DNA of 64,000 bases, taken from IMG/VR virus record IMGVR_UViG_3300037993_000804, one strand, 5' to 3'. Source of the stretch: an uncultured virus (IMG/VR IMGVR_UViG_3300037993_000804) (Duplodnaviria > Heunggongvirae > Uroviricota > Caudoviricetes). The notes beneath the pieces are model-generated. The model had not been told where the DNA came from. It did no database searches and saw nothing but the letters and a program-made list of their open reading frames with translations. Positions 1-64,000 of this stretch are shown piece by piece. The position numbers were made by a program, and so were the translations under genes. Positions within the stretch are counted from its first letter, which is position 1, and every line of letters begins with the position of its first letter.

Positions 1-94
1 AAGGAGCAATTACCCCTCCCGCTGAATATCGAGGGGGACATTACCAAGAATGGCAAAACACTAGTGGAAATATTTGATGAGGAGGCAAAACATC

Positions 95-835
95 GTGGCA
101 AAGAAAAAGGTCCCAGAGTCCGCATCTGCGTCGCCACCGTCGAAGACTTCGTCGCCGGCACCGCTTTTTAACTGGGCTGTCCCGAAGAAGTTGAACATAC
201 CGCCGGACCATGGGCAGTTGCGGATCGATTTTTATACTGAGTCCGTGAGCTTCACGAAGTTCGACGGCGATATCTCCAGTCACATGATGGTGTCGCCCAT
301 GGACATAGCGCATGCCCTGGCATCAGAGTTACATTACTCGACGGGGCTGCTGCCGGAAAATGCGTTGTTCTGGGTCAATACCAATGATGGCGCCGTGACG
401 GCCATCTACCAGGCGCCGAGAATCAGGAGGGTGGCCCTGCAGGAGAAAATCGGCGAGCCGGCAAGACGGTTCACGCTCCCCATGCCGGGACTCATCTTTC
501 TCTGTATGGCCGGGAATGCGCCGTGGCTTTACGCCGTGAAGCATCGTCCGACCAAAGAAGATGACCCCATCTACAAAGCGCCGCTGGCCAACGTCTTCGA
601 TACTGGGAAAACGTGCGCCGGCAGCCAGAAGTACACCAATAACCCGCTGGAAACGGTCGAGTTGTTCTTCACCAGCTTCTTCACCCGGGGCGCGGATCTG
701 GGTAACCGGTCGCAGAAGTTTCCCGAGAACGTGATTCACCTGTGGGAGTTCATCGACAAGAAGCCCGAATTTCCGCTGGATGATCTGGTCAGGCATGGAC
801 TGGTCAAAGATTTAATGCAACAGGAGGTGAACTGA
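95..835 (+). CDS. Prokaryotic E2-like protein (PRTRC system protein B type)
   Basis: LPMPGLIFLC...LYAVKHRPT...YKAPLANVFDTGKTCAG pattern. Lies upstream of JAB and ThiF genes. GTG start at 95 follows GAGGAGG. Confidence 0.7.
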   Translation: MAKKKVPESASASPPSKTSSPAPLFNWAVPKKLNIPPDHGQLRIDFYTESVSFTKFDGDISSHMMVSPMDIAHALASELHYSTGLLPENALFWVNTNDGAVTAIYQAPRIRRVALQEKIGEPARRFTLPMPGLIFLCMAGNAPWLYAVKHRPTKEDDPIYKAPLANVFDTGKTCAGSQKYTNNPLETVELFFTSFFTRGADLGNRSQKFPENVIHLWEFIDKKPEFPLDDLVRHGLVKDLMQQEVN

Positions 836-1602
836 TGAACGTGGTCGGCTACCTGTTAAATACCAAAGATGGACTCATCGGCGACCGCGGGATGGCATAC
901 GATTACGTCATCGCCAAAAACGGGGTCTTCGTTGAATCCGAGGGCAAATACCTGGCGGCGCGGGTACCGGTGGCACTGGCGGCAAGGTCATTCTATGGAA
1001 CGGAGATACGGGGACTCGAACCGACAGGAACAACGATCACCCTGCGCTATGGCAAAATCCCGGCGTACATCTTCAATCTGGCGATCAGCCACCTGATGGG
1101 CGACCGGAAGAATGAACGGTTTGCGGCGGTTACCTTTGCCGGCGGATATCATGTCAACGTGCCGGAGCAAACCGGTAAGCAGGCCCATGTGGAGTATGCT
1201 GTCCCGGAAAACGTGGTACTGGACCTGCACTCGCATCCGACATTCAGCATGGCGTTCAGCGGCATTGACGACGCGGATGAGCAGGGTTTCCATCTTTATG
1301 GAGTACTCGCCGAAGTTGATTCCGAAATGCCGACGCTGCACCTGCGGGTGGGCGTTTACGGCTACTGGTCGCCGATCAAACTCGCGGATATCGTTGACGG
1401 CGAGGTGCCGGGCATACTGGATGGGTATGAGAACGACATGGCCGAAGGGTTAGAAGACGATTGGGAAGAGAAGTTCGCGGCTCGCTTAGAAAAGGCCACG
1501 GAGATACTTAAAGAACACAGGAGGAACATACATGACGACGAATCAACCAACGCTACCCCTTGGTGGCGTAGTGTTTTCGGTCGGGGACACCAGACTACCT
1601 AA
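835..1602 (+). CDS. Prokaryotic JAB/MPN metallo-isopeptidase (PRTRC protein A type)
   Basis: JAMM motif DLHSHPTFSMAFSGIDDADE; N-terminal YDYVIAKNGVF. Confidence 0.85.
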   Translation: MNVVGYLLNTKDGLIGDRGMAYDYVIAKNGVFVESEGKYLAARVPVALAARSFYGTEIRGLEPTGTTITLRYGKIPAYIFNLAISHLMGDRKNERFAAVTFAGGYHVNVPEQTGKQAHVEYAVPENVVLDLHSHPTFSMAFSGIDDADEQGFHLYGVLAEVDSEMPTLHLRVGVYGYWSPIKLADIVDGEVPGILDGYENDMAEGLEDDWEEKFAARLEKATEILKEHRRNIHDDESTNATPWWRSVFGRGHQTT

Positions 1603-2197
1603 AAGATTTTGGGACAAAGTGAAGGTGGACCTCTCATCACCTCTTGTCAGGGATGAACATTGTTGGATCTGGATAGCCGCTCACTTGGTCCAGGGCTACG
1701 GGCAATTCTCAGTGGGTAGTCGGAAAGATAACTCCCGTAAAATGGTCCGTGCACATCGTTTCGCATATAAAGCTATGATTGGACCCATACCTGATGGCCT
1801 GCAACTTGACCATCTTTGCAGGAATAGGGCGTGTGTTAATCCAAGTCACTTGGAACCGGTCACCGGAATTGAAAATACCAGACGAGGTTTAACGGGTATA
1901 GTTACGGCGCTCAGGGAAAGGGCGAAGACTCATTGTCCGAAAGGGCATCCCTATGATGAAACAAACACCGGTTATACGTCTAATGGTTGGCGGTACTGCA
2001 GGACATGTGCCCGAGAGAGAGAGAGAAGAAAGGCGGAGTTGTTACCAAGAAAACCTAATCCCAATAGTATTAAGACCCATTGTCCCAGAGGTCATGCGTA
2101 TGATAACCAGAATACCTATGTTAAACCGGATGGGAGAAGAGTATGTAGAACTTGCCATAATCTCCTCAGAAGATTGAAACGGAGGGTAAATAAATGA
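1532..2197 (+). CDS. HNH homing endonuclease with two C-terminal KTHCPxGH Zn-binding repeats
   Basis: CWIW...GYG...AHR...LDHLCRNRACVNPSHLEPVT..EN; lower GC than flanks; overlaps the JAB 3' end. Confidence 0.9.
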   Translation: MTTNQPTLPLGGVVFSVGDTRLPKRFWDKVKVDLSSPLVRDEHCWIWIAAHLVQGYGQFSVGSRKDNSRKMVRAHRFAYKAMIGPIPDGLQLDHLCRNRACVNPSHLEPVTGIENTRRGLTGIVTALRERAKTHCPKGHPYDETNTGYTSNGWRYCRTCARERERRKAELLPRKPNPNSIKTHCPRGHAYDNQNTYVKPDGRRVCRTCHNLLRRLKRRVNK

Positions 2198-3039
2198 CGT
2201 ACAAGTTGTCGACGGCGCACCTGACCAAACCGGTGGGGATTTGCATAGTCGGGGTTGGTGGAACCGGTGGTTTTGTGGCCGATGGCTTATGTAGACTTCT
2301 AATTAAATCCCCTGGTAACCGGATCATGCTTGTCGACCATGACCGGGTGGAGACGCATAACCTGCGGCGCCAGCACTTTTATGAAGGGGACGTCGGCAAG
2401 TTCAAGTCCAAGGTCATGGCCGAGAGGTTGTCGGGCATGTACGGGCGGGAAATTCTGTACACCGTTTACCCTTTCCACCGCGACCTGGTGGCGGGGGCGT
2501 TCAACAGCAACCATTGGAACGGCGGCATGGAAGTGGTCGTCGTGGGATGCGTTGATAATGCCCGCGCCCGGGCCGACATGACAGACAACGTCCATGAACC
2601 GTGCTGGTACATTGATGCCGGCAACGGCCAGTCGTCGGGGCAGGTGCTCATCGGCAACATCCCCGATAAGAAGTTCCTGAAGGCGGGTTTCAATCCCGCC
2701 AACCATACCTGTGTCCGGCTGCCGACGCCGTCCCTGCAGCTGCCGGGTTTACTGGCGCCCGGGGCGGAGACGGCGAAGCCCGACGTTGATTGCGCCCAGG
2801 CGGTCGAGGTTGAAGACCAGAACCCGACCATCAACCAGGCCATGGCGGTACTGGTTGTGGAAATGGTACGGCGGCTGTTGAACGGGACGCTGGATTACAT
2901 GGGAGTTTACCTTGACCTGGAAGCGGGGTCGCTGCGGCAGGTGCCGGCGATGCCCGAAACGGTCGCCCGGATGTGTTCGGTAAAGGTGAACTCCCTGATG
3001 TCGGAAGTCTGCCCGTGCTGTGGTAAGAAGCATGATTAA
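2194..3039 (+). CDS. ThiF/E1-like adenylyltransferase (PRTRC type)
   Basis: IVGVGGTGG, DHDRVETHNLRRQ, GCVDNARAR, YIDAGN. Confidence 0.9.
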   Translation: MTYKLSTAHLTKPVGICIVGVGGTGGFVADGLCRLLIKSPGNRIMLVDHDRVETHNLRRQHFYEGDVGKFKSKVMAERLSGMYGREILYTVYPFHRDLVAGAFNSNHWNGGMEVVVVGCVDNARARADMTDNVHEPCWYIDAGNGQSSGQVLIGNIPDKKFLKAGFNPANHTCVRLPTPSLQLPGLLAPGAETAKPDVDCAQAVEVEDQNPTINQAMAVLVVEMVRRLLNGTLDYMGVYLDLEAGSLRQVPAMPETVARMCSVKVNSLMSEVCPCCGKKHD

Positions 3040-3523
3040 GAGTGAAATGGACACAAAACAACGGAGCGCGCTAATTGCGGCCATAATCTCGAACCTTCGA
3101 TTTACGGCGAAAACTGAAAATAAGCCGTTCCCCGAAGGGGACACGTTCTTTGCATTAGCCTTCCGAAGCGACGAAGAACTTTTCGAAATCGCGAGACTAT
3201 GCGGGATGGTTTTGTCGTCATAGAAACAAAAAATAAAGGAGGTGGCACTTGAAAAGAGTTGCGGTACTGGTTGCCAATGATGTGTTCGATAAAGGCGTGG
3301 CCGGGCTGGAGAACGCGGTGGCCAATACCGACGGAAAGAAGCAAACGTGGGTTTTGGATGTCGGGCCGACCATCATGCAGGTAGGGTACGATGGCCCTGG
3401 TAAGGCCGTCTGCCTGAACTGGTGGGGGAATACGAATTACTCGAACATCGTCTGGACCAAGTTCGTTTTCTTCAATCTTTCCCTGCACCCGGTCAAGTCG
3501 GTGGAATGCTTTACGGAGAAAAC

Positions 3524-4726
3524 ATGCTGACGGAAGATCAAAAATTCATGCGGGCGATACATGACGCCTGGACCACGCCGATAGTCTTCCCGTCGCCCGG
3601 GTGGGCCGACACGGCGCCGGAATGGTTGAAGACCCGCGCCATTGCGGAGAGAATCGAGATGATTCAAAACGGCGGGTGGGACAAGGGTACGGATGCCGAG
3701 GTCAGCCTGTATCTCTATTGCGCGAATCTGGAAGGGCCTCTCGGCCAGGACTGGTGCGACATCACGCTTTACGAGGCGGCGTTACAGATGCCGCAGATTC
3801 GGGAAGTGATTGATGGCACGCCGGACAAACTCAGCGATTACCAGCTCGGAGAGCTGAATCACCTGAAGTCGCAAATCAGAAGCAGCCAGTTAAGAAATAA
3901 AAAAGGAGGAAACAAAGATATGATAGGCGACAACTTCAATGTTTGGGAGCAAAAGGACGGTTTACTCATCGGTGTGGACCGGCCCGGTTGCGACCCCAGT
4001 TTTATTACCGTACCGGGTAGTAAACTCATGGATTTCCTGACACCCCAGGGGCAAGCCCTGTGGGCCGCTCAAGAAGAGAAGTGGAAGGCCAACCCCAGGA
4101 ACAAGGCGTACACGCCACCGGCAGCGCCCGCCGCGGCCAAAGAGACCACCCCGAAACCGGCAACCAAGACCCCGGCAGCGACCGTGGCCGGCAATAAGGC
4201 CGATGAACTACCGTTACTCAAGGGAAAAGGCAAGCCGAAGACCGCGCCTCAACCCACGGCAGAGGAAACCGACAAAAACAGAGAGGCGCTCAATAAAGAG
4301 GCCGCAGCTCTGGAGAAAAAGCCTGCCCAGGAATTGAACCCCACAGTCGGACAGCTCACTCCCGACCCGGCGCACCCGGAAAATAGCCCGCAGCGGGTTG
4401 GGCAGACCCCGGCAGCGCCAAATCCTGACACCGTTGTTCCAACCCAACCGGCGGCCGGTGAAACAAAAGGGCCGGAAACTGTAACAAAACCGGCTGAAAC
4501 TGTAACAAAAGGACCGGAAAACGTTAATAAAGCGCCGGAAAATGTAACGGCCGCTGCGTCTACCGGTGAAGTCGCGTACTGGCTGAAAGACGGCCGCGGA
4601 CCGTTCGAGAACGTACAGGCGGCGATGGATGCCATGGGCATGGCCAAAGCGACCCGGCCGGCGCATAACCGCTGGGATCGGCTGTCTACCGCGCTCAAAG
4701 AGCAAATAATCCGCAAAGCAAAATAA
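3524..4726 (+). CDS. Hypothetical protein: N-terminal domain, Pro/Ala/Thr linker, C-terminal HNRWDRLS domain
   Basis: Long ORF. ATG 3524 follows GGAG. Second in-frame RBS (AGGAGG) plus ATG at 3920. Confidence 0.7.
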   Translation: MLTEDQKFMRAIHDAWTTPIVFPSPGWADTAPEWLKTRAIAERIEMIQNGGWDKGTDAEVSLYLYCANLEGPLGQDWCDITLYEAALQMPQIREVIDGTPDKLSDYQLGELNHLKSQIRSSQLRNKKGGNKDMIGDNFNVWEQKDGLLIGVDRPGCDPSFITVPGSKLMDFLTPQGQALWAAQEEKWKANPRNKAYTPPAAPAAAKETTPKPATKTPAATVAGNKADELPLLKGKGKPKTAPQPTAEETDKNREALNKEAAALEKKPAQELNPTVGQLTPDPAHPENSPQRVGQTPAAPNPDTVVPTQPAAGETKGPETVTKPAETVTKGPENVNKAPENVTAAASTGEVAYWLKDGRGPFENVQAAMDAMGMAKATRPAHNRWDRLSTALKEQIIRKAK

Positions 4727-5274
4727 TAACCCTGTAGGTTATAACAGGAGGGATAACATGATAAAGATGAACCAGGGGGCGCTACTGAATCAGATTCAGA
4801 TTACGGCGCAGGTAATGGCAGCCCTGAAAGCCTTGCCGGGCGAGAACGTCGTGGCCGTGGTGACCAAGACGATTGACCCGGCGAGGCCGGACTTCCCGCA
4901 ATATGACGTGTACGCCGGCAAGGGCGGCATCGTCAACGGGCATCTGGTAGAAAGCTGAACAGGTGGTAACTTGCTAAATTGCGCAAGTTGAATAAAATCA
5001 TGGGGAGGCTAGTCACCCGTATGGTTATCCCCCATATTTGTAAGTGCCCCGACCACCTCCGGGCATGGTGACTGGCTGCCCCACCAATAAGGAGAATTGA
5101 ATTGGGCCATAACTGGACAATGAAAGAACTGCAGGAAATCTCTGACAAAAATCTGATACTCACGTTAATAAATGAGCGGAAGAACGCGCTTAATCCCTAC
5201 GCCCCGCTGGCCATGAGACTTGACCGGCTGGCGAATTGGGTGGAAAAGAACGTTCCCGCGGTAAAGGGGTAGCG

Positions 5275-5628
5275 ATGACTACCACCTTAATTTCCGACGG
5301 AATCAACAATATCGGCATTATCGGGGACATCCTGCCCTCTAAAGAAGAAGTAATGGAAGATACATGGGGACACCTGCGTGCAAAGCAAGGCACGATGTAC
5401 ACAGGCTATGTCATCTTTACTTTGACCGCATTTGGCGATTATGTGACCATAGACTACGATTTCAAGGACTTAGACAGTTCGCCTTGGCTGTATGACAACG
5501 TATATGATTTCGTGGTCAGGAAAGCCAAAGACAAGGGTAAGATTTATAAATTCACCGGAACGTACCATGAATTGAAAAACCTGAGAGGCATATTTCAAGG
5601 TAAACTGCACATTGTAAAAATCACATAG
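5275..5628 (+). CDS. Hypothetical phage-type protein
   Basis: ORF with GGGG RBS; packed against ispH. Confidence 0.55.
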   Translation: MTTTLISDGINNIGIIGDILPSKEEVMEDTWGHLRAKQGTMYTGYVIFTLTAFGDYVTIDYDFKDLDSSPWLYDNVYDFVVRKAKDKGKIYKFTGTYHELKNLRGIFQGKLHIVKIT

Positions 5629-5640
5629 GAGGTAAGCGTA

Positions 5641-6564
5641 ATGGAAATCAAGACAGCGGGAAAATTAGGCTATTGCACCGGCGTAGCCCAGGCCATCAAG
5701 CAGGCGACGGCCTTCGGCAAGCGGGTGGGGAGTAACAGCATTGAACCCACGAAAGCGTACTCTCTGGGTGCGCTCGCCCACAACGAGGATGTGGTGAAGA
5801 TTCTCCAAGAAAGCAATGTGGAAATCACCTGGTCTTCGGAGTTAAAAGGCGGGGAGAACATTATCATCCCGGCCCATGGCGCCGGCCCCAAGACGTATTC
5901 ACGACTCGACCAACTGAAGTGTCGGGTCGAAGATTGTACCTGTCAATACGTCAGGAAATCACAGATTCTGGTTAGTGAACTGTCCATGAAGGGCTATGAC
6001 ATCGTGATTTTCGGGGACCCCCAGCACCAGGAAGTCATCGGTCTCACCGACTGGGGCGAACCGCACATTAAATTCGTCGGCGGGGAGAAAGACCTCTTCA
6101 CCGAACAGCAGGGCAAGAAATCCCTGGGACTCAAACGGGAGGTGGTTGTCGTGAGCCAGACGACCCGAGATCCGGAGCGGTACGCCGAGTTTATCACCAT
6201 GCTCATGCATAACGTGGGTAATGACTACAAGGAGCTCCGGATCAACAATACCATTTGTCCCATCGTGGCCGAGCGCATCCAGCTCACCAAGAACCTCGCC
6301 GGGACGGTGGACCTGATGATCGTCGTCGGGTCGAAGAAATCGGCCAATACCATGAATCTGGTAGAGGCGAGCAGCACGGTCAGGCGCCCGTGGTCGCCGG
6401 TACTGGTGGCCAACGAAAAAGATGTCGTGTCGCTATCCCTGTTGACAGAGTGGATCAAGCATAACCCGTTTCGGGAGATCGGGGTAACTGCCGGCACCAG
6501 TACGCCCATCGAGGTTGTCGACGGCGTAATCGCAATACTCGGGAGGGCGACTAATGAACGTTGA
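5641..6564 (+). CDS. ispH: 4-hydroxy-3-methylbut-2-enyl diphosphate reductase
   Basis: GYCTGV, LAHN, IPAHG, DCTC, SQTT, NTIC, VVGSKKSANT, GVTAGTSTP; three Fe-S cysteines present. Confidence 0.95.
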   Translation: MEIKTAGKLGYCTGVAQAIKQATAFGKRVGSNSIEPTKAYSLGALAHNEDVVKILQESNVEITWSSELKGGENIIIPAHGAGPKTYSRLDQLKCRVEDCTCQYVRKSQILVSELSMKGYDIVIFGDPQHQEVIGLTDWGEPHIKFVGGEKDLFTEQQGKKSLGLKREVVVVSQTTRDPERYAEFITMLMHNVGNDYKELRINNTICPIVAERIQLTKNLAGTVDLMIVVGSKKSANTMNLVEASSTVRRPWSPVLVANEKDVVSLSLLTEWIKHNPFREIGVTAGTSTPIEVVDGVIAILGRATNER

Positions 6565-7243
6565 AATTTACGCTAATGCCCGGGATATCTCTAAACCTGA
6601 TGTCACCCTGCTGGTGCAGAAAATCCGCGAGTGGGAGTTGACCACCAAGCGGGCCCAGATCGACAGGTTCATCTTTAAGACCGACCCGGACATTGGGATG
6701 GAAGAGACGGCGGAGTTGCTCAACAAAATCTTCCCGAAATTCGAGAACATCTGGACCGTGCCGCTGAAACAAACCGGCACATTGCGGTTGGGTACCCGGG
6801 CGGTGAAGGTGGATGGCCAGGTGGTCGGCATAGTGCAGGAAATCGTACTGAGCGTGGAGGGCGCCGGTGAAACAGAAATGAAACTGTTGACCGAGGCCAT
6901 CGAACTGGTCTTCTGCAAACTGAGACAGACCGGCAACATCTACAAGGGAGTACGCCTCGAAATCGGCGATCAACCTTACGTGGTCACCAGGAACGGCGAA
7001 GCCTTTGATCCGGCGCCGAGCGTCAAGGTCTGGAATCACTCGGGAGGACAATTTAGCTGGGGTTACTGGGGGTCCGGCTGCGCGCAACTGGCGCTGGCCA
7101 TCTTGCTGGCGGAGGGACTGCCGGCGGATCGCGCCCTCAGACTGCACCAGAGTTTCAAAGAGGCGTTCGTGGCCACCTGGGGAGATACCTGGGTGCTTAC
7201 CGCGGAAGAGATCGCAGCCTGGGTGCAGGCGCAGGAGAAGTAA
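6554..7243 (+). CDS. Hypothetical protein with C-terminal DUF6166-like domain
   Basis: NHSGGQFSWGYWGSGCAQLALAILL motif. Confidence 0.65.
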   Translation: MNVEIYANARDISKPDVTLLVQKIREWELTTKRAQIDRFIFKTDPDIGMEETAELLNKIFPKFENIWTVPLKQTGTLRLGTRAVKVDGQVVGIVQEIVLSVEGAGETEMKLLTEAIELVFCKLRQTGNIYKGVRLEIGDQPYVVTRNGEAFDPAPSVKVWNHSGGQFSWGYWGSGCAQLALAILLAEGLPADRALRLHQSFKEAFVATWGDTWVLTAEEIAAWVQAQEK

Positions 7244-7244
7244 C

Positions 7245-10200
7245 ATGAATACTGGACTGTCACGAAATAAACGGATCGGGCCTTACTGGTGGGAGGTCGG
7301 CATCGAACTGCGCGACTGGGCGCTGCCGGTGAACATTGACCTGCAAAACGGGGTACTGGTGACCGTGCTGTGCTTCTATGTCGGCGCCTCCCGGTTCCTG
7401 CCGCTTGGCCTCGGCATGGCGCAGACGGTCCGGAGCGAGGCGGGAAAATGAAGTCGTTACAGTTGTACCAGCCGTGTCCCGTCTGCCGGCAAAAACTGCT
7501 GATTGATAACGTCATGGACGGTAAACCCGACCTGTATCAGATCAGTTACCCGGGGAACGATGAATACGTTAGCCCGAGGTGCGAGCAATGCCTGGACAAA
7601 CTGCTCGCGCGCAGGGCGGAGAAAGCGAAGAAAAAAGAAGGAGGCAACCGTGGATAGAAAAGAGATCGAAGCCATCTGCAGCTCACGCCTGGATAAATGG
7701 AAGGCCCAGTTAGTGGACTATCACTGCACCCTGCTGCTGCTCGTGGGAATGGGCCATGACGACCGTAGCGGCGAAATGTCGGTGATTACCCTCGAAGAGG
7801 TATCCGATGAAGTGGTCCGTTACACGCTGGAAGCGGCGTTAAGAATGCTGATCAACGGAGAGCATAAACGGGCATGAAACATACCAAAGTCAGGATCATA
7901 CGCATGAACTGGAAGGCCCCAACCGGCGTTGGGGTGATGTGGTCGGCCGGGGACAAGCGGCATAGTTCGGTGCCCGACGATGGCGAGAGAATGCTTTTCC
8001 CGTGCATCGTCGTCAAGAAAGATGTCGCTACGGGCCGGCTGGCGCATCCGTTCACCCGGGTCCGGCATTACACCGTGGGCTGGATCTGGTGGGTGTGGTG
8101 CGCGGCCGGTCACATCAGTATCATGCAGTGGGAAAACGACGACAAGTTGATGTCGGACAATCAGCAAATAATAGCCATAAGGCAGGAGGCAGAAGATGTC
8201 AGTACACCAGAAATACACGCCGAGTAATTGCAAGCTGGACAAATGTTCGGAGAATTGTTTCGCGCCGGGTGAGAATTCCCAGGAATGCATCGGTTGCGCC
8301 GGCAACAAAAACCAGCGGTGGCGGCCGGTGGTAACCTGGGAGAAACCGGTCAAAAAGGTCTAGCGCAAAATAGCAGTTTTGCGTGCGTACGCGGGGAAAT
8401 GACAAAGGAGGGTTTTACCAAATGAATAACATCCCTACATCATCCACAACAAACTGGATGGCCATGGCCGAGCAGTTGGTCCGGTTATGGAACCGGCAAT
8501 TCCCGGCCGGGTCAAAGGTCGAACTGGTCAATGACGACGGCAAGATCGAACAGACGGAAACCCGGAGCGAAGCCTGGCTGACAGGCTCGGGCGCCCCGGT
8601 CGTCAAGGTCAAAGGCCGCGCCGGCGGATATCTCTTGACCCGCATCCAGCCGCCGGGCGGGTGGGAGACCGACTTTGGGAATCAGAATATGAAGAAGGGA
8701 ATATGAAAGCCAGAGAGCGCAGTCTGGGATGGTTCCTGAAACGCTGGCTGGGCCGGAAATCTTTCCGTAACTGGTTGGTGGTCCTGGCCCTCTACGGCGT
8801 GCTGTCGGTCGCGGTGATCTGCACCCTGCTGGTAGCCGACACGGTGCGCGACATCAAAGAACTGGAAGGCAGTATTACCACCTACCAGGGCATCGTGGCC
8901 AGCTACCAGAATACGGTCAAGATACTGGAGGCAGGCAAATAATGGCCGGGAAACAAGAGAAATTCAAAGATGACCCGACGCAAACACCTGGGTTTGGCGA
9001 ACATTTCCTTAAATTTTGCCCTAAGCATTGCCCTTGCGGATATATCTGCCGGGAAGTGATTCAAGAGGATGGTAAATGGAGGTGTCCGCCGATGCGCATA
9101 ACGGGCCATGAGACAGGAGGCAGTAAAAAATGATGCACGGGAATTGTACGCCGATGCCGCTGATTTGCCTGGTCTGCGGTGGGCCGGTGACCGAAGCGGG
9201 CCGCCTGACCTGCTCGAAAGAGTGCCACGACAAGTTCGCCAATCTCCTGATCTTCAAGTACGGAGAGTTCAAGATGGTCTGCCGGCAGCGTACCGGCGAA
9301 CGCTTCAAGGTGCCGCTGCGGGACCTGATCGAGAAAGTGGTCCGGGAGCAGGACCTCGACAAATATCCGAAATGGGAGGATCAGAATGGAGTATAAAATC
9401 GTAATCCGCCGCTGGGTTGTAGACGAACCAAAGGGTTGGTTCGGCCAGATGGAAACTGGTCATATCGAAGAAATTACGAGCCGCCCCGGCAGTCACTCGG
9501 ACATGGTGCACTCAGCTTTGGGCAGCGGGGCTCGGGACTATCGAAATCCCATCAAAGAGGGCGAAGAGTTCCTGGAGCGAATGTATAGCCAGGGGTGGGA
9601 TTTGGTGTCGGTCGTAGGCGGGTACGATGACTCAACCTATATTTTCAGAACACTTTACCAACGGGAGGAAAAACATGGAAGTTAAAGTAACGGAGATACC
9701 GGCCCTGACCATACCGAATCACCCGGATGAACGCACCGGCCGGTGTCACAAATGTAATGTCCGGTACATCTGGCCAACGAAACTCGCCCGCCTGACAGAA
9801 ATGACCTGCCCGACCTGCGGCGGGCCGATGTCGCATACCACGCACTTGTTCAAGGGAAGGACCGCCCGAATTACCGTGGCGGCGAGTGACCTGATAGAAA
9901 TAGCAGAGGCACGCCGCAGTAACCGTTCTGTTAATTTTAGCACGGAGTGGGCGGGGAGCGAGTGAAATGAGCAATACGATGCGGGTTTCGGATAAAAACT
10001 ATACCCGGCTGCTCAAGGTCAAGACGCAACTAAATCTGCCGTCCATGGATGCAACGGTGCTCTATTTGATTTCTGTCGCCGAATATTATGGACGCGGGGA
10101 GGTCAAAGATGGAAAAACAGAGTCAGGCCGCATCACCCGATCTGCGTTGTCCCAACTGGGATGACTGTACGCTAAACCCGATCTGCGCGCATAAGAGGCC

Positions 10201-10668
10201 GCACAAGAAACAGCGGGATTGCGATTATAAGTGTAAAGGAGGCAAAACATGTGGGATTTACCGACCATCGCCATGATGAATCAACGACTTGATACGGCGA
10301 GCCGGGAAAGAAGAAAAATCGTAGAGGAGGCGAGAAAAAAGGTGGAAGTTCAAGATCATGCCTGGGAGGTACGCACGGACAAGGGCGACTTTTACATCTC
10401 GGTCGTCGGTCGCTGGACCGAGGCCGAAGCCCTGGAGAAACTGCAAACCGTACTGCAGGGCATCAAGCTCAAGGTTAACGAGCAGGTCAAGCGGCGGCGC
10501 CCCAGCGGGCCGGAAGACAACCGGTGTACCATCGTGGAGAATCCCGACGCGAAATCGGGCCTGGGCTATGAGTTCATGGCCGGCAAGGCACTGTGGTACG
10601 CCATGGACATGGGCGGTCTCTACGAGCAACAAATGAAGGGATTAACCAAAGTAAAAGGGAGAAAATAA
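7245..10668 (+). other. Cluster of about 12 short, tightly packed hypothetical ORFs, many with CxxC motifs
   Basis: Overlapping stop/start junctions and GGAGG RBSs (e.g. 7874-8227, 9130-9396, 9386-9685, 10249-10668). Confidence 0.6.
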
Positions 10669-10669
10669 G

Positions 10670-11668
10670 ATGACTCAAGATCACTCCGTAGCTGAGAGGG
10701 AGCTACTATTCCGAACGCTATCCGGCAACCCCTCGGCCCGACACCTCGCCGAGCGGTTCTTGCAGCTGGAAGACGAGAACGTGGCCAAAGACAAGGCCAC
10801 CAACGCTCAGTACCCGTGGCTTGGGGCCGAATGGTTCCACGTCCAGGCCAATACGCAGACCCTCAACCAGCTGGTCGTCGATGGCTTGCTGGTCACCGGT
10901 GGGCCGCGGGGCACATTCCGGTCCAACAGTTCGACCACCTACAAACTCAAAGACCCGGAAATGGTACGGGAATGCCTGGAGGCCATCAAAGAATCCGAGC
11001 AGGGCACCGAAGAGGGCGAAATCCCGGGCGACATGTTCGACTTCATCATCGGTCATGACCAGATCAAGAAGTTGCTCTGGCAGTCCATCAGCTCGCCGAC
11101 GCCGGTACATATCTTCCTGGTGGGGCCGCCGGCGTCCAGCAAGTCCATGTTCCTGAGCGAGCTGGCCCGGCTGCCGTTCTCCCGCTTCACCAATGGCGGC
11201 GGCACCTCGAAAGCGGGACTGACGGACTACCTGCTGGAATTCAGGCCCAAGTACCTGCTCATCGACGAACTGGACAAGATGGACCGGAAAGACATGTCGA
11301 TCCTGCTGTCGCTCATGGAGGGCGGCACGGTAACCCGGCTCAAGAAACACATGCGGGAAATGGAGCAAATGAAGACCACCGTTTTCGCGGCCGCGAACCA
11401 CGACGAGGGTATCTGGCCGGAACTGAAGAGCCGCTTCTTCACTATCCACCTGCAGGAGTACTCCCTGAGCGACTTTACCGACATTTCCCGGTCCGTGCTC
11501 ATCAACCGTGAGAAGGTCGAGCCGGCGCTGGCAACCTACATCGTGAGCTGCATCGCCAGGCAAACCCGGGACGTGCGAGAAGCTATCCATTTCGGCAGGT
11601 TGGCCAAGACCAGGGCAGATGTCGACGACCTGATGAAACTCAAATGGCCGGAAAAGAGGTTGTTCTAA
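10670..11668 (+). CDS. MCM-like AAA+ ATPase with N-terminal domain
   Basis: FLVGPPASSKS, TSKAGLT, LLIDELDKM, LLSLMEGG, VFAAAN, LKSRF. Confidence 0.8.
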   Translation: MTQDHSVAERELLFRTLSGNPSARHLAERFLQLEDENVAKDKATNAQYPWLGAEWFHVQANTQTLNQLVVDGLLVTGGPRGTFRSNSSTTYKLKDPEMVRECLEAIKESEQGTEEGEIPGDMFDFIIGHDQIKKLLWQSISSPTPVHIFLVGPPASSKSMFLSELARLPFSRFTNGGGTSKAGLTDYLLEFRPKYLLIDELDKMDRKDMSILLSLMEGGTVTRLKKHMREMEQMKTTVFAAANHDEGIWPELKSRFFTIHLQEYSLSDFTDISRSVLINREKVEPALATYIVSCIARQTRDVREAIHFGRLAKTRADVDDLMKLKWPEKRLF

Positions 11669-12162
11669 TGAAAACGTCATCCCACGCTATTTTCTCGGCG
11701 GATCGCAAGTATCGGTACCGACTGACTCGCTGGTGGTATGATGGCGGCCCTATACTGTGTTTCTGCCTGCTCAATGCCTCCAACGCCAACGAGAACAGGA
11801 ACGATCCCACAGTACACCGCTGTATCGGTTTCGGCCACTGCCCCAGAAAGGGTGTAACGGTTCCGGCGCCAACCACCCCGGAGCAAACGGTCGTGGAGAC
11901 CGTGAAACGAAAGAGCATAGATAACGCCGATGTCAAGAACGTCTTCGGCGGCCTGAAAGAACGGCGCGGCTACAACAGTCCCAAGGCGGGGGCCGAGGCC
12001 GTAGCGGTCCGCTGGATGCTGAAACAGGGTTATTCCGTGCCCGACATCCTGTGGACCTACGACGCCATGAAGCAACTCGCCTGGTGGAAAGATAAGTTCC
12101 TGAACATGCAATCGGTCAAGCAGCAGATCGGGGAAATGCTCAAAAAGAGGATAAAATCATGA
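11668..12162 (+). CDS. Chimeric ORF: DUF1643-like N-terminal fragment fused to an unrelated helical domain
   Basis: AIFSADRKYRYRLTRWW...LNASNA...DPTVHRCIGF, then an abrupt change. Confidence 0.55.
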   Translation: MKTSSHAIFSADRKYRYRLTRWWYDGGPILCFCLLNASNANENRNDPTVHRCIGFGHCPRKGVTVPAPTTPEQTVVETVKRKSIDNADVKNVFGGLKERRGYNSPKAGAEAVAVRWMLKQGYSVPDILWTYDAMKQLAWWKDKFLNMQSVKQQIGEMLKKRIKS

Positions 12163-12713
12163 AAGTTTCGGATGAAGTCAAGGCCAAGATCATCGCGGCG
12201 TACCAGAATAACGACAAGGTTCAGGCAATCATGCGGGAATACAAAATCGAGGGCGCCGTTTTCTACGCCATCTTGAAGGAGGCCCACGTACCCTATCGCC
12301 GGGCCTCCCATGGTGTGGCCAATGTCAAGCCAAAGTCGAAGGCGACGGGCGATCATGCCCCGGCAACGGCAGCGCCTTCACCGGTCCCGGTGGATCAAAC
12401 GCGGCGCGAAAGGTGGGAATTTTCCCCGCTGGCGCTGGCCCGCGATGAGATTACCTACTTCCGGGGCCAGATGAATGAAAAGATTAAACGGTACGGGCCG
12501 AACAGCGTCGAAGACTCCTGGGGCGAAACCTGGATGGAGTACGTTGACCACCTTGAGGAGCGACTGGAGCTCTGGGTAGTCACCCTGGCGGCGGCGGAAC
12601 CGTTCGATGTGCAGATGGGAAACATCATGGCGATTGATGCTTTTCTCATCGCCATCCGGGGCATTCACAGTCTCTTGCCGAATGCTAAAACCGGACCGAA
12701 GAAAGAGGGCTGA
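12159..12713 (+). CDS. Hypothetical protein with N-terminal HTH-like segment
   Basis: IIAAYQ...VQAIMREYKI...FYAILK. Confidence 0.55.
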   Translation: MKVSDEVKAKIIAAYQNNDKVQAIMREYKIEGAVFYAILKEAHVPYRRASHGVANVKPKSKATGDHAPATAAPSPVPVDQTRRERWEFSPLALARDEITYFRGQMNEKIKRYGPNSVEDSWGETWMEYVDHLEERLELWVVTLAAAEPFDVQMGNIMAIDAFLIAIRGIHSLLPNAKTGPKKEG

Positions 12714-12728
12714 AGGGTGGGAATTAAC

Positions 12729-12765
12729 AAAAAGGCCCCGGGATTATCCGGGGCCTTTTCTTTTT
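12729..12765. terminator. Bidirectional intrinsic terminator
   Basis: AAAAAGGCCCCGG-gatta-TCCGGGGCCTTTTCTTTTT between convergent gene blocks. Confidence 0.9.
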
Positions 12766-12886
12766 ACTTTCGATGCGGGTGGCGGTGATGGTGATGGTGA
12801 TGGATCGGGGTCGAGGGAACAATCCGAAATCTCAGGGTTGTCACCGTCGCCTTCCGATGGTCATGCCGGTGTTCTTCTTCCGCCAT
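12764..12886 (-). CDS. 40-aa His-rich peptide (not in ORF track)
   Basis: GGAGG RBS; MAEEEHRHDHRKATVTTLRFRIVPSTPIHHHHHHRHPHRK; ends at the terminator. Confidence 0.65.
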   Translation of the reverse strand: MAEEEHRHDHRKATVTTLRFRIVPSTPIHHHHHHRHPHRK

Positions 12887-12897
12887 GTGACCTCCCT

Positions 12898-13203
12898 TTA
12901 CTGGATGGTGAATTGCAGTGTGGTAACCGTAACAGGGATAGTGAACGCTTCAACTTCCGGACCCGAGTCCGATCCCTGTTCAGTCGCGGTACCGGCGAAA
13001 TTCGAATCTCCGGTATAGTTACCGACCGGTAGCGGGCTGGGCGTGGGCGCTGAAGACGAGTAGTTACCGTTCGAATCGGTAACAGCCGTCAGCTGCGGGC
13101 CGGCTGAACCGTCCGGATTGGTTACCTGGGTGACTACTGTTACCCCGACAACCGGATTTCCCGACACCTTTTCTGTTACAGTCCCCTGTGCTAGGAATTG
13201 CAT
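12898..13203 (-). CDS. Small Ig-like beta-sandwich protein
   Basis: GTVTEKVSGNPVVGVTV...TDSNGNYS...GNY pattern. Confidence 0.65.
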   Translation of the reverse strand: MQFLAQGTVTEKVSGNPVVGVTVVTQVTNPDGSAGPQLTAVTDSNGNYSSSAPTPSPLPVGNYTGDSNFAGTATEQGSDSGPEVEAFTIPVTVTTLQFTIQ

Positions 13204-13316
13204 CTTGGTTCCCCCCTTTTTATATTAGCCGTTTAAGGCTTCGGCTTTATCCTAAATGATTTGGCGGTGTTAGTCAAGCACTTTTCATGTGGAATGGTTT
13301 CCATACCACCCAATAT

Positions 13317-13406
13317 CGGTTCACCCCCACATACATGGGGAATACGCACGGGTACGCTTCCCGGTCATGGTTGATCTCGGTTCACCCCCACATACATGGG
13401 GAATAC
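13317..13406 (-). CRISPR. Cas-less type I-E-like mini-array (2 identical 29-nt repeats, one 32-nt spacer)
   Basis: Repeats at 13317-13345 and 13378-13406 read GTATTCCCCATGTATGTGGGGGTGAACCG on the - strand. Confidence 0.9.
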
Positions 13407-13472
13407 GACGTTGAGAACATAAGCGTACGATTCTACCGGCCACCAGCTTTTCCATAATACCGCCTCCGTACT

Positions 13473-13937
13473 TTATTCTCCGAAATGTTCACCCACGTCA
13501 ATCAGGTCCAGTACACTGATTGTACCATTATCCGCGATGTCTTCGGGGATCCAACCCGGGGTGCCGGTTTCGCCGACAGCCTGGGCGACGAGAATCAGAT
13601 CCAGCACATTCACCGGCGCGAAGTCCTGGGCGACATCGCCCTCCTGGTAAACGTTTATGGACAGGGCTTTCGTGGCCGTCTGGGGCGTAGGCTCGGCATC
13701 CGTAACGGTCACCGTGAAGTCATACACGCCGGGCGAGCCGGTGGGCGTGCCCGTGATCGTGCCCTGGGTGTTCAGCGTTAAGCCCGGCGGCAATTCCGAG
13801 TAAGTCGTCGGGATGACGGCCGTGGTCGTCGTGGTAGAACTGGTCGCTGCCGCGTTCTTCTCTTTCCGGGGCGGCCCGCAGGCCAGCACCGACAGGAGCA
13901 TGGCGATCAGCATTACGAACAGCAATATTCGCTTCAT
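13473..13937 (-). CDS. Lipoprotein with putative Ig (He_PIG-like) and dockerin-like domains
   Basis: Lipobox VLAC; LPPGLTLN..GTITGTPT; two GD..VNVLDL / DIADNGTISVLDL repeats. Confidence 0.8.
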   Translation of the reverse strand: MKRILLFVMLIAMLLSVLACGPPRKEKNAAATSSTTTTTAVIPTTYSELPPGLTLNTQGTITGTPTGSPGVYDFTVTVTDAEPTPQTATKALSINVYQEGDVAQDFAPVNVLDLILVAQAVGETGTPGWIPEDIADNGTISVLDLIDVGEHFGE

Positions 13938-13952
13938 CGATGCCCTCCCGCG

Positions 13953-14561
13953 TCAGGTTGCGCCGAAGTTCTGGCCGATCAAAATCAGGTCCAGCACGGT
14001 GATGACGCCCGCTTTCAGGAAATCTTCGGGGATCCAACCGGGTGTGCCGGTCTGGCCGAAGAAGCCGGCGCAGATGACCATATCAGCGGCGTTGACCGTA
14101 CCGTCCAAGTTTAAGTCCCAGACTGAGGCAACCTCCGCTTGGTTTATAGTTGGAGATGATAAAGGGACGGCCACCCCGGCAGGTGTCCCCACGATTGCAT
14201 TACTGATGGTGAATGCTGAGGTTGTTCCTGCGGTAAGCGCCGTGCAGGTGATGACGGCCAGTGATCCGGGAGCGGTGACACTTTCGCCCGCGCCCTCCAT
14301 GGCATCGGCCACGTTGACCAGCGTACCGTTCGTATTGTTGATCGTGCCCGGCATGAAATAGGTATTGGGGTCCGTCGCCTTGAAGATCGTGCCCTCGGCA
14401 ACGCTATTCACCTGGACGGCGGCCGGGTTCCATCCGAGGTTGAACTGGGCGCCGGCGATGGAAACTCCCGTACCCGGCGTAATGGCGACGGTGACCGTGA
14501 ACTGTTGCCCCGCGGTGACTACCGGGGCGGATGGGGTGACTGTCATGACTGTTTCGCTCAT
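13953..14561 (-). CDS. Cohesin-like plus dockerin-like protein
   Basis: GQQFTVTV..IAGAQFNLGWNP...V.SVAEG (cohesin); WDLNLDGTVNAADM (dockerin); ATG 14561 after GGAGG. Confidence 0.8.
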   Translation of the reverse strand: MSETVMTVTPSAPVVTAGQQFTVTVAITPGTGVSIAGAQFNLGWNPAAVQVNSVAEGTIFKATDPNTYFMPGTINNTNGTLVNVADAMEGAGESVTAPGSLAVITCTALTAGTTSAFTISNAIVGTPAGVAVPLSSPTINQAEVASVWDLNLDGTVNAADMVICAGFFGQTGTPGWIPEDFLKAGVITVLDLILIGQNFGAT

Positions 14562-14646
14562 TGTCTTTACCTCCCTTATACTCCCTATTATTATAACCGA
14601 CATGAGAACAAACCATACGAGCACGCCACAAATGGCGAGAAGGACT

Positions 14647-15042
14647 TTATGTTGTGACACTTGGCACCTCCGTAATCGGGTGTTTTATACGCGGGGAAAA
14701 TATGAACGGACTTTCCGCGATCTTGAGAAAACCCTGCTGCATGAAGAAAGATAGCTGTGTCCGGTTTTTGGCATCGCAATAGTCCATGATGTGCACGACA
14801 TGATTCTTGGCGGTTTGCAGACTACAACCGCATTCATTTGCGATTACCCGGTTGGTGGCCCCTCGGAGCAGCAGGTCCAAGATTTGCATTTCCCGCTTGG
14901 TGAGTACAACGACCCAGCCTTCGGTCTGAATGCCGTCGGGCGTCCATTTCCCGTATTTAGCCTTCTTCACCGGCGCCACCTCCGCAGTAACCTTTTCCAC
15001 CGCTGGCAGCGCAAAAATCCGCGGACACGGCGGCGGTTCCAT
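14647..15042 (-). CDS. LuxR-type HTH transcription regulator
   Basis: LTKREMQILDLLLRGATNRVIANECGCSLQTAKNHVVHI; start uncertain. Confidence 0.85.
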   Translation of the reverse strand: MEPPPCPRIFALPAVEKVTAEVAPVKKAKYGKWTPDGIQTEGWVVVLTKREMQILDLLLRGATNRVIANECGCSLQTAKNHVVHIMDYCDAKNRTQLSFFMQQGFLKIAESPFIFSPRIKHPITEVPSVTT

Positions 15043-15161
15043 TTATCCCAACCCGGCGAAGAGTAGAAATGATCCACGGATGCTCCAAAAACAAAGAGAA
15101 CCGGCGACGAAACCGGTCCTCTTTGTGCAAGCGTAATGTGTGACAGACAGCCCCCAGGCTG

Positions 15162-15392
15162 TTATTCAGCCATTTTGGCTGACCAGTTGCGAGCCCACTT
15201 GTTCGCATCTGGCGCATGGTAATTGGCAGCCTGGACACCCGATTGATAGTTGGCAGTTCTCGTGGGGCCGAACCCGGCGCCCTGATAACCTGCAACCATC
15301 CGGCCTTTCGCAGCGTTATAGCTGGCGGCCATCTGGGTGGCCTTTCTGGCCAACTTTGCTTGACCCTTCGCAGCAGCATCAGCAATCGCCAT
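15162..15392 (-). CDS. Small basic Ala-rich protein (possible nucleoprotein)
   Basis: 76 aa, GAGG RBS, Ala/Lys/Arg rich and helical. Confidence 0.6.
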   Translation of the reverse strand: MAIADAAAKGQAKLARKATQMAASYNAAKGRMVAGYQGAGFGPTRTANYQSGVQAANYHAPDANKWARNWSAKMAE

Positions 15393-15508
15393 AATAAGCC
15401 TCCTCTCAAGATTTGGGTACTGTCTTCAGCATAGATCATGTTCTTTTACCTGTAAAGCCGCCAGGCGCGTCTACGGGGTGGGTGGGGGGACTTGACACCG
15501 CCGGAAAA

Positions 15509-15775
15509 CTATGCTTCAGGCTTAACCTCCCCTCTTTCATGACCGAAAGAGCGCATATACTTCTCGCAATCCCGGAGGTACTGCGGGAGAAACTTGTTCG
15601 AGGCGGCCGTGAGATTTTCCTGGTCGCCGGCATAACGGGCCATACCTTCCGCGCAACCGACCGCCCAGTCCATGGCCAGGTCGATGATCCCGGGTTTATA
15701 TCCCAGTGCGTTGAGCTCTTTCTTGCGCCGGGCGATGAGACTGTTTCTAACCTTCTGCGGGTCCTGGGTTGCCAT
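15509..15775 (-). CDS. Hypothetical helical protein, paralogous to the C-terminus of 48411-49067
   Basis: GY....D.A..W......GMA shared pattern. Confidence 0.65.
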   Translation of the reverse strand: MATQDPQKVRNSLIARRKKELNALGYKPGIIDLAMDWAVGCAEGMARYAGDQENLTAASNKFLPQYLRDCEKYMRSFGHERGEVKPEA

Positions 15776-16631
15776 TCATCTCCTTGACCATGCGGGCCTC
15801 CGCGCGGGCAAACACGTCATCCAGCGTTTCCCGACTCGGGGCCACGTGGGTTGTCAGCCGGGTAATCCATTGCTGCTCGGAAATTTTACCGTTTCCGTAA
15901 TCCGTCGCCCATTGCTGCACCTTGGGATCGCCGATTTCTGCGGCCACGGCGTTGGCAAATGCTACCTCGGCGGGCTGGGGCTTCGCTTTCGGGGTGGTGT
16001 CTCGTTTCGCCCTTTTGGCCGGAACGGGCTTCTCTGGCCGTTCTGGGCCTTCTGCCGAGCCGTTAGCGGCCGGCGGCAGTTGCTTCGGCTGACTGGCTGC
16101 CCGTCTGCGGCCCGCGGCCGGTGATTTCGGCGCAGTCGCTTCCTGCACGGTCTTGATGCGGTTCTCCAGATCTCCCGCCCACTTGCCGAGCTGCTCGAGG
16201 TCTTCCACCTGTCCGCCGCCCTGCGCCAGCCGGATCAGGGAATTGGATCCCCGCAAATCCCGCAGCGCCATACGGAAAACATCGGAGACGTTCGCCATGG
16301 AGCTCGGTCCGGAGCGCCAGGCCGGCTCGGCGGCGTTGACCTTGGCCAGTATCTCGCGGCTCTTCTGCACCACGGACGGGGCCGCGGCCGACTTCTTTTC
16401 CCGGGCGTCTTCCAGCGTCGCGGTCAGCATATTGTAGACGGCCTCGAAGGTTTCCGTGGGGGTCTCGCCGAATTTGGGACGGCCGCCCACCAGGGCGTCG
16501 TTCATCTCGCCCAGCATCTGGTCGCCGCTCCGGATCGTGGTCGAGACGGTCGAAACTCCACTCTTGAAAACCTCGAGGGCGCGCTGGGTCACTTCCATAA
16601 ATACTTCATCGGGTCTGCGATCGAATACCAT
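15747..16631 (-). CDS. Hypothetical protein
   Basis: 294-aa ORF with GGAGG RBS, in operon. Confidence 0.7.
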   Translation of the reverse strand: MVFDRRPDEVFMEVTQRALEVFKSGVSTVSTTIRSGDQMLGEMNDALVGGRPKFGETPTETFEAVYNMLTATLEDAREKKSAAAPSVVQKSREILAKVNAAEPAWRSGPSSMANVSDVFRMALRDLRGSNSLIRLAQGGGQVEDLEQLGKWAGDLENRIKTVQEATAPKSPAAGRRRAASQPKQLPPAANGSAEGPERPEKPVPAKRAKRDTTPKAKPQPAEVAFANAVAAEIGDPKVQQWATDYGNGKISEQQWITRLTTHVAPSRETLDDVFARAEARMVKEMNGNPGPAEG

Positions 16632-16642
16632 AACCTACCCTC

Positions 16643-17968
16643 CTATACGCCGAAAGCTTTCTTGCGGATGTCGGCCGAACGGTCCTTGTTGGTGGCCTGC
16701 TGCAGCAGGGTGCCGGCACGGTTTTCCCGGTCCTGGGGCGTACTTTTATTCTCCGGCTGGAAAGAGTCACCGCGGAGGGCGGTGCGCTCGAAAATTCCCA
16801 CCATGCGGTCGACGGTCTTATCCAGGCGGCCGGTCGAGTCTTTGATCAGCTGGACCACGGGGCTGTTATCCGTAACGGCGGTATTGGTGACTCCCAGCGC
16901 CTGGCGCAGACGGGCGATTTCGTTGGGGTCGCCCAGCGGATCACGGGCCGCGATGGCGGCCATATTCGCTTCCATCCGGTCGCGCCACTCCTGTTCCCTG
17001 TCTGCCTGTAACTGCTGGATCTGCGCTGCGAGTTGCTGGTTGCTCTGGAGCAGGGCCTGATAAGCGGGATTACCGTTCAGGTCGTCGTCATGGCTCTTGT
17101 CGAACATCTTGTCGATCAGCTTCTCCATGAGTTTCTCCTGGAAGTTCATCGCCGGTTTCGCCGCCCTGCCGGGCGTTTTGGGTTCACCGCCGGTCTCGCT
17201 TTCTTCTTCCGTTTCGGCCTTCTGGCCGCGTTCCACGGCCTTGATGTAATTGGCTCTTTGCGCCGCTTCCAGGGCATCAGCATAAGTCATCGGACCGCCG
17301 GCAACGGGCACCCAGTCGCCATCCCGGTCTTTGCCGATCCTGTATCCCACGCCGGTCGCATCATCCAGTTTCTGTCCGATAGATTTCCCGTCGGTTTGTC
17401 CCGGCTTCTTGGCGCCCTTGCCGGCGCCGAGGTCTTCATCGTCTAACTCGAACTCCCCGGCCGGCAGGTTATGACTCTTGGCATAAGCGGCCATGACCAG
17501 ACGGAGCTCTTTGGCGGCGATGAATCCCGACGCGTGCCGGGTGAGCACCTCTTTCAGCCACGCCAGGCTGTCGGTATCGCCATCGAAAAAGAGTTTGCTG
17601 ATGGTTGGTACGACGTTCTTGTCCACGCCCACGCTCTTGAGCAGACTTTCGAAGTCGGCCTTGGCGGTGGCCTTCAGGTCGGACGATTTCCCGCCTTTGT
17701 CTTTGATGGCCTCATCGCCCTCCGGGGCGTCCGGTTCGATTACGTCCTGTATGCCCAGGGCCACCTTCAACTGGTCTTCGGTCACCCCGTCAATGAGCTT
17801 GAAACGGCCATCTTCCAGTTTCTCGGCCACGCCTTTCTTGACGAGTTCGAGACAAGAGTTGTGGATGCTTTTCTTGGTGGCATTGATCTTGGGCTTGAAG
17901 TCATTCGGCAGCATCGGTGTATTCTGGTTGGCCTTGAGCATGTCTACCACGGTCATTGCGATGGTCAT
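16643..17968 (-). CDS. Hypothetical protein with wHTH-like N-terminus and coiled coil
   Basis: ATG 17968 overlaps the upstream TGA; IHNSCLELVKKGVAEK..GRFKL. Confidence 0.7.
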   Translation of the reverse strand: MTIAMTVVDMLKANQNTPMLPNDFKPKINATKKSIHNSCLELVKKGVAEKLEDGRFKLIDGVTEDQLKVALGIQDVIEPDAPEGDEAIKDKGGKSSDLKATAKADFESLLKSVGVDKNVVPTISKLFFDGDTDSLAWLKEVLTRHASGFIAAKELRLVMAAYAKSHNLPAGEFELDDEDLGAGKGAKKPGQTDGKSIGQKLDDATGVGYRIGKDRDGDWVPVAGGPMTYADALEAAQRANYIKAVERGQKAETEEESETGGEPKTPGRAAKPAMNFQEKLMEKLIDKMFDKSHDDDLNGNPAYQALLQSNQQLAAQIQQLQADREQEWRDRMEANMAAIAARDPLGDPNEIARLRQALGVTNTAVTDNSPVVQLIKDSTGRLDKTVDRMVGIFERTALRGDSFQPENKSTPQDRENRAGTLLQQATNKDRSADIRKKAFGV

Positions 17969-18261
17969 GATGGTTTCACCTCCCGTTTGGATTCTTCGAC
18001 GGCTAACTGCTGATGCTGGGTATAGGCCAGGTTGAAACAATAGATGAAGAGCGCGGTGAAGGTGTTTTCCTTAATATAGCCGCGGTCATAAAGATAGTCC
18101 TGGAACGCCTTCAGCCGTTCGACTTCATTATCCGAGATCTTCAAGGCCCGGATGTTATTGACGTCTTTCCGTTCGACCTTGAGCGGGAGAATCACCTCAT
18201 CGTCGTTCAGCGCCAATACCTGCGCTAGTAAATTGGGGTCGATTTGCTGTGCTTCTGCCAT
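17965..18261 (-). CDS. Small hypothetical protein (possible RHH fold)
   Basis: ORF coupled to dxs and to the downstream gene. Confidence 0.6.
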   Translation of the reverse strand: MAEAQQIDPNLLAQVLALNDDEVILPLKVERKDVNNIRALKISDNEVERLKAFQDYLYDRGYIKENTFTALFIYCFNLAYTQHQQLAVEESKREVKPS

Positions 18262-20169
18262 TTAGCTACCCTCCGTTAATCGTTTAATCCGGTCGATGAT
18301 ATCTTCCGGGTCAAGACCGTACTGTTTTCTGAGCTCGGAAATTTCCGCATGGTCCGGGAAACAATCGCCCACGTTGATGCGGTACACATCCGGGCCGACG
18401 CCGGAATAGTCCGACATGGCCTCCATCAGCGCCGATGCCGCGCCGCCCTGCGCGGTGCCTTCTTCGACGACGAACACCGAGCCCGCCTGCTTACAAAGCG
18501 CGGCCACCAGGTCGGGGTCAACCGGCTTTACAAACCGCATGTCCACGACTTCCCAATTCAGACTCGGCAGCCTGGGGTCGCAGATGGCATGGGCCAACCG
18601 GTCGCCGATTTCACCCACGGTCACCACGTAAATCCCGCCGCCCTGTTTGAGCATATCCGACTTGGGAATGTCGATTATCCGCAGGTCATGGTCGATATCC
18701 ACGCCCAGTGACTCGCCGCGGGGAAAACGCAGGCAAAACGGATGATCTTGCTTGAGTCCGGTATAGAGCAGCCGGCACATTTGGTTCTCGTCGCGGGGTA
18801 CGCTCACAATCATGTTGGGCGCCAGGCGCATGAACGCCAGGTCCAGCAGTCCGTGATGGGTGGCGCCATCCTGGCCGACAAACCCGGCCCGGTCCATGGC
18901 GAAGACCACCGGCAGGTCATTGAGGCAAACGTCGTGCACGATCTGGTCGAAGCATCGCTGCATGAACGTCGAGTAAATGCAGACTACCGGCCGCATCCCG
19001 CAGCGGGCCATGCCGGCAGCCAGCGAAACGGCGTGTTCTTCCGCGATCCCCACGTCCAGCACACGTCCGGGAAATCTCTCTTTGAGTGAGGTCAGACCGG
19101 TCCCCTCGAGCATCGCGGCGCTGATCGCCACGATCCGGTCGTCGGCCGCCATCAGGTCGCCAAGGCACTGGGAGAAGATGGCCGAATAGGTGGGCCGGGG
19201 CTCGCTAACCTGGCAGGTGAGGTCGAGGGCATATTTTTTACCGGGCTGGTGATAGGCCACGGGGTCTTCTTTCGAGGGGGCATAACCGCTGCCCTTGTCG
19301 GTCAGTACGTGGACAAAAGGCACGCGATCGCTCTTTTCTTTCGCCCGGGTAAACATTTCGATGAGGTCTCCAATGTTATGGCCGTCCACCGGGCCGAAAT
19401 AATTGAAACCCATTTCATCCCAGACCCGGCCGATGCCCGGCACCGTGCCGCGCTGAATTGTCGACTTCACGCCCTTGCCCAGCGACAGGAAGAAATCGCC
19501 CATCGGGACTTTACCGGCGAGCCGGGTCGTAACTTCCTGGAACGTCTGGAAGTCTTTGTCCAGTTCCAGATTATCCCGCAGGTGGGCCAGCCAGCGGGTC
19601 CGCCAGTCGGCGATCCAGCCGACATTGGGCGAAATGGCCATGCCGTTATCGTTGAGCACGATCATCAGGTTGCGGGGGTTCATGGCCACGATATTGGAGA
19701 GCCCTTCGTAGGCCAGGCCGGTGGTCAGGCTGCCGTCGCCGACCACGCTGACAAAATACCCTTCGTACCCCTGTAACGTGGCGGCCGCCGCCAGTCCCAG
19801 GGCCATCGAGGGCGTACAGCCGGCGTGTCCCATCGTAAAGAGGTCATGCTGAGACTCCCGGCGGTCAAAATAACCGGAGTAGCCGCCGGTAGTACGGATG
19901 CCGGAGAAATTGGCCGCCCGGCCGGTGAGCATCTTGTGGGTGTAGCTCTGGTGCGAGACATCAAACAGAATCCCGTCGCGGGGAGAATCGAAGACATAAT
20001 GCAGGGCGATGGTCAGTTCGACCACCCCCAGGTTAGAGGCCATATGGCCGCCGTTACAGCCCACGGTCGCAATGATCCGGGCGCGGATTTCTTCGGCCAG
20101 CGCCGGCAGGTCTTTGACCGGCAGCGCCTTCAGGTCGTCGGGAGATTCGATCTTCTCAATCAGGGTCAT
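18262..20169 (-). CDS. dxs: 1-deoxy-D-xylulose-5-phosphate synthase
   Basis: GGHMASNLGVVELTIALH, DVSHQSYTHK, GDGSLTTG..YE...NDN (ThDP motif), DVGIAEEHAV, IYSTFMQR, DRAG.VG.DGATHHG. Confidence 0.97.
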   Translation of the reverse strand: MTLIEKIESPDDLKALPVKDLPALAEEIRARIIATVGCNGGHMASNLGVVELTIALHYVFDSPRDGILFDVSHQSYTHKMLTGRAANFSGIRTTGGYSGYFDRRESQHDLFTMGHAGCTPSMALGLAAAATLQGYEGYFVSVVGDGSLTTGLAYEGLSNIVAMNPRNLMIVLNDNGMAISPNVGWIADWRTRWLAHLRDNLELDKDFQTFQEVTTRLAGKVPMGDFFLSLGKGVKSTIQRGTVPGIGRVWDEMGFNYFGPVDGHNIGDLIEMFTRAKEKSDRVPFVHVLTDKGSGYAPSKEDPVAYHQPGKKYALDLTCQVSEPRPTYSAIFSQCLGDLMAADDRIVAISAAMLEGTGLTSLKERFPGRVLDVGIAEEHAVSLAAGMARCGMRPVVCIYSTFMQRCFDQIVHDVCLNDLPVVFAMDRAGFVGQDGATHHGLLDLAFMRLAPNMIVSVPRDENQMCRLLYTGLKQDHPFCLRFPRGESLGVDIDHDLRIIDIPKSDMLKQGGGIYVVTVGEIGDRLAHAICDPRLPSLNWEVVDMRFVKPVDPDLVAALCKQAGSVFVVEEGTAQGGAASALMEAMSDYSGVGPDVYRINVGDCFPDHAEISELRKQYGLDPEDIIDRIKRLTEGS

Positions 20170-20567
20170 ATCAGTTTCCTCACCTGCTCGGAACCGATGC
20201 GCCGCAGCACTTTACGGAAACGCTCCGAATCGACAACCCACTGGCTGCCGGTGTAGCGGATCGCCCGCTTGGCGTATTTCTGAGCGAAGGTATCTTCACC
20301 GTGGCCGCTGAGCGCCCCTTCCACCAGGTCGAGAAAGGTATCTTCGGACATTTCCACTTCGCCGGTGTACTCGGCGTGCTCTGCGGTCGGATTAAACTTG
20401 CCGTTCTTGATCTCGTAAATCAGGGTCGTATCATGCTCGCCGATGATGGTCCATTTTCCCACCCAGCCATCGGACTCTTTCCAGTCTTCTTCGTCGGCCA
20501 CCTCCGCAATCTTGCCCATGAGGTAAGTGACCAGGCGTTTTACGTTAGAATTTTGCTGATCAGCCAT
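20166..20567 (-). CDS. SCP2 (sterol carrier)-like lipid-binding protein
   Basis: LIYEIKNGK...EVEMSEDTFLDLVEG...AIRYTG resembles the SCP2 pattern. Confidence 0.55.
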   Translation of the reverse strand: MADQQNSNVKRLVTYLMGKIAEVADEEDWKESDGWVGKWTIIGEHDTTLIYEIKNGKFNPTAEHAEYTGEVEMSEDTFLDLVEGALSGHGEDTFAQKYAKRAIRYTGSQWVVDSERFRKVLRRIGSEQVRKLI

Positions 20568-21322
20568 CGTTTCACGCCTCCCTTGTGTTTCTTGAGCAGT
20601 ATCGGCTTGTTATACAGGAGAGCGCCGACAATCTCCGCGACCGTCTTGCGGCGTATCTCTTCGGCAGCAAAGGGGATCGCCCCCAGAAAACGGACTCCCA
20701 TTTCGGCCGCCAGCTGATACACGTCTTCCGCCTCGCGGTCGAAGGGGTTCGACAGACAGCCGCAGTTCGGGCAGATGTAGCCGGCCATGTTGGCGACGAC
20801 TCCCGCCACCGGCGTTTCGGTTTCCCGCAGAACGTCCAGGGTCTTGGCCAGGGCCAGTACCGCCAGGTCATTGGGCTGGCAGACGACGACGGCGCCGTAG
20901 ATGTTGGGTAAGTTCAGCAGCAGGGATTGAATCTCATCCCCGGAGGTGGGCGGCGTGTCCACCACGATCCAGTCGAGGTCCGGCGCCCAGGCGATAGAGC
21001 TGGTGGCGATTTGCTTGACGGCTTCGGCCTTCTGCTGTCCGTCCCACATGTTGGCTTCCGTGTCTTTGAAGAGCAGCCCGACGGAGAAGATCTGAAAACC
21101 TTCCCACTCGATGGGCCGCAGCTTGCCGCCGAGAATCGGGTCATAACCGGGGTCGGTGGCCATGTGGAGCGCCCGGGGCAGGGCGGAAGCGTGGATATCG
21201 ACATCGAGCAGGCCGACTTTGAACGATCTTTCTTGCAGGGCTTTGGCGATGGAAATGCAGGTGGTAGTTTTACCCGTCCCACCCTTAAGGCTGCAAACGA
21301 CGAGCTGGTTGGGATTTTTCAT
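20540..21322 (-). CDS. mrp: Mrp/NBP35 family P-loop NTPase (Fe-S cluster carrier)
   Basis: KGGTGKTT, VGLLDVDI, LDWIVVDTPP, VVANMAGYICPNCG, FLGAIP. Confidence 0.88.
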   Translation of the reverse strand: MKNPNQLVVCSLKGGTGKTTTCISIAKALQERSFKVGLLDVDIHASALPRALHMATDPGYDPILGGKLRPIEWEGFQIFSVGLLFKDTEANMWDGQQKAEAVKQIATSSIAWAPDLDWIVVDTPPTSGDEIQSLLLNLPNIYGAVVVCQPNDLAVLALAKTLDVLRETETPVAGVVANMAGYICPNCGCLSNPFDREAEDVYQLAAEMGVRFLGAIPFAAEEIRRKTVAEIVGALLYNKPILLKKHKGGVKRWLISKILT

Positions 21323-21339
21323 TGAGCCTCCTGTCTTTG

Positions 21340-21529
21340 GAAAAACGGAGAGGCGGCCGTTCCAAAATTGCCCCATCCCCTATAGGCAATTAAAGAATCA
21401 GCCGCCTCTTCGTCAAGCCAGCGGTCGGGAGGGAAACCTCAAGGTAGTCTGGACCGGATTTTGACCCGGCCGCTCCATCAGTCCCCCTAACCCGACTTAC
21501 ACCTTACCACACCGGGTAAAACTTGTCAA
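21340..21529 (-). promoter_or_regulatory. Sigma70-type promoter with ~170-nt structured leader ending in a terminator-like stem
   Basis: TTGACA(21529-21524)-N17-TAAGGT; GAAGAGGCGGC...GCCGCCTCTCC-GTTTTT before the mrp RBS. Confidence 0.65.
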
Positions 21530-21534
21530 GAGGG

Positions 21535-22686
21535 TCAAGTTTTATCCTTGGGCGGATTCAGATAATAGAATCTTCCCTGCCGGCCCGCTACTTTGGAGTA
21601 GATGTTCAGGGTATCGGCCACGGCCTTGCCGATCTTGCATTTGGAGGGCGTCGGCTGCGGGTACGGCGGCTGCGGCGGGATTACGCCGTCCGGAACCATG
21701 TGCTGCATTTGCGCGTCCAGTTCGCTGAAAACTATCCAGAAATAACCGGGCGTATTCTTGCCGTTGACCATGCAGCCTTTAGCCCAACCGGTACCCCAGG
21801 AATTGCGGCAGAGGTAAGCGCCGAGCGATGCGCTGTAACCGACCACGCCGATATCATGCTCGCCGACGACCGGGTCGCTGTCGCCCAGATGAATGTAAAC
21901 CCCGCCGTCATAATTATAGAAAGACTGATGGACCACGAACGACGCGTTGAGCGGCGTGGTATCCAGCATGACTTGAATGTCCGTCGGGTCGGTGAGGGTG
22001 TCCCAGCTGGCCAGCTTTTTGCCGCCGGTCCACCAGTTGGCGCAAATCCCGGCGCCGCAAGCCTGATCCACGTCCCGGTAGGGCAGGCAGGCTTCGGTAC
22101 AAACGCCGTTGAGCAGAAAAGCCAGCGTATTGGGAATGGTATTGCCGTCCGTGCAATTACCGCCGCTGCAGATGAAGACGTGAGCCTCGGACAGCTTGAT
22201 CGGATCGGTGGGTAGATTTTCCGCGATGCGGATGCAGGCTTCCATAATACCGATATTGCCGAAAGCCGTGCAGGAGCCGCAGTTACCTTGATCCTGAATC
22301 GGGCTCATCCACTGGAGCAGAACGCTCGACCCCGAGGGCGTTCCCTTCAATTTCCGGCCCGGCGCCGGCACTTTTGGGTTTTCTTCCCGCTTCAGACCGA
22401 ACCGGCGGCGCTGCAGCGCGGGGTGGAGCTCGCTAACGGAGGTCAGGGCGGCGGTCCAGGTGGTCGGATTGACCTCGACCACATCCACCGGAATGCCCTC
22501 GATCTCTTTCGGGAGAATAGAATTCGGTTCCATCAGAGATTCCGGCAATTTCTTTCTGACCTGGACGGTAATCGCCGGTACCTTGGTGTCTACACCCTTT
22601 GTAAATTTGGTTCCCAGGCCGACGTTGAGAACATAAGCGTACTTTTTCAGTTCTTCCCAATGGCGGTCTAACACTTGTTCACTCAT
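21535..22686 (-). CDS. Papain-family (C1A) cysteine peptidase with N-terminal extension
   Basis: QDQGNCGSCTAF, LSEAH, EHDIGVVGY, RNSWG. Confidence 0.93.
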   Translation of the reverse strand: MSEQVLDRHWEELKKYAYVLNVGLGTKFTKGVDTKVPAITVQVRKKLPESLMEPNSILPKEIEGIPVDVVEVNPTTWTAALTSVSELHPALQRRRFGLKREENPKVPAPGRKLKGTPSGSSVLLQWMSPIQDQGNCGSCTAFGNIGIMEACIRIAENLPTDPIKLSEAHVFICSGGNCTDGNTIPNTLAFLLNGVCTEACLPYRDVDQACGAGICANWWTGGKKLASWDTLTDPTDIQVMLDTTPLNASFVVHQSFYNYDGGVYIHLGDSDPVVGEHDIGVVGYSASLGAYLCRNSWGTGWAKGCMVNGKNTPGYFWIVFSELDAQMQHMVPDGVIPPQPPYPQPTPSKCKIGKAVADTLNIYSKVAGRQGRFYYLNPPKDKT

Positions 22687-23043
22687 AAAATCTCCTTAAC
22701 CATACCAGACTGAGGGGAATTTCACCTGCCGGCAGAACCACTCGAAGTCGGTGTTCTTACCGCATTTGGGACAGATGCAAAGCGGATTCGGCGGATATTT
22801 GGGCCGCCCCTCGACGGTCAATTTGAACTTTTTCTTGCACTCCCGGCAAACCATGATGTAGGTTGTTTGAGTCGACATCAGTAACCCCTCGTTTGCCAGC
22901 ATGAAATCAGTTCCTGAACAACGTCGTCGTAGGTCCGTTTTCCGGTTTTGAGAGTCTTCAATCTCGATTTTGTTAGTTCGGAAACAGGAACGCGGACCCA
23001 TTTCCGGGTGTTGTCGGGCTTATTCATGGGCCCTCATTAACTC

Positions 23044-23421
23044 CTAGTACCGGCGGTAGAACGCCATAAAGATATACCGGCTGGAAGCCTTGGTGGTCAG
23101 GCCGGACGGAGGGCTGATCTTTGCCGGAGCGTGGGGCGCGATGGATTTGATGAAAGCGCCGGCAACCCCGGAAATCGCTGCCGTCAGACCCATGCCGGAC
23201 AAGAAAGCGCCGATGCAGGACAGGGCATTGTTGGTGATCCCGGAATAGTTGAAACCTTCGGCAATACCGGCCGCGGTCCCGGCGGAAACGATCAGCGCCG
23301 TAAGCACGCTGACTCCAGACAGCGGCGGGCGGGGACTCTGACTCGCCCATTGCAGGAATGCGTTGGCCACGGCCCCGAGCCACGCGAAGAACGCCACCAG
23401 AATGATGATCGCCGTTGACAT
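23044..23421 (-). CDS. Small multi-pass membrane protein (holin-like)
   Basis: About 3 hydrophobic helices and a basic C-terminus. Confidence 0.55.
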   Translation of the reverse strand: MSTAIIILVAFFAWLGAVANAFLQWASQSPRPPLSGVSVLTALIVSAGTAAGIAEGFNYSGITNNALSCIGAFLSGMGLTAAISGVAGAFIKSIAPHAPAKISPPSGLTTKASSRYIFMAFYRRY

Positions 23422-23457
23422 TGTAGGACCCATTTTAGTTACCTCCCGTTTTTATTT

Positions 23458-24471
23458 TTACTTTGCCCTACTAATGACAAAATCTAACAGTTGGTCGAAT
23501 TCATCTGCCCAGGATTTGGACATACCCAGGTCAGCCAGCAACTTTTTCGCCTGCTGCGCATGGGATGAAATTACCGCTTTCGCTTCTTTGTCGATGCACA
23601 TGCTTTCGAGCCAGGAGCGCATTGCCCCGGAGTCTTCCGGCACCACTTTCAGAGCTTCCAGCCACGGGATTACTTTATCCGGGTATTCTTCCATCGCGAT
23701 GACCACGGGCAGCGAACGTTTGCCTTCTGCCAGGTCATTGGAGGTTTTGCCGACCTCGCCGGCATCGCCCCATATTCCCAGGTAATCGTCTTGCATCTGA
23801 AACACCCGGCCCAGCAGGATGCCGAAACGCCGGGCGGCCGCCCGCCAGATCTCGGGCTGATTGCCGCAGTACCCGCCGATTTCACAGGCCGCCCCGAAGA
23901 GCGCGCCGGTCTTGCGGTCGATCATCTCCTGATAGATGGGAAACGGTACGGACATTTGTCCCTCGAAGGAAATATCCGAGTACTGCCCGCGGGTCAAATC
24001 GATCACCGCATTTTCCAGAATTTCGAGAACATCGAGGATATTCCCCTCAGAATAACAGAAGTTCTTCATGCGCATGGCGGTCAAACGGCCAAAACAGGAA
24101 AGCGCCAGTCCGGCGTTGATCGCCTGCTCGGAAGAGAAAACCTTCCAGGCGGCCGGCTGGTTATTGCGCTCCAGCCCTTTATCCTGTATGTCGTCGAAGA
24201 TCAGCGAAGTCCGGTGAATCAGTTCGAGCGCCGCGGCCGGCGAAACGGCCACCAGCGGATTTTTGCCGCAACCGGCGCAGACAGCCATGCACATGGCGGG
24301 CCGGATCATTTTTCCCTTCATCTGGTTGGCCGGGTTTCCTTTTCCATCGGCAAGTCCCAAATGGTAGAGATAAATTTCGTCCAAACCGAAGAGGGGGGAC
24401 CTCGGCATTCCGAGACTGGATTTTATCTCGGTGGAGATTAGGACTCGGAAATCCGAAAGTTTGCTGCTCAT
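23458..24471 (-). CDS. Trans-polyprenyl diphosphate synthase (GGPP synthase-like)
   Basis: GKMIRP, ELIHRTSLIFDDIQD...R (FARM), GQ.SD, KTGALF, FQMQDDYLG, DLAEGKRS. Confidence 0.95.
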   Translation of the reverse strand: MSSKLSDFRVLISTEIKSSLGMPRSPLFGLDEIYLYHLGLADGKGNPANQMKGKMIRPAMCMAVCAGCGKNPLVAVSPAAALELIHRTSLIFDDIQDKGLERNNQPAAWKVFSSEQAINAGLALSCFGRLTAMRMKNFCYSEGNILDVLEILENAVIDLTRGQYSDISFEGQMSVPFPIYQEMIDRKTGALFGAACEIGGYCGNQPEIWRAAARRFGILLGRVFQMQDDYLGIWGDAGEVGKTSNDLAEGKRSLPVVIAMEEYPDKVIPWLEALKVVPEDSGAMRSWLESMCIDKEAKAVISSHAQQAKKLLADLGMSKSWADEFDQLLDFVISRAK

Positions 24472-24500
24472 GCGCTCATACCTCCGCCGGAAAATTTCCC

Positions 24501-24553
24501 TTGCAAAAGCCCAAGTTATGGCCTATTATAGACTTTAGCTTTTGATTTTTCAA
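24501..24553. promoter_or_regulatory. Overlapping divergent sigma70 promoters
   Basis: + strand: TTGCAA(24501)-N17-TATTAT. - strand: TTGAAA(24553)-N17-TATAAT(24530-24525). Confidence 0.7.
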
Positions 24554-24590
24554 GACATCCGCAAAACGGCAGCCAGATAGGAGGCGTACA

Positions 24591-25769
24591 ATGTTGAATC
24601 CATTTCTGCAAAAGACCCTCTACTCTCAACCCGTCCAGCCGGTCATGGTTGAAATCGATCCCGCCAAATTCTCCCAAACCCTGAGTCAAATCCAGGGATT
24701 ATTCGGCGCCAGCGGTCTTTTCGGGGCCAAGCCGCCCATGTTGCTGGCGATTCCTTTCTTCAGCTTTGCCGGTCTAACCCAGGTCACCCCGGAAACCATT
24801 CTGGCGATCAATAACCTGCCCGGCGTCCGCGCCGTCCACGCGGATGTAGTCAATAATATCCTGATGGCGCCGACCGACTCGACAACCTGGTGGCCCACGT
24901 CCCAGAGCCGCTTGATGTTAGGCGCCGATGTGGCCAACAAGGCGGGTTACACCGGAGAATCGGTTACCGTCGGGATCTGCGACACCGGCGTAGATGCCCT
25001 TCATCCGCAGCTGCGGGGCACCGAATTCTATACGACCATGATCGACAAAGAGATCATCGACGAAGTCGGCCACGGTTCTCACGTCGCTTCGACGATTGGG
25101 GGAAAGACCCTGAATTCCATCGGCGGCATCCCGGTCCAGGGCGTTTCGCAGGCCCGGATGATCTGCGTGAAATGCATGGGACGCGGTGTCGGTACCGGTT
25201 TCAACTCGGAAATCGCTAACGCCATGGCCCTCTGCGCCCAGAAGGGCGCCCAGGTAATCTCGATGAGTCTCGGCTCGGATTCGCCCCAGGGCGGCATCGC
25301 CAACGATCCGCTCTGCCGGATGGTCAGCGCACTCACGCAACAGGGAATTATCGTTGTCATCGCGGCCGGCAACTCTGGTCCGGACCCGAACACCATCGAT
25401 TCGCCCGGATGCAGCCCCGATGCCCTCACGGTGGCGGCCGTCAATCCCGACGGCTCCGTGGCGTCGTTCTCCAGCCGCGGCGGTTCAACTTATCCCGGTA
25501 AACCGGATTGCGCCGGTCCGGGCGTGCTGATCTACTCGGGCACCAGCGAACTATCGCCCATGTCGGTGGAGCAGCCGAAGGCGGGCTATGGCTACGTCGC
25601 AATTTCCGGCACCTCGATGGCGACCCCGCATGTGGCCGGCCTGGTGGCCCTGCTCAAGCAAAGAACACCCACCCTGACCACGCCTCAAGTCAAATCGGTA
25701 CTGGCGTCCCAGGGCAATTCCTGGAACCCGGACACCGGTTTCGGCGTTCCCAACTGGAATATGTTCTAA
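24591..25769 (+). CDS. Subtilisin-family (S8) serine protease, no signal peptide
   Basis: ICDTGVD, GHGSHVAS, AAGNSG, SGTSMATPHVAG. Confidence 0.95.
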   Translation: MLNPFLQKTLYSQPVQPVMVEIDPAKFSQTLSQIQGLFGASGLFGAKPPMLLAIPFFSFAGLTQVTPETILAINNLPGVRAVHADVVNNILMAPTDSTTWWPTSQSRLMLGADVANKAGYTGESVTVGICDTGVDALHPQLRGTEFYTTMIDKEIIDEVGHGSHVASTIGGKTLNSIGGIPVQGVSQARMICVKCMGRGVGTGFNSEIANAMALCAQKGAQVISMSLGSDSPQGGIANDPLCRMVSALTQQGIIVVIAAGNSGPDPNTIDSPGCSPDALTVAAVNPDGSVASFSSRGGSTYPGKPDCAGPGVLIYSGTSELSPMSVEQPKAGYGYVAISGTSMATPHVAGLVALLKQRTPTLTTPQVKSVLASQGNSWNPDTGFGVPNWNMF

Positions 25770-25786
25770 TAAGGAGGACCGCGACC

Positions 25787-26278
25787 ATGCCGAGAAAGAC
25801 CGTAGCGCCGCCGCGATTACCGGTACTGCCGGACCATTTGCCGGGAGAAGAATCCATTTCCCGGAGTGTGGACAAGTTTCTCGACTTCATGGAGCGAGAG
25901 CCGCTGCACAAGGGGATCAACCGTCTGGTAGACAAAATTCCCATCGTGCCCTCCACCGATTTCGCCACACCGCTCGGGGTTTACAAGACCCCGGAGGTTT
26001 ACGTTCCGGAACTTCAGCCGGCGCGTTTCGATGCCAAACACCGCGAAGCTTTCAAAGCGGCGGTGCTGTCGGACGTTGCCGAGCTGGTTGATGCCATCCC
26101 CTTCCTGGGCGCCGCCGCCGACCCGGTTTCGCATACGCTGGAAGACAACGCTTATGCCAAAATCACGGAGACGTTGACGCCCCAAGAGCTCACTTATTTC
26201 AAGAGCTACGACGACGTGGACCCGTTCAGCGTGATTGCGATGATACGGACCATGGTACGGACGCAAAGGGAGAGTTAA
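25787..26278 (+). CDS. Hypothetical protein
   Basis: AAGGAGG RBS with ATG 25787. Confidence 0.65.
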   Translation: MPRKTVAPPRLPVLPDHLPGEESISRSVDKFLDFMEREPLHKGINRLVDKIPIVPSTDFATPLGVYKTPEVYVPELQPARFDAKHREAFKAAVLSDVAELVDAIPFLGAAADPVSHTLEDNAYAKITETLTPQELTYFKSYDDVDPFSVIAMIRTMVRTQRES

Positions 26279-26279
26279 C

Positions 26280-26582
26280 ATGGTATCAGGGAAAAATGGC
26301 CCGGGTGGAGGCAACGATACCTCCAATTTCTTCGCGTTACTGGCGCACCTGCCCTCGCCGGAGGCAATGTACAAAGAGATTAAGCGGATGAACGATAATC
26401 TCGAACGCATTCAGCCGGACATATCGAAACTGGCGAACGGCATCGGCACGGTGAACCCCCAGGATCTCCGCAACTTGACTTCGGCGATGCAGGGAATTGA
26501 CGCTTCAAAGTTCCTGCTGGCCTTGAATGAGGCCAACGGCACGATCAAGAACCTCTACAACAAGCTGTGGGGAAAGCCGTGA
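26280..26582 (+). CDS. Hypothetical helical protein
   Basis: RBS and operon packing. Confidence 0.6.
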   Translation: MVSGKNGPGGGNDTSNFFALLAHLPSPEAMYKEIKRMNDNLERIQPDISKLANGIGTVNPQDLRNLTSAMQGIDASKFLLALNEANGTIKNLYNKLWGKP

Positions 26583-26833
26583 GTTATCACCCGGATTCAA
26601 TGAGTCAGGCCCGCATGCTCATGGCTCTGAATATCCTGGCCGGCAATGGACCGGTGCCCGCCCTCCCGAGGGCGACGACGCTGGACGAAGAGCAGCGCGC
26701 CGTCGTGAAATCGTTCACGGACGTCAGAACGCAGGGCTACGGGGAAATTCGGGTAACCGTGATTGCCAGTCATCTGGACACGGTCTATACGACCCAGGTG
26801 CGCAAGCGGCGAGACTTTGAGAATCAGGGATGA
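26579..26833 (+). CDS. Small protein with DUF2292/YezD-like C-terminus
   Basis: VRTQGYGEIRVTVIASHLDTV pattern; start uncertain. Confidence 0.45.
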   Translation: MSYHPDSMSQARMLMALNILAGNGPVPALPRATTLDEEQRAVVKSFTDVRTQGYGEIRVTVIASHLDTVYTTQVRKRRDFENQG

Positions 26834-26840
26834 CAGGTAC

Positions 26841-26973
26841 TTGACAAGACCAATTTAATGGAGTAGATTTTATATGTCGCCCCCGTGTGGGGCGTGGATT
26901 GAAACAAACAAACGACCAGCCAGCGAGAAAGACGAGGCGGGACACACAGATTGTGTCTCGCCTTTTTCTTTTT
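26841..26973 (+). ncRNA. Promoter + solitary type I-C CRISPR repeat + terminator, cassette 1
   Basis: TTGACA-N17-TAGATT; GTCGCCCCCGTGTGGGGCGTGGATTGAAAC (26876-26905); stem 26935-26963 plus T tract. Confidence 0.8.
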
Positions 26974-27001
26974 GTAATGCTTTTGAAAGGAGGGAGAACA
27001 C

Positions 27002-27355
27002 ATGGCCCGCAATAACAGCATGGGGTTGCCCAATCCGGGAAACTTGAGATCTCCTCTCGAAGGCGTTGACCTTGTCGCAGACGGCATCAACCGACTGGGG
27101 GCTCTTCCGGGCCAGTTCGTCGGTCGTGTGCTGGATGCATCGGGCAATGCTTTCAACCAGGTGACCTCGGATCTTGAGAATCCCCGCCAGCAACCTGAGC
27201 GACCAATCCCGCCCGACGTGCTCCTGAAACCCATCCCCCAAGCAGTTGGACACATGGTTGGCGGCGTCATCGATGTGGTTAAATCCGGCGCCGATGCTAT
27301 CGTCCAGAACGTGGACGGAGCGCGCAGTGAGCTCGAAACTTTCGTCCGGGGATAA
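27002..27355 (+). CDS. Hypothetical amphipathic protein (putative virion component)
   Basis: GGAGG RBS; first gene after cassette 1. Confidence 0.6.
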   Translation: MARNNSMGLPNPGNLRSPLEGVDLVADGINRLGALPGQFVGRVLDASGNAFNQVTSDLENPRQQPERPIPPDVLLKPIPQAVGHMVGGVIDVVKSGADAIVQNVDGARSELETFVRG

Positions 27356-27393
27356 AGGTTTATTCCCAAGAATAATTAGTTAGGAGGCCAGAA

Positions 27394-27789
27394 ATGGCGA
27401 ATGGAGCATCACCTTTAGCAGCCCCGTTTTCCCAGCTGAAACAACTGGGGACGCAGGGCGTACAGAGTGTCAACAGCCTGAACCTGAATCTCGCCCAGGC
27501 GCTTAACCAGGGCCTCGACGTTCTGTCCCAGGGTTTGCCCGCCCTTCCCACGCCCGGCGGTCAGTCCCTTTCCCTCCCACAGTTACCCGGTTTACCCGGC
27601 GGCCAGTCCGCCCCGGGCGCAGGCCCCGCAGGGTTACTGCCGTCCCAGCTGACCCAGGCACTGTCCAATGTCAATCCCCTGAATTTCCTCGGCGCACTCG
27701 GCAAAGCGCCGAACCCCGCTCCGGCCAATCAACCCGCGGCACCCGCAGCGGTCGCACCCACCAAGGTTACCCAGTTCCGGGGAATGTAG
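27394..27789 (+). CDS. Pro/Gly/Gln/Leu-rich protein (putative virion component)
   Basis: AGTTAGGAGGCCA RBS shared with the next two genes. Confidence 0.6.
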   Translation: MANGASPLAAPFSQLKQLGTQGVQSVNSLNLNLAQALNQGLDVLSQGLPALPTPGGQSLSLPQLPGLPGGQSAPGAGPAGLLPSQLTQALSNVNPLNFLGALGKAPNPAPANQPAAPAAVAPTKVTQFRGM

Positions 27790-27817
27790 ATTCCCAAAAA
27801 TATTAAGTTAGGAGGCC

Positions 27818-28675
27818 ATGTTTAACATGCCAAGAGATTGGGGTAACACCATTACCGTGGCGAGCGTTCTCGCCAATACCGCGACTCAGTCCGGAACTCC
27901 GAAGACTTATTATCCGACTGACAACACGCAAACCAAAGAGCAGCTTCAGTCCAGTTATATCGCCACCGAGCAAATCACGATCAACGGCCGGTCTTATACC
28001 CTGAACCAGATCACCCAATGGGATGTCAAAGTCTTCGCGGATGAACTGGATGCGCGTCTCCGCCGGATGAACCCCTTCATCTGGGAAATCTTCGCCAATA
28101 ACGCCCTCAACTGCCTGGTGGCCATGCGGTTGGCGAACAACGAAGACAGTCAGGGATTCGGCGGCGCCGTTGGTAGCGGCAATGCCATCGACGATGCGAT
28201 CTTCGCCGCCCGGACCTTCTATGATCCCGACAACCAGCCCAATAACCGCCGGAATTCATGGGAGCGGACCATTGCCGCCACCGGCCCTAAGGATTTCATT
28301 GTCGGCGCCACCTCCGGTTCTTCGCTCTCGCTGACGAAGTACGAATCCATGATCTTCCTGGCCTGGTACAATCCGACCGATGCCCCGCTGGTCGATATGT
28401 TCCAGATCACTTACAACACCATTGCCTACGACTGGCAGGAAGTTGATTTCGAAGAGAACAACATCCAGCAGGGCGATGTGGTCTGTGAGTGGAAAGAGCC
28501 CTGGATTCTCCCGCCCAACGAATCCGGCTATGTGGCCGTGGATTACTACAAGACGGGTCTCGACATGATGCGTCCCATCGGCCTGTACTTCAAAGAATCC
28601 AAGAATATGCGCCAAATGGCTTCGAGCCCCGCTGGTACACAGCCGACCTCTGGCGTCGCAATGGGCCAGAACTAA
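27818..28675 (+). CDS. Candidate major capsid protein (helical N-terminus, beta-rich C-terminus)
   Basis: Strong RBS, downstream hairpin, 285 aa. The function is an inference from context. Confidence 0.45.
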   Translation: MFNMPRDWGNTITVASVLANTATQSGTPKTYYPTDNTQTKEQLQSSYIATEQITINGRSYTLNQITQWDVKVFADELDARLRRMNPFIWEIFANNALNCLVAMRLANNEDSQGFGGAVGSGNAIDDAIFAARTFYDPDNQPNNRRNSWERTIAATGPKDFIVGATSGSSLSLTKYESMIFLAWYNPTDAPLVDMFQITYNTIAYDWQEVDFEENNIQQGDVVCEWKEPWILPPNESGYVAVDYYKTGLDMMRPIGLYFKESKNMRQMASSPAGTQPTSGVAMGQN

Positions 28676-28797
28676 ACTCGACAATCTGGGCTGGCTAATC
28701 GCAAGGTTAGCCAGCCTCTACCGCAGGCTGTCGGAAGGTTTAAGCCTCCGGGGATGAATCCACGTGAGGAAACAGCCATATAGTTAGGAGGCCAGAG

Positions 28798-29634
28798 ATG
28801 GCACGAAGAGTTATTACCCCGGCGTCAAGAGTCAACGGCGACCTTGACCTTAAAGTTGAACCCCGGTACGGCAACCGGACCTCGCGTCTTTATATCGGCG
28901 GACGGCTGCTCGCCTATCAGGAAATCAACCTGAATCTGGGCTCGTCAGTCCAGAACTACCGGCTCGGCGCACGCGCGCTGGCGGATGAGTCCATCTACCG
29001 CTATTGTTACAATGGCGGCGGGGCCCTGGCTGCGGGCGTTCTGGTCCAGTCACCGGTACCCCCCACCGATTGGAAGGGCCTGGCGCTGGTCACCAACACC
29101 GTCGCCGGCGCGACGTCCTTCACCATTACCCTGGGCGCCACCACGGCTGTCACCCTGAACCAGCTGGCGGGCGGTTACCTCTGCTGCGACGCGGGAGCAG
29201 GCGGCGTCGGCGTCCGTCTGCGCATCGCCGGCAACACGGCGGCCACCGCGACCAATCCCACCACGATTACCACGGTGGATGCGGCCCCGGTCGCTTTCAC
29301 CGCCGGCACCCATACCTTCCAGTTCACGATGAGCCCCTACATGAACGTCATCGTGACACCCGGGACAACTCCCCCGACGGCCAAGGTCCTGGGGGCAACG
29401 ATCTGCGCGGTCAGCATCAATTACTACTTCTGGCTGTGCACCCGTGGCCCGGTCGTGCTCACCAATACCACCGGCACCCCGACTTCCGGCCAGACGGCGG
29501 TGGCCAGTCTTACCGGCGTGGGGACTTTCGATGAAGCCCCGGCCGAATGGATTGCGACCACCATGCCGATCGGCACAGTGAGAAGAACGGCCAGCGGCTC
29601 CGGTGTCACCACGATTGACCTGATGCTGGAGTAA
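28798..29634 (+). CDS. Beta-rich Gly/Thr/Ala structural protein (decoration/spike-like)
   Basis: YRYCYNGGGALAAG...YYFWLCTRGP resembles viral cement/decoration proteins. Confidence 0.55.
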   Translation: MARRVITPASRVNGDLDLKVEPRYGNRTSRLYIGGRLLAYQEINLNLGSSVQNYRLGARALADESIYRYCYNGGGALAAGVLVQSPVPPTDWKGLALVTNTVAGATSFTITLGATTAVTLNQLAGGYLCCDAGAGGVGVRLRIAGNTAATATNPTTITTVDAAPVAFTAGTHTFQFTMSPYMNVIVTPGTTPPTAKVLGATICAVSINYYFWLCTRGPVVLTNTTGTPTSGQTAVASLTGVGTFDEAPAEWIATTMPIGTVRRTASGSGVTTIDLMLE

Positions 29635-29717
29635 TTGGTCACCAATTTAGCTACCACAACGACGGCGCCGGGGCGGGAAGCCGTCCCGGTGCCGTGCAAT
29701 AATTTAGGAGGCGAGTA

Positions 29718-30347
29718 ATGCTAGAACTGAAGCAAAAGCCCCAGTTCAATATCCAATTACCGCCCCGGATGCTGGAAGAGGGTTATCTGGTCTACTTCCC
29801 GACCACCTGGCCGTCGACCTATAATAATGTCCGAGGTCAGATGTTTCAGGTATCGGTAGCCAAGCAGATACCTTATGACATTCCGTATATCATCCCGGGT
29901 GGCGATTACCGCGACGTGGATTTCAGCAACGGCGGCGGTACCTTCCAGGAAAACCTCTACCCCGAGAACGATGTTACCCTGGAACAAATCGGCGTCAGTT
30001 TCAAAGAAGGCGATTTCCTGGCCGAGTTCTTCATCCCGGCCAATACCACCTACGACTATCTGGAATACGCCGGCATGACCCCGACGCTCACCGACCCGAA
30101 GCTGATTTATCTTGGCGCCTACCGCTGGCAGGATAGCCCGTACAAAGACCCGCAGTTCTTCTTCTACGCGATCCACAAGTTGACCCCGTTGATCATGCGT
30201 CTCTATGCCGAGAAGAATGTCGATTTCGCCCACATCATGACCGGCCTGATCGTCAACAAGATGCTGCTCTCCCCGATCCCGAACCCGACCCAGGCGCAGC
30301 AGACCCAGGCCAAGGTCATCCATTATTATGACGAGTTGAAATGGTAA
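29718..30347 (+). CDS. Putative structural protein
   Basis: RBS; aromatic, beta-rich; in operon. Confidence 0.6.
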   Translation: MLELKQKPQFNIQLPPRMLEEGYLVYFPTTWPSTYNNVRGQMFQVSVAKQIPYDIPYIIPGGDYRDVDFSNGGGTFQENLYPENDVTLEQIGVSFKEGDFLAEFFIPANTTYDYLEYAGMTPTLTDPKLIYLGAYRWQDSPYKDPQFFFYAIHKLTPLIMRLYAEKNVDFAHIMTGLIVNKMLLSPIPNPTQAQQTQAKVIHYYDELKW

Positions 30348-30359
30348 GGAGGATTTAAC

Positions 30360-30728
30360 ATGCCATCCGAAGTAGTTACCGCCACCAATACTCCGGCCGT
30401 TGGCTCCGGATCGCCTCCCGGTGCGTTAGTCGCCGCCCAGATCACCGTCAAGAACCATGAGCTGAAAAGCATCATCATCGACAACAAGCAGGGGGCGTCT
30501 GACCATCAGGTGATCATTTACGATTCTTTCACGCCTTCGATCACGAACGGCGTTGCCTCTCCCGTTTTCACCACCGAAGAACGCTTCGTCATGGACGTGA
30601 TCATGGGAGACGTGGAAAGCTTTAACGAAGAGGACCTGAGGGGCATCCGGTGTATCGGCGCGCTCAGCGTACTGGCGGATTCCGTCGATACGAAGTGCGT
30701 CATCACGGTCGGCTACGAAAGCAAATAG
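30360..30728 (+). CDS. Small all-beta putative structural protein
   Basis: Alternating hydrophobic strands. Confidence 0.6.
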   Translation: MPSEVVTATNTPAVGSGSPPGALVAAQITVKNHELKSIIIDNKQGASDHQVIIYDSFTPSITNGVASPVFTTEERFVMDVIMGDVESFNEEDLRGIRCIGALSVLADSVDTKCVITVGYESK

Positions 30729-30743
30729 CGGGAGGGCTCAGCC

Positions 30744-31337
30744 ATGGCCACAGCGCAGACAAATCTGGTGTCAGCCCTCACCGGACCGAATCAGCAGTTT
30801 GGACCTGGACAAGAACAAGCAGGCCCCGGTCAACTGCAAACTGTAACATCGGCTCCGATGCCGCTGATACCTGTCGGTTTACCCGAAACCCGGTCGCCAT
30901 ACCTGGACCTGGGATCACTGCCGGTTGCCAACTTGCCGTCGGTCGCCGTTCCGGCTGTCGTCTTGAACCAATACAGCGGAAATGACCAGACCTGGCAGGT
31001 GCTGATCGAGTGGGATATTCCCGAGACCGTGTACGGCAACCTCAAAGAAATTTCCCTGCTCTCCAACAATGACGCGAAAACCCGATATCGCATGTTCCTG
31101 GCCAACATCAACCAGAACCTGCCGACCGACAGGCCGACATCAACGCCGGTGAGCTGGCCGTTCCCGGATAACCAAATCCCCGGCGGCACCTCGGTCCGGA
31201 TCGATTGCCTGTCCGTCGATGGCACCGCCATCGTCGTCAACGGCACACTTTCCGGCATACTGGGCGTCCTGCCGAACAGTCCCTCGGCCACACTGGTCGG
31301 ATCGCAACCGCCGCCGCTGATACCGGCCGCGAGTTAG
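30744..31337 (+). CDS. Putative structural protein with beta-sandwich C-terminus
   Basis: RBS; IPGGTSVRIDC..DG..IVVNGTLSG. Confidence 0.6.
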   Translation: MATAQTNLVSALTGPNQQFGPGQEQAGPGQLQTVTSAPMPLIPVGLPETRSPYLDLGSLPVANLPSVAVPAVVLNQYSGNDQTWQVLIEWDIPETVYGNLKEISLLSNNDAKTRYRMFLANINQNLPTDRPTSTPVSWPFPDNQIPGGTSVRIDCLSVDGTAIVVNGTLSGILGVLPNSPSATLVGSQPPPLIPAAS

Positions 31338-31348
31338 GAGCTACTAAA

Positions 31349-32833
31349 ATGGCAAATATACCCGGCATTACGATTTCAATACTCAGGTCGCAGACCTTCG
31401 GACAAACCGGCCAGCCCCTGCAAATCAGCGGCCGGGTTACTGCCTTTAGCGTTCCGTTGCCCTTGTCTTTTGTGCGCGTTTCTCTGACCGGGCCGGATTA
31501 CGACCCGCAAACAACAGCCTTCGACACGCTCGCCGACCCTGAAGGCAACTATGCCGTGGGAGTCGTGGCGCCGGCCGACGGGAACTATACCGTCAAGGCC
31601 GATGCTTATCCCTTCCCGCTGTTGCCCCAGGGTCCGCTCATCGCGCAACCCATACTGCTGCCCTCGATCGGCGAATCCGATTCGCCGCCCCTGGTCTTCG
31701 GCGCACCCGGGCCGGGAGGCGTAATTGCCAGCGGGCCCAATGGCGCCGCCAACCTCGGCGCCCCGGCGCTCACCCAACCGGAGCTCAACCTGAATCTTGC
31801 GATCGGCAATCAGGGAGGAGGAAGCGGCGGCACGGTTGTCTTCCCGGGTTACCCCGCCCAGGGCGGTGGTCTCGGAGGCGGAGGCGCAACACCCCCCAGT
31901 TTACCGAATCCCGGTAGTCCCATCGGAACAACACCCGTGAGTACACCGACGACGATTGCACCCCCGGTAACTGTATCTGTACCGACGAGTCCTACCATCC
32001 CCACACCGCCAACGCAGGTATCGAAACCCACGGTGACTCCCGCGATACCCCTGGCGACCCCCGGGTCGGCAACGCCGGCACCCGTACAAGTGGGCGCAGC
32101 GGTTATCCCGATAGGAACCGCCGTGATCACCCCGCAAGGTACCCTGGGCGTTGTCAGCGCCGCCCCGAATAATCCAACGGGCAGCATCTATAACTTTGTG
32201 GAAGGTCCCGGTTACGGGATTAAATTAAACGGACCACCGACTACCACCACTGTCCCAACGTCGCCCGCCGGTGCGTCCAATGTCATTACGTCCCAGGCCG
32301 CGTCAAATGCGGCAGCGACCGCAACGCAACAGGCGGCCGAAGCGGCAGCCGCGCTTTCATTACAGCAATCCGAGGCGGCCCTGCAGCAATCCATCGCCGC
32401 GACCAGTTCACCAGTAGTGGTCCCGACTTCGCCGACCGCGCCGACTTCGCCGTCCTCCATCACCAGCGCGCTTTCTTCCCAGTTCGGCAGCGCCCCGGCC
32501 GTGCCGGCTGCGCCAACCTCACCGATCCCCGCCCCGCCGCGGCCATCTTCTCCCGCATCGACCAGTCCCGTGGCCCCGAAATTACCGGCGGCCCCGACTG
32601 TAACTAAGCCTGGCGTCAATACCAAGTCCATACTCAGCGATGTTGTCACCGCCATTTCCCCGGCCATCGGCGCCACCCTGACCGCGACGGGTGTATTGCC
32701 GAAAGCCGGTTCATCCGTCATCACCAAGCCGTCAGTGACCCCGGCCCAAACCCCGGTCCTGCCGAAAGTTACCGTACCAACCCCAGGAACCATCAGTACC
32801 CCGGCATCCGGCATTGTCATGTATAATGTTTAG
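31349..32833 (+). CDS. Ig-like N-domain plus long Pro/Thr/Ser/Ala low-complexity protein
   Basis: ATG 31349 after AGGAG; ISGRV...DPEGNY...GNYTVKA. Confidence 0.7.
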   Translation: MANIPGITISILRSQTFGQTGQPLQISGRVTAFSVPLPLSFVRVSLTGPDYDPQTTAFDTLADPEGNYAVGVVAPADGNYTVKADAYPFPLLPQGPLIAQPILLPSIGESDSPPLVFGAPGPGGVIASGPNGAANLGAPALTQPELNLNLAIGNQGGGSGGTVVFPGYPAQGGGLGGGGATPPSLPNPGSPIGTTPVSTPTTIAPPVTVSVPTSPTIPTPPTQVSKPTVTPAIPLATPGSATPAPVQVGAAVIPIGTAVITPQGTLGVVSAAPNNPTGSIYNFVEGPGYGIKLNGPPTTTTVPTSPAGASNVITSQAASNAAATATQQAAEAAAALSLQQSEAALQQSIAATSSPVVVPTSPTAPTSPSSITSALSSQFGSAPAVPAAPTSPIPAPPRPSSPASTSPVAPKLPAAPTVTKPGVNTKSILSDVVTAISPAIGATLTATGVLPKAGSSVITKPSVTPAQTPVLPKVTVPTPGTISTPASGIVMYNV

Positions 32834-32890
32834 TAAGAGGCTCAGAAGAGCAGGACGCTCACCCGGCGCCCACCTGTCAGGAGTTTAATT

Positions 32891-33313
32891 ATGGATTGGA
32901 ACGGCATCTTTCAAGGCATCGAGGCGGTGGGGGTTGTCGGGGGCGCAATAACGGTCTGGCTGGCACTGAAGAAACAGGGCGACGATTCGCGGGAGTCGCG
33001 GGAGAAAGAGCGCAAAGCCCGTGAAGCCGAGATCGCGCAGCACGTCGAGACCTGGACCAACCTGACCCGCGACATGAAAGACATTAACATCCGTATTGAC
33101 GGAGTCAACACCCGTTTCGACGCCACCAACAAAGAGATCGAGGAAATTAAGCGTATCCTGGGCAACGGCTATTTTGGCGGGCTCAAAGAAGAGATCGCCA
33201 ACATGGAGAAACAATGCGCCCGGGAAATGGGCGAGCTCGCCAAGCAGGTGGAGATGGACACGCCCCGCATCAAAGACCTGGAAGAATGGCGCCACGGCTT
33301 CGACAAGAAATAA
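32891..33313 (+). CDS. N-terminally anchored coiled-coil membrane protein
   Basis: One TM segment followed by heptads. Confidence 0.6.
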   Translation: MDWNGIFQGIEAVGVVGGAITVWLALKKQGDDSRESREKERKAREAEIAQHVETWTNLTRDMKDINIRIDGVNTRFDATNKEIEEIKRILGNGYFGGLKEEIANMEKQCAREMGELAKQVEMDTPRIKDLEEWRHGFDKK

Positions 33314-33374
33314 TCCCGGCCACCCGCCTGCCAAACAGGCGGTAAAATTCCCCAAAATATTTGCGTAAAACCAC

Positions 33375-33404
33375 TTGACAACCCCCAATGGGAAAGCTTA
33401 TAGT
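33375..33404 (+). promoter_or_regulatory. Sigma70 promoter of the replication block
   Basis: TTGACA-N18-TATAGT. Confidence 0.65.
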
Positions 33405-33448
33405 TTATTTTGCCGTTAAATTTTTATTTATTCGAAGGAGTGTAGTGC

Positions 33449-33868
33449 ATGCGTAATTTAATCACCCTCTCAGACATCCCTACCGAACTGCACCAATGGT
33501 ACAAAGACGAAGCCCACCGGCGCACACTAGCAAAGAAAACCCATGTTCCACTCTATACCGTCATCAACGAGGCCCTGAACCGGTACATGGCCGAAGTTGA
33601 ACAGGCCCGGCAGTTGCAACCCCCGCCGCAAATGCCAAATGGCAGTACAGACGGCAGCCCGCCCGCCCGAAAGACCCGGAACCACGATTTTGACTACTTC
33701 ATCAACACCGGCGGCGGCCCGTACCCCGATGTCAGGACCGCCCTGCAAAATCTCGACATTCCCGAAGTAGAAAAGCCCAAGCATAACCGTTACGAACGGC
33801 TGTCCGCAATACTCAAGGTCCGGATTCAGCGGCGTCCGAAGACCGAGGCGGTGACCGATGGCGGATAG
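33449..33868 (+). CDS. RHH-like regulator with C-terminal HNRYERLS domain
   Basis: ITLSDIPTELHQWYKDEA...LYTVINEALNRY. Confidence 0.65.
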   Translation: MRNLITLSDIPTELHQWYKDEAHRRTLAKKTHVPLYTVINEALNRYMAEVEQARQLQPPPQMPNGSTDGSPPARKTRNHDFDYFINTGGGPYPDVRTALQNLDIPEVEKPKHNRYERLSAILKVRIQRRPKTEAVTDGG

Positions 33869-34718
33869 AATGGGATCGATGGATGAGATCAGCTCGCTAC
33901 TACTGCAAAACATCAAAGAGGTCGAGCAGAAAGACGAGAAACAGGTCCTGGCCGAACTGGCCGGCGAAAGTCTGACGGAATACATTTACGAAACCACCGT
34001 GGATGAGTGGGTTACCGACGAGAAAGGCCATCGTCACAAGGAAAAAAGACGCAAGGTCAAACTGTCATGGGTCGGGACCCGCGAGGTCGCCCGCAGCCAC
34101 GGCAAAATCATGTTATCGGAACCCGTGATTACCGATGTCGGGGATAATATCCGCTTTGTCGTCAAGGCCACGGATGTAGACCGTGCCTTCACGGTCTTCG
34201 GTGGGACCCAGCAGCCCAAGCAGATCAAGGTCATAGATTGGGACAAAGAGACCAACAAGCCTACCGGAGAATTCCATTATGAAGAAGACCCCTATGTTTT
34301 CTCAAAGGGTTTATCGAAGGCCCAGCGTAACGCCCTGTCGGCCTGCATCCCCACGGCCTTCGCCGCCCGGATGATTGATCTCTTCTTGAAGCAATCCGGC
34401 AAGCAACCGATGCTGAATCCTGCCGCCAGCAAGGCCCTGGTACCCGGCGAAAAACCTAACGCCGCCGGTCAGAAAAGAGAGGGCGAGAAGAAACCTGTAA
34501 TCAAGGCCCGTGCCGAATGGGACAAAATTACCGAAGCTGACATCAAAGATACCCCGGCGTTATACAAAATCGTCTGGGATCTGGCCAAACTGCAACCGGA
34601 CCAAATTTCGAGAGCACTGGGAGGACTTTCGACCCAAGACCTTGCCACCCCTGAAAAGTGCTGGACAGCTTTCATCACGGTGAAAGAACTGTACGCGCCT
34701 GTCGAAATCTCAAAATAA
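33858..34718 (+). CDS. Putative ssDNA-annealing/recombination protein
   Basis: LSWVGTREVAR...VKATD...KGLSKAQRNAL; replication context. Confidence 0.45.
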   Translation: MADRMGSMDEISSLLLQNIKEVEQKDEKQVLAELAGESLTEYIYETTVDEWVTDEKGHRHKEKRRKVKLSWVGTREVARSHGKIMLSEPVITDVGDNIRFVVKATDVDRAFTVFGGTQQPKQIKVIDWDKETNKPTGEFHYEEDPYVFSKGLSKAQRNALSACIPTAFAARMIDLFLKQSGKQPMLNPAASKALVPGEKPNAAGQKREGEKKPVIKARAEWDKITEADIKDTPALYKIVWDLAKLQPDQISRALGGLSTQDLATPEKCWTAFITVKELYAPVEISK

Positions 34719-34733
34719 CTTTTAAGGGGTGTT

Positions 34734-35225
34734 ATGATGGAACTCAAACGAGGCCAAGAACTGGCCTTGGAAATAGTGCATTCACTCGAACCGTTCTGCC
34801 ACCAGATCGAGGTCGTCGGAAGCATTCGCCGTTGCAAGCCGCAAGTCGGCGATATCGACATCATCCTGATTCGCCGGGACCCATGGGCCGTTTCGACCAT
34901 GATCCAGGAATGGGGCGCGCCTATTGTCCACGGTACCAAAATCGAACGTGTCAAGTATAAGGGCGTCAACGTCGACTTTTATTTTGCCAGCCGGGAGACG
35001 TGGGCGACCCTGCTCTTAATCCGTACCGGCAGCAAAGAAAACAATATCCGTCTCTGCTCGTATGCCAAAGAGCATTACATGAAACTCCGGGCTGACGGCT
35101 CCGGCCTGTTCAAAATCAATCCCGACTGTGAGGCCGATTTCGAACGGCCCATTGTCTGCAATTCCGAACTGCAAATCTACCAGGCCCTAGGACTGCCCTA
35201 TCAGCGGCCCGAAGAAAGGGGTTAA
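34734..35225 (+). CDS. Minimal DNA polymerase X/beta-like protein
   Basis: VGSIRRCKPQVGDIDI, VDFY, LLIRTGSKENN, EL.IYQALGLPY..PEER. Confidence 0.88.
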   Translation: MMELKRGQELALEIVHSLEPFCHQIEVVGSIRRCKPQVGDIDIILIRRDPWAVSTMIQEWGAPIVHGTKIERVKYKGVNVDFYFASRETWATLLLIRTGSKENNIRLCSYAKEHYMKLRADGSGLFKINPDCEADFERPIVCNSELQIYQALGLPYQRPEERG

Positions 35226-35250
35226 GCCTAGTTAATGTCATAAAAGGAAC

Positions 35251-35935
35251 GTAACGGAATATCCGTTACAGATTAATACATGCCCAAATCGAAACCTTGG
35301 CTCAAGATGTGGGTCGAATCACTGGATGATCCGAAGATGCGCCGGCTTACCCTGGCTGAAGAGGCTGTTTGGTGGCGCCTGCTGCGGTTAGCCCAGAGAT
35401 GCAACTGCGATGGGAGTCTTATCACCAGCAGCGGCTCACCACTTGCCCTGCATGAGATGATGGATTGTCTGCATTTGGTAGAGCCCGACGATAAAGCAGC
35501 TTTCTACTCTATGCTCAAGAAGATGGAGACTGAAGGTAGTCTTTGCTGGAACAAAGAGACCCTGCACATCATCCACTTCGTAGAACGGCAAGAATTAATC
35601 CCCTCCGAAACCCCGGAGGCCGTCAGAGAACGGGTCAGACTTTTCAGAGAACGGCACCGGCATCAACCCGAAAGTAACGAAAAATCCGTTACATCAAATG
35701 GTCTTTCCCCCTTACAACCCTCTATTCCTTCTTTATTAGAAGAAGATACTAGATATAGAGAAACGCCGTTACGTAACGGCGTTACATCCGTTACATCAGA
35801 CGTGAGCGTAACGGAAATTTCGTTACAAAGTGCCGATTTAGCTTCAAAACCTCAAAATGGGGATAAGGTCAATTTAGAGGGAAAAGTCGAGGCTAAAATG
35901 GAACAAGTTGAGAATGTAACAGGTAAACCGTTACA
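35251..35935. repeat. Iteron-like palindromes GTAAC-N9-GTTACA (probable origin)
   Basis: Copies at 35251, 35674, 35808 and 35916; palindrome 35765-35780; tandem CGTTACATC at 35780-35797. Confidence 0.8.
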
Positions 35936-36269
35936 GCCTCAAACTCCCGGCACGAAATATTTATTTGAGAAAACTAATCGTAAACGGTGGCAGAATCTTG
36001 TCCAGAAGGAAATGTTCGAGGCCACGGAGGCAGAAGTCGGCGAATCCCGCATGATCGAAGCCATAAACTGGGCATTGGGCTCGGGCATAAATAACGTCAA
36101 GAGTATCTGCACGGCAGCGAAAAAAGGAAGTAACCATGGCACAAAACCATCAGCCAATAACCCCGGGCAATCCAATACGACCAATCGGCGAGGTACTTTC
36201 AAAGGTCATACCGACGCAGAGTATGAAGAAGCCCGGCGTAAACTTAACGGAGAATCAAGTGATTCCTGA
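35280..36269 (+). CDS. Phage-type replication initiator
   Basis: PWLKMW...DDPKMRRL; ERVRLFRER; upstream of a DnaC-like gene; internal iterons. Confidence 0.8.
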   Translation: MPKSKPWLKMWVESLDDPKMRRLTLAEEAVWWRLLRLAQRCNCDGSLITSSGSPLALHEMMDCLHLVEPDDKAAFYSMLKKMETEGSLCWNKETLHIIHFVERQELIPSETPEAVRERVRLFRERHRHQPESNEKSVTSNGLSPLQPSIPSLLEEDTRYRETPLRNGVTSVTSDVSVTEISLQSADLASKPQNGDKVNLEGKVEAKMEQVENVTGKPLQPQTPGTKYLFEKTNRKRWQNLVQKEMFEATEAEVGESRMIEAINWALGSGINNVKSICTAAKKGSNHGTKPSANNPGQSNTTNRRGTFKGHTDAEYEEARRKLNGESSDS

Positions 36270-36963
36270 CCGGCCCCAGTACAAGTGTTCTATCTGCCGC
36301 GATTTCGGGTTCGTCCATCCGTTAAAAGAAGACGGCCAGCCGGATTATACGCAGATTGTCGATTGCGATTGCGTCAAGGCGGTGAGGGCCAAGATGCGTC
36401 TGGACTCAATGGTCCGCTGGTGTGAACTTCCCGAAGCCACGGTGCATATGACCTTTGAAAATTATAAAGTATCTCCCAAGGTGAAAGAGGTTTATACGGC
36501 CGCGCTGGAAATGGCCGAAGGCAAACCGGAAAAACCGTTCCTGACAATGATGGGTAAATCGGATTTAGGCAAGACCCACCTTTTGGTGGCTATCTGCCGG
36601 CGCCGGCTCGCCCAGGGTAAACCGGCCCGTTACGTTTATGTCCCGATCCTGCTTGAAGAGCTGCGCTCCGGGTTTCGCGGTGGCGGCGACGGGACTTATG
36701 AAGAACGGTGGTTGATGTTTAAAACGGTCGAGTTACTGGCGCTTGACGACCTCGGTACGGAAAATCCCACGCCGTGGGTGCAGGAGCATCTTGACACGCT
36801 GATTGATTACCGGGTGATGCATGCCCTCCCGACAGTGATCACGACTAACCTCTTGCCGGATGAACTGACTCCCCGGATCGCCAACCGGCTGCAACGAGCC
36901 GGGCAGGTTGTCATTGTCAGCGCCCCGCCCTATAGCGCGGTGAAGGGAAAAGCTGTAAAATAA
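36136..36963 (+). CDS. DnaC/IstB-like helicase loader ATPase
   Basis: CxxC..CxC Zn site, TFENY, GKSDLGKTHL, LALDDLGTE, ITTNL. Confidence 0.92.
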   Translation: MAQNHQPITPGNPIRPIGEVLSKVIPTQSMKKPGVNLTENQVIPDRPQYKCSICRDFGFVHPLKEDGQPDYTQIVDCDCVKAVRAKMRLDSMVRWCELPEATVHMTFENYKVSPKVKEVYTAALEMAEGKPEKPFLTMMGKSDLGKTHLLVAICRRRLAQGKPARYVYVPILLEELRSGFRGGGDGTYEERWLMFKTVELLALDDLGTENPTPWVQEHLDTLIDYRVMHALPTVITTNLLPDELTPRIANRLQRAGQVVIVSAPPYSAVKGKAVK

Positions 36964-37149
36964 TACAAATGAAAGAAGGCGACCGATTATGGATTACGAA
37001 CGGCGAAGTTGCCTGGGAAATACCCCCGGGACCAATCGCCCACCGTTATGCTTCCCAGCTCTACCAGCCGGTAGAACCCTGGGTAATCATCTATGCCGAA
37101 AAATTGCCCGGGTGGAAAGAGGGCCGATGCGGCGAACTGAGGAGGCATT

Positions 37150-39603
37150 ATGACGATCTCCCTGCAACTAAAGCCGGCAGACCTTAAACTGCCGGAAAAG
37201 TTCACCGAATTCCGCGAACACCAGCTCATCGCGCTCGACAAGATTCTCCAGACGCGCAAGAAAGTCATCATGTGCCAGGCGCCGCCCGGCAGCGGAAAAA
37301 CTTTGCTGATGGCGGCCATGGGCCGGCTTCTCAACACGCGGATGGTTTATACTTGTCACAATAAGCAGCTGCAGGGCCAGGTGATCCACGAATTCCCCTA
37401 TGCCGTCGAGCTCAAGGGCCGGTCGAACTATACCTGCCTGAAGCACTCGGACCTGACCTGCAACGAGTGTACCAAAGAACGGAATAATCACCGGCCGTCC
37501 AACTGCGCCAAGTGCGAGTTTACGGCGTGCGACTCCCGCAATCCCGGCAATCTGGCCGACACTTTCTTCGTCGACGAGTGCCCCTGCAAAACGTATTGTC
37601 CGTATGAGATTCAGAAGAACCATGCCAAGCTGTCGGAGATGGCCGTGCTCAACATGGCCTATTTTCTCAACGAGGCCAACGGCGTTTACGACCCCGGGGC
37701 TTTCTCCGGCTGGCCGATGGTGATTCTGGACGAAGGCGACCTGACCGAGAACGCTCTCAAGTCTTACATCGAAGTGGCCATCCCGAAGGCCACCCTGAAG
37801 AAATTGCAGCTGGAGCCGCCGAAGTACGCGGTCGAAGACGAATGGAAGAAATGGATCGAGGAATTGGCCATCCCGGTGCTGCAGAAGACCATCGACAAGA
37901 TCGCGGCCGCGGATGAAATCGTCCCGTTCGACATTAAAGAGCAGAAAAACCTCGAGCGTTTAGCCGGCAAAATGAATGACCTCTGCTATCAGAATCTCCA
38001 TAACTGGGTATTTCTCCCGGATGAAGAAAACCTGACGTGGAAACCGGTGTTTGTCGACCATTATGCGCTCGAAAACCTGTGGAGTCACGCCGACCGGTTC
38101 CTGTTGATGAGCGGCACGATAATTTCTCCCAAGCAGACCGCCCGCGACATCGGCCTGGACATGAACGATGTGGATTACATCGAGGTGCCGAGCACTTTCC
38201 CGCCCGAACGCCGGCCGATCCACTTTATCCGGGCGGCCGATATGACCCATGCGAACAAAGCCAAAGCGTGGCCGGACGCCGTTTCGATGATGGATTTCAT
38301 CATCAAAGAACACCCGACCGACAAGGGCCTGGTGCATACCGTGTCTTATCCGCTGGCCAGGTATGTGGCCGAGAATTCTACCAATAAAGTCCGGCTGGTG
38401 CAGCATGACCCCCGGCACCGGGTTACAGAGCTCGAGCGTTTCAAGGCCAGCGACCAGCCGCTGGTGATGGTGTCGCCGTCCATGGACCGGGGTGTGGACC
38501 TGCCCGGCGATTTATGCCGGTTCATTATCGTGCTGAAGATACCCTATCCCAACCTGGGAGACCCGCAAGTGAAGCGCCGGACCGAATTCGGCGACGGCTG
38601 GCTGTGGTATTCCGTGCAGACGATCCGCAGTCTGATTCAAGCTACTGGCCGCGGCAACCGGTCGGCGGAAGACTACTGTGAATGTGTCCCTCCCGAAATG
38701 AGGGTATTGACGGCTGACCTGCGCTGGGAACCTATAGGTAACCTTAAACTGGGAGATCGTTTACTCGCCTTTGATGATAAACGTCCCTTGACAGCCGGTT
38801 CTTCAAGATTAGGGTGGCACAAACCAGCGTGGCGAAGGTGGCAGTGGTCGGATGTTCTAGCAATACGCAAGGAGAAAAGACCCTGTCTGAGGTTAATTCT
38901 TGAAGATGGTACGGAGTTGCTTTGTACCTATGATCATCGTTGGCTTGTAAGGCTAGGTAACAGAAGTACCGAATGGCGAAGATCAGACACCCTGCGACGT
39001 TTCCATGGAGAATTAGCATATCATCCCCTGATTCGGTTATTGGACCCTTGGGAATCAACGCAAGACTATGCTACTGGTTGGTTGGCTGGATTAACTGATG
39101 GGGAAGGGTCATTAAGTTTGAGTAGTGGGAAGAGAAACCGTTGGGTTCCCAAATTAAATATCGCGCAGAATGAGGGGCCCGTTACGGTTCAACTCGGTGA
39201 ATTCGCAACACACTTGAGATTTACTCTTTATCAGCACAAGGGTAATCGGAAGACGAAGGTTTATGACGTTAGGGGTGGATTCACAGAAGTATTAAGGTTC
39301 TTGGGTCAAGTTAGACCCGTCCGCTTATTAAATAAATTTTGTGACTCTAATGCAGGGCAAGTACTCCAAACGTATCAGGATGTATCAATTAGGGCTATTG
39401 AAGACGCTGGAACCAAAGAGGTTGTGATGATGGAAACGAGTACGGGAACTTATGTCTGTGAGGGATTTGGAGCCCATAACTGTTATATTCTCGATGAGCA
39501 ATTTGGCCGGCTCTTTCGTGACTACAACGCTTACTTTCCCCAATACTGGAAAGACGCAATAAAACCGTACAAGAGGAAAGGACAAGGAGAAATGAAGCTG
39601 TGA
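37150..39603 (+). CDS. DinG/XPD-family SF2 helicase containing an intein
   Basis: Q motif, APPGSGKT, KGRSNY.C, LDEG, MSGT, RGVDLP, QATGRGNRS. Confidence 0.92.
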   Translation: MTISLQLKPADLKLPEKFTEFREHQLIALDKILQTRKKVIMCQAPPGSGKTLLMAAMGRLLNTRMVYTCHNKQLQGQVIHEFPYAVELKGRSNYTCLKHSDLTCNECTKERNNHRPSNCAKCEFTACDSRNPGNLADTFFVDECPCKTYCPYEIQKNHAKLSEMAVLNMAYFLNEANGVYDPGAFSGWPMVILDEGDLTENALKSYIEVAIPKATLKKLQLEPPKYAVEDEWKKWIEELAIPVLQKTIDKIAAADEIVPFDIKEQKNLERLAGKMNDLCYQNLHNWVFLPDEENLTWKPVFVDHYALENLWSHADRFLLMSGTIISPKQTARDIGLDMNDVDYIEVPSTFPPERRPIHFIRAADMTHANKAKAWPDAVSMMDFIIKEHPTDKGLVHTVSYPLARYVAENSTNKVRLVQHDPRHRVTELERFKASDQPLVMVSPSMDRGVDLPGDLCRFIIVLKIPYPNLGDPQVKRRTEFGDGWLWYSVQTIRSLIQATGRGNRSAEDYCECVPPEMRVLTADLRWEPIGNLKLGDRLLAFDDKRPLTAGSSRLGWHKPAWRRWQWSDVLAIRKEKRPCLRLILEDGTELLCTYDHRWLVRLGNRSTEWRRSDTLRRFHGELAYHPLIRLLDPWESTQDYATGWLAGLTDGEGSLSLSSGKRNRWVPKLNIAQNEGPVTVQLGEFATHLRFTLYQHKGNRKTKVYDVRGGFTEVLRFLGQVRPVRLLNKFCDSNAGQVLQTYQDVSIRAIEDAGTKEVVMMETSTGTYVCEGFGAHNCYILDEQFGRLFRDYNAYFPQYWKDAIKPYKRKGQGEMKL
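38683..39480 (+). mobile_element. Intein (266 aa) with LAGLIDADG endonuclease
   Basis: Starts CVPPEMRVLTAD, contains WLAGLTDGEG, ends GAHN followed by Cys; AT-richer than host gene. Confidence 0.93.
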
Positions 39604-40610
39604 AGATCGCCGTCGTCAATTCCAGTTTCCGGGGTATGAAGCCTGCCGACCGGATCTACAACCTGGCGTGCGACCGCATTGCGACCCTGCACCGGGCGAT
39701 GGGCGATGAGGTCATCGAGGGCGAATGGCAGCCGGCTTTCATGCAGGAGTGCGTCAAGTTCTATTTCAGCGTGATTTTCACCTGGGATATCCCCGCGATG
39801 ATTCAGGCGGTGCAACAAGTTCAAAGCTGGGGAGGCCGGAAAATCGAAATCGGCGGCCCGGCAGCCACTTTCATGCACCGGTACATCGAAGAGAAGACCG
39901 GGGTTAAGCCGCATATTGGCCTCGACAACCGGTTTGAACGTGTCCGGGGCAATTTCAAGATGACCTTCACCTCGCGGGGATGCGTTCACGACTGCGCCTT
40001 CTGCGGCGTGAAAAAGGTCGAGCCCAAAGCCATCGAGTATGAAGACTACGGGCTCAGTCCGATGATTTCCGATAACAACATTCTTTCGACTTCGCCCCTG
40101 CACCAGCTGAGGTTCATCAACAAGTACGCGGCCTGGGGGAAAAAGGTTGACATCAATTCCGGGTTCGATGTGAGATTCTTCCAGGAGCGCGATTACGACA
40201 TGTACTCCCAGCTCAACATTTTTTGCTGGCGGTTTGCCTTTGACAGCATGGACGTGTGGCAAGATGTCTGGCGGGTGGGAACGCTGATGCGGAGCAAGGG
40301 CCTCGACCGGCATCATTGTCAATTCTACTGTTTGATCGGATTTCCCGGTCAATCGCCCGAAGACGCCCGCTTCCGGCTGGACGCCATCCGTTTGCTTGGC
40401 CACCAGCCGTACCCGATGCGCTTTATCCCGATTAACAGCCTGACGCATAAGTATGTCGCCCCGGGTTGGACCGAAGAAGAGCTATTCAGATTTCAGACGT
40501 ATTACCAAACACCGAATCTGTGGATGGCCACCAAGTTTGAAGATTTCCGTCCGGGCAAGAATATCGTTAAAATACCGGACAATCAAATACCGCTGGAGGC
40601 GGGAGAATGA
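39600..40610 (+). CDS. Radical SAM protein
   Basis: SRGCVHDCAFC, IGGP, DNNIL, FAFD. Confidence 0.9.
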   Translation: MKIAVVNSSFRGMKPADRIYNLACDRIATLHRAMGDEVIEGEWQPAFMQECVKFYFSVIFTWDIPAMIQAVQQVQSWGGRKIEIGGPAATFMHRYIEEKTGVKPHIGLDNRFERVRGNFKMTFTSRGCVHDCAFCGVKKVEPKAIEYEDYGLSPMISDNNILSTSPLHQLRFINKYAAWGKKVDINSGFDVRFFQERDYDMYSQLNIFCWRFAFDSMDVWQDVWRVGTLMRSKGLDRHHCQFYCLIGFPGQSPEDARFRLDAIRLLGHQPYPMRFIPINSLTHKYVAPGWTEEELFRFQTYYQTPNLWMATKFEDFRPGKNIVKIPDNQIPLEAGE

Positions 40611-41278
40611 AGAGAAAAGCGACCCCTCGGCCCACTCAGGTTACCCGCAAATGCCGCTACTGTAAGGGCGAAGGCCGGATACTGCACCGGGCGCTTTCGG
40701 AGCCGGGCTACTATCAAGAGGGCTGGCGGGAAAATTGCCCGGACTGCCACGGTACCGGAATCGTTACGGTCTGGGGGATGGAGAGCCGATGACGCGCAAG
40801 CGAGCAAGGGAAGTCATGGGCATTACCGCCGTGGTCTTTCTGGGACTTATCGGTATCTGCGTGATGTTTGGAGAGTGGAATTGGGCTTTAGGGCTGCTCG
40901 GCCCGTTTCTGGCTGCGGCCGTGGGCGTATTCGCTTTTGGAAGGGTGAAATCCGAATGAAAAAACGAAAGTTAAAGTGCCCGGAATGTAAGGGTAAGGGT
41001 GTCATTGACCAGAGTGTAATGATTGGCCCCATGAATTACCAGCACGAATTAAAACGCTGTGAGCGATGCGATGGTAAAGGGAGGATCGTATGAGAAGTGA
41101 AGATGAAATCAAAACAGAACTGGACAGGTTAAAGAATATTCCTGCGCCATTGCCCCCAAGCGGGGGTTTGTATGGCGAATCATATTTAGAAGCTCTGCAT
41201 GCTATCACCCGGGTAGAACAGGGAGCCCGCATATCCATGTTGAAATGGATACTAGGCGAAACAAGGATGGCTTGTTGA

Positions 41279-42019
41279 ATGATTACCAGAAGAGCACGGA
41301 CCGGCCCGGTCATTCGCACGTTTTGGCAGGACTTTGTGGCGCTTTCCCATCTTTCGATGTATCTGCCGATCCTCTGTTTCATGGTCTGCGGCACGTTTCT
41401 GGCGCCGCGGGTGGACTATATTACTTTCCTGTATATGATTATCGGAGTAAGCGCCGGCGTGATCCTGGGGGCGTACCGGCTGAATGCCATCCGGGACGGC
41501 GGTTCGACGCTGCCGGTGCTCACTAATTTCCTGATCGCCCTGGTCGGACTGGCCATCTTCTGCACCTGCCTGGCGATTGTGACGGCGCGGGATAACTGGC
41601 TGGTACTGGTCTTCGGCGGCCTGGGGATTTTTGCGATGGTGATTTACAATCTGGTCCGGAACCGGATCATCCACAACAGTCTGGTTTACGGTCTCTGCTG
41701 GGGATTTATGCCGGTGGTCCTGGCCAACTGTTTGCAGACGTTGACCTGGCCGAAATGGGATATCGTCGCCCTCGGCTTGCTGGCGGCCGTCTTCGCCCGG
41801 GCCTATACCTGGAATCACGGGCTCCGGATCTGCGGGGTTTACGCCATCTGCCGGCGACATAAAGACGCGGTACCCTGCCACTCGAATTCGGTGACCTGCC
41901 GGGAGCGGCTGGTGATGCCGAAATCCATTTCCGACCATGCCAAACTGCGGCTTTCAATGGACCGCCTGATGGTGTTATTATTAACAGCGTTCATCGTTTT
42001 ACTTTACTTTAGGAGGTAA
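41279..42019 (+). CDS. UbiA-superfamily-like membrane prenyltransferase
   Basis: About 7-8 TM helices; AYRLNAIRD (NxxxD), VIYN, YGLCWGFMPV; divergent. Confidence 0.55.
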   Translation: MITRRARTGPVIRTFWQDFVALSHLSMYLPILCFMVCGTFLAPRVDYITFLYMIIGVSAGVILGAYRLNAIRDGGSTLPVLTNFLIALVGLAIFCTCLAIVTARDNWLVLVFGGLGIFAMVIYNLVRNRIIHNSLVYGLCWGFMPVVLANCLQTLTWPKWDIVALGLLAAVFARAYTWNHGLRICGVYAICRRHKDAVPCHSNSVTCRERLVMPKSISDHAKLRLSMDRLMVLLLTAFIVLLYFRR

Positions 42020-42022
42020 TGC

Positions 42023-42406
42023 ATGGGGAAAAAAGCCGATGAATACAAGAACAAGGTGCTGGTGGAGAATTACAAGCAGCTCAACCGCAAGCTGGTAACC
42101 CTCAGCGGGATCGGCGTCCGGCAGCTGCTCGGCACGCGGCCCGAGGCCGATTCGCGCACGGAGTATGTCACCAAGCTGGCCCTGAAGATCGACGCGACCG
42201 CCGCGATGACCGAGGTGGTTCTCGAACTGATGCTGTCCAAGCTGGAGATTTCCCGCGATGATTTTCTGCAGCTGATGACGGAGAAGCTGGAACAAGCGGT
42301 CAAAGACCTGGAAGAAGACTTCTGCATTACGTCGTGGAATGATGACGGTCAGCCGATCTTCGACCTGGAGAAATACGCGCAAAGGAGTCAAATGTGGCCC
42401 AGATAA
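42023..42406 (+). CDS. Hypothetical protein
   Basis: AGGAGG RBS; in operon. Confidence 0.65.
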   Translation: MGKKADEYKNKVLVENYKQLNRKLVTLSGIGVRQLLGTRPEADSRTEYVTKLALKIDATAAMTEVVLELMLSKLEISRDDFLQLMTEKLEQAVKDLEEDFCITSWNDDGQPIFDLEKYAQRSQMWPR

Positions 42407-43038
42407 CCGACAACAAGCAACTAATCCTGCATGCCTGCCAGGTCAACCTCGAATACATGAGGCTGCCGGCGGGCCACCTCAAGAAATACCTGAATATCGC
42501 CAACCTGTATGACCGGCTGGCCGAGCAAAGTATGCGCTGTGCTGCAGCCTGGATCGCTAACCAGGAATGTCCCGACCACGAACCCGCCGTGGACGCATTC
42601 TGGTGGGCGGCGGTCACCTGGGCGGATTCTTTCGGCCGGGCGGTCGGCGCGGACCGCTACGAATGGGAAACAATCGTGGTGACTCCCCACGTGGAGTTTG
42701 CCAATTACCTCAAACCGGACGGTTACCGCTGTGAACCGAACTACTGCGAAGGGACGCCCTGCAATATCATCATGGCGCTGGACGTGGCGTGGATGAAAAC
42801 GGTGATGAGTCTTACCGGACAGTGGGGATGGTTCCATCACCTGAAAGACATGCCCGCGCTGGCCGAGGCCCAGAGACTGGGGGGCGAACTGAGCAGCGAC
42901 ACCGAGGCGAAGCGGGCTTATCTCAAGAGCGACCTGGTTTTCTTTCACCAGCTTTTTACCCCTTTCCCGTTGACCACGGTAACCCGTAATCCGCTGGATT
43001 ACTTTGTCAGAAAAGCAGAGGAGGAATTAAATGGCTGA
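42394..43038 (+). CDS. Hypothetical Trp-rich helical protein
   Basis: AAGGAG RBS; in operon. Confidence 0.65.
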   Translation: MAQITDNKQLILHACQVNLEYMRLPAGHLKKYLNIANLYDRLAEQSMRCAAAWIANQECPDHEPAVDAFWWAAVTWADSFGRAVGADRYEWETIVVTPHVEFANYLKPDGYRCEPNYCEGTPCNIIMALDVAWMKTVMSLTGQWGWFHHLKDMPALAEAQRLGGELSSDTEAKRAYLKSDLVFFHQLFTPFPLTTVTRNPLDYFVRKAEEELNG

Positions 43039-43519
43039 AAACGAACCCACCCCAACCCCGGAAACCCCGCCCGACGAGTCACCGCAACAGGAACCGGCTG
43101 CCCAGGAAATGCCCGGCAATACCGAAGCAGTACCGTCATTCGGTCCGCCCAGGGGCGAGAAAGCGCCGACCTACGACGAGAATACACCCAACGGACTTGT
43201 TTCCCCGCGCGATTACGACCATTGCCCGGTCTGCGGCTGCAAGGGCCGGTTTACCGTGGAGAGCATGCGCGGCGACTTCTCGAACAAGCAGCTGGAGGAA
43301 AGACCGCCTTGCCTGGCGCAGTTCCAATCGACTTATTTTACCCCGGCCGGACAGATAACCTTGATCTGCATGGTCGACAGTTGCGTCCGCTGCGGCACGG
43401 TTTACACCGTGCATCGGGAGAAACGGTTGCTGGCGAAGAAGCCGGATATCGTCATTCCCGGCAAGACGTTGCAGCGGCCCGGTACTTTCCCGCCCGGACG
43501 GCAGCGGAACTTCAATTAG
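43031..43519 (+). CDS. Zn-binding hypothetical protein
   Basis: CPVCG and CVRCG. Confidence 0.6.
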   Translation: MAENEPTPTPETPPDESPQQEPAAQEMPGNTEAVPSFGPPRGEKAPTYDENTPNGLVSPRDYDHCPVCGCKGRFTVESMRGDFSNKQLEERPPCLAQFQSTYFTPAGQITLICMVDSCVRCGTVYTVHREKRLLAKKPDIVIPGKTLQRPGTFPPGRQRNFN

Positions 43520-43806
43520 CCGGGTGCTATAATTAACTGTGATGGCCACCTCGTAGAGAAATCGCCAGGATTATAGCCTGGTATTGCAGCGTGTATCTAC
43601 GAGCAACGAGAGGGGGTGCAAACCCCTCTTTGTTTTAGGTGGGACACATGGAGACGGGGGAAATTGAAGTCAATCTCGAATGGCACAAAGGCGGATTCTG
43701 TATCTACGAATTCTGTATCTACGAATCGACCTGGTGCAGCGAGGGCCTCTGCAGCGGCTGTGAAATTTACCGGCGCTGGAAAAGGTTGGAACGTATGCTC
43801 CGATAC

Positions 43807-43954
43807 TTGACAAGACCTATTTAATGGAGTAGATTTTATATGTCGCCCCACGCGCGGGGGCGTGGATTGAAACATGTGTTAGCATTACATCGAATTTGAC
43901 CGGCCGGCGCGTAACACGAGGCGGGGTACAGATCGTACCTCGCCTTTTTCTTTT
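43807..43954 (+). ncRNA. Promoter + solitary type I-C CRISPR repeat + terminator, cassette 2
   Basis: TTGACA-N17-TAGATT; GTCGCCCCACGCGCGGGGGCGTGGATTGAAAC (43842-43873); stem 43919-43945 plus T tract. Confidence 0.82.
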
Positions 43955-43989
43955 GCACTAACGTTCTTCTCTTCTGACAGGAGGCTATT

Positions 43990-44562
43990 ATGGGATTCGG
44001 AGCTAGTTCTTCTCAGATCACGGAAAGCATCCTCTCGGATGATACCCCTTTCCCCGGTGCTGACATCCCGCAGATCTTGACCAATACCCAGACCATCGAG
44101 ACCTCGACGACCACGATTGAGTCCGATGTGTCTACCGTCCAGAGTACGGTGATTACGGTTGAAGGCCAGACTTCGGCCATCGAGGCCCAGGTGGCAAAAC
44201 TGGACGGCGTAGCCCCTTCCAAGGGCAGTACCACCGCCAACTGGCAGACGGCCGCCGCCGTTGTTTGTACCATCGGCGCGGTCGGCGTCCGCAATAAGGT
44301 CCATTCGGCGATCATCGACATCAGCGCCCTGGTGGGCAATATCACGGCCGCGATGTTCATTTCCGTGAACGGCAACCAGCGGCAGGTCTTTCCCCCGAAA
44401 GCCGGGACCACGTTCAATGTCACCAACGGCGATGCGCCGGGACTGGCGCTGATTAACGGCACCTTCGGGATCGCCAACATCCTGACCATCGAGGTCCAGA
44501 GCGACAATGTCGCGGATAACGGCGCGGCCATCGGGTTTGAATTCATGCTTGAGGCGATGTAA
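43990..44562 (+). CDS. Putative virion fibre/spike protein (coiled coil plus beta domain)
   Basis: Heptads IE..T..IE..V, then beta strands. Confidence 0.6.
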   Translation: MGFGASSSQITESILSDDTPFPGADIPQILTNTQTIETSTTTIESDVSTVQSTVITVEGQTSAIEAQVAKLDGVAPSKGSTTANWQTAAAVVCTIGAVGVRNKVHSAIIDISALVGNITAAMFISVNGNQRQVFPPKAGTTFNVTNGDAPGLALINGTFGIANILTIEVQSDNVADNGAAIGFEFMLEAM

Positions 44563-44831
44563 TGAGTTTTCTGGACACCAGCAGCGGCGGTTATTCGAAA
44601 TTGTGGTCCAAGACCATTATCGACGCGGATAAAGATATGGGCGGCTTCGGGCTGTCCGATCTTTCCGAACTGGCAGCCACCATGAACCCGGGCGACCTGC
44701 TCTGGTATAACGCCTCCGCGCAGCGGATTCAGGTACTCACCGGCAGCACCTACGCGACCAACGAACTTTTGACCCAGGGCACGGCCCATATGCCGAACTG
44801 GGGATTTCCCGATACGGGCAAGTATCCATAG
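44562..44831 (+). CDS. Small fibre-like protein, paralog of the next gene's N-terminus
   Basis: WS..IDxDKDMGG..LxD...GDL. Confidence 0.6.
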   Translation: MSFLDTSSGGYSKLWSKTIIDADKDMGGFGLSDLSELAATMNPGDLLWYNASAQRIQVLTGSTYATNELLTQGTAHMPNWGFPDTGKYP

Positions 44832-44842
44832 AGGCGGGCAGT

Positions 44843-45784
44843 ATGAGTTTTATTTCAGGCGGCGGCGGCAGTACGGCTCCCAAGTGGAGTCAGATTACGA
44901 TTGACACCGACAAGGACATGGGCGGCCATGCCCTGACCGACATCAAGCAGCTGGTGGCGTCCATGGTCGGCGGCGATCTGGTCGCCAAAGGGACCGGCGG
45001 CGTCCTGGTCCGGGTTCCCGCCAGTACGCCGAACACAGTGCTCACCTCGAACGGCCCCGGACAGGTGCCGTCATTCCAGCCCGGCGGTACGGCCCTGAAC
45101 CGGTTTATCCCGGCCCAGATCAACAGCGTTAACGCGGCCGCGGTGGTTACTCCCGATGCCGCGGCCAAGAGCGCGCCCGTATCGTCCGTGTATGTCGCCG
45201 TTTACCAGGACACTCCCGCCAGCGACCTCAAACTGGTCAGCCCGCTGATCGGTTCGGTCAATTCTGCCGCCGTGGTCTCCCCCGGACAGACAGTCGCGCA
45301 GACCACGCCCGGGAAACTGACGCGCCACGTGGACATGGGGCTCTCCGTGGTCGCCGCGGTCAGTTATCTCGGCGGGTCATATACCAACGAGACGACCGTT
45401 GCCCAGCATGGTACGGCCAACGGCATGCACCTGATGGCTTCGTCTCCCGTAGTCGGTGACGCCTACTATTTCGCTTACAGCGCACTCTTTGACCAGCTGC
45501 TGCTCGTTCTCGGCACCCAGGGCGTGGGTAACTGGGGATTCACCTGGCAATACTGGAACGGGGCCTGGACCACCCTGCCGGGGATAAACGACACGACCAA
45601 CAGTTTCATGAATGCCGCCGGCCAGTATTTCATCACCTTTACCCGGCCGGGCGATTGGGCGACCACTTCCGTGGACAGTCTCGGTCCTTACTACTGGATC
45701 CGGGCCTATCTCGGTTCATATACCAGCAAAACCACGACTCCGTTAGGGTCGGGCGCGGTCTGCATCGTAAACGGCGTGATTTAG
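44843..45784 (+). CDS. Putative fibre/receptor-binding protein
   Basis: VLTSNGPGQVPS fibre motif; WQYWNGAW, YYWIR. Confidence 0.65.
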   Translation: MSFISGGGGSTAPKWSQITIDTDKDMGGHALTDIKQLVASMVGGDLVAKGTGGVLVRVPASTPNTVLTSNGPGQVPSFQPGGTALNRFIPAQINSVNAAAVVTPDAAAKSAPVSSVYVAVYQDTPASDLKLVSPLIGSVNSAAVVSPGQTVAQTTPGKLTRHVDMGLSVVAAVSYLGGSYTNETTVAQHGTANGMHLMASSPVVGDAYYFAYSALFDQLLLVLGTQGVGNWGFTWQYWNGAWTTLPGINDTTNSFMNAAGQYFITFTRPGDWATTSVDSLGPYYWIRAYLGSYTSKTTTPLGSGAVCIVNGVI

Positions 45785-45793
45785 GAGGAAAAC

Positions 45794-46501
45794 ATGGTAG
45801 ACAAAACAGCAGTGGGAACGGTCCCCATCGGTTTAACGGGTAAAGCGGAAATCGTCAAGCCGGAGCAGTTATTGTTCGACGGCGAACTGGGCGCGACCAT
45901 CGAATGGACCGTGCGTGAAGGGATTTTCGACGAGAACGGGAAAATCACCGAGCACGTCGGCCCCAGGCGGTCGGAAAGTTACGTCCGCCAGTTCCTGGAC
46001 AATATGTGGATGCTATTCAATAGCTCCTCCGCGCTGACGGGCGTCCCATCGGAAGATACCAGCGGCAATACCCACCAGATGTATAGCAGCTACTATCAAT
46101 TCAACTGTCAGGCCACCATCGGCGTGGTGAATACGGGTATCGTGGTGGGCACAGGTTCGACGACCCCCACGGAAAATGACTATGCCCTGCAAACCCTGAT
46201 TCTCCATGATTCGTCGCCGCCGACTTCCGGCAGGATGCAATATGGCGCCCTCACTTTTGGCGCGCCCTCCACCGATAACGTGTCCATCGCCCAGTTTACG
46301 ATCACCCGCAACTTCGCCAATTCCAGCGGGGCCTCGATCACGGTCAACGAGATTGGCCTGTACGTTCAGAGTTACAAACTAAATGGCGGACCGCAAGGCG
46401 TCGGTTATTTCATGACCATTCACGATGTTATCTCCGGGGGCATCGCTGTCCCCAACGGTCAGACTTTAACCGTCAACTACCGGCCGCAGACCCAGGTTTA
46501 G
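45794..46501 (+). CDS. Putative structural protein
   Basis: GIVVGTGSTTPT..DYAL, ITVNEIGL. Confidence 0.65.
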   Translation: MVDKTAVGTVPIGLTGKAEIVKPEQLLFDGELGATIEWTVREGIFDENGKITEHVGPRRSESYVRQFLDNMWMLFNSSSALTGVPSEDTSGNTHQMYSSYYQFNCQATIGVVNTGIVVGTGSTTPTENDYALQTLILHDSSPPTSGRMQYGALTFGAPSTDNVSIAQFTITRNFANSSGASITVNEIGLYVQSYKLNGGPQGVGYFMTIHDVISGGIAVPNGQTLTVNYRPQTQV

Positions 46502-46509
46502 GAGGAAAT

Positions 46510-47766
46510 ATGGCGAGAATAATTGGTACCCTGAAATTAAACCGGTTCGATAAAGATATGCGGCTGCTGGAGCATACCGAGCAGCCGATGCGCTCCTGGA
46601 CCAAAGGGTTGGTGGAAATACTCTATACGGCCCATGCTCAACCTTCTGTCGGGGCGCCGTATGCCGCTTTAGGCGATATTGACAAAACGACCCGAAATAT
46701 TTATAACCAGAGCCTCAACCCCTTCTTCGGTACTTCCGGCCGGGATTTGGGGAGAGTCGCCGCACCCCCCGGTTTTGCCCCAATTTACATGGCGAATAAT
46801 AACGCTACTTTCCCGACGCCGATCGGCTGCGATTTGGGTATCCAGATCGGTTCCGGCACCCCCACCGTTACGCCGGCGGATATGCGGCTGGCCCACCGTT
46901 TCGGGCACGGCAGTCATGCCGTCGACGGCGCGGATGCGGTCTACGATGAGCAAAATACGGGCGATGATACCCAAGGAAGTGTGGCAGTTTCCAATACACA
47001 GATGCAGGCGCAGCCTTTCCTGTGTTTGCACGACTGCCGTTGCGATAATGTTTCGCTGAAACTTTACAAGACCGGTTCGCCCACGGCCGGGTTAACCGTA
47101 GAAATCCGTTCTTTCAATATCTCCTACGATGGTGTCCAGGTACTGATGGTGCCCGGGCCGACCGCGCTGGCCACGGTGACCGTTCCCGCGTCTTCGATTA
47201 GTGCGGGCTCTCCCGGTAGTTTTGTGACCTGTACGTTCAGCAGCCCGGTGGATCTTTACGCCAATCATATCTACTTCATCAATATCTGGTCCTCCGGCGT
47301 TGACGGTTCCGACTATTATTCATGGCGCTTGAATAACAACAACATCACCGCTTATGAAAGGCTCTTCACCCCGAATGCTAACTATAGCAACCAGGGCTCA
47401 TTCTACGCCAATACGAATAATGGTTGGACCGGAAACTCTGGCAATCTTCCAGGCGCTTTTATGTATGTCGTCAATGCACAAAGCCAGGGTGAATTCGAGT
47501 ATGGCGGCTGCGAGCTCATTAACCGGGTCCAGTCCGGCACCAATGACGCCTTTGACATCCGCCGGTTCTTCTACAACCGGAGCGGCAGCAACCTGACCGT
47601 CGGGGAAATCGGCATCAATTCGATGTACACCTGCTATTTACTGCAGAATGCCAGCACTACGCTTAATATTCCCTGTCTAATTGCTCATGACACCATGGGG
47701 ACGCCGGTGACCGTGAACAATACCCAGGTTCTGGAAGTGACCTACACCATCCAGACCCAGACGTAG
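46510..47766 (+). CDS. Paralog of the preceding gene with an inserted beta domain
   Basis: GIQIGSGTPT..D.RL, LTVGEIGI, plus a ~190-aa insert. Confidence 0.65.
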   Translation: MARIIGTLKLNRFDKDMRLLEHTEQPMRSWTKGLVEILYTAHAQPSVGAPYAALGDIDKTTRNIYNQSLNPFFGTSGRDLGRVAAPPGFAPIYMANNNATFPTPIGCDLGIQIGSGTPTVTPADMRLAHRFGHGSHAVDGADAVYDEQNTGDDTQGSVAVSNTQMQAQPFLCLHDCRCDNVSLKLYKTGSPTAGLTVEIRSFNISYDGVQVLMVPGPTALATVTVPASSISAGSPGSFVTCTFSSPVDLYANHIYFINIWSSGVDGSDYYSWRLNNNNITAYERLFTPNANYSNQGSFYANTNNGWTGNSGNLPGAFMYVVNAQSQGEFEYGGCELINRVQSGTNDAFDIRRFFYNRSGSNLTVGEIGINSMYTCYLLQNASTTLNIPCLIAHDTMGTPVTVNNTQVLEVTYTIQTQT

Positions 47767-47775
47767 GACAGGTAC

Positions 47776-47875
47776 TTGACAAGACCTGCACATACAAGTA
47801 ACATTATACGCAGAGTACCGGTGAGGGAATGAAACGGGCGGGTGCACCTGCCTGAAAAACCCTCGCCGACACTCT
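47776..47875 (+). promoter_or_regulatory. Promoter plus rod-like structured leader
   Basis: GACAGGTACTTGACAAGACC identical to 26832; -10 TAACAT; nested stems follow. Confidence 0.6.
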
Positions 47876-47887
47876 TCTGGAGACCCG

Positions 47888-48106
47888 ATGAACAACATTT
47901 GGAAACTTAAGGGCTGCGCCCGGTGCGGGGGAGATATGTACTTTGACCGGGACGCTTTCGGCTGGTTCGCCCAGTGTCTACAGTGCAGCTATACCCAAGA
48001 ATTGGAATTAACCCAGGGACAGTTAAAAGCCTGGCATGTCGATCCACTGCCGGATGCTGCTGTCCATGCTGTAAATTTTAAGGAGGAAGACCATGGCACC
48101 GACTAA
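47888..48106 (+). CDS. Small Zn-finger protein
   Basis: CARCGGDM...CLQCSY. Confidence 0.7.
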   Translation: MNNIWKLKGCARCGGDMYFDRDAFGWFAQCLQCSYTQELELTQGQLKAWHVDPLPDAAVHAVNFKEEDHGTD

Positions 48107-48395
48107 CGTTTTGGACCCCCTCGGCATCTTCAAACCCGCCAGCAACCCCGTCCCGAAGAATGTGATCCCCCCGACCCCGACCAGTTTTGCCGCCAAACCG
48201 GTTTATCCCGGCGGACAGGCCAGCTTGTCACCCTTTGCGACGCTGGGCGCCCCGGCCCCGGTAATGCCGCACCAGCTGGTGGCCCAGCACCTCAACCAGA
48301 TCTTTGCCGCGAACCCGCCGTCATTTGCGGCATCCGGCGCGCTGCCGGTACAGCCGACCGTGTCGAACACTGTCCGGCAATTCCACTCCTATTAA
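48093..48395 (+). CDS. Pro-rich protein with LDPLG motif
   Basis: AGGAGG RBS. Confidence 0.6.
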   Translation: MAPTNVLDPLGIFKPASNPVPKNVIPPTPTSFAAKPVYPGGQASLSPFATLGAPAPVMPHQLVAQHLNQIFAANPPSFAASGALPVQPTVSNTVRQFHSY

Positions 48396-48410
48396 ACGAG
48401 GAGGCAGAAC

Positions 48411-49067
48411 ATGGCAAGATTTAATCCCCTCGACCCGTTAGACTTGTTTTCGGACCGCGACGGCTCGCAGGCCGACCGTGTCCGTACGTTCCGGCGGGAT
48501 TTCTCCGAGACCGGTCTGCAGGGTGTCCGGGAGCTCGATACCGCGTTCAACCCGCTGGATCCGCTGGGCATCTACCGTAAACATGCCGACTCCCAGGCCC
48601 AAGACCTGATCCAGACCCGGTATGATGTCATGGGCGATATCAACAAAAGCGCCGGCGAATTCTCCAATACCTTCTGGCCGCCGCCCGACCCGCTGCAAAT
48701 CTTTCACCGCAAGAACCGTTATTCTCCCAACGGCACCATGCCGCATCCTGCCCCGTCGAATCCGCCGGCCGCATCCAAGGCCCTTTCCGGCGCCGTCATC
48801 GGCAACCCGATCCCGATTGAGTGGGCCGACCAGGTGATTCCGCTCAAGAATCAGGCCCGCGACAAGATGATCGCCCAGGGTTATTCGGAAAAGCAGGTTG
48901 ACCAGGCCCTTCACTGGGGGGAAGAATGGCTCATTGGGATGGCCAAGCGGTTGGCGCCACAGAATCCCGACCTGCAAAAGCAAGTCGTGGTCGCCGGCTA
49001 CGCCGACATTGTCCCGAGGGCCGAGAAGTGGATCGCCGGTATTGATAATTTCGCCGCGGCCAGATGA
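48411..49067 (+). CDS. Protein with three DPL motifs and a helical C-terminal domain
   Basis: FNPLDPLDLF, FNPLDPLGIY, PPDPLQIF. Confidence 0.7.
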   Translation: MARFNPLDPLDLFSDRDGSQADRVRTFRRDFSETGLQGVRELDTAFNPLDPLGIYRKHADSQAQDLIQTRYDVMGDINKSAGEFSNTFWPPPDPLQIFHRKNRYSPNGTMPHPAPSNPPAASKALSGAVIGNPIPIEWADQVIPLKNQARDKMIAQGYSEKQVDQALHWGEEWLIGMAKRLAPQNPDLQKQVVVAGYADIVPRAEKWIAGIDNFAAAR

Positions 49068-49214
49068 AATGAAGACAACACTAACCCCGGAAGAAAACCG
49101 CATCAAGCGACAATGGGCCAAAAAAGGTGTGGAGATCGAATTCTCCGATAAGCCTTTTGTCCCTAACATGAAGTACCACGATTATTTAGTAAGTAAGCGG
49201 TGAGGAGGTGGACA

Positions 49215-49649
49215 ATGGCACAATTTACCGCCCCGTTCCTGGGAATGGTTCCGGAACGGAAGATGACCAACAATGAGCTGATTCGCGCGATCCGCCAGAA
49301 TATCGCCGAAGAGCACGGCGCGACTTTCCTGTATAACGCGATTGCCGACGCGACCGACAACGAGGCTGCGAAAGCCGTGCTGAATGACGTGGCCAATGAT
49401 GAACGTGTCCATGCCGCGCAATTCGGGCGTTTGCTTCAAATGTTTACCGGCGACGAGGGCGAGTTCATCCTGAAGGGCAACAATGAAACCGACCGGTTGA
49501 CGGCCGGCGTCCGCAATTCGTTCAATACTTCACCGAAATTTAACCCGCTCGATCCCCTGGGATTGCTCGAACCTGCCCGGCGGGATATCGAACGGCTGCT
49601 GGCGCCGGTCCAGCGCATGATGATCGGCAGCAACGCGGGAGGCAAATAA
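49215..49649 (+). CDS. Ferritin-like/rubrerythrin-family protein with C-terminal FNPLDPLG tail
   Basis: ELIRAIRQNIAEEHGA..LY...NDVANDERVH. Confidence 0.85.
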   Translation: MAQFTAPFLGMVPERKMTNNELIRAIRQNIAEEHGATFLYNAIADATDNEAAKAVLNDVANDERVHAAQFGRLLQMFTGDEGEFILKGNNETDRLTAGVRNSFNTSPKFNPLDPLGLLEPARRDIERLLAPVQRMMIGSNAGGK

Positions 49650-50936
49650 TGGCAGCGAACGATATTACCCGGGAACAAATGAACCGGATTGTCCGGCGGT
49701 TGACCAACTTACCGTCCGATGAAAAACAGGCCCCGCAGCGGGTTGGCGCCATCCTGCGGGAAGAGCTTGGGGAGCAACAAGCCCTGGCCTATGCGGACAA
49801 GGCCGTCCAGAACGGCATGATCCGGGTCCGCGATTACGAGGCGCTGCGGGCTAATATTCTGTTCAACGTGCCGAAGAACGAACGTCCCAACAGCAATATC
49901 GAAGCGGCAGCCCGCCAGCTGGTTTATGGCCAGAAGCAAATCCAGAAAGACATGACCGCGATCCGGCAGATGGGCGACAAGTCGCTGGAGAGGGCCGCGA
50001 CCAGTCTGAACAAAGACATCGAGCGCATCCGGCGTGCCTGGGGCATTTCCGGCAAGGGTAACGTACTGTAAAAGGAGTTTGTGCAAGCGTTATGGGAATG
50101 TATTCAAGCGATCCGATTCAAGGGTCCCAGACGACGATTCATGGGACCGGCTCTTTTGATCTCCATGGCGAGTTCAAAGAAGATGGAGCCACCAGGGACA
50201 AAACCGAGATTACGGTCGAGAATCCCCTTCCCAACCCGGTATTCATCGAGATCAGACACCGCGCGACCGGCTGGAAAAGAACGGCGTACCTCCCGCACGG
50301 CGGCACAATATCATTTGATGCCGCTCCGGACCCCGACCTGGAGAACTACGATGTGAAATCGACCATCAATTCCCGGTTCGAGGTCGGCAAGATTCTGGGA
50401 GAAGGTGGCGCGCAGATATCCTGGACCACGACCGCCGAGCCACCGCCGAAGCCGCCCAAAAAACCGAAAGAGCTTAAGACCCTGGCCGAAATGATGGCCG
50501 AGTTTGAGAAGGAGAAAGAAAAAGTATGACCACCCAAATTAAAATCCGACTGACCGACCCGAAAGGGCTTTGCAAGAAAGATTTCGACTCCACGCCGGCA
50601 CAAGCGCCGAGTGCGCCGCCGTCGCAGCCCCCGGTTAATCCCGCCATGCCGATCGGCTGGCCGCCCGTCATTGGAGGTCCGGCCGTGTCTCCGGTCAGTA
50701 ACGACCCCTCGTGGCCGCTGACTACCAAGGGCACCAGTGACACCGACTATCCGTTCATCGGTGACCCGCCCGGGCATTGGGGCTCCAGCAGCATTACTCA
50801 GACCCCGAAGATCGACTGGGAAAGTCTTCCCTATCATCCCGCCGGTTGGCTGACGAAAATGGACAGCGCCTACCAGGACCAGGCCAAGTCCCACGATGCG
50901 GGCGTGAACCTGACCTCTTTCATGAATCAGGGTTAA
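49649..50936 (+). other. Three hypothetical CDSs (49649-50071, 50092-50529, 50526-50936)
   Basis: RBSs and tight packing. Confidence 0.6.
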
Positions 50937-50973
50937 ATACTTTCCCGCCGACGACGGGATTGACAGGAGCAAA

Positions 50974-52011
50974 ATGACAACAGCAGTAGCAAGCGTAAAA
51001 ACAGATCTGACCGCTTATGAGGATTACCTCAAATACGGGTCGGATGAAGAACGGCCGAAAGGCGACCGTTCCCGGAAAATCTATCTCGCGGACGTTGAGC
51101 TCTACCTGCGGTGGCTGGAAAACGCCGAGCCGACCCCGGTGAATGCCCGGGAATTCATGCACTATCTGGAAGAGAAGGGCGACAAGCCGACCACGATCAA
51201 CCTCTACATCTGGGCGCTCAAGAGCTACTTCCGCTTCCGCAAATACCACGCCGCGGAGAACAACGAGAACACCCCGGAGATCATGGCCCAAATGCAGACG
51301 GCCCTCGCCAGCGGGGATGTGCAGGCGGTCAGGAATTTGTCCGCCCAGCTGGTCAACGGTTCCGGATCCCCGCAGCTCAATATCCGGGGTCTGACCGTCA
51401 GGAAAAGCAAACCGCGCTCGCTGAGCAGCCGGGAATGGGAAAGACTTTACGATACGGCGATTAAGCCCATTTACGACCCGGCCGTATCGGAGTGGGCCAG
51501 ACGGCGGGCGAAACTCGAAGCCGCCCTCCTGATGTGCTACAACGGCGGCGGACTGCGCTGCAGCGAAGCCACGCACCTGCAGGTGACCGATGTTATGACC
51601 GAAGGTTATCTGCACGTTATCCGTAAAGGCAACAAAGAGGCGCTGGTTCCGGTCGAGGATGAAGTTATCCGCATTATCAAAGACTGGATCGCGGTCAAAG
51701 GCACACCCGGGCCTTATGTCTTCGAGGGGAAAGAGCCGGGCAAGCCCATGGCCGAGCGGACGGCGCAAGGGATCATCAAGAAACTGTGCATCAATGCGGG
51801 CCTGCCCGACGTGCATATTCACTCGCTCCGGCATACGGCCGGACGGGAACTGCGCAAGGCGGGAGCTCCGCTCAATGATATTCAGGACTTTTTGGGACAC
51901 GAAAACATCTCGACCACGAAGATTTACACCGACCTGGCGGCCGACGACCTGCGCCGGCGACTGCCGAAACGCTTTGGGAAACCCAAGCAGGCCAGAATGG
52001 AACTGGTTTAA
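50974..52011 (+). CDS. Tyrosine recombinase (XerC/D-like integrase/resolvase)
   Basis: GLRCSE, RKGNK, HSLRH, LGHENISTTKIY. Confidence 0.95.
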   Translation: MTTAVASVKTDLTAYEDYLKYGSDEERPKGDRSRKIYLADVELYLRWLENAEPTPVNAREFMHYLEEKGDKPTTINLYIWALKSYFRFRKYHAAENNENTPEIMAQMQTALASGDVQAVRNLSAQLVNGSGSPQLNIRGLTVRKSKPRSLSSREWERLYDTAIKPIYDPAVSEWARRRAKLEAALLMCYNGGGLRCSEATHLQVTDVMTEGYLHVIRKGNKEALVPVEDEVIRIIKDWIAVKGTPGPYVFEGKEPGKPMAERTAQGIIKKLCINAGLPDVHIHSLRHTAGRELRKAGAPLNDIQDFLGHENISTTKIYTDLAADDLRRRLPKRFGKPKQARMELV

Positions 52012-52067
52012 TTCATCCCGGTTAGTAGTACCGGCTAGTATATACTAATAGGAAAGTCGTTAGCTGG

Positions 52068-52108
52068 AAAAAGAGACGGCGGCACCCATTGGATGCTGCC
52101 GTTTTTCT
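52068..52108. terminator. Intrinsic terminator
   Basis: ACGGCGGCA-cccattgga-TGCTGCCGT-TTTT. Confidence 0.7.
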
Positions 52109-52122
52109 ATAAAGGAGGGCAT

Positions 52123-52518
52123 ATGAACAAGTATTTTGTCGCAATGGCGCCGCCCCAGGTACTGGCGCTGACGATTCCGCTTGAAGTGGGTCGCGGCCTC
52201 ATTACGCCGGGTCTTACCCAGTCCACCCGGCAACTGCTGGCGGTCCGGGTGCAGAAGAACGGGAAATTTGCCAAGAACACCGTCTTCTACATGCCCTATT
52301 CGCTTATCCCGCCGCTGGCCTATTCCTACCAGTGTGCTAACTGCACCTTCTACCAATCGGCCGGGAAGACGTGCGAGTGCGTACAGGATATCGTCGAGCC
52401 TTACGCCTACTGCGGACTGTGGCTGCCGATGGTGAATGAGCCGGCAAATGAATGGGGCGAAGACCTGACCCTGCCGCGTCCGATCACGCCGGCGATAACC
52501 GAATTACAGGGAGTTTAA
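52123..52518 (+). CDS. Protein with HiPIP-like 4-Cys domain
   Basis: QCANCTFY......CECV...VEPYAYCGLW. Confidence 0.6.
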   Translation: MNKYFVAMAPPQVLALTIPLEVGRGLITPGLTQSTRQLLAVRVQKNGKFAKNTVFYMPYSLIPPLAYSYQCANCTFYQSAGKTCECVQDIVEPYAYCGLWLPMVNEPANEWGEDLTLPRPITPAITELQGV

Positions 52519-52532
52519 TTAAGGAGGTCACT

Positions 52533-53186
52533 ATGTCTAACTGGTACGCATTGGTCGACAAGAAGTTGAAGACTGTTTTGGGGCTGCTGCCCACGGAACC
52601 GATACTCTCGGATAACACGCCGTTTCCCGGCGGTGATATTCCGCTGGCGGCCGAAGCAGCCATTATGGACGATCACTTCCATAACTATGAGGTGTTATTC
52701 GGCCTGGCCGCTGCGCCGGTCGGTACCACGCACGCCGCCGATATTGAGAGCGCGAATCCCTTCACGATCACGGCAGTTGCCGGCGGAGGTTCGTTCGGGA
52801 CACCGGTGCTGATCCTCGGTTCATCCGATACCCCAACCAGTATGGGGTCGCCTCCCAGGCAGACGGGGCAAACCCTCTTCGATCTGCGCAAGTTCTGGAT
52901 TATTGCCTTGTCGCAGACCACGATCTACATTGTCCGGATTATCTGGGGTACGCCGAGCCAGTCCGCGGCCCAGGCTATCGCCGCGGGACAATATACGGAA
53001 ACCTGCCTGCAAAACTTTGTGGGTAACTGCGTCTTCGAGGAATTCTTTAATGTCAGAGTCCCGGTCGGTAATCTGGTATGGGCCCAATGCTATAATGCTC
53101 ATGCGGTCCAGGCAGCCACCGCTACTTTCCTGTTCAGTCTGCATGAGTACCCGAGCCTGTCGCCCGGCAATCTTCCCCTATTGTGA
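52533..53186 (+). CDS. Beta-rich putative structural protein
   Basis: AAGGAGG RBS; shares ILSDxTPFPGxDIP with 43990. Confidence 0.6.
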   Translation: MSNWYALVDKKLKTVLGLLPTEPILSDNTPFPGGDIPLAAEAAIMDDHFHNYEVLFGLAAAPVGTTHAADIESANPFTITAVAGGGSFGTPVLILGSSDTPTSMGSPPRQTGQTLFDLRKFWIIALSQTTIYIVRIIWGTPSQSAAQAIAAGQYTETCLQNFVGNCVFEEFFNVRVPVGNLVWAQCYNAHAVQAATATFLFSLHEYPSLSPGNLPLL

Positions 53187-53193
53187 GTTGGAT

Positions 53194-53976
53194 ATGCCCC
53201 TCGATCTGCTGAAACCAAATTTGACCGCTATTCAGACGGCCTTCACCGGCCGCATTTACTCGATTGACCTGTTTACGCTCTACCGGGCCATTGCCGGCAA
53301 TTATTCGACCAATCCCTCGATTGTGGCCGGCGCCGCCGGTCTTTCCGTCGAGCAGGACTTTGTCAGCAAGGTTGGCGCCATCGGTCCTTTCGGCCGTTTC
53401 AACTGGGTGGGAGACACCTACTCGATAGTTTATAATCAGGAAATTGCCAGCGCACTGGCCGGCGTACCGGCATTATCCGCCTTTTGGCCGGGCTGGTCGG
53501 AATTTACCCAGGCCCTGCAGAACGATGCCAACCAGCAGGCGCATCCTTTCCAGTGGCCGGGCTTCGAATATGCCCTGCCGGTGACTGCGGCCCAGCCCTA
53601 CGGCAATAACGACCTGATTCTCTACATCATCTACCGGGGCGACGTGGACTCGATGGTCAACCTGCTCACCCTGCTCTCCCAGTATATGCCGGAAATGCTG
53701 CCGATAATGCCGGTGACCTTCAATGACCTGAACGGCATTTTTACATTATACGGGGAATGGGTCAACGAGCGTTTCAACGGGGTCGCCGCCAGCAATAACG
53801 CCCGCATCATGGCCAAAGTGGTGTTATTGGCCGACTATCGCTGGTACTTGCTCCTGGGCGATCTTCTGGCTATGATAAGTTCAGACTACCTCGCGCCAGG
53901 CTTTACCAATGGTCTTTCCCAGATTGCTACCGTTATCCGTCAGGAAGCGGAGCAGATTAAAATAACAGGAGGCTAG
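53194..53976 (+). CDS. Hypothetical protein
   Basis: ATG 53194 within a long ORF. Confidence 0.6.
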   Translation: MPLDLLKPNLTAIQTAFTGRIYSIDLFTLYRAIAGNYSTNPSIVAGAAGLSVEQDFVSKVGAIGPFGRFNWVGDTYSIVYNQEIASALAGVPALSAFWPGWSEFTQALQNDANQQAHPFQWPGFEYALPVTAAQPYGNNDLILYIIYRGDVDSMVNLLTLLSQYMPEMLPIMPVTFNDLNGIFTLYGEWVNERFNGVAASNNARIMAKVVLLADYRWYLLLGDLLAMISSDYLAPGFTNGLSQIATVIRQEAEQIKITGG

Positions 53977-54838
53977 TAATTATGGATCCCCTACAAGAAG
54001 TTCTACAACAGGCAACCAATCTCCGGGCAATGGTCAACCAGCAGATCGCCAAGCTGCCCGCCCCCAGTCCGGCCCGGGACGCTTTTCTCGATGTCGACCG
54101 GCAGCTGGCCAACGTCGAGACCAAGATACGGACTACCATGCCGAAACCGCCTTCTTGGCCATCGGTCAATGGCAAACTGGGCTCACTTCCCAAACTTCCC
54201 GGTATGCATTAACGAGGTTAGCGAGATGACGCACGATTGGACGCTCGGTCAGGATAAAGCCCGTTACAAAGTTGGGGACAAGGTCCAGTTCATGTTTCAC
54301 GGGTCCTGGCAGATTGGTGATGTCACCCAGGTCAAATACAGTGAATACAAGGGTCAGGGCTGGCAATATTATGTCCGGTCATGGACTGGCGCCGAGTGGT
54401 ATTCCCAAAGACAGTTAAGACCTTATGTGGCCGATACAGCGCCCCAGGCTGCCGGCCGGTGTTCCCAGTGTGGAGGGACCCTGCAGGAATTACCGCGAGA
54501 TCCGGGACAAACGCAGCGGGTGTACAAGTGTACGTCCTGCAACCGGGTGTTTTGGAGTTAAAGATGGCCGATAAAGACGTTAAAACCATGTCCGACATTG
54601 ACCTCGCCTTCGAGTACCGGGCGCTTTCTAAGGCACCTTATCGGAGTGACCGTCTTATCGTGGTGGAAAATGAGATAGGCGAACGTTCCCGGGCGCAGTA
54701 CGGCAAGAGTGGATTCTTGGACTTTGCCGCCATCAGAGAATATCGGGAACGGGGCCCGGCGCCGGTGATCGAAAATATGGTTAAACGGGATGAACAAAAG
54801 GTCAAGAAATTATTCCAGAATTTATTCGGGAGGAGCTA

Positions 54839-55750
54839 ATGCCAGTACGCCGCGCCAAGCCCCCGGGTGAATTTATCGCCCAGCATATGCGTGATGTCGG
54901 AGGGATTGATTACCCCCAGAACGTTCACCGCGAGTACAAGAGCTACCTGCGGTCGCAGGGACTGAAAAACCTGCCCTGCAGAGCAACTATGTCGCACTAC
55001 TTTTGGCTGGCCAACAAGATGGGCTTAATCGTCTTCGACCATTCCGAAAGTCCGGTCTACTGGGACGGACTGCTGAACTTTCCCCGAACAACCCGTCGGG
55101 CGGTCCGGCAATCCCGGCCGCTGGCGCCATCCCCACGCTACTATTACAAGATCATCGATCCAGACGACCCGCGCTGGCTCAGGTTAGAGACCAGCCACCG
55201 GCAGGAAATCGGCATCCCGGTACCGCCCGCTTTCCCGCGGTCGCCGGTCGAAGAACTGACGCCCGAAGAAGAAGAAGCCGTGGTCGAAGAGGTCGAGGTG
55301 CCGGTCAAGCCGAAGACCCGGAAGGAACGGGTGAAGAAGGCCAAGAAAGAGATCATCGAGAAGGTCAAGAAACCGAGCTCCGCCGATGTGGCCACGGCCG
55401 CCGCGCAACCCTTCGAGGACGGATTCAAGAAGATCTCGGCCGAACTGGACCTGCTCGGGGTCAATCCCACTATTGCGGCGGTGGAGAAGATCGAGAATGA
55501 CGTTGCCGACCTGGGCGGTAAGCTGCTGGATACCCTGGAGGGCAAGAAGGGTCTGCTGCGGGACCGGTTGCTCCTGGAGAATAGCAAGTTGACCCGGGTT
55601 GTCGAAGATCTGCCGCTGGTCCGTAATTCCCTCACCTCAATGCTCAATGAGCGATTACCGGCGCGCCGGGTTAGTTACCGGCAGTCGCTGGATAATGCTA
55701 TCCGGGTGGTCAAAGAAGACCTGGCCAGACCGCCCGAGGAGGCCGGATGA
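54839..55750 (+). CDS. wHTH-like DNA-binding protein with basic linker and helical C-terminus
   Basis: TMSHYFWLANKMGLIVF...PRYYYKI. Confidence 0.55.
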   Translation: MPVRRAKPPGEFIAQHMRDVGGIDYPQNVHREYKSYLRSQGLKNLPCRATMSHYFWLANKMGLIVFDHSESPVYWDGLLNFPRTTRRAVRQSRPLAPSPRYYYKIIDPDDPRWLRLETSHRQEIGIPVPPAFPRSPVEELTPEEEEAVVEEVEVPVKPKTRKERVKKAKKEIIEKVKKPSSADVATAAAQPFEDGFKKISAELDLLGVNPTIAAVEKIENDVADLGGKLLDTLEGKKGLLRDRLLLENSKLTRVVEDLPLVRNSLTSMLNERLPARRVSYRQSLDNAIRVVKEDLARPPEEAG

Positions 55751-56079
55751 TGAAGGGTAAGTTAGCAGTAGTGTTAACGGTATTGTTAGCACTGTTAGTA
55801 TTATGCTTCTCATCGTGTGCCAGCAAGCCCGTAAACACGACGGCTCTGCCGGAACCCGGCAATATTTCCCTTCAGTTGCAAGAAGACCTGCTCGAATACA
55901 ATTATCCCTATTCCGAGGTATCGGTTGCCGAGAGGGAGCAGTTAGCGCAATACGAGACCAGTACGCTGGAGGAACAGATCGCCAATTTCCAGCCTGATCA
56001 AGGCTACACCTTGAATTATCTCCAAAATGCACTGGCCAACATGAAGAAGCTCGACGGCATCCAGCCTACTACAAAATAA
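55747..56079 (+). CDS. Lipoprotein
   Basis: Basic N-terminus, hydrophobic core, FSSC lipobox. Confidence 0.65.
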   Translation: MMKGKLAVVLTVLLALLVLCFSSCASKPVNTTALPEPGNISLQLQEDLLEYNYPYSEVSVAEREQLAQYETSTLEEQIANFQPDQGYTLNYLQNALANMKKLDGIQPTTK

Positions 56080-56966
56080 GGGGGTGATCAATATGGTATC
56101 ACCAGCTTGGCTCGATAAAACACCTCCCAGTGATGAAGAAGTCGCGGCCGTCATCAATGCTTCGGGATTACAGCCGTTCAAGCCGATGTTCTTCCCGGAA
56201 AGAGAAGTACCGGCGTATGAGGGGCCCAACCGCAGCAAGCGCGGTCCTGATGCCCAACGTCAGCAGTGGATCGGGCCGTACTACATCGCCATGGAGCGCC
56301 GCGGGGAGAATTCCCAAATCAAACTATGGCTCTATGACTTCAGCCGAGGAGCTCTCAATCTGAAGGCAACCTGGTCGGGATTCGGTAGACTGGAGACCGA
56401 CCGGCAGTTTAATAACGTCGCGGATTATGCTAAGGCGGCCATTATCGCCAGAACGCAGAAGAAGTTGTAATGGACATCAAGGGCAGGCGTGTTTATCCCA
56501 AAGAAGGTGAATCGTTCCTGTGCAATATGCAGCCGGGCGATTACGGCCTCGATGGCAACGGTCTGTGGGCGGTTTATTCCCCGATCGAAGGTGTCGGACC
56601 GGGCTATATTCCCAAGCATACCGTCATCGAACACCCGGATGGCACGATTACCGTCTCGCCGTCCATCTTGATCAGCGGGGGCGACAATTACCCGAGTTAG
56701 GTGTGGACACAGGTCCCATAAGGAGGCTGACATGCAGAATTGGAATTTGGGAGCGATAGGGTCGGGGCGTTCTTCGATCCCAACCCGGGAAGACTACCAG
56801 GCCGCCAGAGTTCTGGAGGGATTGAAGCTGCCCGCTATACGGAAAGCCGAGACCTCTGCCGCCCAGGCTAAAATGAAGTTCGATCAGGGATTATTAGCCG
56901 AGAGCGACTACATTAATATCTGTTATCAGGCCTGGTTATTAGCCAAGGCCGATACGCGGAGTTAAT

Positions 56967-57332
56967 ATGGAAGAGTGCCCGTTCCGGAGCGATCCGGTTA
57001 TCAGATATTGCGGAGATCCGCTGCCGCCGGACTTCATTTCTTGCCCGACGTGTGGACGTACCCATCTGCGCGACCCGAAGACGAATAATCCTGCCCCTTT
57101 CATCCGGTTTGCCGCCAGGGTGCAGCGGGCCGTCCAGAAGCTCGGCCTGCCGGTCACCGTCGCCGTCATGGGCTGTGAGGTTAATGGTCCCGGCGAAGCG
57201 AAAAACGCCGATATCGGTATCGCCATGGGAGTCGGGAGAGCTGCCATCTTCAAGAAGGGGAAAATCCTGAAAACCGTACCAATGGAACAAGCGTTCGATA
57301 TTCTCATGGAGGAGGTTCGCCGGACATGGTAG
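56967..57332 (+). CDS. ispG: Stand-alone C-terminal [4Fe-4S] domain of IspG (or ispG remnant)
   Basis: FISCPTCGRT, VAVMGCEVNGPGEAKNADIGIA; TIM-barrel domain absent. Confidence 0.85.
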   Translation: MEECPFRSDPVIRYCGDPLPPDFISCPTCGRTHLRDPKTNNPAPFIRFAARVQRAVQKLGLPVTVAVMGCEVNGPGEAKNADIGIAMGVGRAAIFKKGKILKTVPMEQAFDILMEEVRRTW

Positions 57333-57921
57333 CTGTAAATCCCTATTCAGTTACTACGGTCCGGGTACGGAGATCCTCCAGGTAAGTTACGACCCGAAGA
57401 ACGTGGTCAGCGACCTGGGGGCAGACGGCCGGTTTGTCGTCAACCCCGAATCCACCCGGGAAATCGGCCAAGATTTGCTGGCGCCGGTGAAGGGGCTGCT
57501 GGCCAAGGCTGCCAGGTCATACCACCAGCGATACGACCGCTAATCTTTACCCCCATTGACTGACATCTATCATTATCTGACACCTTTCTATCACTAACTG
57601 CCAGAATCTCACCCATTATCACCCCATATTGCCCAATATGGCTCCAAGTAGCACGAATTAGCTCTAAACGGCTGCGTACAGTGGCCTACGAGGCCATCGT
57701 TCACCGGCCAGGGCTATGAGAAGACCCCTTCGATTAGCCTCAATCCGATTCTGGTATGTTCACTTCTGTTCATCTCTGTTCACCTTTGTACACTCATGTC
57801 GCACTATCCCCTTTCTATCCCGCTGGCTGTCAAAGAGACCCCTTAACTGCGCCCTTTAGGTCGAGGCTAAAGGCGTTAAATCAAGCTGTATTTTAACGCG
57901 CGCCTAACGTGTGTTGTGCGC

Positions 57922-57950
57922 TTGACAACGTACTAGCGTTGTTGTATTAT
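57922..57950 (+). promoter_or_regulatory. Strong sigma70 promoter with overlapping palindrome
   Basis: TTGACA-N17-TATTAT; ACAACG-tactag-CGTTGT. Confidence 0.8.
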
Positions 57951-58045
57951 TATGTTGTGGGATGAAAAAACACACAACCACCAAGCGCAAGGCGCAAGGT
58001 GCAAGTGCTAGAATCCATCCCAAGAAAAAAATAAGGGGGTGTCTA

Positions 58046-58570
58046 ATGGACACAGTCGCGAACGCATCCAGCAAGATGGCCAGTCTCTTGGAACGGATGG
58101 AGAAACTCAAGGCGCAGATTGAGGAGGAAAAAGGCAAGTCTGCTGCGGAAACAGCCCTGAACACGCTTGGCGCAAGTCTGGCGGGATACTTGACCACTGA
58201 GGCCGGGAAGGCCAAAATCGACCTGAAGGTTTTGTCCGGGAAATTCCTCGCTCTGAAGGTAGACGAGGCCGGGAAACTTTCCATTGAAGTGGCCACCAAG
58301 CCGGCGCCGGTCAAGACAACGTCCACCACCACCACCACCACCACCACCACGGACAAAACCGGGAAAGTGTACGAGTACGTAGGCGCGGACGGCCAAGTCC
58401 TGGGTGATACCGTACAAGCGGCGATGGACAAGCTGGGCATTGATAAGGCCAGCCGTCCCGGCCATAATCGCTATGACCGCCTATCTGCCGACTGGAAAAA
58501 GAAAATCATCCAGCGGGAAAAAGTGGCCGCCCCTGCCGAGACTCCGGCCAGCCCTGCCGCCACCAACTAG
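58046..58570 (+). CDS. Coiled coil, poly-Thr linker and HNRYDRLS domain protein
   Basis: ATG 58046 after AAGGGGG. Confidence 0.7.
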   Translation: MDTVANASSKMASLLERMEKLKAQIEEEKGKSAAETALNTLGASLAGYLTTEAGKAKIDLKVLSGKFLALKVDEAGKLSIEVATKPAPVKTTSTTTTTTTTTDKTGKVYEYVGADGQVLGDTVQAAMDKLGIDKASRPGHNRYDRLSADWKKKIIQREKVAAPAETPASPAATN

Positions 58571-58747
58571 GCCAGCGAGGAAAATCGAATAACGCGATAG
58601 GCGGAGAGAAATCTCCGCCTAAACTCGTTTCCCGGGCATCTGTCCGGGGACGCCAGTCGGTTGATTGACGCCCCCGGACAGCGGCCTGAGAACCGCTGAA
58701 GGGACAGGTCGAGTCCCTGGTAGCCAATTTTTACCGTGGAGGGAGAG

Positions 58748-59848
58748 ATGCCAGTAACAAAGCATCCCAAGATTCCCTGCGATGTATGCGGATATGAGGC
58801 TTGGTCGGATACCGACCTTGCCAACCATAAGGCCAGCGTACACCAGCAGGGAACTCCCATACAGACACCGCCAACGCCGGAGGCCAAAGCCCCGGAAAAG
58901 GTGGTCGTCCCAACTCCCGCCCCGGCGGCTGTACCCTCAACAGACCCGCCGGCGGGAAAAGTCCCGGAGCCAGCGCCAGAGCTGCCCGCCGGGATTTTCG
59001 TGCCTCCGCCCCAGCCGAACTTCTGGGTGTCCAAGCCGGTGGCGAAGGAACTCTACATCGTCGGGAAAATGGCCGACCGGGGGGAAATCATCAATGTTAA
59101 AGTCCTCGGTCCGGCCGGTGTCGGCAAAACAACCCTGGGATGGGAATTCGCCGCCTCCCGCAAAAAGCCCTGTTTCGAGGTGCATTGGGGGATGTACCAA
59201 GAACCCTCCGAAGTCTGGGGAAAAGACAGGCTCTCAATGGAACAGGGGACATTCTACGAGCAAGCCCGCTACGTGGATGCCCTGGAAACTCCGGGCTGCG
59301 TCATCATCAATGACGAGCCAAACCGCTGTCCGCCGGAAGTCTTGAACGCCAATTTCGGCCTGTGGGACTGGAGACGGGCGGCATGGGTACACGATTTACG
59401 CCGGACAGTCAAGGTGGCGCCGGGAGTCGTGTTCTTCGCCTGCATGAACCTTGGCGCTGAGTACATCGGGACAAACCCCATGGACAAGGCCATCAAGGAA
59501 CGGTTCGGCAGGACAATCGTACTGACTTGGCCGCCGCAAGATGTGGAAAGTCAGATTCTCCAACGGCGTACAGGGGTCAGCAAGGAAGTGGCCGACAAGC
59601 TATCGCGGTTTGCCCGGGATATCCGCCGCGACCCGAAGATTACTGTCCGGCCATCCACACGTCAACTGCTGGTGGCAGCCGAAGATGTAGTGGAAGGGCT
59701 GCCCATCCAAGAGGCCGTGATGTACGCCATCATCAACGATTTGGATGAAGATGTTGACCGGAAAACGCTTCTCCAGCACTTGCAGGTTATCGGCAAGGTG
59801 GATGAGGCATGGGTCAACGGGGAGGCGACGGATGAAGATGATAGTTGA
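58748..59848 (+). CDS. MoxR/CbbQ-like AAA+ ATPase with N-terminal C2H2 finger
   Basis: CDVC...H...H; GPAGVGKT; IINDEPNR; MN.G..Y.GT; ERF. Confidence 0.88.
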   Translation: MPVTKHPKIPCDVCGYEAWSDTDLANHKASVHQQGTPIQTPPTPEAKAPEKVVVPTPAPAAVPSTDPPAGKVPEPAPELPAGIFVPPPQPNFWVSKPVAKELYIVGKMADRGEIINVKVLGPAGVGKTTLGWEFAASRKKPCFEVHWGMYQEPSEVWGKDRLSMEQGTFYEQARYVDALETPGCVIINDEPNRCPPEVLNANFGLWDWRRAAWVHDLRRTVKVAPGVVFFACMNLGAEYIGTNPMDKAIKERFGRTIVLTWPPQDVESQILQRRTGVSKEVADKLSRFARDIRRDPKITVRPSTRQLLVAAEDVVEGLPIQEAVMYAIINDLDEDVDRKTLLQHLQVIGKVDEAWVNGEATDEDDS

Positions 59849-60200
59849 TGAATCCGTCCGCAAGGCACGCATCGCCGAACTGGAGAAAGAACTCGCCCAC
59901 GTCATGCGGGATATTGACGAGACAGCCCGGATTGACCAGCGGGTGGGACTGGTGGAAAGTGCCTTTGCCAAGCTCAAGGCCGTCATGTTCTCCACGCTCA
60001 CGCCTGACGAGCTGGCCGCAATCAACGGCGCATACATTTTCCTGCACAATGATGGAATTGACCTTGTACGGTCGATTCCCGATAAGACCAGTCAGGGTGA
60101 GGATATCGCCCTGCTGAAAGATTTGAAAATCGGGGACGAACTGGTCGAACTCGATGCACTGAAGGAGGCCGACAATGAAGCGGGACAGAAACCTATCTGA
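59832..60200 (+). CDS. Hypothetical protein
   Basis: Overlapping junctions between the AAA and vWA genes. Confidence 0.5.
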   Translation: MKMIVDESVRKARIAELEKELAHVMRDIDETARIDQRVGLVESAFAKLKAVMFSTLTPDELAAINGAYIFLHNDGIDLVRSIPDKTSQGEDIALLKDLKIGDELVELDALKEADNEAGQKPI

Positions 60201-62481
60201 CTTCTGGCGGCAGGATAAATCCACCGACAGGGTCGCCGAACTGGCCTCCGTCCTGGGCGGCGCCGATTCCATGATTGGTGTCATGGGGTCGGGCGTCCGT
60301 ACATCTTGGTCGCTCAACGGCCATTCCACGACCTACTGGTACGATGTGATGCAGGGACAATCGCACAGCATGGCGGTATTCCTGGATTACTCGCCGGTGG
60401 CCAAGTTGAAGCCGCCTTTCCGGGGGTCGGCGGTGGATGAAATCATCGGTTATGCCTCCCATGAGGGTGGGCATTGTCTCTGGTCAGACCCGGACACCAG
60501 AGTCAAGGTTGCGCTCTATCTCCAAAACCACAGCGCCCGGCGGGCCAAGGATGCCTGGCTGGAAGCGCAGAACATGGGACTCAAGTCGCCCATCATGACG
60601 GAGATCCTCCGCATCGACAACATTCTGGAAGATGCCTACATTGATTACCATGTGGCCGAAAAGTGGGAAGTGCTGGGCGAGTACATCAAGATTTCACGCC
60701 ACGCGCTGGCTGTCCAGCGACCGGCGGACTTCGACAAAATCGCGCAGATGGATGACCCGCCGCGGAATTTCATCGTGAACCTCTGGATAGCCTGCTCGCT
60801 GTACGACCACGAAATTCCTGCCCGGATGAGTAAGAAAGTAGGCAAGGCCATCAATTTCCTGATGAGTCAGTCCATGTCCGCCATCCAGACGAAAGACCCC
60901 GCCAAGCGGGTGGGATTCGCGGTCGAGTGCTGGCTACTGCTCGACAAGGAATTTCCGGCCAGCGATGAACTGATGCCGCGGACGCCGCCGCCTCCGCCAC
61001 AGCCGAAGATGCCGGAGCCTCCCAAACAGGAACCCCAACCGCAACCGCAGGAAGGCGAAGAGCAAGGCGATGAGGGCGAACCCCAGGAGGGAGAAAGCGG
61101 TACGCCGGGAGATGGCAAGGGCGAGGGCGAGGGCGAGCCGAAATCCGAACCAGATGCCGGGAATGACGAGGCCGAGGCCGGCAAGTCCGAAGAGACCGGA
61201 GAGGCCGATGGGACGGAAGCCAATGGAGCAAGCGATTCCGAGTCCGAACCTGAACCCCAAACGGATGAAAAGGGCGAGGCCGGAGAATCCGATAAGACCG
61301 AAGCCGAGGCCGGAGATGAGGCCGAGGCTGATGAGGCCGACCATGAAGAGGGATTGGGTGGTGATGAGGATGCCGAGCCAACCGCTGACGATGGAGATGA
61401 GGCCGGGGATGATGGCGAGCAGGGTGGGGATGAGGCCGAAGGCGAGGCGGGCGAGGCTGGCGAAGCGGAAGAAGGCGGTAGCGAGGCCGGCGGGAAGAAT
61501 CCCAGTGGTGATGATTCCCAACAGCAGGGCGCACCTCAAACCGCGCAAGCGCCGGATTCAGCGCCGGGCGGACAAGAGCAGGGAGTCGAAGGCAACCTGG
61601 ATGACTTCGACATCCGGCAGCTCGGCGAGATTCCCGAAAAGCTGCTCGAAGCGGTGATGGATGCCATCGCCCACGAAATGGAGGACTTATCTCAATCCGT
61701 TCAGCAGGTTTGCCAGGGACGGTACGGCAGTATCGCCGCCCTGACACAGAAAGGGGAGTACAATGCCGAGGCTGCCAACCGCGTCCACGCCGAAGTGCAA
61801 AGCGAAATCGCGGAAATGTCCCGGGTATTCGACCGGCAGAAACAACAAAAGACCAAACGGCAGAACGGACTCTTGGCCGGGAGACTCAATGGTCGGGCGC
61901 TAGCGAGAGTCGGCGCCGGAAACCTGCACGTCTACTCCCGCAAGCAGACCGTGGACACGCCAAGTCTGGCCGTAGGGCTGCTGCTGGACGTATCCGGTTC
62001 GATGAGTAGCCGAATGTCCGTAGTGTGGGCAACGGCCTGCGTATTCGCCGAGGCGCTGATACGGAAACAGGGCGTTAATTTCCTGGCGCTGACCTACACT
62101 GGCGGCGACAATGACGTACAAACGACCCGGATTTGCGACAGGGCGCTGGGAAAGCTCTGCCTGGGGAATGTGGCCCAGGGTGGCGGCACTCCCTCCGGTC
62201 CGGCCATCGGTACGGTCAAGGTACTGATGGACAGAATGCCGGAAAAGCAGAAAGTCATCATCCACTTCACCGATGGGTCGCCGGATAATTCTCAGCAGGT
62301 CATCGAGGCGGTCGCAAATTGCCGGAAAGCGGGCTACGCGGTCTGGGCAATCGTCCCCGCCGGATACGACCAGATGGCCGAAGCGCAGTACGGCGCCGGA
62401 AACTGGGAGACAATCAACTCATTCTCCGAACTGCCCCACAAAGTCGGGCAGCTGGTGGAAAAGTTAGTAAGTAAATCTTAA
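60175..62481 (+). CDS. vWA-domain protein (CobT-like) with HExxH N-domain and acidic linker
   Basis: HEGGH, NILED, LLDVSGSM, GGTP, TDG. Confidence 0.9.
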   Translation: MKRDRNLSDFWRQDKSTDRVAELASVLGGADSMIGVMGSGVRTSWSLNGHSTTYWYDVMQGQSHSMAVFLDYSPVAKLKPPFRGSAVDEIIGYASHEGGHCLWSDPDTRVKVALYLQNHSARRAKDAWLEAQNMGLKSPIMTEILRIDNILEDAYIDYHVAEKWEVLGEYIKISRHALAVQRPADFDKIAQMDDPPRNFIVNLWIACSLYDHEIPARMSKKVGKAINFLMSQSMSAIQTKDPAKRVGFAVECWLLLDKEFPASDELMPRTPPPPPQPKMPEPPKQEPQPQPQEGEEQGDEGEPQEGESGTPGDGKGEGEGEPKSEPDAGNDEAEAGKSEETGEADGTEANGASDSESEPEPQTDEKGEAGESDKTEAEAGDEAEADEADHEEGLGGDEDAEPTADDGDEAGDDGEQGGDEAEGEAGEAGEAEEGGSEAGGKNPSGDDSQQQGAPQTAQAPDSAPGGQEQGVEGNLDDFDIRQLGEIPEKLLEAVMDAIAHEMEDLSQSVQQVCQGRYGSIAALTQKGEYNAEAANRVHAEVQSEIAEMSRVFDRQKQQKTKRQNGLLAGRLNGRALARVGAGNLHVYSRKQTVDTPSLAVGLLLDVSGSMSSRMSVVWATACVFAEALIRKQGVNFLALTYTGGDNDVQTTRICDRALGKLCLGNVAQGGGTPSGPAIGTVKVLMDRMPEKQKVIIHFTDGSPDNSQQVIEAVANCRKAGYAVWAIVPAGYDQMAEAQYGAGNWETINSFSELPHKVGQLVEKLVSKS

Positions 62482-62964
62482 AGGAGGCCAAACGATGTGC
62501 AAGCTACGAGAAGGGAAAAAACAATGTATCTGGTGGAACAAGGAGGGTAACAAATGCGTCAATCCCAATATACTGATTCAGCCGGATGCCTCATGCCAGG
62601 CGGAAATGCCGGAGGCCAAAGATGCCGGATATTATCGGGTGGCGGGATGACGACACCGAATAAAATCCCCAGAACCTCTTTCAGTCAGGTCATGGCTGAT
62701 ATGCAGGCCAAGGCTCAACGCATGGCCGAAATCCATAAGACCAATGGCGGGATGTGCCAGCTCTGCGGCAAGAATAAGGCCGAGTATCCAGACGGGTTCG
62801 ACCCCTACCACTGTCATACCTGCAACGAGGAAACCCTGAAAATCGTGCGTCAGCTTTCAGGGCAGCCGGGATTCATGGCGATGACGTTTCACCTCCCGGG
62901 CGCAACCGGCCCGGGAATTGACCCCAGTGTTGATACGAGTCCAATAAAAAAGGAGGTGGAGTAA

Positions 62965-63120
62965 TTGGATTTAATTTTGACGAAGGACACCAGCAAAGAC
63001 CTGAAGAATTCGGTACGGTGGGGAGATGAGAACGGACACAACATCTACCTGAAGAAACCCGAAGCCGCTGCCCTGGGAAACCCTGACAAAATCAAAATTG
63101 TCATCACAGCGGAAAAGTAA
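62965..63120 (+). CDS. 51-aa small protein (not in ORF track)
   Basis: AGGAGG plus TTG start; MDLILTKDTSKDLKNSVRWGDENGHNIYLKKPEAAALGNPDKIKIVITAEK. Confidence 0.5.
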   Translation: MDLILTKDTSKDLKNSVRWGDENGHNIYLKKPEAAALGNPDKIKIVITAEK

Positions 63121-63844
63121 CTGACCGATTCGCCCACACAGGCGGAGGCTGACACTTCCGCCTGTCCAGCGAGGCGGTGAGTCTCGAAAATAAATTTATG
63201 GGGGATAACCATATGGGTGCGATGAAACACACGATGGATGCCGTTGCCGAAAGAATGGGGATTAACGACCCCAATGACCCGCGAGTCTTGACAGAGGTGG
63301 CCAAGGCTCTGGGCGATGTGACCCGGAAATATCGACCCGACAGATTCGACTTCGAGGAAGCGGTCGAAGAACTGGCCAGCGAGATAGCTCTCAAGTGGAC
63401 TTCCTACGAGTTTGACACCCTCCCCAAAGATGAGCAGTTCAAAATCTGGCAGGAGGCCGAGAGGCAAATCACCGACAGAATGGCGTCCGAGGCAGAGGCC
63501 AGACGGGAACTGATGCTCGACCGGAAAATGGGATGAGCGTCGAACTGGAATTCATGCGAGCCTGTCTGGAGAATGAACGGCGGGCATTGAAACAGGCGCA
63601 ATCTTCCCCGTTGGACGGCATCGTTCCTGAGTGGTCAGGCGTAATTGACATTCTGCAGGACAAGGTCACCATTATGGAGAAAGAAATCGCCGAGCAAGAA
63701 AAATTGGAAAACACCCCGACAACTCCGAGCTAAAACCCTGATAGGGCGATAGGCTCTTCTCTCCACTCCGGCAGCAGTAGTTTCGACCGCTACTGCTGCT
63801 CAGTGGGGACAAGAACCCCGGAATAAATTTAGGAGGTGGTGCAA

Positions 63845-64000
63845 ATGGCACCGAAATCAACCTGGAAAGGTGGTTTAGGGTTTGGAATGGTTTCTATCCC
63901 CATCAAACTCTATACCGCGGTGGATGAGAAAAGTATCGACTTCCACCAAATGCACCGTGCTTGCGGCGGGCGGATTAAGCAATCGCTGACCTGTCCGAAG
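63845..64000 (+). CDS. ku: Ku end-binding protein (5' part, truncated by window end)
   Basis: STWKGGLGFGMVSIPIKLYTAV...IDFHQMH..CGGRIKQ...C. Confidence 0.92.
   Translation, partial: MAPKSTWKGGLGFGMVSIPIKLYTAVDEKSIDFHQMHRACGGRIKQSLTCPK

What the first reader, a model, noticed from the sequence alone, without database searches (positions are those of the whole stretch)
13317..13440. Type I-E mini-array whose spacer and flank both partly match the element's own protease genes
Seen: spacer 13346-13377 shares CCGGTCATGGTTGA (14 nt) with 24639-24652 in the subtilisin 5' end. In frame it reads PVMVD versus PVMVE in the gene. The flank 13407-13428 (GACGTTGAGAACATAAGCGTAC) is identical over 22 nt to 22621-22642 in the C1A peptidase 5' end. 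In crRNA polarity both have mismatches at the 5' seed side. Inference: these are spacers taken from homologous genes of competing relatives, using host Cascade while avoiding self-targeting, or partial-match guides that regulate the proteases.
Basis: partly seen in the sequence, partly recalled or inferred. Interest (0 to 1): 0.85.

Follow-up and report, generated by a model that had tools for sequence, protein, structure and literature searches.

The report
Mobile-element CRISPR mini-array, disarmed self-spacer
A tiny CRISPR array carried by a peat-soil mobile element looks like a weapon aimed at sister strains, and its odd 22-base match to the element's own protease gene is most likely the harmless stump of a spacer that once matched that gene in full.

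Summary
The sequence facts are real. Two identical 29-nt repeats lie at 13317-13345 and 13378-13406, with one 32-nt spacer between them. The family is type I-E and the crRNA strand is minus.

The 14-nt subtilisin match is at chance level: 47 of 2819 unrelated spacers match the window as well.

The 22-nt (23 with the last repeat base) identity to the C1 peptidase gene is far beyond chance. It is not an assembly artefact, because k=31 contigs of three runs carry it. It is the PAM-distal two thirds of a protospacer with a canonical AAG PAM. The seed-side 10 nt and an upstream repeat are missing, so I read it as a disarmed spacer stump, not a guide.

A sister strain (L113) is 100% identical in its flanks and carries a 7-repeat array at window 49068-49202. 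Two of its spacers match the window's array-free allele fully, each with an AAG PAM. L113 itself keeps only their PAM-distal 22-23 nt.

The window's own locus is also polymorphic. In runs X12 and X8, repeat 1 is replaced by 281 nt that run straight into spacer 1.

Best reading: leaderless, cas-less mini-arrays used in strain-against-strain conflict, with self-immunity by loss of PAM and seed. This is a new variant of a known kind. Protease regulation is not supported.

The parts
13317..13345 (-). CRISPR repeat 1 (29 nt). It is the trailer-side repeat in crRNA sense.
   Evidence: In runs X12 and X8 this repeat plus the 4 nt before it (13313-13345) is replaced by 281 other letters.
13346..13377 (-). 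Spacer 1 (32 nt), the only unit with a repeat on both sides, so the only complete crRNA.
   Evidence: Its best match elsewhere in the window is 14 nt, which is chance level. In the X12/X8 allele it runs straight into 281 nt of other DNA.
13378..13406 (-). CRISPR repeat 2 (29 nt, identical to repeat 1).
   Evidence: Contigs of X1, X8 and X19 start in it and run on into the flank.
13407..13428 (-). 22-nt stump: the PAM-distal part of a spacer against the C1 peptidase gene, identical to 22621-22642.
   Evidence: It is hypervariable between strains: X12 shows 4 substitutions and 2 one-base deletions here, against about 0.8% divergence around it. The two versions are still alike, 16 of 22, P about 1.5e-4 to 2e-3.
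13429..13472 (-). DNA between the stop of gene 13473-13937 and the stump. It is not a repeat and not a host-type leader.
   Evidence: No repeat-like alignment (p 0.19). No likeness to 96 host leader flanks (p 0.91). No differences are listed for it in strain X12.
22621..22655 (-). Intact protospacer (22652 down to 22621) with AAG PAM (22655 down to 22653), inside codons 11-22 of the C1 peptidase gene.
   Evidence: Protein variant P0175 has E11A, which must change the first PAM base.
21535..22686 (-). C1 (papain-family) peptidase gene.
   Evidence: Pfam PF00112, 1.2e-25. The N-terminus HWEELKK is shared with homologues, so the gene is the native copy.
24639..24652 (+). 14-nt chance match to spacer 1 in the subtilisin (S8) gene 24591-25769.
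49105..49139 (+). Protospacer 49108-49139 with AAG PAM 49105-49107. It is matched 32 of 32 by a spacer of sister strain L113.
49191..49224 (+). Protospacer 49194-49224 with AAG PAM 49191-49193. It is matched 31 of 31 by a spacer of L113. It covers the ribosome-binding site and start codon of gene 49215-49649.
49068..49202 (+). Array-free ('empty') allele of the intergenic region that holds a 7-repeat array in L113.

Best explanation
The locus is a leaderless, cas-less type I-E mini-array carried by a mobile element of at least 84 kb. The element is phage- or plasmid-like and found in peat and wetland metagenomes. The array lies inside a minus-strand gene string.

Shown:
- The repeat family belongs to type I-E systems and the crRNA strand is minus.
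- Only spacer 1 has repeats on both sides.
- The 22-nt flank equals the PAM-distal part of an AAG-flanked protospacer in the element's own C1 peptidase gene. The flank lacks the 10 seed-side bases and an upstream repeat.
- A sister strain carries a larger array at another locus. Two of its spacers span the borders of their own insertion and match the array-free allele (this window) in full with AAG PAMs. The carrier keeps only the PAM-distal 22-23 nt of each.
- The window's own array locus has a second allele in which repeat 1 is replaced by 281 nt that continue spacer 1.

Inferred:
- The arrays are read by the host's Cas6e, Cascade and Cas3, and hit co-infecting sister strains that carry the other allele. 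This is superinfection exclusion, and possibly conversion of the other allele.
- The carrier is immune because its own copy of each target has lost PAM and seed.
- The flank at 13407-13428 is what remains of a spacer that matched the C1 gene of this lineage in full. It was disarmed by loss of its seed side and of the repeat before it. It is therefore a scar, not a guide.
- The common break point, 9-10 nt from the PAM in three cases, suggests that Cas3 nicking of the displaced strand set the deletion ends.
For: **Type I-E membership and polarity.** In 3 of 3 examined loci where arrays of this repeat family (CGGTTCACCCC-N9-GGGGAATAC) lie beside cas genes (L151, L126, L008), the neighbours are type I-E proteins above NCBIfam cut-offs. 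L151 has Cse1, Cse2, Cas7e, Cas5e, Cas6e and Cas1e; L126 has the last four; L008 has Cas6e and Cas1e. In all three the repeat reads GTATTCCCC...GAACCG in the direction of the cas genes.

**PAMs.** All three protospacers have AAG.

**Sister strain L113.**
- L113 nt 1-103 and 638-863 are 100% identical to window 49305-49203 and 49067-48842. Between them lie 7 copies of the same repeat, none of which is in the window at that place.
- Spacer matches are 31/31 and 32/32. L113's own copies stop after 22 and 23 nt.
- A second contig shows the same L113-type junction. Protein P0188 reads from the repeat through L113's trailer into gene 49215.

**The window's own locus.**
- An X12 contig joins 13312 to 13346 through 281 other letters, and X8 has loose ends at the same two places.
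- The break is exactly at the repeat-spacer border.

**The C1 site.**
- The identity starts flush at the repeat and AAG sits at the right distance.
- One of three variable residues in the C1 protein cluster (E11A) falls on the PAM.

**Specificity.** Among 238 fetched loci plus the window, repeat-flush self matches of 22 nt occur only in the window and in L113.

**No leader, no cas genes.**
- 68 of 96 host arrays end their leader side in AGN. The window and L113 do not, and resemble no host leader.
- No cas gene was found among 78 ORFs with Pfam or 62 ORFs with PHROGs.

**Literature.**
- Virus-borne mini-arrays target related viruses, often close to the array, with deletions or point changes in the carrier. 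The cause of the proximity is called unclear. Phage mini-arrays lack leaders (PMC6858448, passages; PMC11656645, passages).
- Cas3 nicks the non-target strand about 11-15 nt downstream of the PAM and moves 3'-5' (PMC5965380, passages).
Against: - No allele with spacer 1's sequence next to a PAM was seen. In the one alternative allele seen, that sequence follows repeat 2, so targeting by spacer 1 is not shown.
- No array with the full-length spacer against the C1 site was found.
- The flank lost the spacer's seed side, whereas in L113 the target lost it. One mechanism does not obviously explain both, so the 22-nt length of the flank could be coincidence.
- The X12 version of the stump differs at 6 of 22 places, which a dead scar does not predict.
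- The break at 9-10 nt lies just outside the 11-15 nt quoted in the review.
- For L113's 49194-49224 target, the break also coincides with the start of the ribosome-binding site, so selection could have set it.
- Expression and processing of the array are untested. No promoter was found upstream on the minus strand within 12800-14100.
- The host is not identified, and whether the element is a virus is open: there are no structural-protein hits in this window.
- Only 863 nt of L113's 26,766-nt contig could be read.
Confidence: 0.55

Rival explanations
1. The repeats act as RNA anti-CRISPRs (Racr-type decoys). Repeat transcripts bind Cas6e and Cas7e and tie up the host's type I-E machinery. The spacer and flank content would then be incidental.
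For: - Solitary repeat units on phages inhibit type I-F, I-E, I-C and V-A systems (PMC10651486, passages; PMC11656645).
- The X12/X8 allele appears to keep only one repeat, i.e. a solitary repeat unit.
- There is no leader and there are no cas genes.
- The repeat is identical to one found in an array in the same kind of habitat (L080).
Against: - It does not explain why L113's spacers match the sister allele in full with AAG PAMs, nor the repeat-flush 22-nt identity with an AAG-flanked site.
- The window has a complete repeat-spacer-repeat unit, which in the Racr study made a functional crRNA when a repeat and a spacer were added.
- No promoter lies directly upstream and no acr neighbour was recognised.
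Confidence: 0.12
2. The array pieces are passive scars. Fragments of host (or other) arrays were captured by the element during CRISPR attack, by recombination between a spacer and its protospacer or by end joining. They have no present function.
For: - The arrays sit at, or replace, the very sequences their spacers match.
- They lack leaders.
- L113's insert begins with a spacer-length (33-nt) piece that has no repeat before it, as does the window's flank.
- The authors of PMC6858448 suggest that leaderless phage mini-arrays may gain spacers by recombination with host arrays.
Against: - The element with the array is seen in 24 runs of 24 studies, and the repeats are perfect copies. Decaying junk would not be expected to stay so clean, although the time scale may be short.
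- Scar origin and present use are not exclusive: this rival differs from the best explanation only in denying function.
Confidence: 0.2
3. One reading: partial-match guides that steer Cascade to the element's own protease genes and regulate them without cleavage.
For: Both partial matches fall in the 5' parts of protease genes. The C1 site has an AAG PAM.
Against: - The known crRNA-like regulators use PAM-proximal (seed) pairing (recalled). Here the seed side is mismatched: 7 of 10 positions in the flank.
- The flank has no upstream repeat, so no 5' handle.
- The subtilisin match is at chance level and its site has TCG instead of a PAM.
Confidence: 0.03
4. The 22-23 nt identities are assembly chimeras joined at short shared words.
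For: The shared lengths (22, 23, 23) are close to the smallest word size of some metagenome assemblers (recalled). L113 was not checked against reads.
Against: - k=31 contigs of X1, X8 and X19 carry repeat 2, the 22-mer and the following DNA in one piece with 0 differences. A 22-nt overlap cannot join 31-mers.
- L113's junction is seen again in a second contig through P0188.
- L113's spacers are flanked by repeats on both sides, which chimerism through the native copy would not produce.
Confidence: 0.02

Closest known systems
Virus-borne mini-CRISPR arrays of Saccharolobus portogloboviruses SPV1 and SPV2 (Medvedeva et al. 2019, PMC6858448; passages read)
   Same: - One or two spacers, no cas genes, in intergenic DNA.
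- Repeats like those of cellular arrays.
- Closely related strains in one habitat carry spacers against each other.
- Targets lie close to the array.
- The carrier's own copy has deletions or point changes.
   Different: - Here the setting is bacterial type I-E, with 29-nt repeats and an AAG PAM, rather than archaeal type I-A/I-D-like.
- There is no leader, whereas SPV arrays have host-like leaders.
- The spacers span the borders of the array's own insertion.
- The carrier keeps a fixed PAM-distal 22-23 nt.
- One unit (the finding's flank) is a truncated spacer against a gene that is intact in the same genome.
Leaderless mini-arrays and solitary repeat units of phages and prophages (survey cited in PMC6858448 and PMC11656645; the survey itself was not read, only its description)
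   Same: The arrays are leaderless. The repeats are identical to host repeats. The spacers target adjacent genes of closely related viruses but not the carrier.
   Different: I could not check whether junction-spanning spacers or fixed-length stumps were reported there. Here three alleles of one locus are seen in the same habitat.
RNA anti-CRISPRs (Racr), including RacrIE1/2 (Camara-Wilpert et al. 2023, PMC10651486; passages read)
   Same: A host-like repeat sits on a mobile element without cas genes. The X12/X8 allele seems to have a single repeat.
   Different: The window has a full repeat-spacer-repeat unit. There is no promoter directly upstream and no acr neighbour. The spacer content is clearly non-random in L113.
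Spacer-protospacer recombination between phages and CRISPR loci in staphylococci, and engineered CRISPR homing gene drives (both recalled; no paper was read)
   Same: Arrays end up at the site of their own target. A guide that cuts only the allele lacking the cassette is the logic of a homing drive.
   Different: No recombination or conversion event was observed here, only its possible products. The system would be type I (Cas3), not Cas9.

Membership tests
Type I-E CRISPR array | Repeat of the family that accompanies type I-E cas genes, in the same polarity | tested here: met
   Arrays with CGGTTCACCCC-N9-GGGGAATAC lie next to type I-E cas genes in L151, L126 and L008 (L151: Cse1, Cse2, Cas7e, Cas5e, Cas6e, Cas1e; L126: the last four; L008: Cas6e, Cas1e), all above curated cut-offs. 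The repeat reads GTATTCCCC...GAACCG in the direction of the cas genes in 3 of 3. The window's repeat differs only in the 9-nt loop.
Type I-E CRISPR array | Regular repeat-spacer spacing (29-nt repeat, 32-33-nt spacer) with at least two repeats | tested here: met
   Spacing is 61 nt, with two identical repeats.
Type I-E CRISPR array | AAG-type PAM 5' of protospacers on the crRNA-sense strand | tested here: met
   AAG is found at 49191-49193, at 49105-49107, and at the reverse complement of 22653-22655. No PAM could be read for spacer 1.
Type I-E CRISPR array | Adjacent cas operon | tested here: not met
   No Cas family was found among 78 ORFs (Pfam) or 62 ORFs (PHROGs) of the 64-kb window. It is an orphan array.
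Type I-E CRISPR array | Leader next to the first repeat | tested here: not met
   68 of 96 host leader-side flanks end in AGN; the window ends in GTC. The best alignment to any host leader is no better than for shuffles (p 0.91).
Virus/MGE-borne mini-CRISPR array for inter-element conflict | 1-2 spacers, no cas genes, carried by a mobile element | tested here: met
   There is one spacer. The window encodes an integrase, a DnaC-like loader, helicases and an MCM-like ATPase. The same DNA is present in 24 runs. Virus or plasmid is not settled.
Virus/MGE-borne mini-CRISPR array for inter-element conflict | Repeat identical to that of a host array | tested here: inconclusive
   The exact repeat occurs in 3 of 238 fetched loci: L069, L080 and L113. 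L080 looks like the end of a longer array, but its owner is unknown. Many repeat-bearing contigs map to the repeats in the same runs.
Virus/MGE-borne mini-CRISPR array for inter-element conflict | Spacer matches a close relative in full, with a PAM, and not the carrier | tested here: inconclusive
   This is met for L113's two spacers against the window. For the window's spacer 1, the matching DNA of the X12/X8 allele follows repeat 2, not a PAM. No allele with a PAM was seen.
RNA anti-CRISPR (Racr) / solitary repeat unit | Single repeat just downstream of a promoter, often beside acr genes, that inhibits the cognate system | not testable with these tools
   Neither a promoter-like site upstream on the minus strand nor an acr-like neighbour was found. 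Inhibition needs an assay.
crRNA-like regulatory RNAs with partial targets (CreA-type; features recalled) | PAM-proximal (seed) complementarity to a promoter or gene, flanked by a repeat-like 5' handle | tested here: not met
   The complementarity is PAM-distal (22 nt) and the seed side matches at 3 of 10 positions. There is no repeat upstream.

The most novel reading that the evidence does not exclude
The arrays behave as natural CRISPR-guided homing cassettes. Each cassette sits at the Cas3 nick site of its own target, 9-10 nt from the PAM. It carries the spacer that cuts only the allele lacking the cassette. In a co-infected type I-E host it would therefore either destroy sister genomes or be copied into them by repair from the 100%-identical flanks. 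This would explain why mini-array targets lie next to the arrays, a point the SPV1/SPV2 paper left open. It would also explain the alleles seen at 13.3 kb and a third one inferred there: a killer allele with repeat-spacer-repeat (the window), a resistant recombinant with one repeat abutting the target (X12/X8), and a presumed sensitive allele that was not observed.
Probability: 0.15. Interest if true: 0.85.

Novelty: new variant of a known kind. Interest (0 to 1): 0.6.

Why it matters
Mini-arrays on viruses are known, but how they arise and why their targets lie beside them is unsettled. This case offers strain-resolved snapshots from one habitat:

- an array allele and an array-free allele with identical flanks;
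- spacers that span the array's own borders;
- a constant PAM-distal stump of 22-23 nt;
- a PAM-changing protein variant at a targeted site.

Together they make testable the idea that type I interference itself creates and spreads these cassettes. They also show how a mobile element can carry a spacer against its own kind without killing itself.

Tried and rejected
**Searches that returned nothing**
- No whole genome is held for the window, and L113's record is not held. The rest of that 26.8-kb contig and the 281-nt allele could therefore not be read.
- Viral contigs gave 0 exact hits for the repeat, the 22-mer and 28 nt of spacer 1.
- Viral contigs holds no relatives of the He_PIG protein or the C1 peptidase.
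- The phage collection has no match to 13200-13480.
- Rfam and tRNA scans of the window found nothing.
- Earlier scan notes hold nothing.

- None of 50 C1 homologues reads the flank's frame (VESYAYVLNV).
- None of the 120 listed subtilisin homologues has PVMVD or FPVMV. Only 120 of 3275 hits were listed, so this is weak.

**Other negative results**
- A degenerate third repeat upstream of the flank is not supported (p 0.19).
- The RNA fold of the minus strand 13480-13200 is no better than shuffles (z = -0.33).
- The only promoter-like site lies downstream of the array, and there is no terminator-like site.
- No contig in the four laid runs joins 13428 to 22643, so no deletion between the two 23-nt copies was seen. 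Contigs show presence, not absence.
- Host spacers against the window: apart from L113, the best were 23 of 33, 24 of 32 and 22 of 33 without an AAG PAM. I treat these as chance.
- L113's other spacers (S1, S2, S6, the 33-nt piece) match the window by at most 12 nt.

**Idea considered and dropped**
A 9.2-kb segment bounded by the two 23-nt direct copies as an integrated element. I dropped it because the C1 gene is continuous and native across its copy.

Full report

Yes. Two identical 29-nt repeats lie at 13317-13345 and 13378-13406, 61 nt apart. They are the only copies in the window at up to 3 mismatches.

The 14-mer shared by spacer 1 and the subtilisin gene (13361-13374 = 24639-24652) and the 22-mer shared by the right flank and the C1 peptidase gene (13407-13428 = 22621-22642) are both present, each exactly twice. 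Pfam confirms the two genes as Peptidase_S8 (24591-25769) and Peptidase_C1 (21535-22686, minus strand).

The two matches do not weigh the same.

- I took 2819 unrelated spacers from arrays of the same repeat family as a control. Of these, 47 have an exact match of 14 nt or more somewhere in this window, and none reaches 18 nt.
- Over its whole length spacer 1 agrees with the subtilisin site at only 18 of 32 positions (by eye). The site has TCG where a PAM would be. The 14-mer is therefore at chance level.
- The 22-mer is not. With the last repeat base it is 23 nt, and it starts flush at the repeat border.
- It is not an assembly artefact. Contigs built from 31-mers in runs X1, X8 and X19 run from repeat 2 through the 22-mer into the following DNA without a difference. 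X1 may be the source sample; X8 and X19 are other studies.

**2. What kind of array is it?**

A scan for the repeat with its 9-nt loop left open returned more than 117 metagenome stretches and more than 122 genome stretches. Many hits are long arrays in Chloroflexota, Planctomycetota, Armatimonadota and Cloacimonadota genomes.

In the three loci I examined where cas genes lie beside such arrays (L151, L126, L008), the neighbours are type I-E proteins above curated cut-offs. L151 has Cse1, Cse2, Cas7e, Cas5e, Cas6e and Cas1e; L126 has the last four; L008 has Cas6e and Cas1e. In all three the repeat reads GTATTCCCC...GAACCG in the direction of the cas operon.

The window itself has no cas gene among 78 ORFs (Pfam) or 62 ORFs (PHROGs).

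There is no leader. In 68 of 96 host arrays the leader side ends in AGN. The window's ends in GTC and resembles no host leader (p 0.91). There is also no third, decayed repeat upstream of the flank (p 0.19).

On the minus strand the order is:

- gene 13473-13937 (He_PIG domain, dockerin-like tail);
- 34 nt;
- the 32-nt flank;
- repeat 2, spacer 1, repeat 1;
- 113 nt;
- gene 12898-13203.

Only spacer 1 has a repeat on both sides, so only it can give a crRNA with both a 5' handle and a 3' hairpin. This last step follows from the known Cas6e processing of type I-E transcripts.

**3. The carrier**

The window encodes a tyrosine integrase, a DnaC-like loader, helicases and an MCM-like ATPase. It also encodes many proteins without family, and metabolic genes including DXS, IspH and a polyprenyl synthetase.

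Its proteins occur on contigs of up to 84,301 nt. The stretch 13000-22999 is held by 24 runs of 24 studies from peat and wetland, 22 of them with half of its words or more.

No phage structural protein was recognised in this window, so "mobile element, phage- or plasmid-like" is as far as I go.

**4. A sister strain shows what such arrays do**

The exact repeat, loop included, occurs in 3 of the 238 fetched loci: L069, L080 and L113.

L113 is the first 863 nt of a 26,766-nt contig. Its ends are 100% identical to the window (nt 1-103 = 49305-49203; nt 638-863 = 49067-48842). Between them it holds seven copies of the repeat where the window has a plain 135-nt intergenic region.

Two of its spacers are copies of that plain region:

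- One equals window 49194-49224 (31 of 31) and is preceded in the window by AAG.
- The other equals 49108-49139 (32 of 32) and is also preceded by AAG.

In L113 itself only the PAM-distal 22 and 23 nt of these two sequences remain, each at the border of an inserted block of repeats. PAM and the first 9 nt are gone.

The last repeat of one block is altered at its 3' end, as is usual for trailer repeats. The other block begins with a spacer-length piece (33 nt) that has no repeat before it.

The L113-type junction is seen again in another contig. Protein P0188 is an ORF call that starts inside the repeat, reads through L113's 73-nt trailer and runs into gene 49215.

So a strain with the array carries spacers that fit the strain without it, at the very place where the array sits. 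The carrier is spared because its own copies lack PAM and seed.

**5. The window's own locus is polymorphic too**

In run X12 (a strain about 0.8% diverged), one contig joins 13312 to 13346 through 281 other letters. Repeat 1 and the 4 nt before it are replaced, and the alignment resumes exactly at the first base of spacer 1. Run X8 has loose ends at the same two places.

In that allele spacer 1's sequence is therefore continuous with other DNA, and only repeat 2 seems to remain. No indel is listed inside 13378-13406. However, only 2 of the 17 gap letters and 4 of the 11 substitutions of that contig piece are itemised, so this is not certain.

This is the pattern expected if spacer 1 matches the alternative allele of its own locus, and if the X12/X8 form is a recombinant joined within the spacer. 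An allele with that sequence next to a PAM was not seen.

The same X12 contig differs from the window at 6 of the 22 positions of the flank's stump (4 substitutions, 2 one-base deletions), while no differences are listed in the 10 nt beyond it or further downstream. The two versions are still more alike than chance: 16 of 22, P about 1.5e-4 to 2e-3 against random 20-mers of the window. The stump is thus a hot spot, and the 10 seed-side nt behave as local DNA rather than as part of a spacer.

**6. The C1 peptidase site**

In crRNA sense the gene reads AAG, then 10 nt, then the 22 nt shared with the flank. It is a complete type I-E protospacer with a canonical PAM at the exact distance. The shared part is the end that abuts the next repeat in a real spacer.

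The gene is the native copy. Its N-terminus up to and across the site is shared with homologues, for example HWEELKK.

Among the four full-length variants of this protein only three residues vary. One of them, E11A in P0175, lies on the two codons that supply the PAM and must change its first base. This is suggestive of CRISPR pressure on the site: by my estimate about 1-2% by chance for the PAM codons.

I therefore read the flank as the remainder of a spacer that once matched this gene in full. It has lost its seed side and the repeat before it.

**7. Mechanism**

Shown:
- the family, the polarity and the PAMs;
- the full matches between strains;
- the stumps and the allele structure.

Inferred:
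- The arrays are transcribed with the surrounding minus-strand (window) or plus-strand (L113) genes.
- They are cut by the host's Cas6e and loaded into Cascade.
- Cascade then directs Cas3 to co-infecting sister genomes.

This is the interviral-conflict role proposed and tested for archaeal virus mini-arrays. Those authors also noted that targets lie close to the arrays, for reasons unknown, and that phage mini-arrays lack leaders and may arise by recombination with host arrays (PMC6858448, passages; PMC11656645, passages).

The three break points lie 9, 9 and 10 nt from the PAM. A review places the Cas3 nick on the displaced strand at about 11-15 nt from the PAM, with degradation proceeding 3'-5', that is towards and past the PAM (PMC5965380, passages).

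In L113 both stumps keep the PAM-distal part plus the downstream DNA and have lost the PAM side up to the array. That is the polarity expected of Cas3-made deletions. I propose this as the origin of the stumps in L113, with moderate confidence.

Two cautions apply. It does not directly explain the window's flank, where the spacer rather than the target is truncated. And for the 49194-49224 site the break also coincides with the start of the ribosome-binding site.

**8. Rivals**

- Racr-type decoy: possible, above all for the one-repeat allele, but it leaves the spacer content unexplained.
- Passive capture scars: this shares the origin story and differs only in denying present use.
- Regulation of the proteases by partial guides: disfavoured by the seed-side mismatches, the missing handle and the chance level of the subtilisin match.
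- Assembly chimerism: excluded for the window and unlikely for L113.

**9. Limits**

- The host is unknown.
- Expression is untested.
- Only 863 nt of L113's contig and no letters of the 281-nt allele could be read.
- The contig tables list only part of the differences.
- The survey of phage mini-arrays cited by the papers I read was not itself available to me. Junction-spanning spacers may already have been described there.

Noticed in passing
window 5641-6564, 18262-20169, 23458-24471, 41279-42019, 56967-57332: The element carries isoprenoid-pathway genes: IspH/LytB, DXP synthase, a polyprenyl synthetase, a weak UbiA-like hit, and a 121-aa piece matching only the C-terminal end of GcpE/IspG. 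This is an unusual set of metabolic genes for a mobile element.
   Followed up: no
window 74-3039: A Prok-E2, a JAB-like (below cut-off) and a ThiF/E1-like gene lie in a row, forming a ubiquitin-like conjugation module.
   Followed up: no
window 13473-14660: The two genes just upstream of the array on the minus strand have a He_PIG Ig domain and a cohesin domain. Both end in similar dockerin-like tails.
   Followed up: no
window 13313-13346 and 13374-13407: The duplicated unit is 34 nt, not 29. The 4 nt before each repeat (ATAT and ATCT) and the base after it (G) also agree. This may bear on how repeat 1 arose.
   Followed up: partly
window 13274-13312: The loose-end letters of runs X8 and X12, read by eye on the minus strand, continue as an open frame with a hydrophobic stretch into these bases and stop at 13274-13276. 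The window may therefore keep the 3' end of a small membrane-protein gene that the array allele has lost (my reading).
   Followed up: partly
L113 nt 442-534: The DNA before the altered repeat and the spacer after it overlap by 23 nt of the same native sequence (window 49117-49139). The repeat is thus flanked by a direct duplication.
   Followed up: partly
L126 2438-3610: In a Cloacimonadales genome the Cas5e protein beside an array of this repeat family is 390 aa long. It has a C-terminal part matching the HNH region of IscB (E 5e-6, below cut-off). This may be a Cas5-HNH variant of type I-E.
   Followed up: no
L063, L139, L219: The same repeat family also occurs in contigs labelled Methanomassiliicoccales (L139, L219). 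In L063 it lies next to SepRS and SepCysS genes, and the array is broken up by long inserts.
   Followed up: no
L069 nt 1468-1558: A second two-repeat mini-array with the exact repeat and a 33-nt spacer lies among small membrane-protein and pilin-like ORFs on an unrelated 2-kb contig.
   Followed up: partly
window 13141-13481 in runs X1, X12, X19: Summed contig depth over the repeats is 5-20 times that of the neighbouring bins. In X1, 56 of 70 laid contigs fit both repeats. Many other arrays with this or a very similar repeat are therefore present in the same samples.
   Followed up: no

Follow-up and report, generated by a model that had tools for sequence, protein, structure and literature searches.

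Candidate decoy RNAs with solitary type I-C CRISPR repeats at the head of two operons in a phage-like element from peat

Virus-borne mini-CRISPR arrays act in virus–virus conflicts, and the use of a repeat RNA as a decoy is already known from other phages. According to Camara-Wilpert et al. (Nature 2023, PMC10651486), RacrIC1, a solitary repeat RNA of type I-C, inhibits I-C interference, and viral solitary repeat units are described as often lying directly behind a promoter. A related layout is given in a preprint (bioRxiv 10.1101/2024.10.29.618823) for the viral CracrVA1, which consists of a single repeat, a spacer-like stretch and a rho-independent terminator; type I-C Cracr candidates are reported in the same work.

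We analysed 64,000 nt of an uncultured virus (IMG/VR record IMGVR_UViG_3300037993_000804), the whole of which is referred to as the window. The element is large and phage-like, derives from peat, and carries integrase and replication genes; the nearest atlas clusters of its proteins are mostly viral. No nucleotide relatives of the window were found in the phage collection. Inspection of the sequence bore out the two homologous cassettes placed by a first-pass annotation at 26838–26973 and 43804–43954, both on the + strand and both ordered as promoter, solitary repeat, variable stretch, 28-nt tract and intrinsic terminator. The promoters (26838–26875, with −35 TTGACA at 26841–26846, a 17-nt spacer and −10 TAGATT at 26864–26869; and 43804–43841, with −35 at 43807–43812 and −10 at 43830–43835) are as near-identical as had been claimed, sharing 37 of 38 nt, and a search of the window for this 38-nt sequence (TACTTGACAAGACC[A/T]ATTTAATGGAGTAGATTTTATAT) gave exactly two matches, against none in 100 shuffles. 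A consensus scan reads it as sigma-70-like (TTGACA, 17-nt spacer, TAGATT), with the predicted TAGATT box finishing 6 nt upstream of each repeat, i.e. within 250 bp; the first G of the repeat is the predicted transcription start. Promoter 1 overlaps the 3′ end of the preceding ORF and promoter 2 that of a small Cys-rich ORF (43639–43824), and both repeats are intergenic.

The rest of the cassette anatomy was likewise as first described. Each holds one solitary type I-C repeat, of 30 nt in cassette 1 (26876–26905; 5-bp GC stem) and of 32 nt in cassette 2 (43842–43873), and GTGGATTGAAAC is found solely at 26894–26905 and 43862–43873 within the window. Variable segments of 8 nt (AAACAAAC; 26906–26913) and 24 nt (43874–43897) lead into the conserved 28-nt tract (26914–26941 and its homologue at 43898–43925), of which GACCRGCCRGCGNGNAANACGAGGCGGG occurs twice in the window and never in shuffles, and the 3′ end of tract 1 forms the 5′ arm of terminator 1. 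The terminators (26934–26973, with a 13-bp stem and 5-nt loop at 26934–26964 before the T-tract; and 43918–43954, with a 12-bp stem and 5-nt loop at 43918–43946 before the T-tract) are the top-ranked terminator-like sites across 26–45 kb. They have the lower stem GAGGCGGG/CTCGCC(TT) in common, and the upper stem is altered on both sides in compensatory fashion, reading ACACA/TGTGT in one cassette and GTAC/GTAC in the other. The transcribed part thus varies between copies, unlike the promoter. For promoter and conserved tract there was no exact match in IMG/VR.

Behind cassette 1 lie nine + strand ORFs of 117–542 aa (27002–33313), none of which matched a PHROG or Pfam family above cut-off; behind cassette 2, ORFs of 190, 89, 313, 235 and 418 aa (43990–47766, +) form a module that is kept in Dehalococcoidia-associated elements. 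Their earlier designation as structural or virion operons stands in part: the C-terminal domain of the 313-aa protein in operon 2 is a beta-sandwich like those of phage tail-complex proteins, injection-system baseplate proteins and CBM32 modules, whereas most downstream proteins have no family matches, and the window yielded no recognisable capsid, portal or terminase gene. Two downstream proteins had no close relatives in IMG/VR. Relatives of a downstream gene sit in Dehalococcoidia MAGs, and the host lineage is probably Dehalococcoidia; a search for literature on Dehalococcoidia, type I-C systems and prophages together returned nothing relevant.

The best Rfam match of both repeats was CRISPR-DR9, at scores below the gathering threshold (21.7 and 22.1 bits vs 45). 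Repeat 1 is 2 nt short of the canonical I-C repeat. The GC stem and the entire 3′ half (GCGTGGATTGAAAC) are kept in both repeats, neither departs from the natural arrays compared at any position on which these agree, and the differences that do exist fall in the loop and stem top, where arrays vary among themselves. Repeat 2 showed a single mismatch in 32 to the arrays of two genomes (G033 and G123) and 2–5 mismatches to those of nine others. In 401 sampled genomes of the class to which the Dehalococcoidales genome G001 belongs (a set that includes one unpublished genome, G249), GGGCGTGGATTGAAAC was matched with at most one mismatch in 48; 23 of these held at least three matches, mostly at ~66-nt spacing. 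A cas5d gene (TIGR01876, above cut-off) lay ~5 kb before the array in four of five genomes tested. As such, the asserted relatedness to I-C arrays is upheld by a 31/32 match to Dehalococcoidia arrays adjoining cas5d, which represent the likely host class. Arrays with the same repeat were also present in the runs holding this element, where RNA-library contigs carry the 43842–43873 stretch twice with 33–34 letters between; such array-type contigs appeared once in run X16 and twice in run X17. Elsewhere among viruses, 67 solitary matches to a 17-mer of this repeat family were found in 80 IMG/VR loci fetched. When 196 spacer entries from the fetched arrays (arrays fetched twice being counted twice) were compared with the window, no match extended beyond 17 nt, so that these spacers lend no support to I-C targeting of the element. 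Comparison of the cassette parts with host CRISPR-cas loci gave only chance matches of 11–16 nt.

Neither a second repeat nor an anti-repeat was found behind the repeats, as the downstream 70–82 nt show no more likeness to the repeat or to its complement than shuffled sequence does (p 0.28–0.81). A mini-CRISPR array was accordingly rejected, there being one repeat per locus and no remnant of another, as was a leader–repeat unit able to acquire spacers, no host-like leader being found to abut the repeat: nine host leaders compared were unlike the phage promoter, six of them ending ...ATACG before the first repeat, and the phage sequence ends ...TTTTATAT. A scan of 86 window ORFs revealed no type I-C cas genes, in agreement with the first-pass annotation. 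Racr genes often adjoin acr genes; none was recognised near the cassettes, in a search that included no acr library.

Additional states of the locus were informative. A natural variant, L001, keeps promoter and repeat and lacks the 97 nt behind them (43874–43970), comprising the variable segment, the tract and the terminator, and its repeat lies directly before a ribosome-binding site, 20 nt from the start codon. Because L001 retains promoter and repeat without these other parts, we regard the repeat as the conserved core, in keeping with selection on promoter and repeat. A third promoter of the same family (47767–47835, +) shares GACAGGTACTTGACAAGACC exactly with the other two, and behind it come 26 nt that resemble a degenerate repeat; from 47773 its −35 region of 20 nt is identical to the other two, and the degenerate repeat ends in GGAATGAAAC (47826–47835), such that all three promoters of this family precede a repeat or a repeat remnant. 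No such cassette was seen in relatives of the downstream gene: none of the 41 relatives of ORF 43990–44562 whose upstream sequence was inspected had the promoter, repeat or terminator, the gene mostly abutting the preceding reading frame when judged by eye, and no I-C-like solitary repeat was found in 94 relative loci (516 kb), two weak matches ending TTGAAAG being dismissed as such. Conservation across relatives is therefore unusable as support.

Transcription was assessed from contigs of four metatranscriptome runs, which, not being reads, hold no start, end or cleavage sites. The regions 27.0–30.2 kb and 44.1–46.5 kb were covered in all four, with RNA-library contigs spanning 27038–30230 in operon 1. 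Three bins (35838–36504, 38506–39172 and 42508–43174) had zero cover in any run, and DNA carry-over is therefore an unlikely source of the cover. In two of the four runs, contigs that begin inside repeat 1 or immediately after it cross terminator 1 and reach the first ORF (26894–27500 in X17 and 26902–27415 in X16). The earlier claim that the repeat cassette is the leader of an operon is thus supported at the level of contigs, from which one molecule spanning the region is not demonstrable, and by the layout of L001. In run X15, both operons were found on contigs of depth 44–51, compared with 2–6 between the operons, and the start of one X17 contig, at 26894, is a single base upstream of where Cas5d would be expected to cut; because depth on contigs does not allow genes to be ranked and a contig may end where no RNA does, these two observations are hints only.

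On balance we lean towards the explanation that the cassettes are solitary repeat units making decoy RNAs of the Racr kind against the type I-C system of the host. Such a role, proposed by the first-pass annotation, is consistent with, rather than proven by, a solitary repeat, a predicted promoter, a mobile element devoid of cas genes, and a match to I-C arrays of the likely host class in the same habitat. Each cassette would be a small RNA gene of the element, with a strong host-type promoter whose initiation would fall on the first base of the single repeat or right beside it; the repeat would itself be a copy of the host's type I-C repeat. Most transcripts would end at the intrinsic terminator, giving RNAs of ~98 and 113 nt, and part of them would continue into the operon downstream. 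Host Cas5d would then bind the repeat hairpin and cleave it, leaving a 3′ product whose 11-nt handle may nucleate Cas5d, Cas7 and Cas8c on an RNA that guides nothing, so that Cas proteins would be drawn off real crRNAs, as with Racr-type RNA anti-CRISPRs, and interference would be inhibited. The conserved 28-nt tract is left without explanation by a pure decoy model.

It is also conceivable, albeit unlikely, that the RNAs are crRNA-like guides of the Cracr or crlRNA kind. Here, a Cas5d-cut handle, a pseudo-spacer and the terminator hairpin would load into Cascade and steer it to a partly matching, PAM-flanked site that it would repress. Such a site could lie in a rival element or in the promoter of either host cas genes or a toxin that guards CRISPR. 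The cassette layout is that described for CracrVA1 in the preprint (bioRxiv 10.1101/2024.10.29.618823); the two cassettes differ most directly behind the handle, where the seed would lie, and the degenerate repeat at the third promoter keeps a handle-like end, as in pseudo-repeats of such RNAs. However, with a Cracr target taken as at least 9–10 PAM-proximal bases matching a cas or toxin promoter beside a PAM, no TTC-flanked seed match was present in ten type I-C cas loci or the window, and across 935 kb of loci no site matched the seed at 9 or more of its 10 positions (shuffled mean 0.5–0.7). BLAST searches of the 81 nt behind the repeat against the 401 genomes likewise remained at chance level (best E 0.006 per genome). 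Furthermore, L001 is wholly without the pseudo-spacer, and the distance from handle to hairpin differs between cassettes (28 vs 44 nt) and consists mostly of the shared tract. These target searches, run on the loci and genomes described in place of the true host, lower the probability of guide activity without removing it.

We consider it quite unlikely that the 5′ repeat is instead a Cas-responsive switch in cis, by which Cas5d cutting or Cascade loading would alter read-through, mRNA stability or translation, and operon expression would follow the state of the host I-C system. The X17 and X16 contigs that join repeat 1 to the ORF across the terminator, the closeness of the L001 repeat to its start codon, and a repeat or remnant behind every promoter of the family all fit such a switch. 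So too does the finding that a Shine–Dalgarno sequence and ORF start lie at most 100 nt downstream, on the same strand, of 21/50 IMG/VR solitary repeats vs 10/50 in the opposite-orientation control, an enrichment that is modest and follows imperfect de-duplication. Nevertheless, in folds the repeat, tract and terminator arm have no alternative pairing or significant complementarity, and contigs cannot prove a single spanning molecule. The attenuator coupled to Cas that had been envisaged is not borne out, as the repeat hairpin and terminator fold independently with no anti-terminator, and the terminator module is dispensable, being absent in L001. That Cas5d cutting and Cascade loading at the 5′ repeat of the main transcripts, nascent or mature, set the output of the downstream operon by way of read-through, stability or the accessibility of the ribosome-binding site is improbable; if true, it would let the element read out host type I-C activity, and the same logic would apply to many viral solitary I-C repeats just before gene starts. 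Other viral solitary repeats are followed by genes of varied kinds, with no common partner gene among them: three of the 19 tested were structural-like, one was replication-related and the rest were unknown. The frequent location of solitary I-C repeats in 5′ leaders of phage genes gives a small but testable pointer as to whether action in trans is the sole role of these RNAs.

Finally, there is little reason to see the repeat as a relic captured from a host array or remaining from a phage mini-array, duplicated with an ordinary promoter and terminator and persisting by chance: the degenerate third copy demonstrates that such units do decay, genomes of the class contain mini-arrays of one spacer whose end repeats are degenerate (L115, L118) and relatives manage without the cassette, but both repeats are intact wherever the natural arrays compared are constant, the promoter–repeat junction is kept in two copies and in L001, no trace of a second repeat exists, and the preceding sequence is a promoter, unlike host leaders.

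Should the favoured decoy RNAs prove active, type I-C systems would be countered by RNA anti-CRISPRs in what are probably Dehalococcoidia of peat and wetland, a lineage whose phage–host biology is almost unknown, and the known range of Racrs would be extended. The locus exists in three states, complete (two copies), decayed (one copy) and, in a strain variant, devoid of the terminator module, and these could serve to separate the roles of repeat, tract and terminator.

Set against known systems, the locus resembles virus-borne mini-CRISPR arrays in that a virus devoid of cas genes bears repeats of host type, but has one repeat where those have at least two around a spacer. With viral Cracr units it shares the single repeat, spacer-like stretch and rho-independent terminator, as well as several units per element; unlike them, its repeat is full and canonical rather than a degenerate pseudo-repeat, and the PAM-flanked seed match that defines them, at a cas or toxin promoter, did not turn up in the searches described above. 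Compared with Racr and RacrIC1, it differs in having two full and one degenerate copy in one element under a single promoter family, in that each full copy heads an operon and brings a strong terminator of its own as well as the conserved 28-nt tract, in the lack of a recognised acr gene near the cassettes, and in a host lineage that is probably Dehalococcoidia. In common with Racr and RacrIC1, it presents one mimic of a CRISPR repeat on a viral element, lacks cas genes and a second repeat, and has a promoter directly upstream, and the repeat fits the subtype present in the likely hosts, the activity shown for RacrIC1 being predicted here.

Both cassettes (26838–26973 and 43804–43954) open with a common 38 nt promoter, and reading and aligning the two sites bore out the near-identity claimed in the first-pass annotation, with a single A/T difference between them. 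This promoter occurs exactly twice in the window and in none of 100 shuffles. A consensus scan read it as TTGACA, 17 nt and TAGATT, ending 6 nt ahead of the repeat, with transcription predicted to start at the first G of the repeat itself. As had been described, each cassette contains a single repeat (repeat 1, 26876–26905, 30 nt; repeat 2, 43842–43873, 32 nt), the 3′ end of which, GTGGATTGAAAC, is found in the window only at these two places. The top Rfam family for both was CRISPR-DR9, a CRISPR direct repeat, at a score well below the gathering score. Alignment of the cassettes likewise reproduced the variable segment that follows (8 nt versus 24 nt) and, behind it, a conserved tract of 28 nt found in the window only in these two cassettes. 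The cassettes end in the two top terminator-like hairpins of the 26–45 kb region; their lower stems are identical, whilst the upper stems differ on both arms yet pair (ACACA/TGTGT versus GTAC/GTAC), such that the reported compensatory changes are genuine. The cassette observation is thus confirmed as being far beyond chance.

In order to relate the repeats to CRISPR arrays, we sampled 401 genomes from the class of G001, a genome whose contig is titled Dehalococcoidales. GGGCGTGGATTGAAAC was matched with no more than one mismatch in 48 of these, and 23 of the 48 had three or more matches, mostly spaced by ∼66 nt. The fetched array repeats have the sequence GTCGCCCC..GGGGGCGTGGATTGAAAC. Repeat 2 shows one difference in 32 positions when set against those of two genomes (G033 and G123) and two to five when set against the arrays of nine others, all in the loop or upper stem. 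Subtype I-C cas5d lies ∼5 kb ahead of the array in four of five genomes tested, and this, together with the near-match of repeat 2, upholds the proposed kinship to type I-C arrays. The absence of cas genes also held for type I-C, with none among the 86 window ORFs. Targeting of the element was not evident from the fetched arrays, whose 196 spacer entries gave no match to the window beyond 17 nt. Nine host-array leaders, six of which end ...ATACG ahead of the first repeat, were unlike the phage promoter, and a captured leader–repeat junction was therefore ruled out as the source of the unit. Peat and wetland samples accounted for at least 20 runs in which the element, or part of it, was present, and six of these runs were RNA libraries. 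For two of four RNA runs, contigs contain the 43842–43873 stretch twice with 33–34 other letters between, and these are array units of the same repeat. Separately, two fetched loci (L115 in genome G057 and L118 in genome G362) have one full I-C repeat and, 34 nt further on, a degenerate one; both represent mini-arrays with a single spacer, lying apart from long arrays.

A BLAST search of the cassettes against related loci revealed a third site. Here, 20 nt of the −35 region is repeated at 47767–47786; the spacer and −10 region that follow are not the same, and at an equal distance onward there are 26 nt ending in GGAATGAAAC, a 9/10 match to the repeat end; the repeat hairpin is gone. This remnant points to a promoter family whose transcripts would all begin with the repeat or what is left of it. 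In addition, an RNA-library contig (run X15) tracks the window to 26851, the end of TACTTGACAAGACC, before continuing with 127 unlike letters, which suggests that a related genome in this sample has a further member of the promoter family.

Transcription of both operons was evident from the RNA runs, all four of which had contigs covering 27.0–30.2 kb and 44.1–46.5 kb. Three bins within 35–43 kb had zero cover in all four, which argues that the cover represents RNA rather than DNA carry-over. Within these data, which are assembled contigs and do not reveal starts, ends or single molecules, contigs from two runs cross terminator 1 and enter the first ORF (26894–27500 in X17; 26902–27415 in X16), and a single X16 contig (26500–26913) spans the promoter and repeat 1. 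Natural variation was seen among near relatives of the window. Locus L002 has window sequence throughout cassette 2, and locus L001, a separate record, keeps the promoter with an extra T ahead of an identical repeat 2, has a single base in place of window positions 43874–43970 (variable stretch, tract, terminator and tail), and has a start codon 20 nt behind the repeat. As sequence, this layout implies that the promoter–repeat unit is the part kept, that the downstream module is optional and that transcription from promoter 2 serves the operon. More distant relatives have no cassette whatsoever, and the cassette is a recent accessory specific to this lineage. Ahead of it, a 61 aa Cys-rich ORF (43639–43824) terminates within promoter 2; its in-frame 15 nt tandem duplication (∼43695–43724) is absent from L001 and L002.

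No nucleotide relatives of the window were found in the phage collection, and the protein of 43990–44562 is itself on record from contigs as long as 84 kb. Genes recognised for integration and replication specify a tyrosine integrase, a DnaC-like loader, a DinG/XPD-like helicase, a PolX-like fragment and an MCM-like ATPase; S8 and C1 proteases were also recognised, and no capsid, portal or terminase genes were recognised in the window. As a lead, the nearest protein-atlas clusters of two unexplained proteins are mostly viral. The element also carries an E2/JAB/ThiF set (ubiquitin-like conjugation) and isoprenoid-pathway genes (DXS, i.e. DXP synthase, IspH, polyprenyl synthetase and a weak UbiA-like match) at 74–3039, 5641–6564, 18262–20169, 23458–24471 and 41279–42019, an auxiliary load that is unusual for a phage-like element. 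The DinG/XPD-like helicase (817 aa, 37150–39603) matches the PADLOC type IV-A-associated DinG profile (E-value 3.9e-63), and no further type IV components were found beside it in the window.

Both operons (27002–33313 and 43990–47766) had been described as structural, yet most of their proteins have no family match. The first gene of operon 2 (190 aa) has numerous relatives with a conserved C-terminal domain, encoded in 244 metagenome stretches (the best 80 of which were kept) and at 15 genome loci; the contig titles name Dehalococcoidia, Dehalococcoidales, Dehalococcoidaceae or Dehalogenimonas for 14 of these loci and Pirellulales for the remaining one. A relative is also encoded in an IMG/VR provirus record (G005), where the 190, 89, 313 and 235 aa genes recur as a module adjoining an S8 protease and a holin, outside the recognisable siphovirus head-and-tail module. 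A model of the 313 aa protein, built from 40 sequences (mean pLDDT 72), has a confident C-terminal β-sandwich (residues 163–312); its top Foldseek match was a chain of a phage portal–tail complex (E-value 5.8e-7), with baseplate proteins of contractile injection systems and CBM32 modules among the further top matches. Given these fold matches, a structural role resembling tail fibre or host recognition is plausible for operon 2. Within G005 (76.5 kb, loci L143–L146), terminase, portal, protease, major head protein, tape measure and serine integrase genes occupy 3–46 kb, and the 47–76 kb region has the 190/313/235 aa module, S8 protease and MCM-like ATPase in common with the window; although classed with the rest as one provirus, this region may represent an element in its own right, similar in kind to that of the window. 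The 43990–44562 homologue lies directly behind a paralogue with the common ending ...YMLE(V/A)M in loci L010, L011, L016, L019, L030, L047 and L081, showing that members of this family are found duplicated in tandem.

Viral contigs commonly carry solitary type I-C repeats that contain the 17-mer GGGGCGTGGATTGAAAC. The 17-mer has 111 exact places in IMG/VR, on at least four contigs at two or more places, and the 80 loci fetched (L153–L232) hold 132 matches, 67 of them solitary. From 57 solitary units with 300 nt on both sides, 50 were retained after imperfect duplicate removal; in 21, a same-strand Shine–Dalgarno site and ORF start occur no more than 100 nt downstream, compared with 10 of 50 in the opposite-orientation control. 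Such repeats therefore often lie close ahead of viral gene starts, and a 5′-leader repeat is not peculiar to the window. The genes behind them are diverse, and several units have a downstream stretch opening with AAAC, like cassette 1. An added terminator module is less common, with a terminator-like hairpin within 170 nt of just 12 of ∼60 units.

Taken as a whole, the cassettes are best classed as a pair of type I-C solitary repeat units, i.e. candidate RNA anti-CRISPRs (Racrs), plus a decayed third. That they act as decoys, with Cas proteins tied up by solitary repeat RNA, is the reading we favour, at somewhat better than even chances. In type I-C systems, Cas5d cleaves the repeat on the 3′ side of the hairpin base, leaving an 11 nt handle on the downstream product. 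The cassettes would give RNAs of 98 and 113 nt, with predicted Cas5d cuts at ∼26895 and ∼43863. In the downstream product, 28 or 44 nt would separate the handle from the terminator hairpin, and such an RNA could load Cas5d, Cas7 and Cas8c yet guide them nowhere; Cas5d binding and inhibition of interference are inferred steps. One study describes viral solitary repeat units as single repeat mimics, often with a promoter directly upstream, that serve as RNA anti-CRISPRs tying up Cas proteins, with the type I-C member RacrIC1 restoring plaquing of a targeted phage (PMC10651486).

The cassette RNA might alternatively steer Cas proteins to a cas or toxin promoter, as portrayed in a preprint on viral crRNA-like RNAs, I-C candidates included, which consist of a single pseudo-repeat, a pseudo-spacer and a rho-independent terminator (10.1101/2024.10.29.618823). 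The cassettes show just this layout, but L001 has no pseudo-spacer, and TTC-flanked seed matches did not rise above chance in ten I-C loci, the window, 935 kb of loci or the 401 genomes, a set that may not include the host; a guide function is therefore unlikely. Slightly less probable is a Cas-responsive leader or attenuator, with which the read-through and the L001 layout are compatible; the folds show no competing structure, and the suggested coupling of the operon to Cas was thus not borne out and is left as a low-odds possibility. A relic without function is the least probable, as both repeats are intact and the promoter–repeat junction is conserved. None of the readings accounts for the conserved 28 nt tract.

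For the favoured decoy reading, the mechanism is already known and likely here. Both the habitat and the probable host lineage are new, and the locus provides a natural set of variants well suited to finding out which parts of the cassette matter. In anatomy, the cassettes resemble the solitary repeat units depicted in PMC10651486, in that a single repeat stands directly behind a promoter, and they have a repeat, spacer-like stretch and terminator in common with the crRNA-like RNAs of the preprint (10.1101/2024.10.29.618823). Particular to these cassettes is the arrangement of a shared strong promoter and an optional terminator module, placed in front of two operons that are both transcribed.
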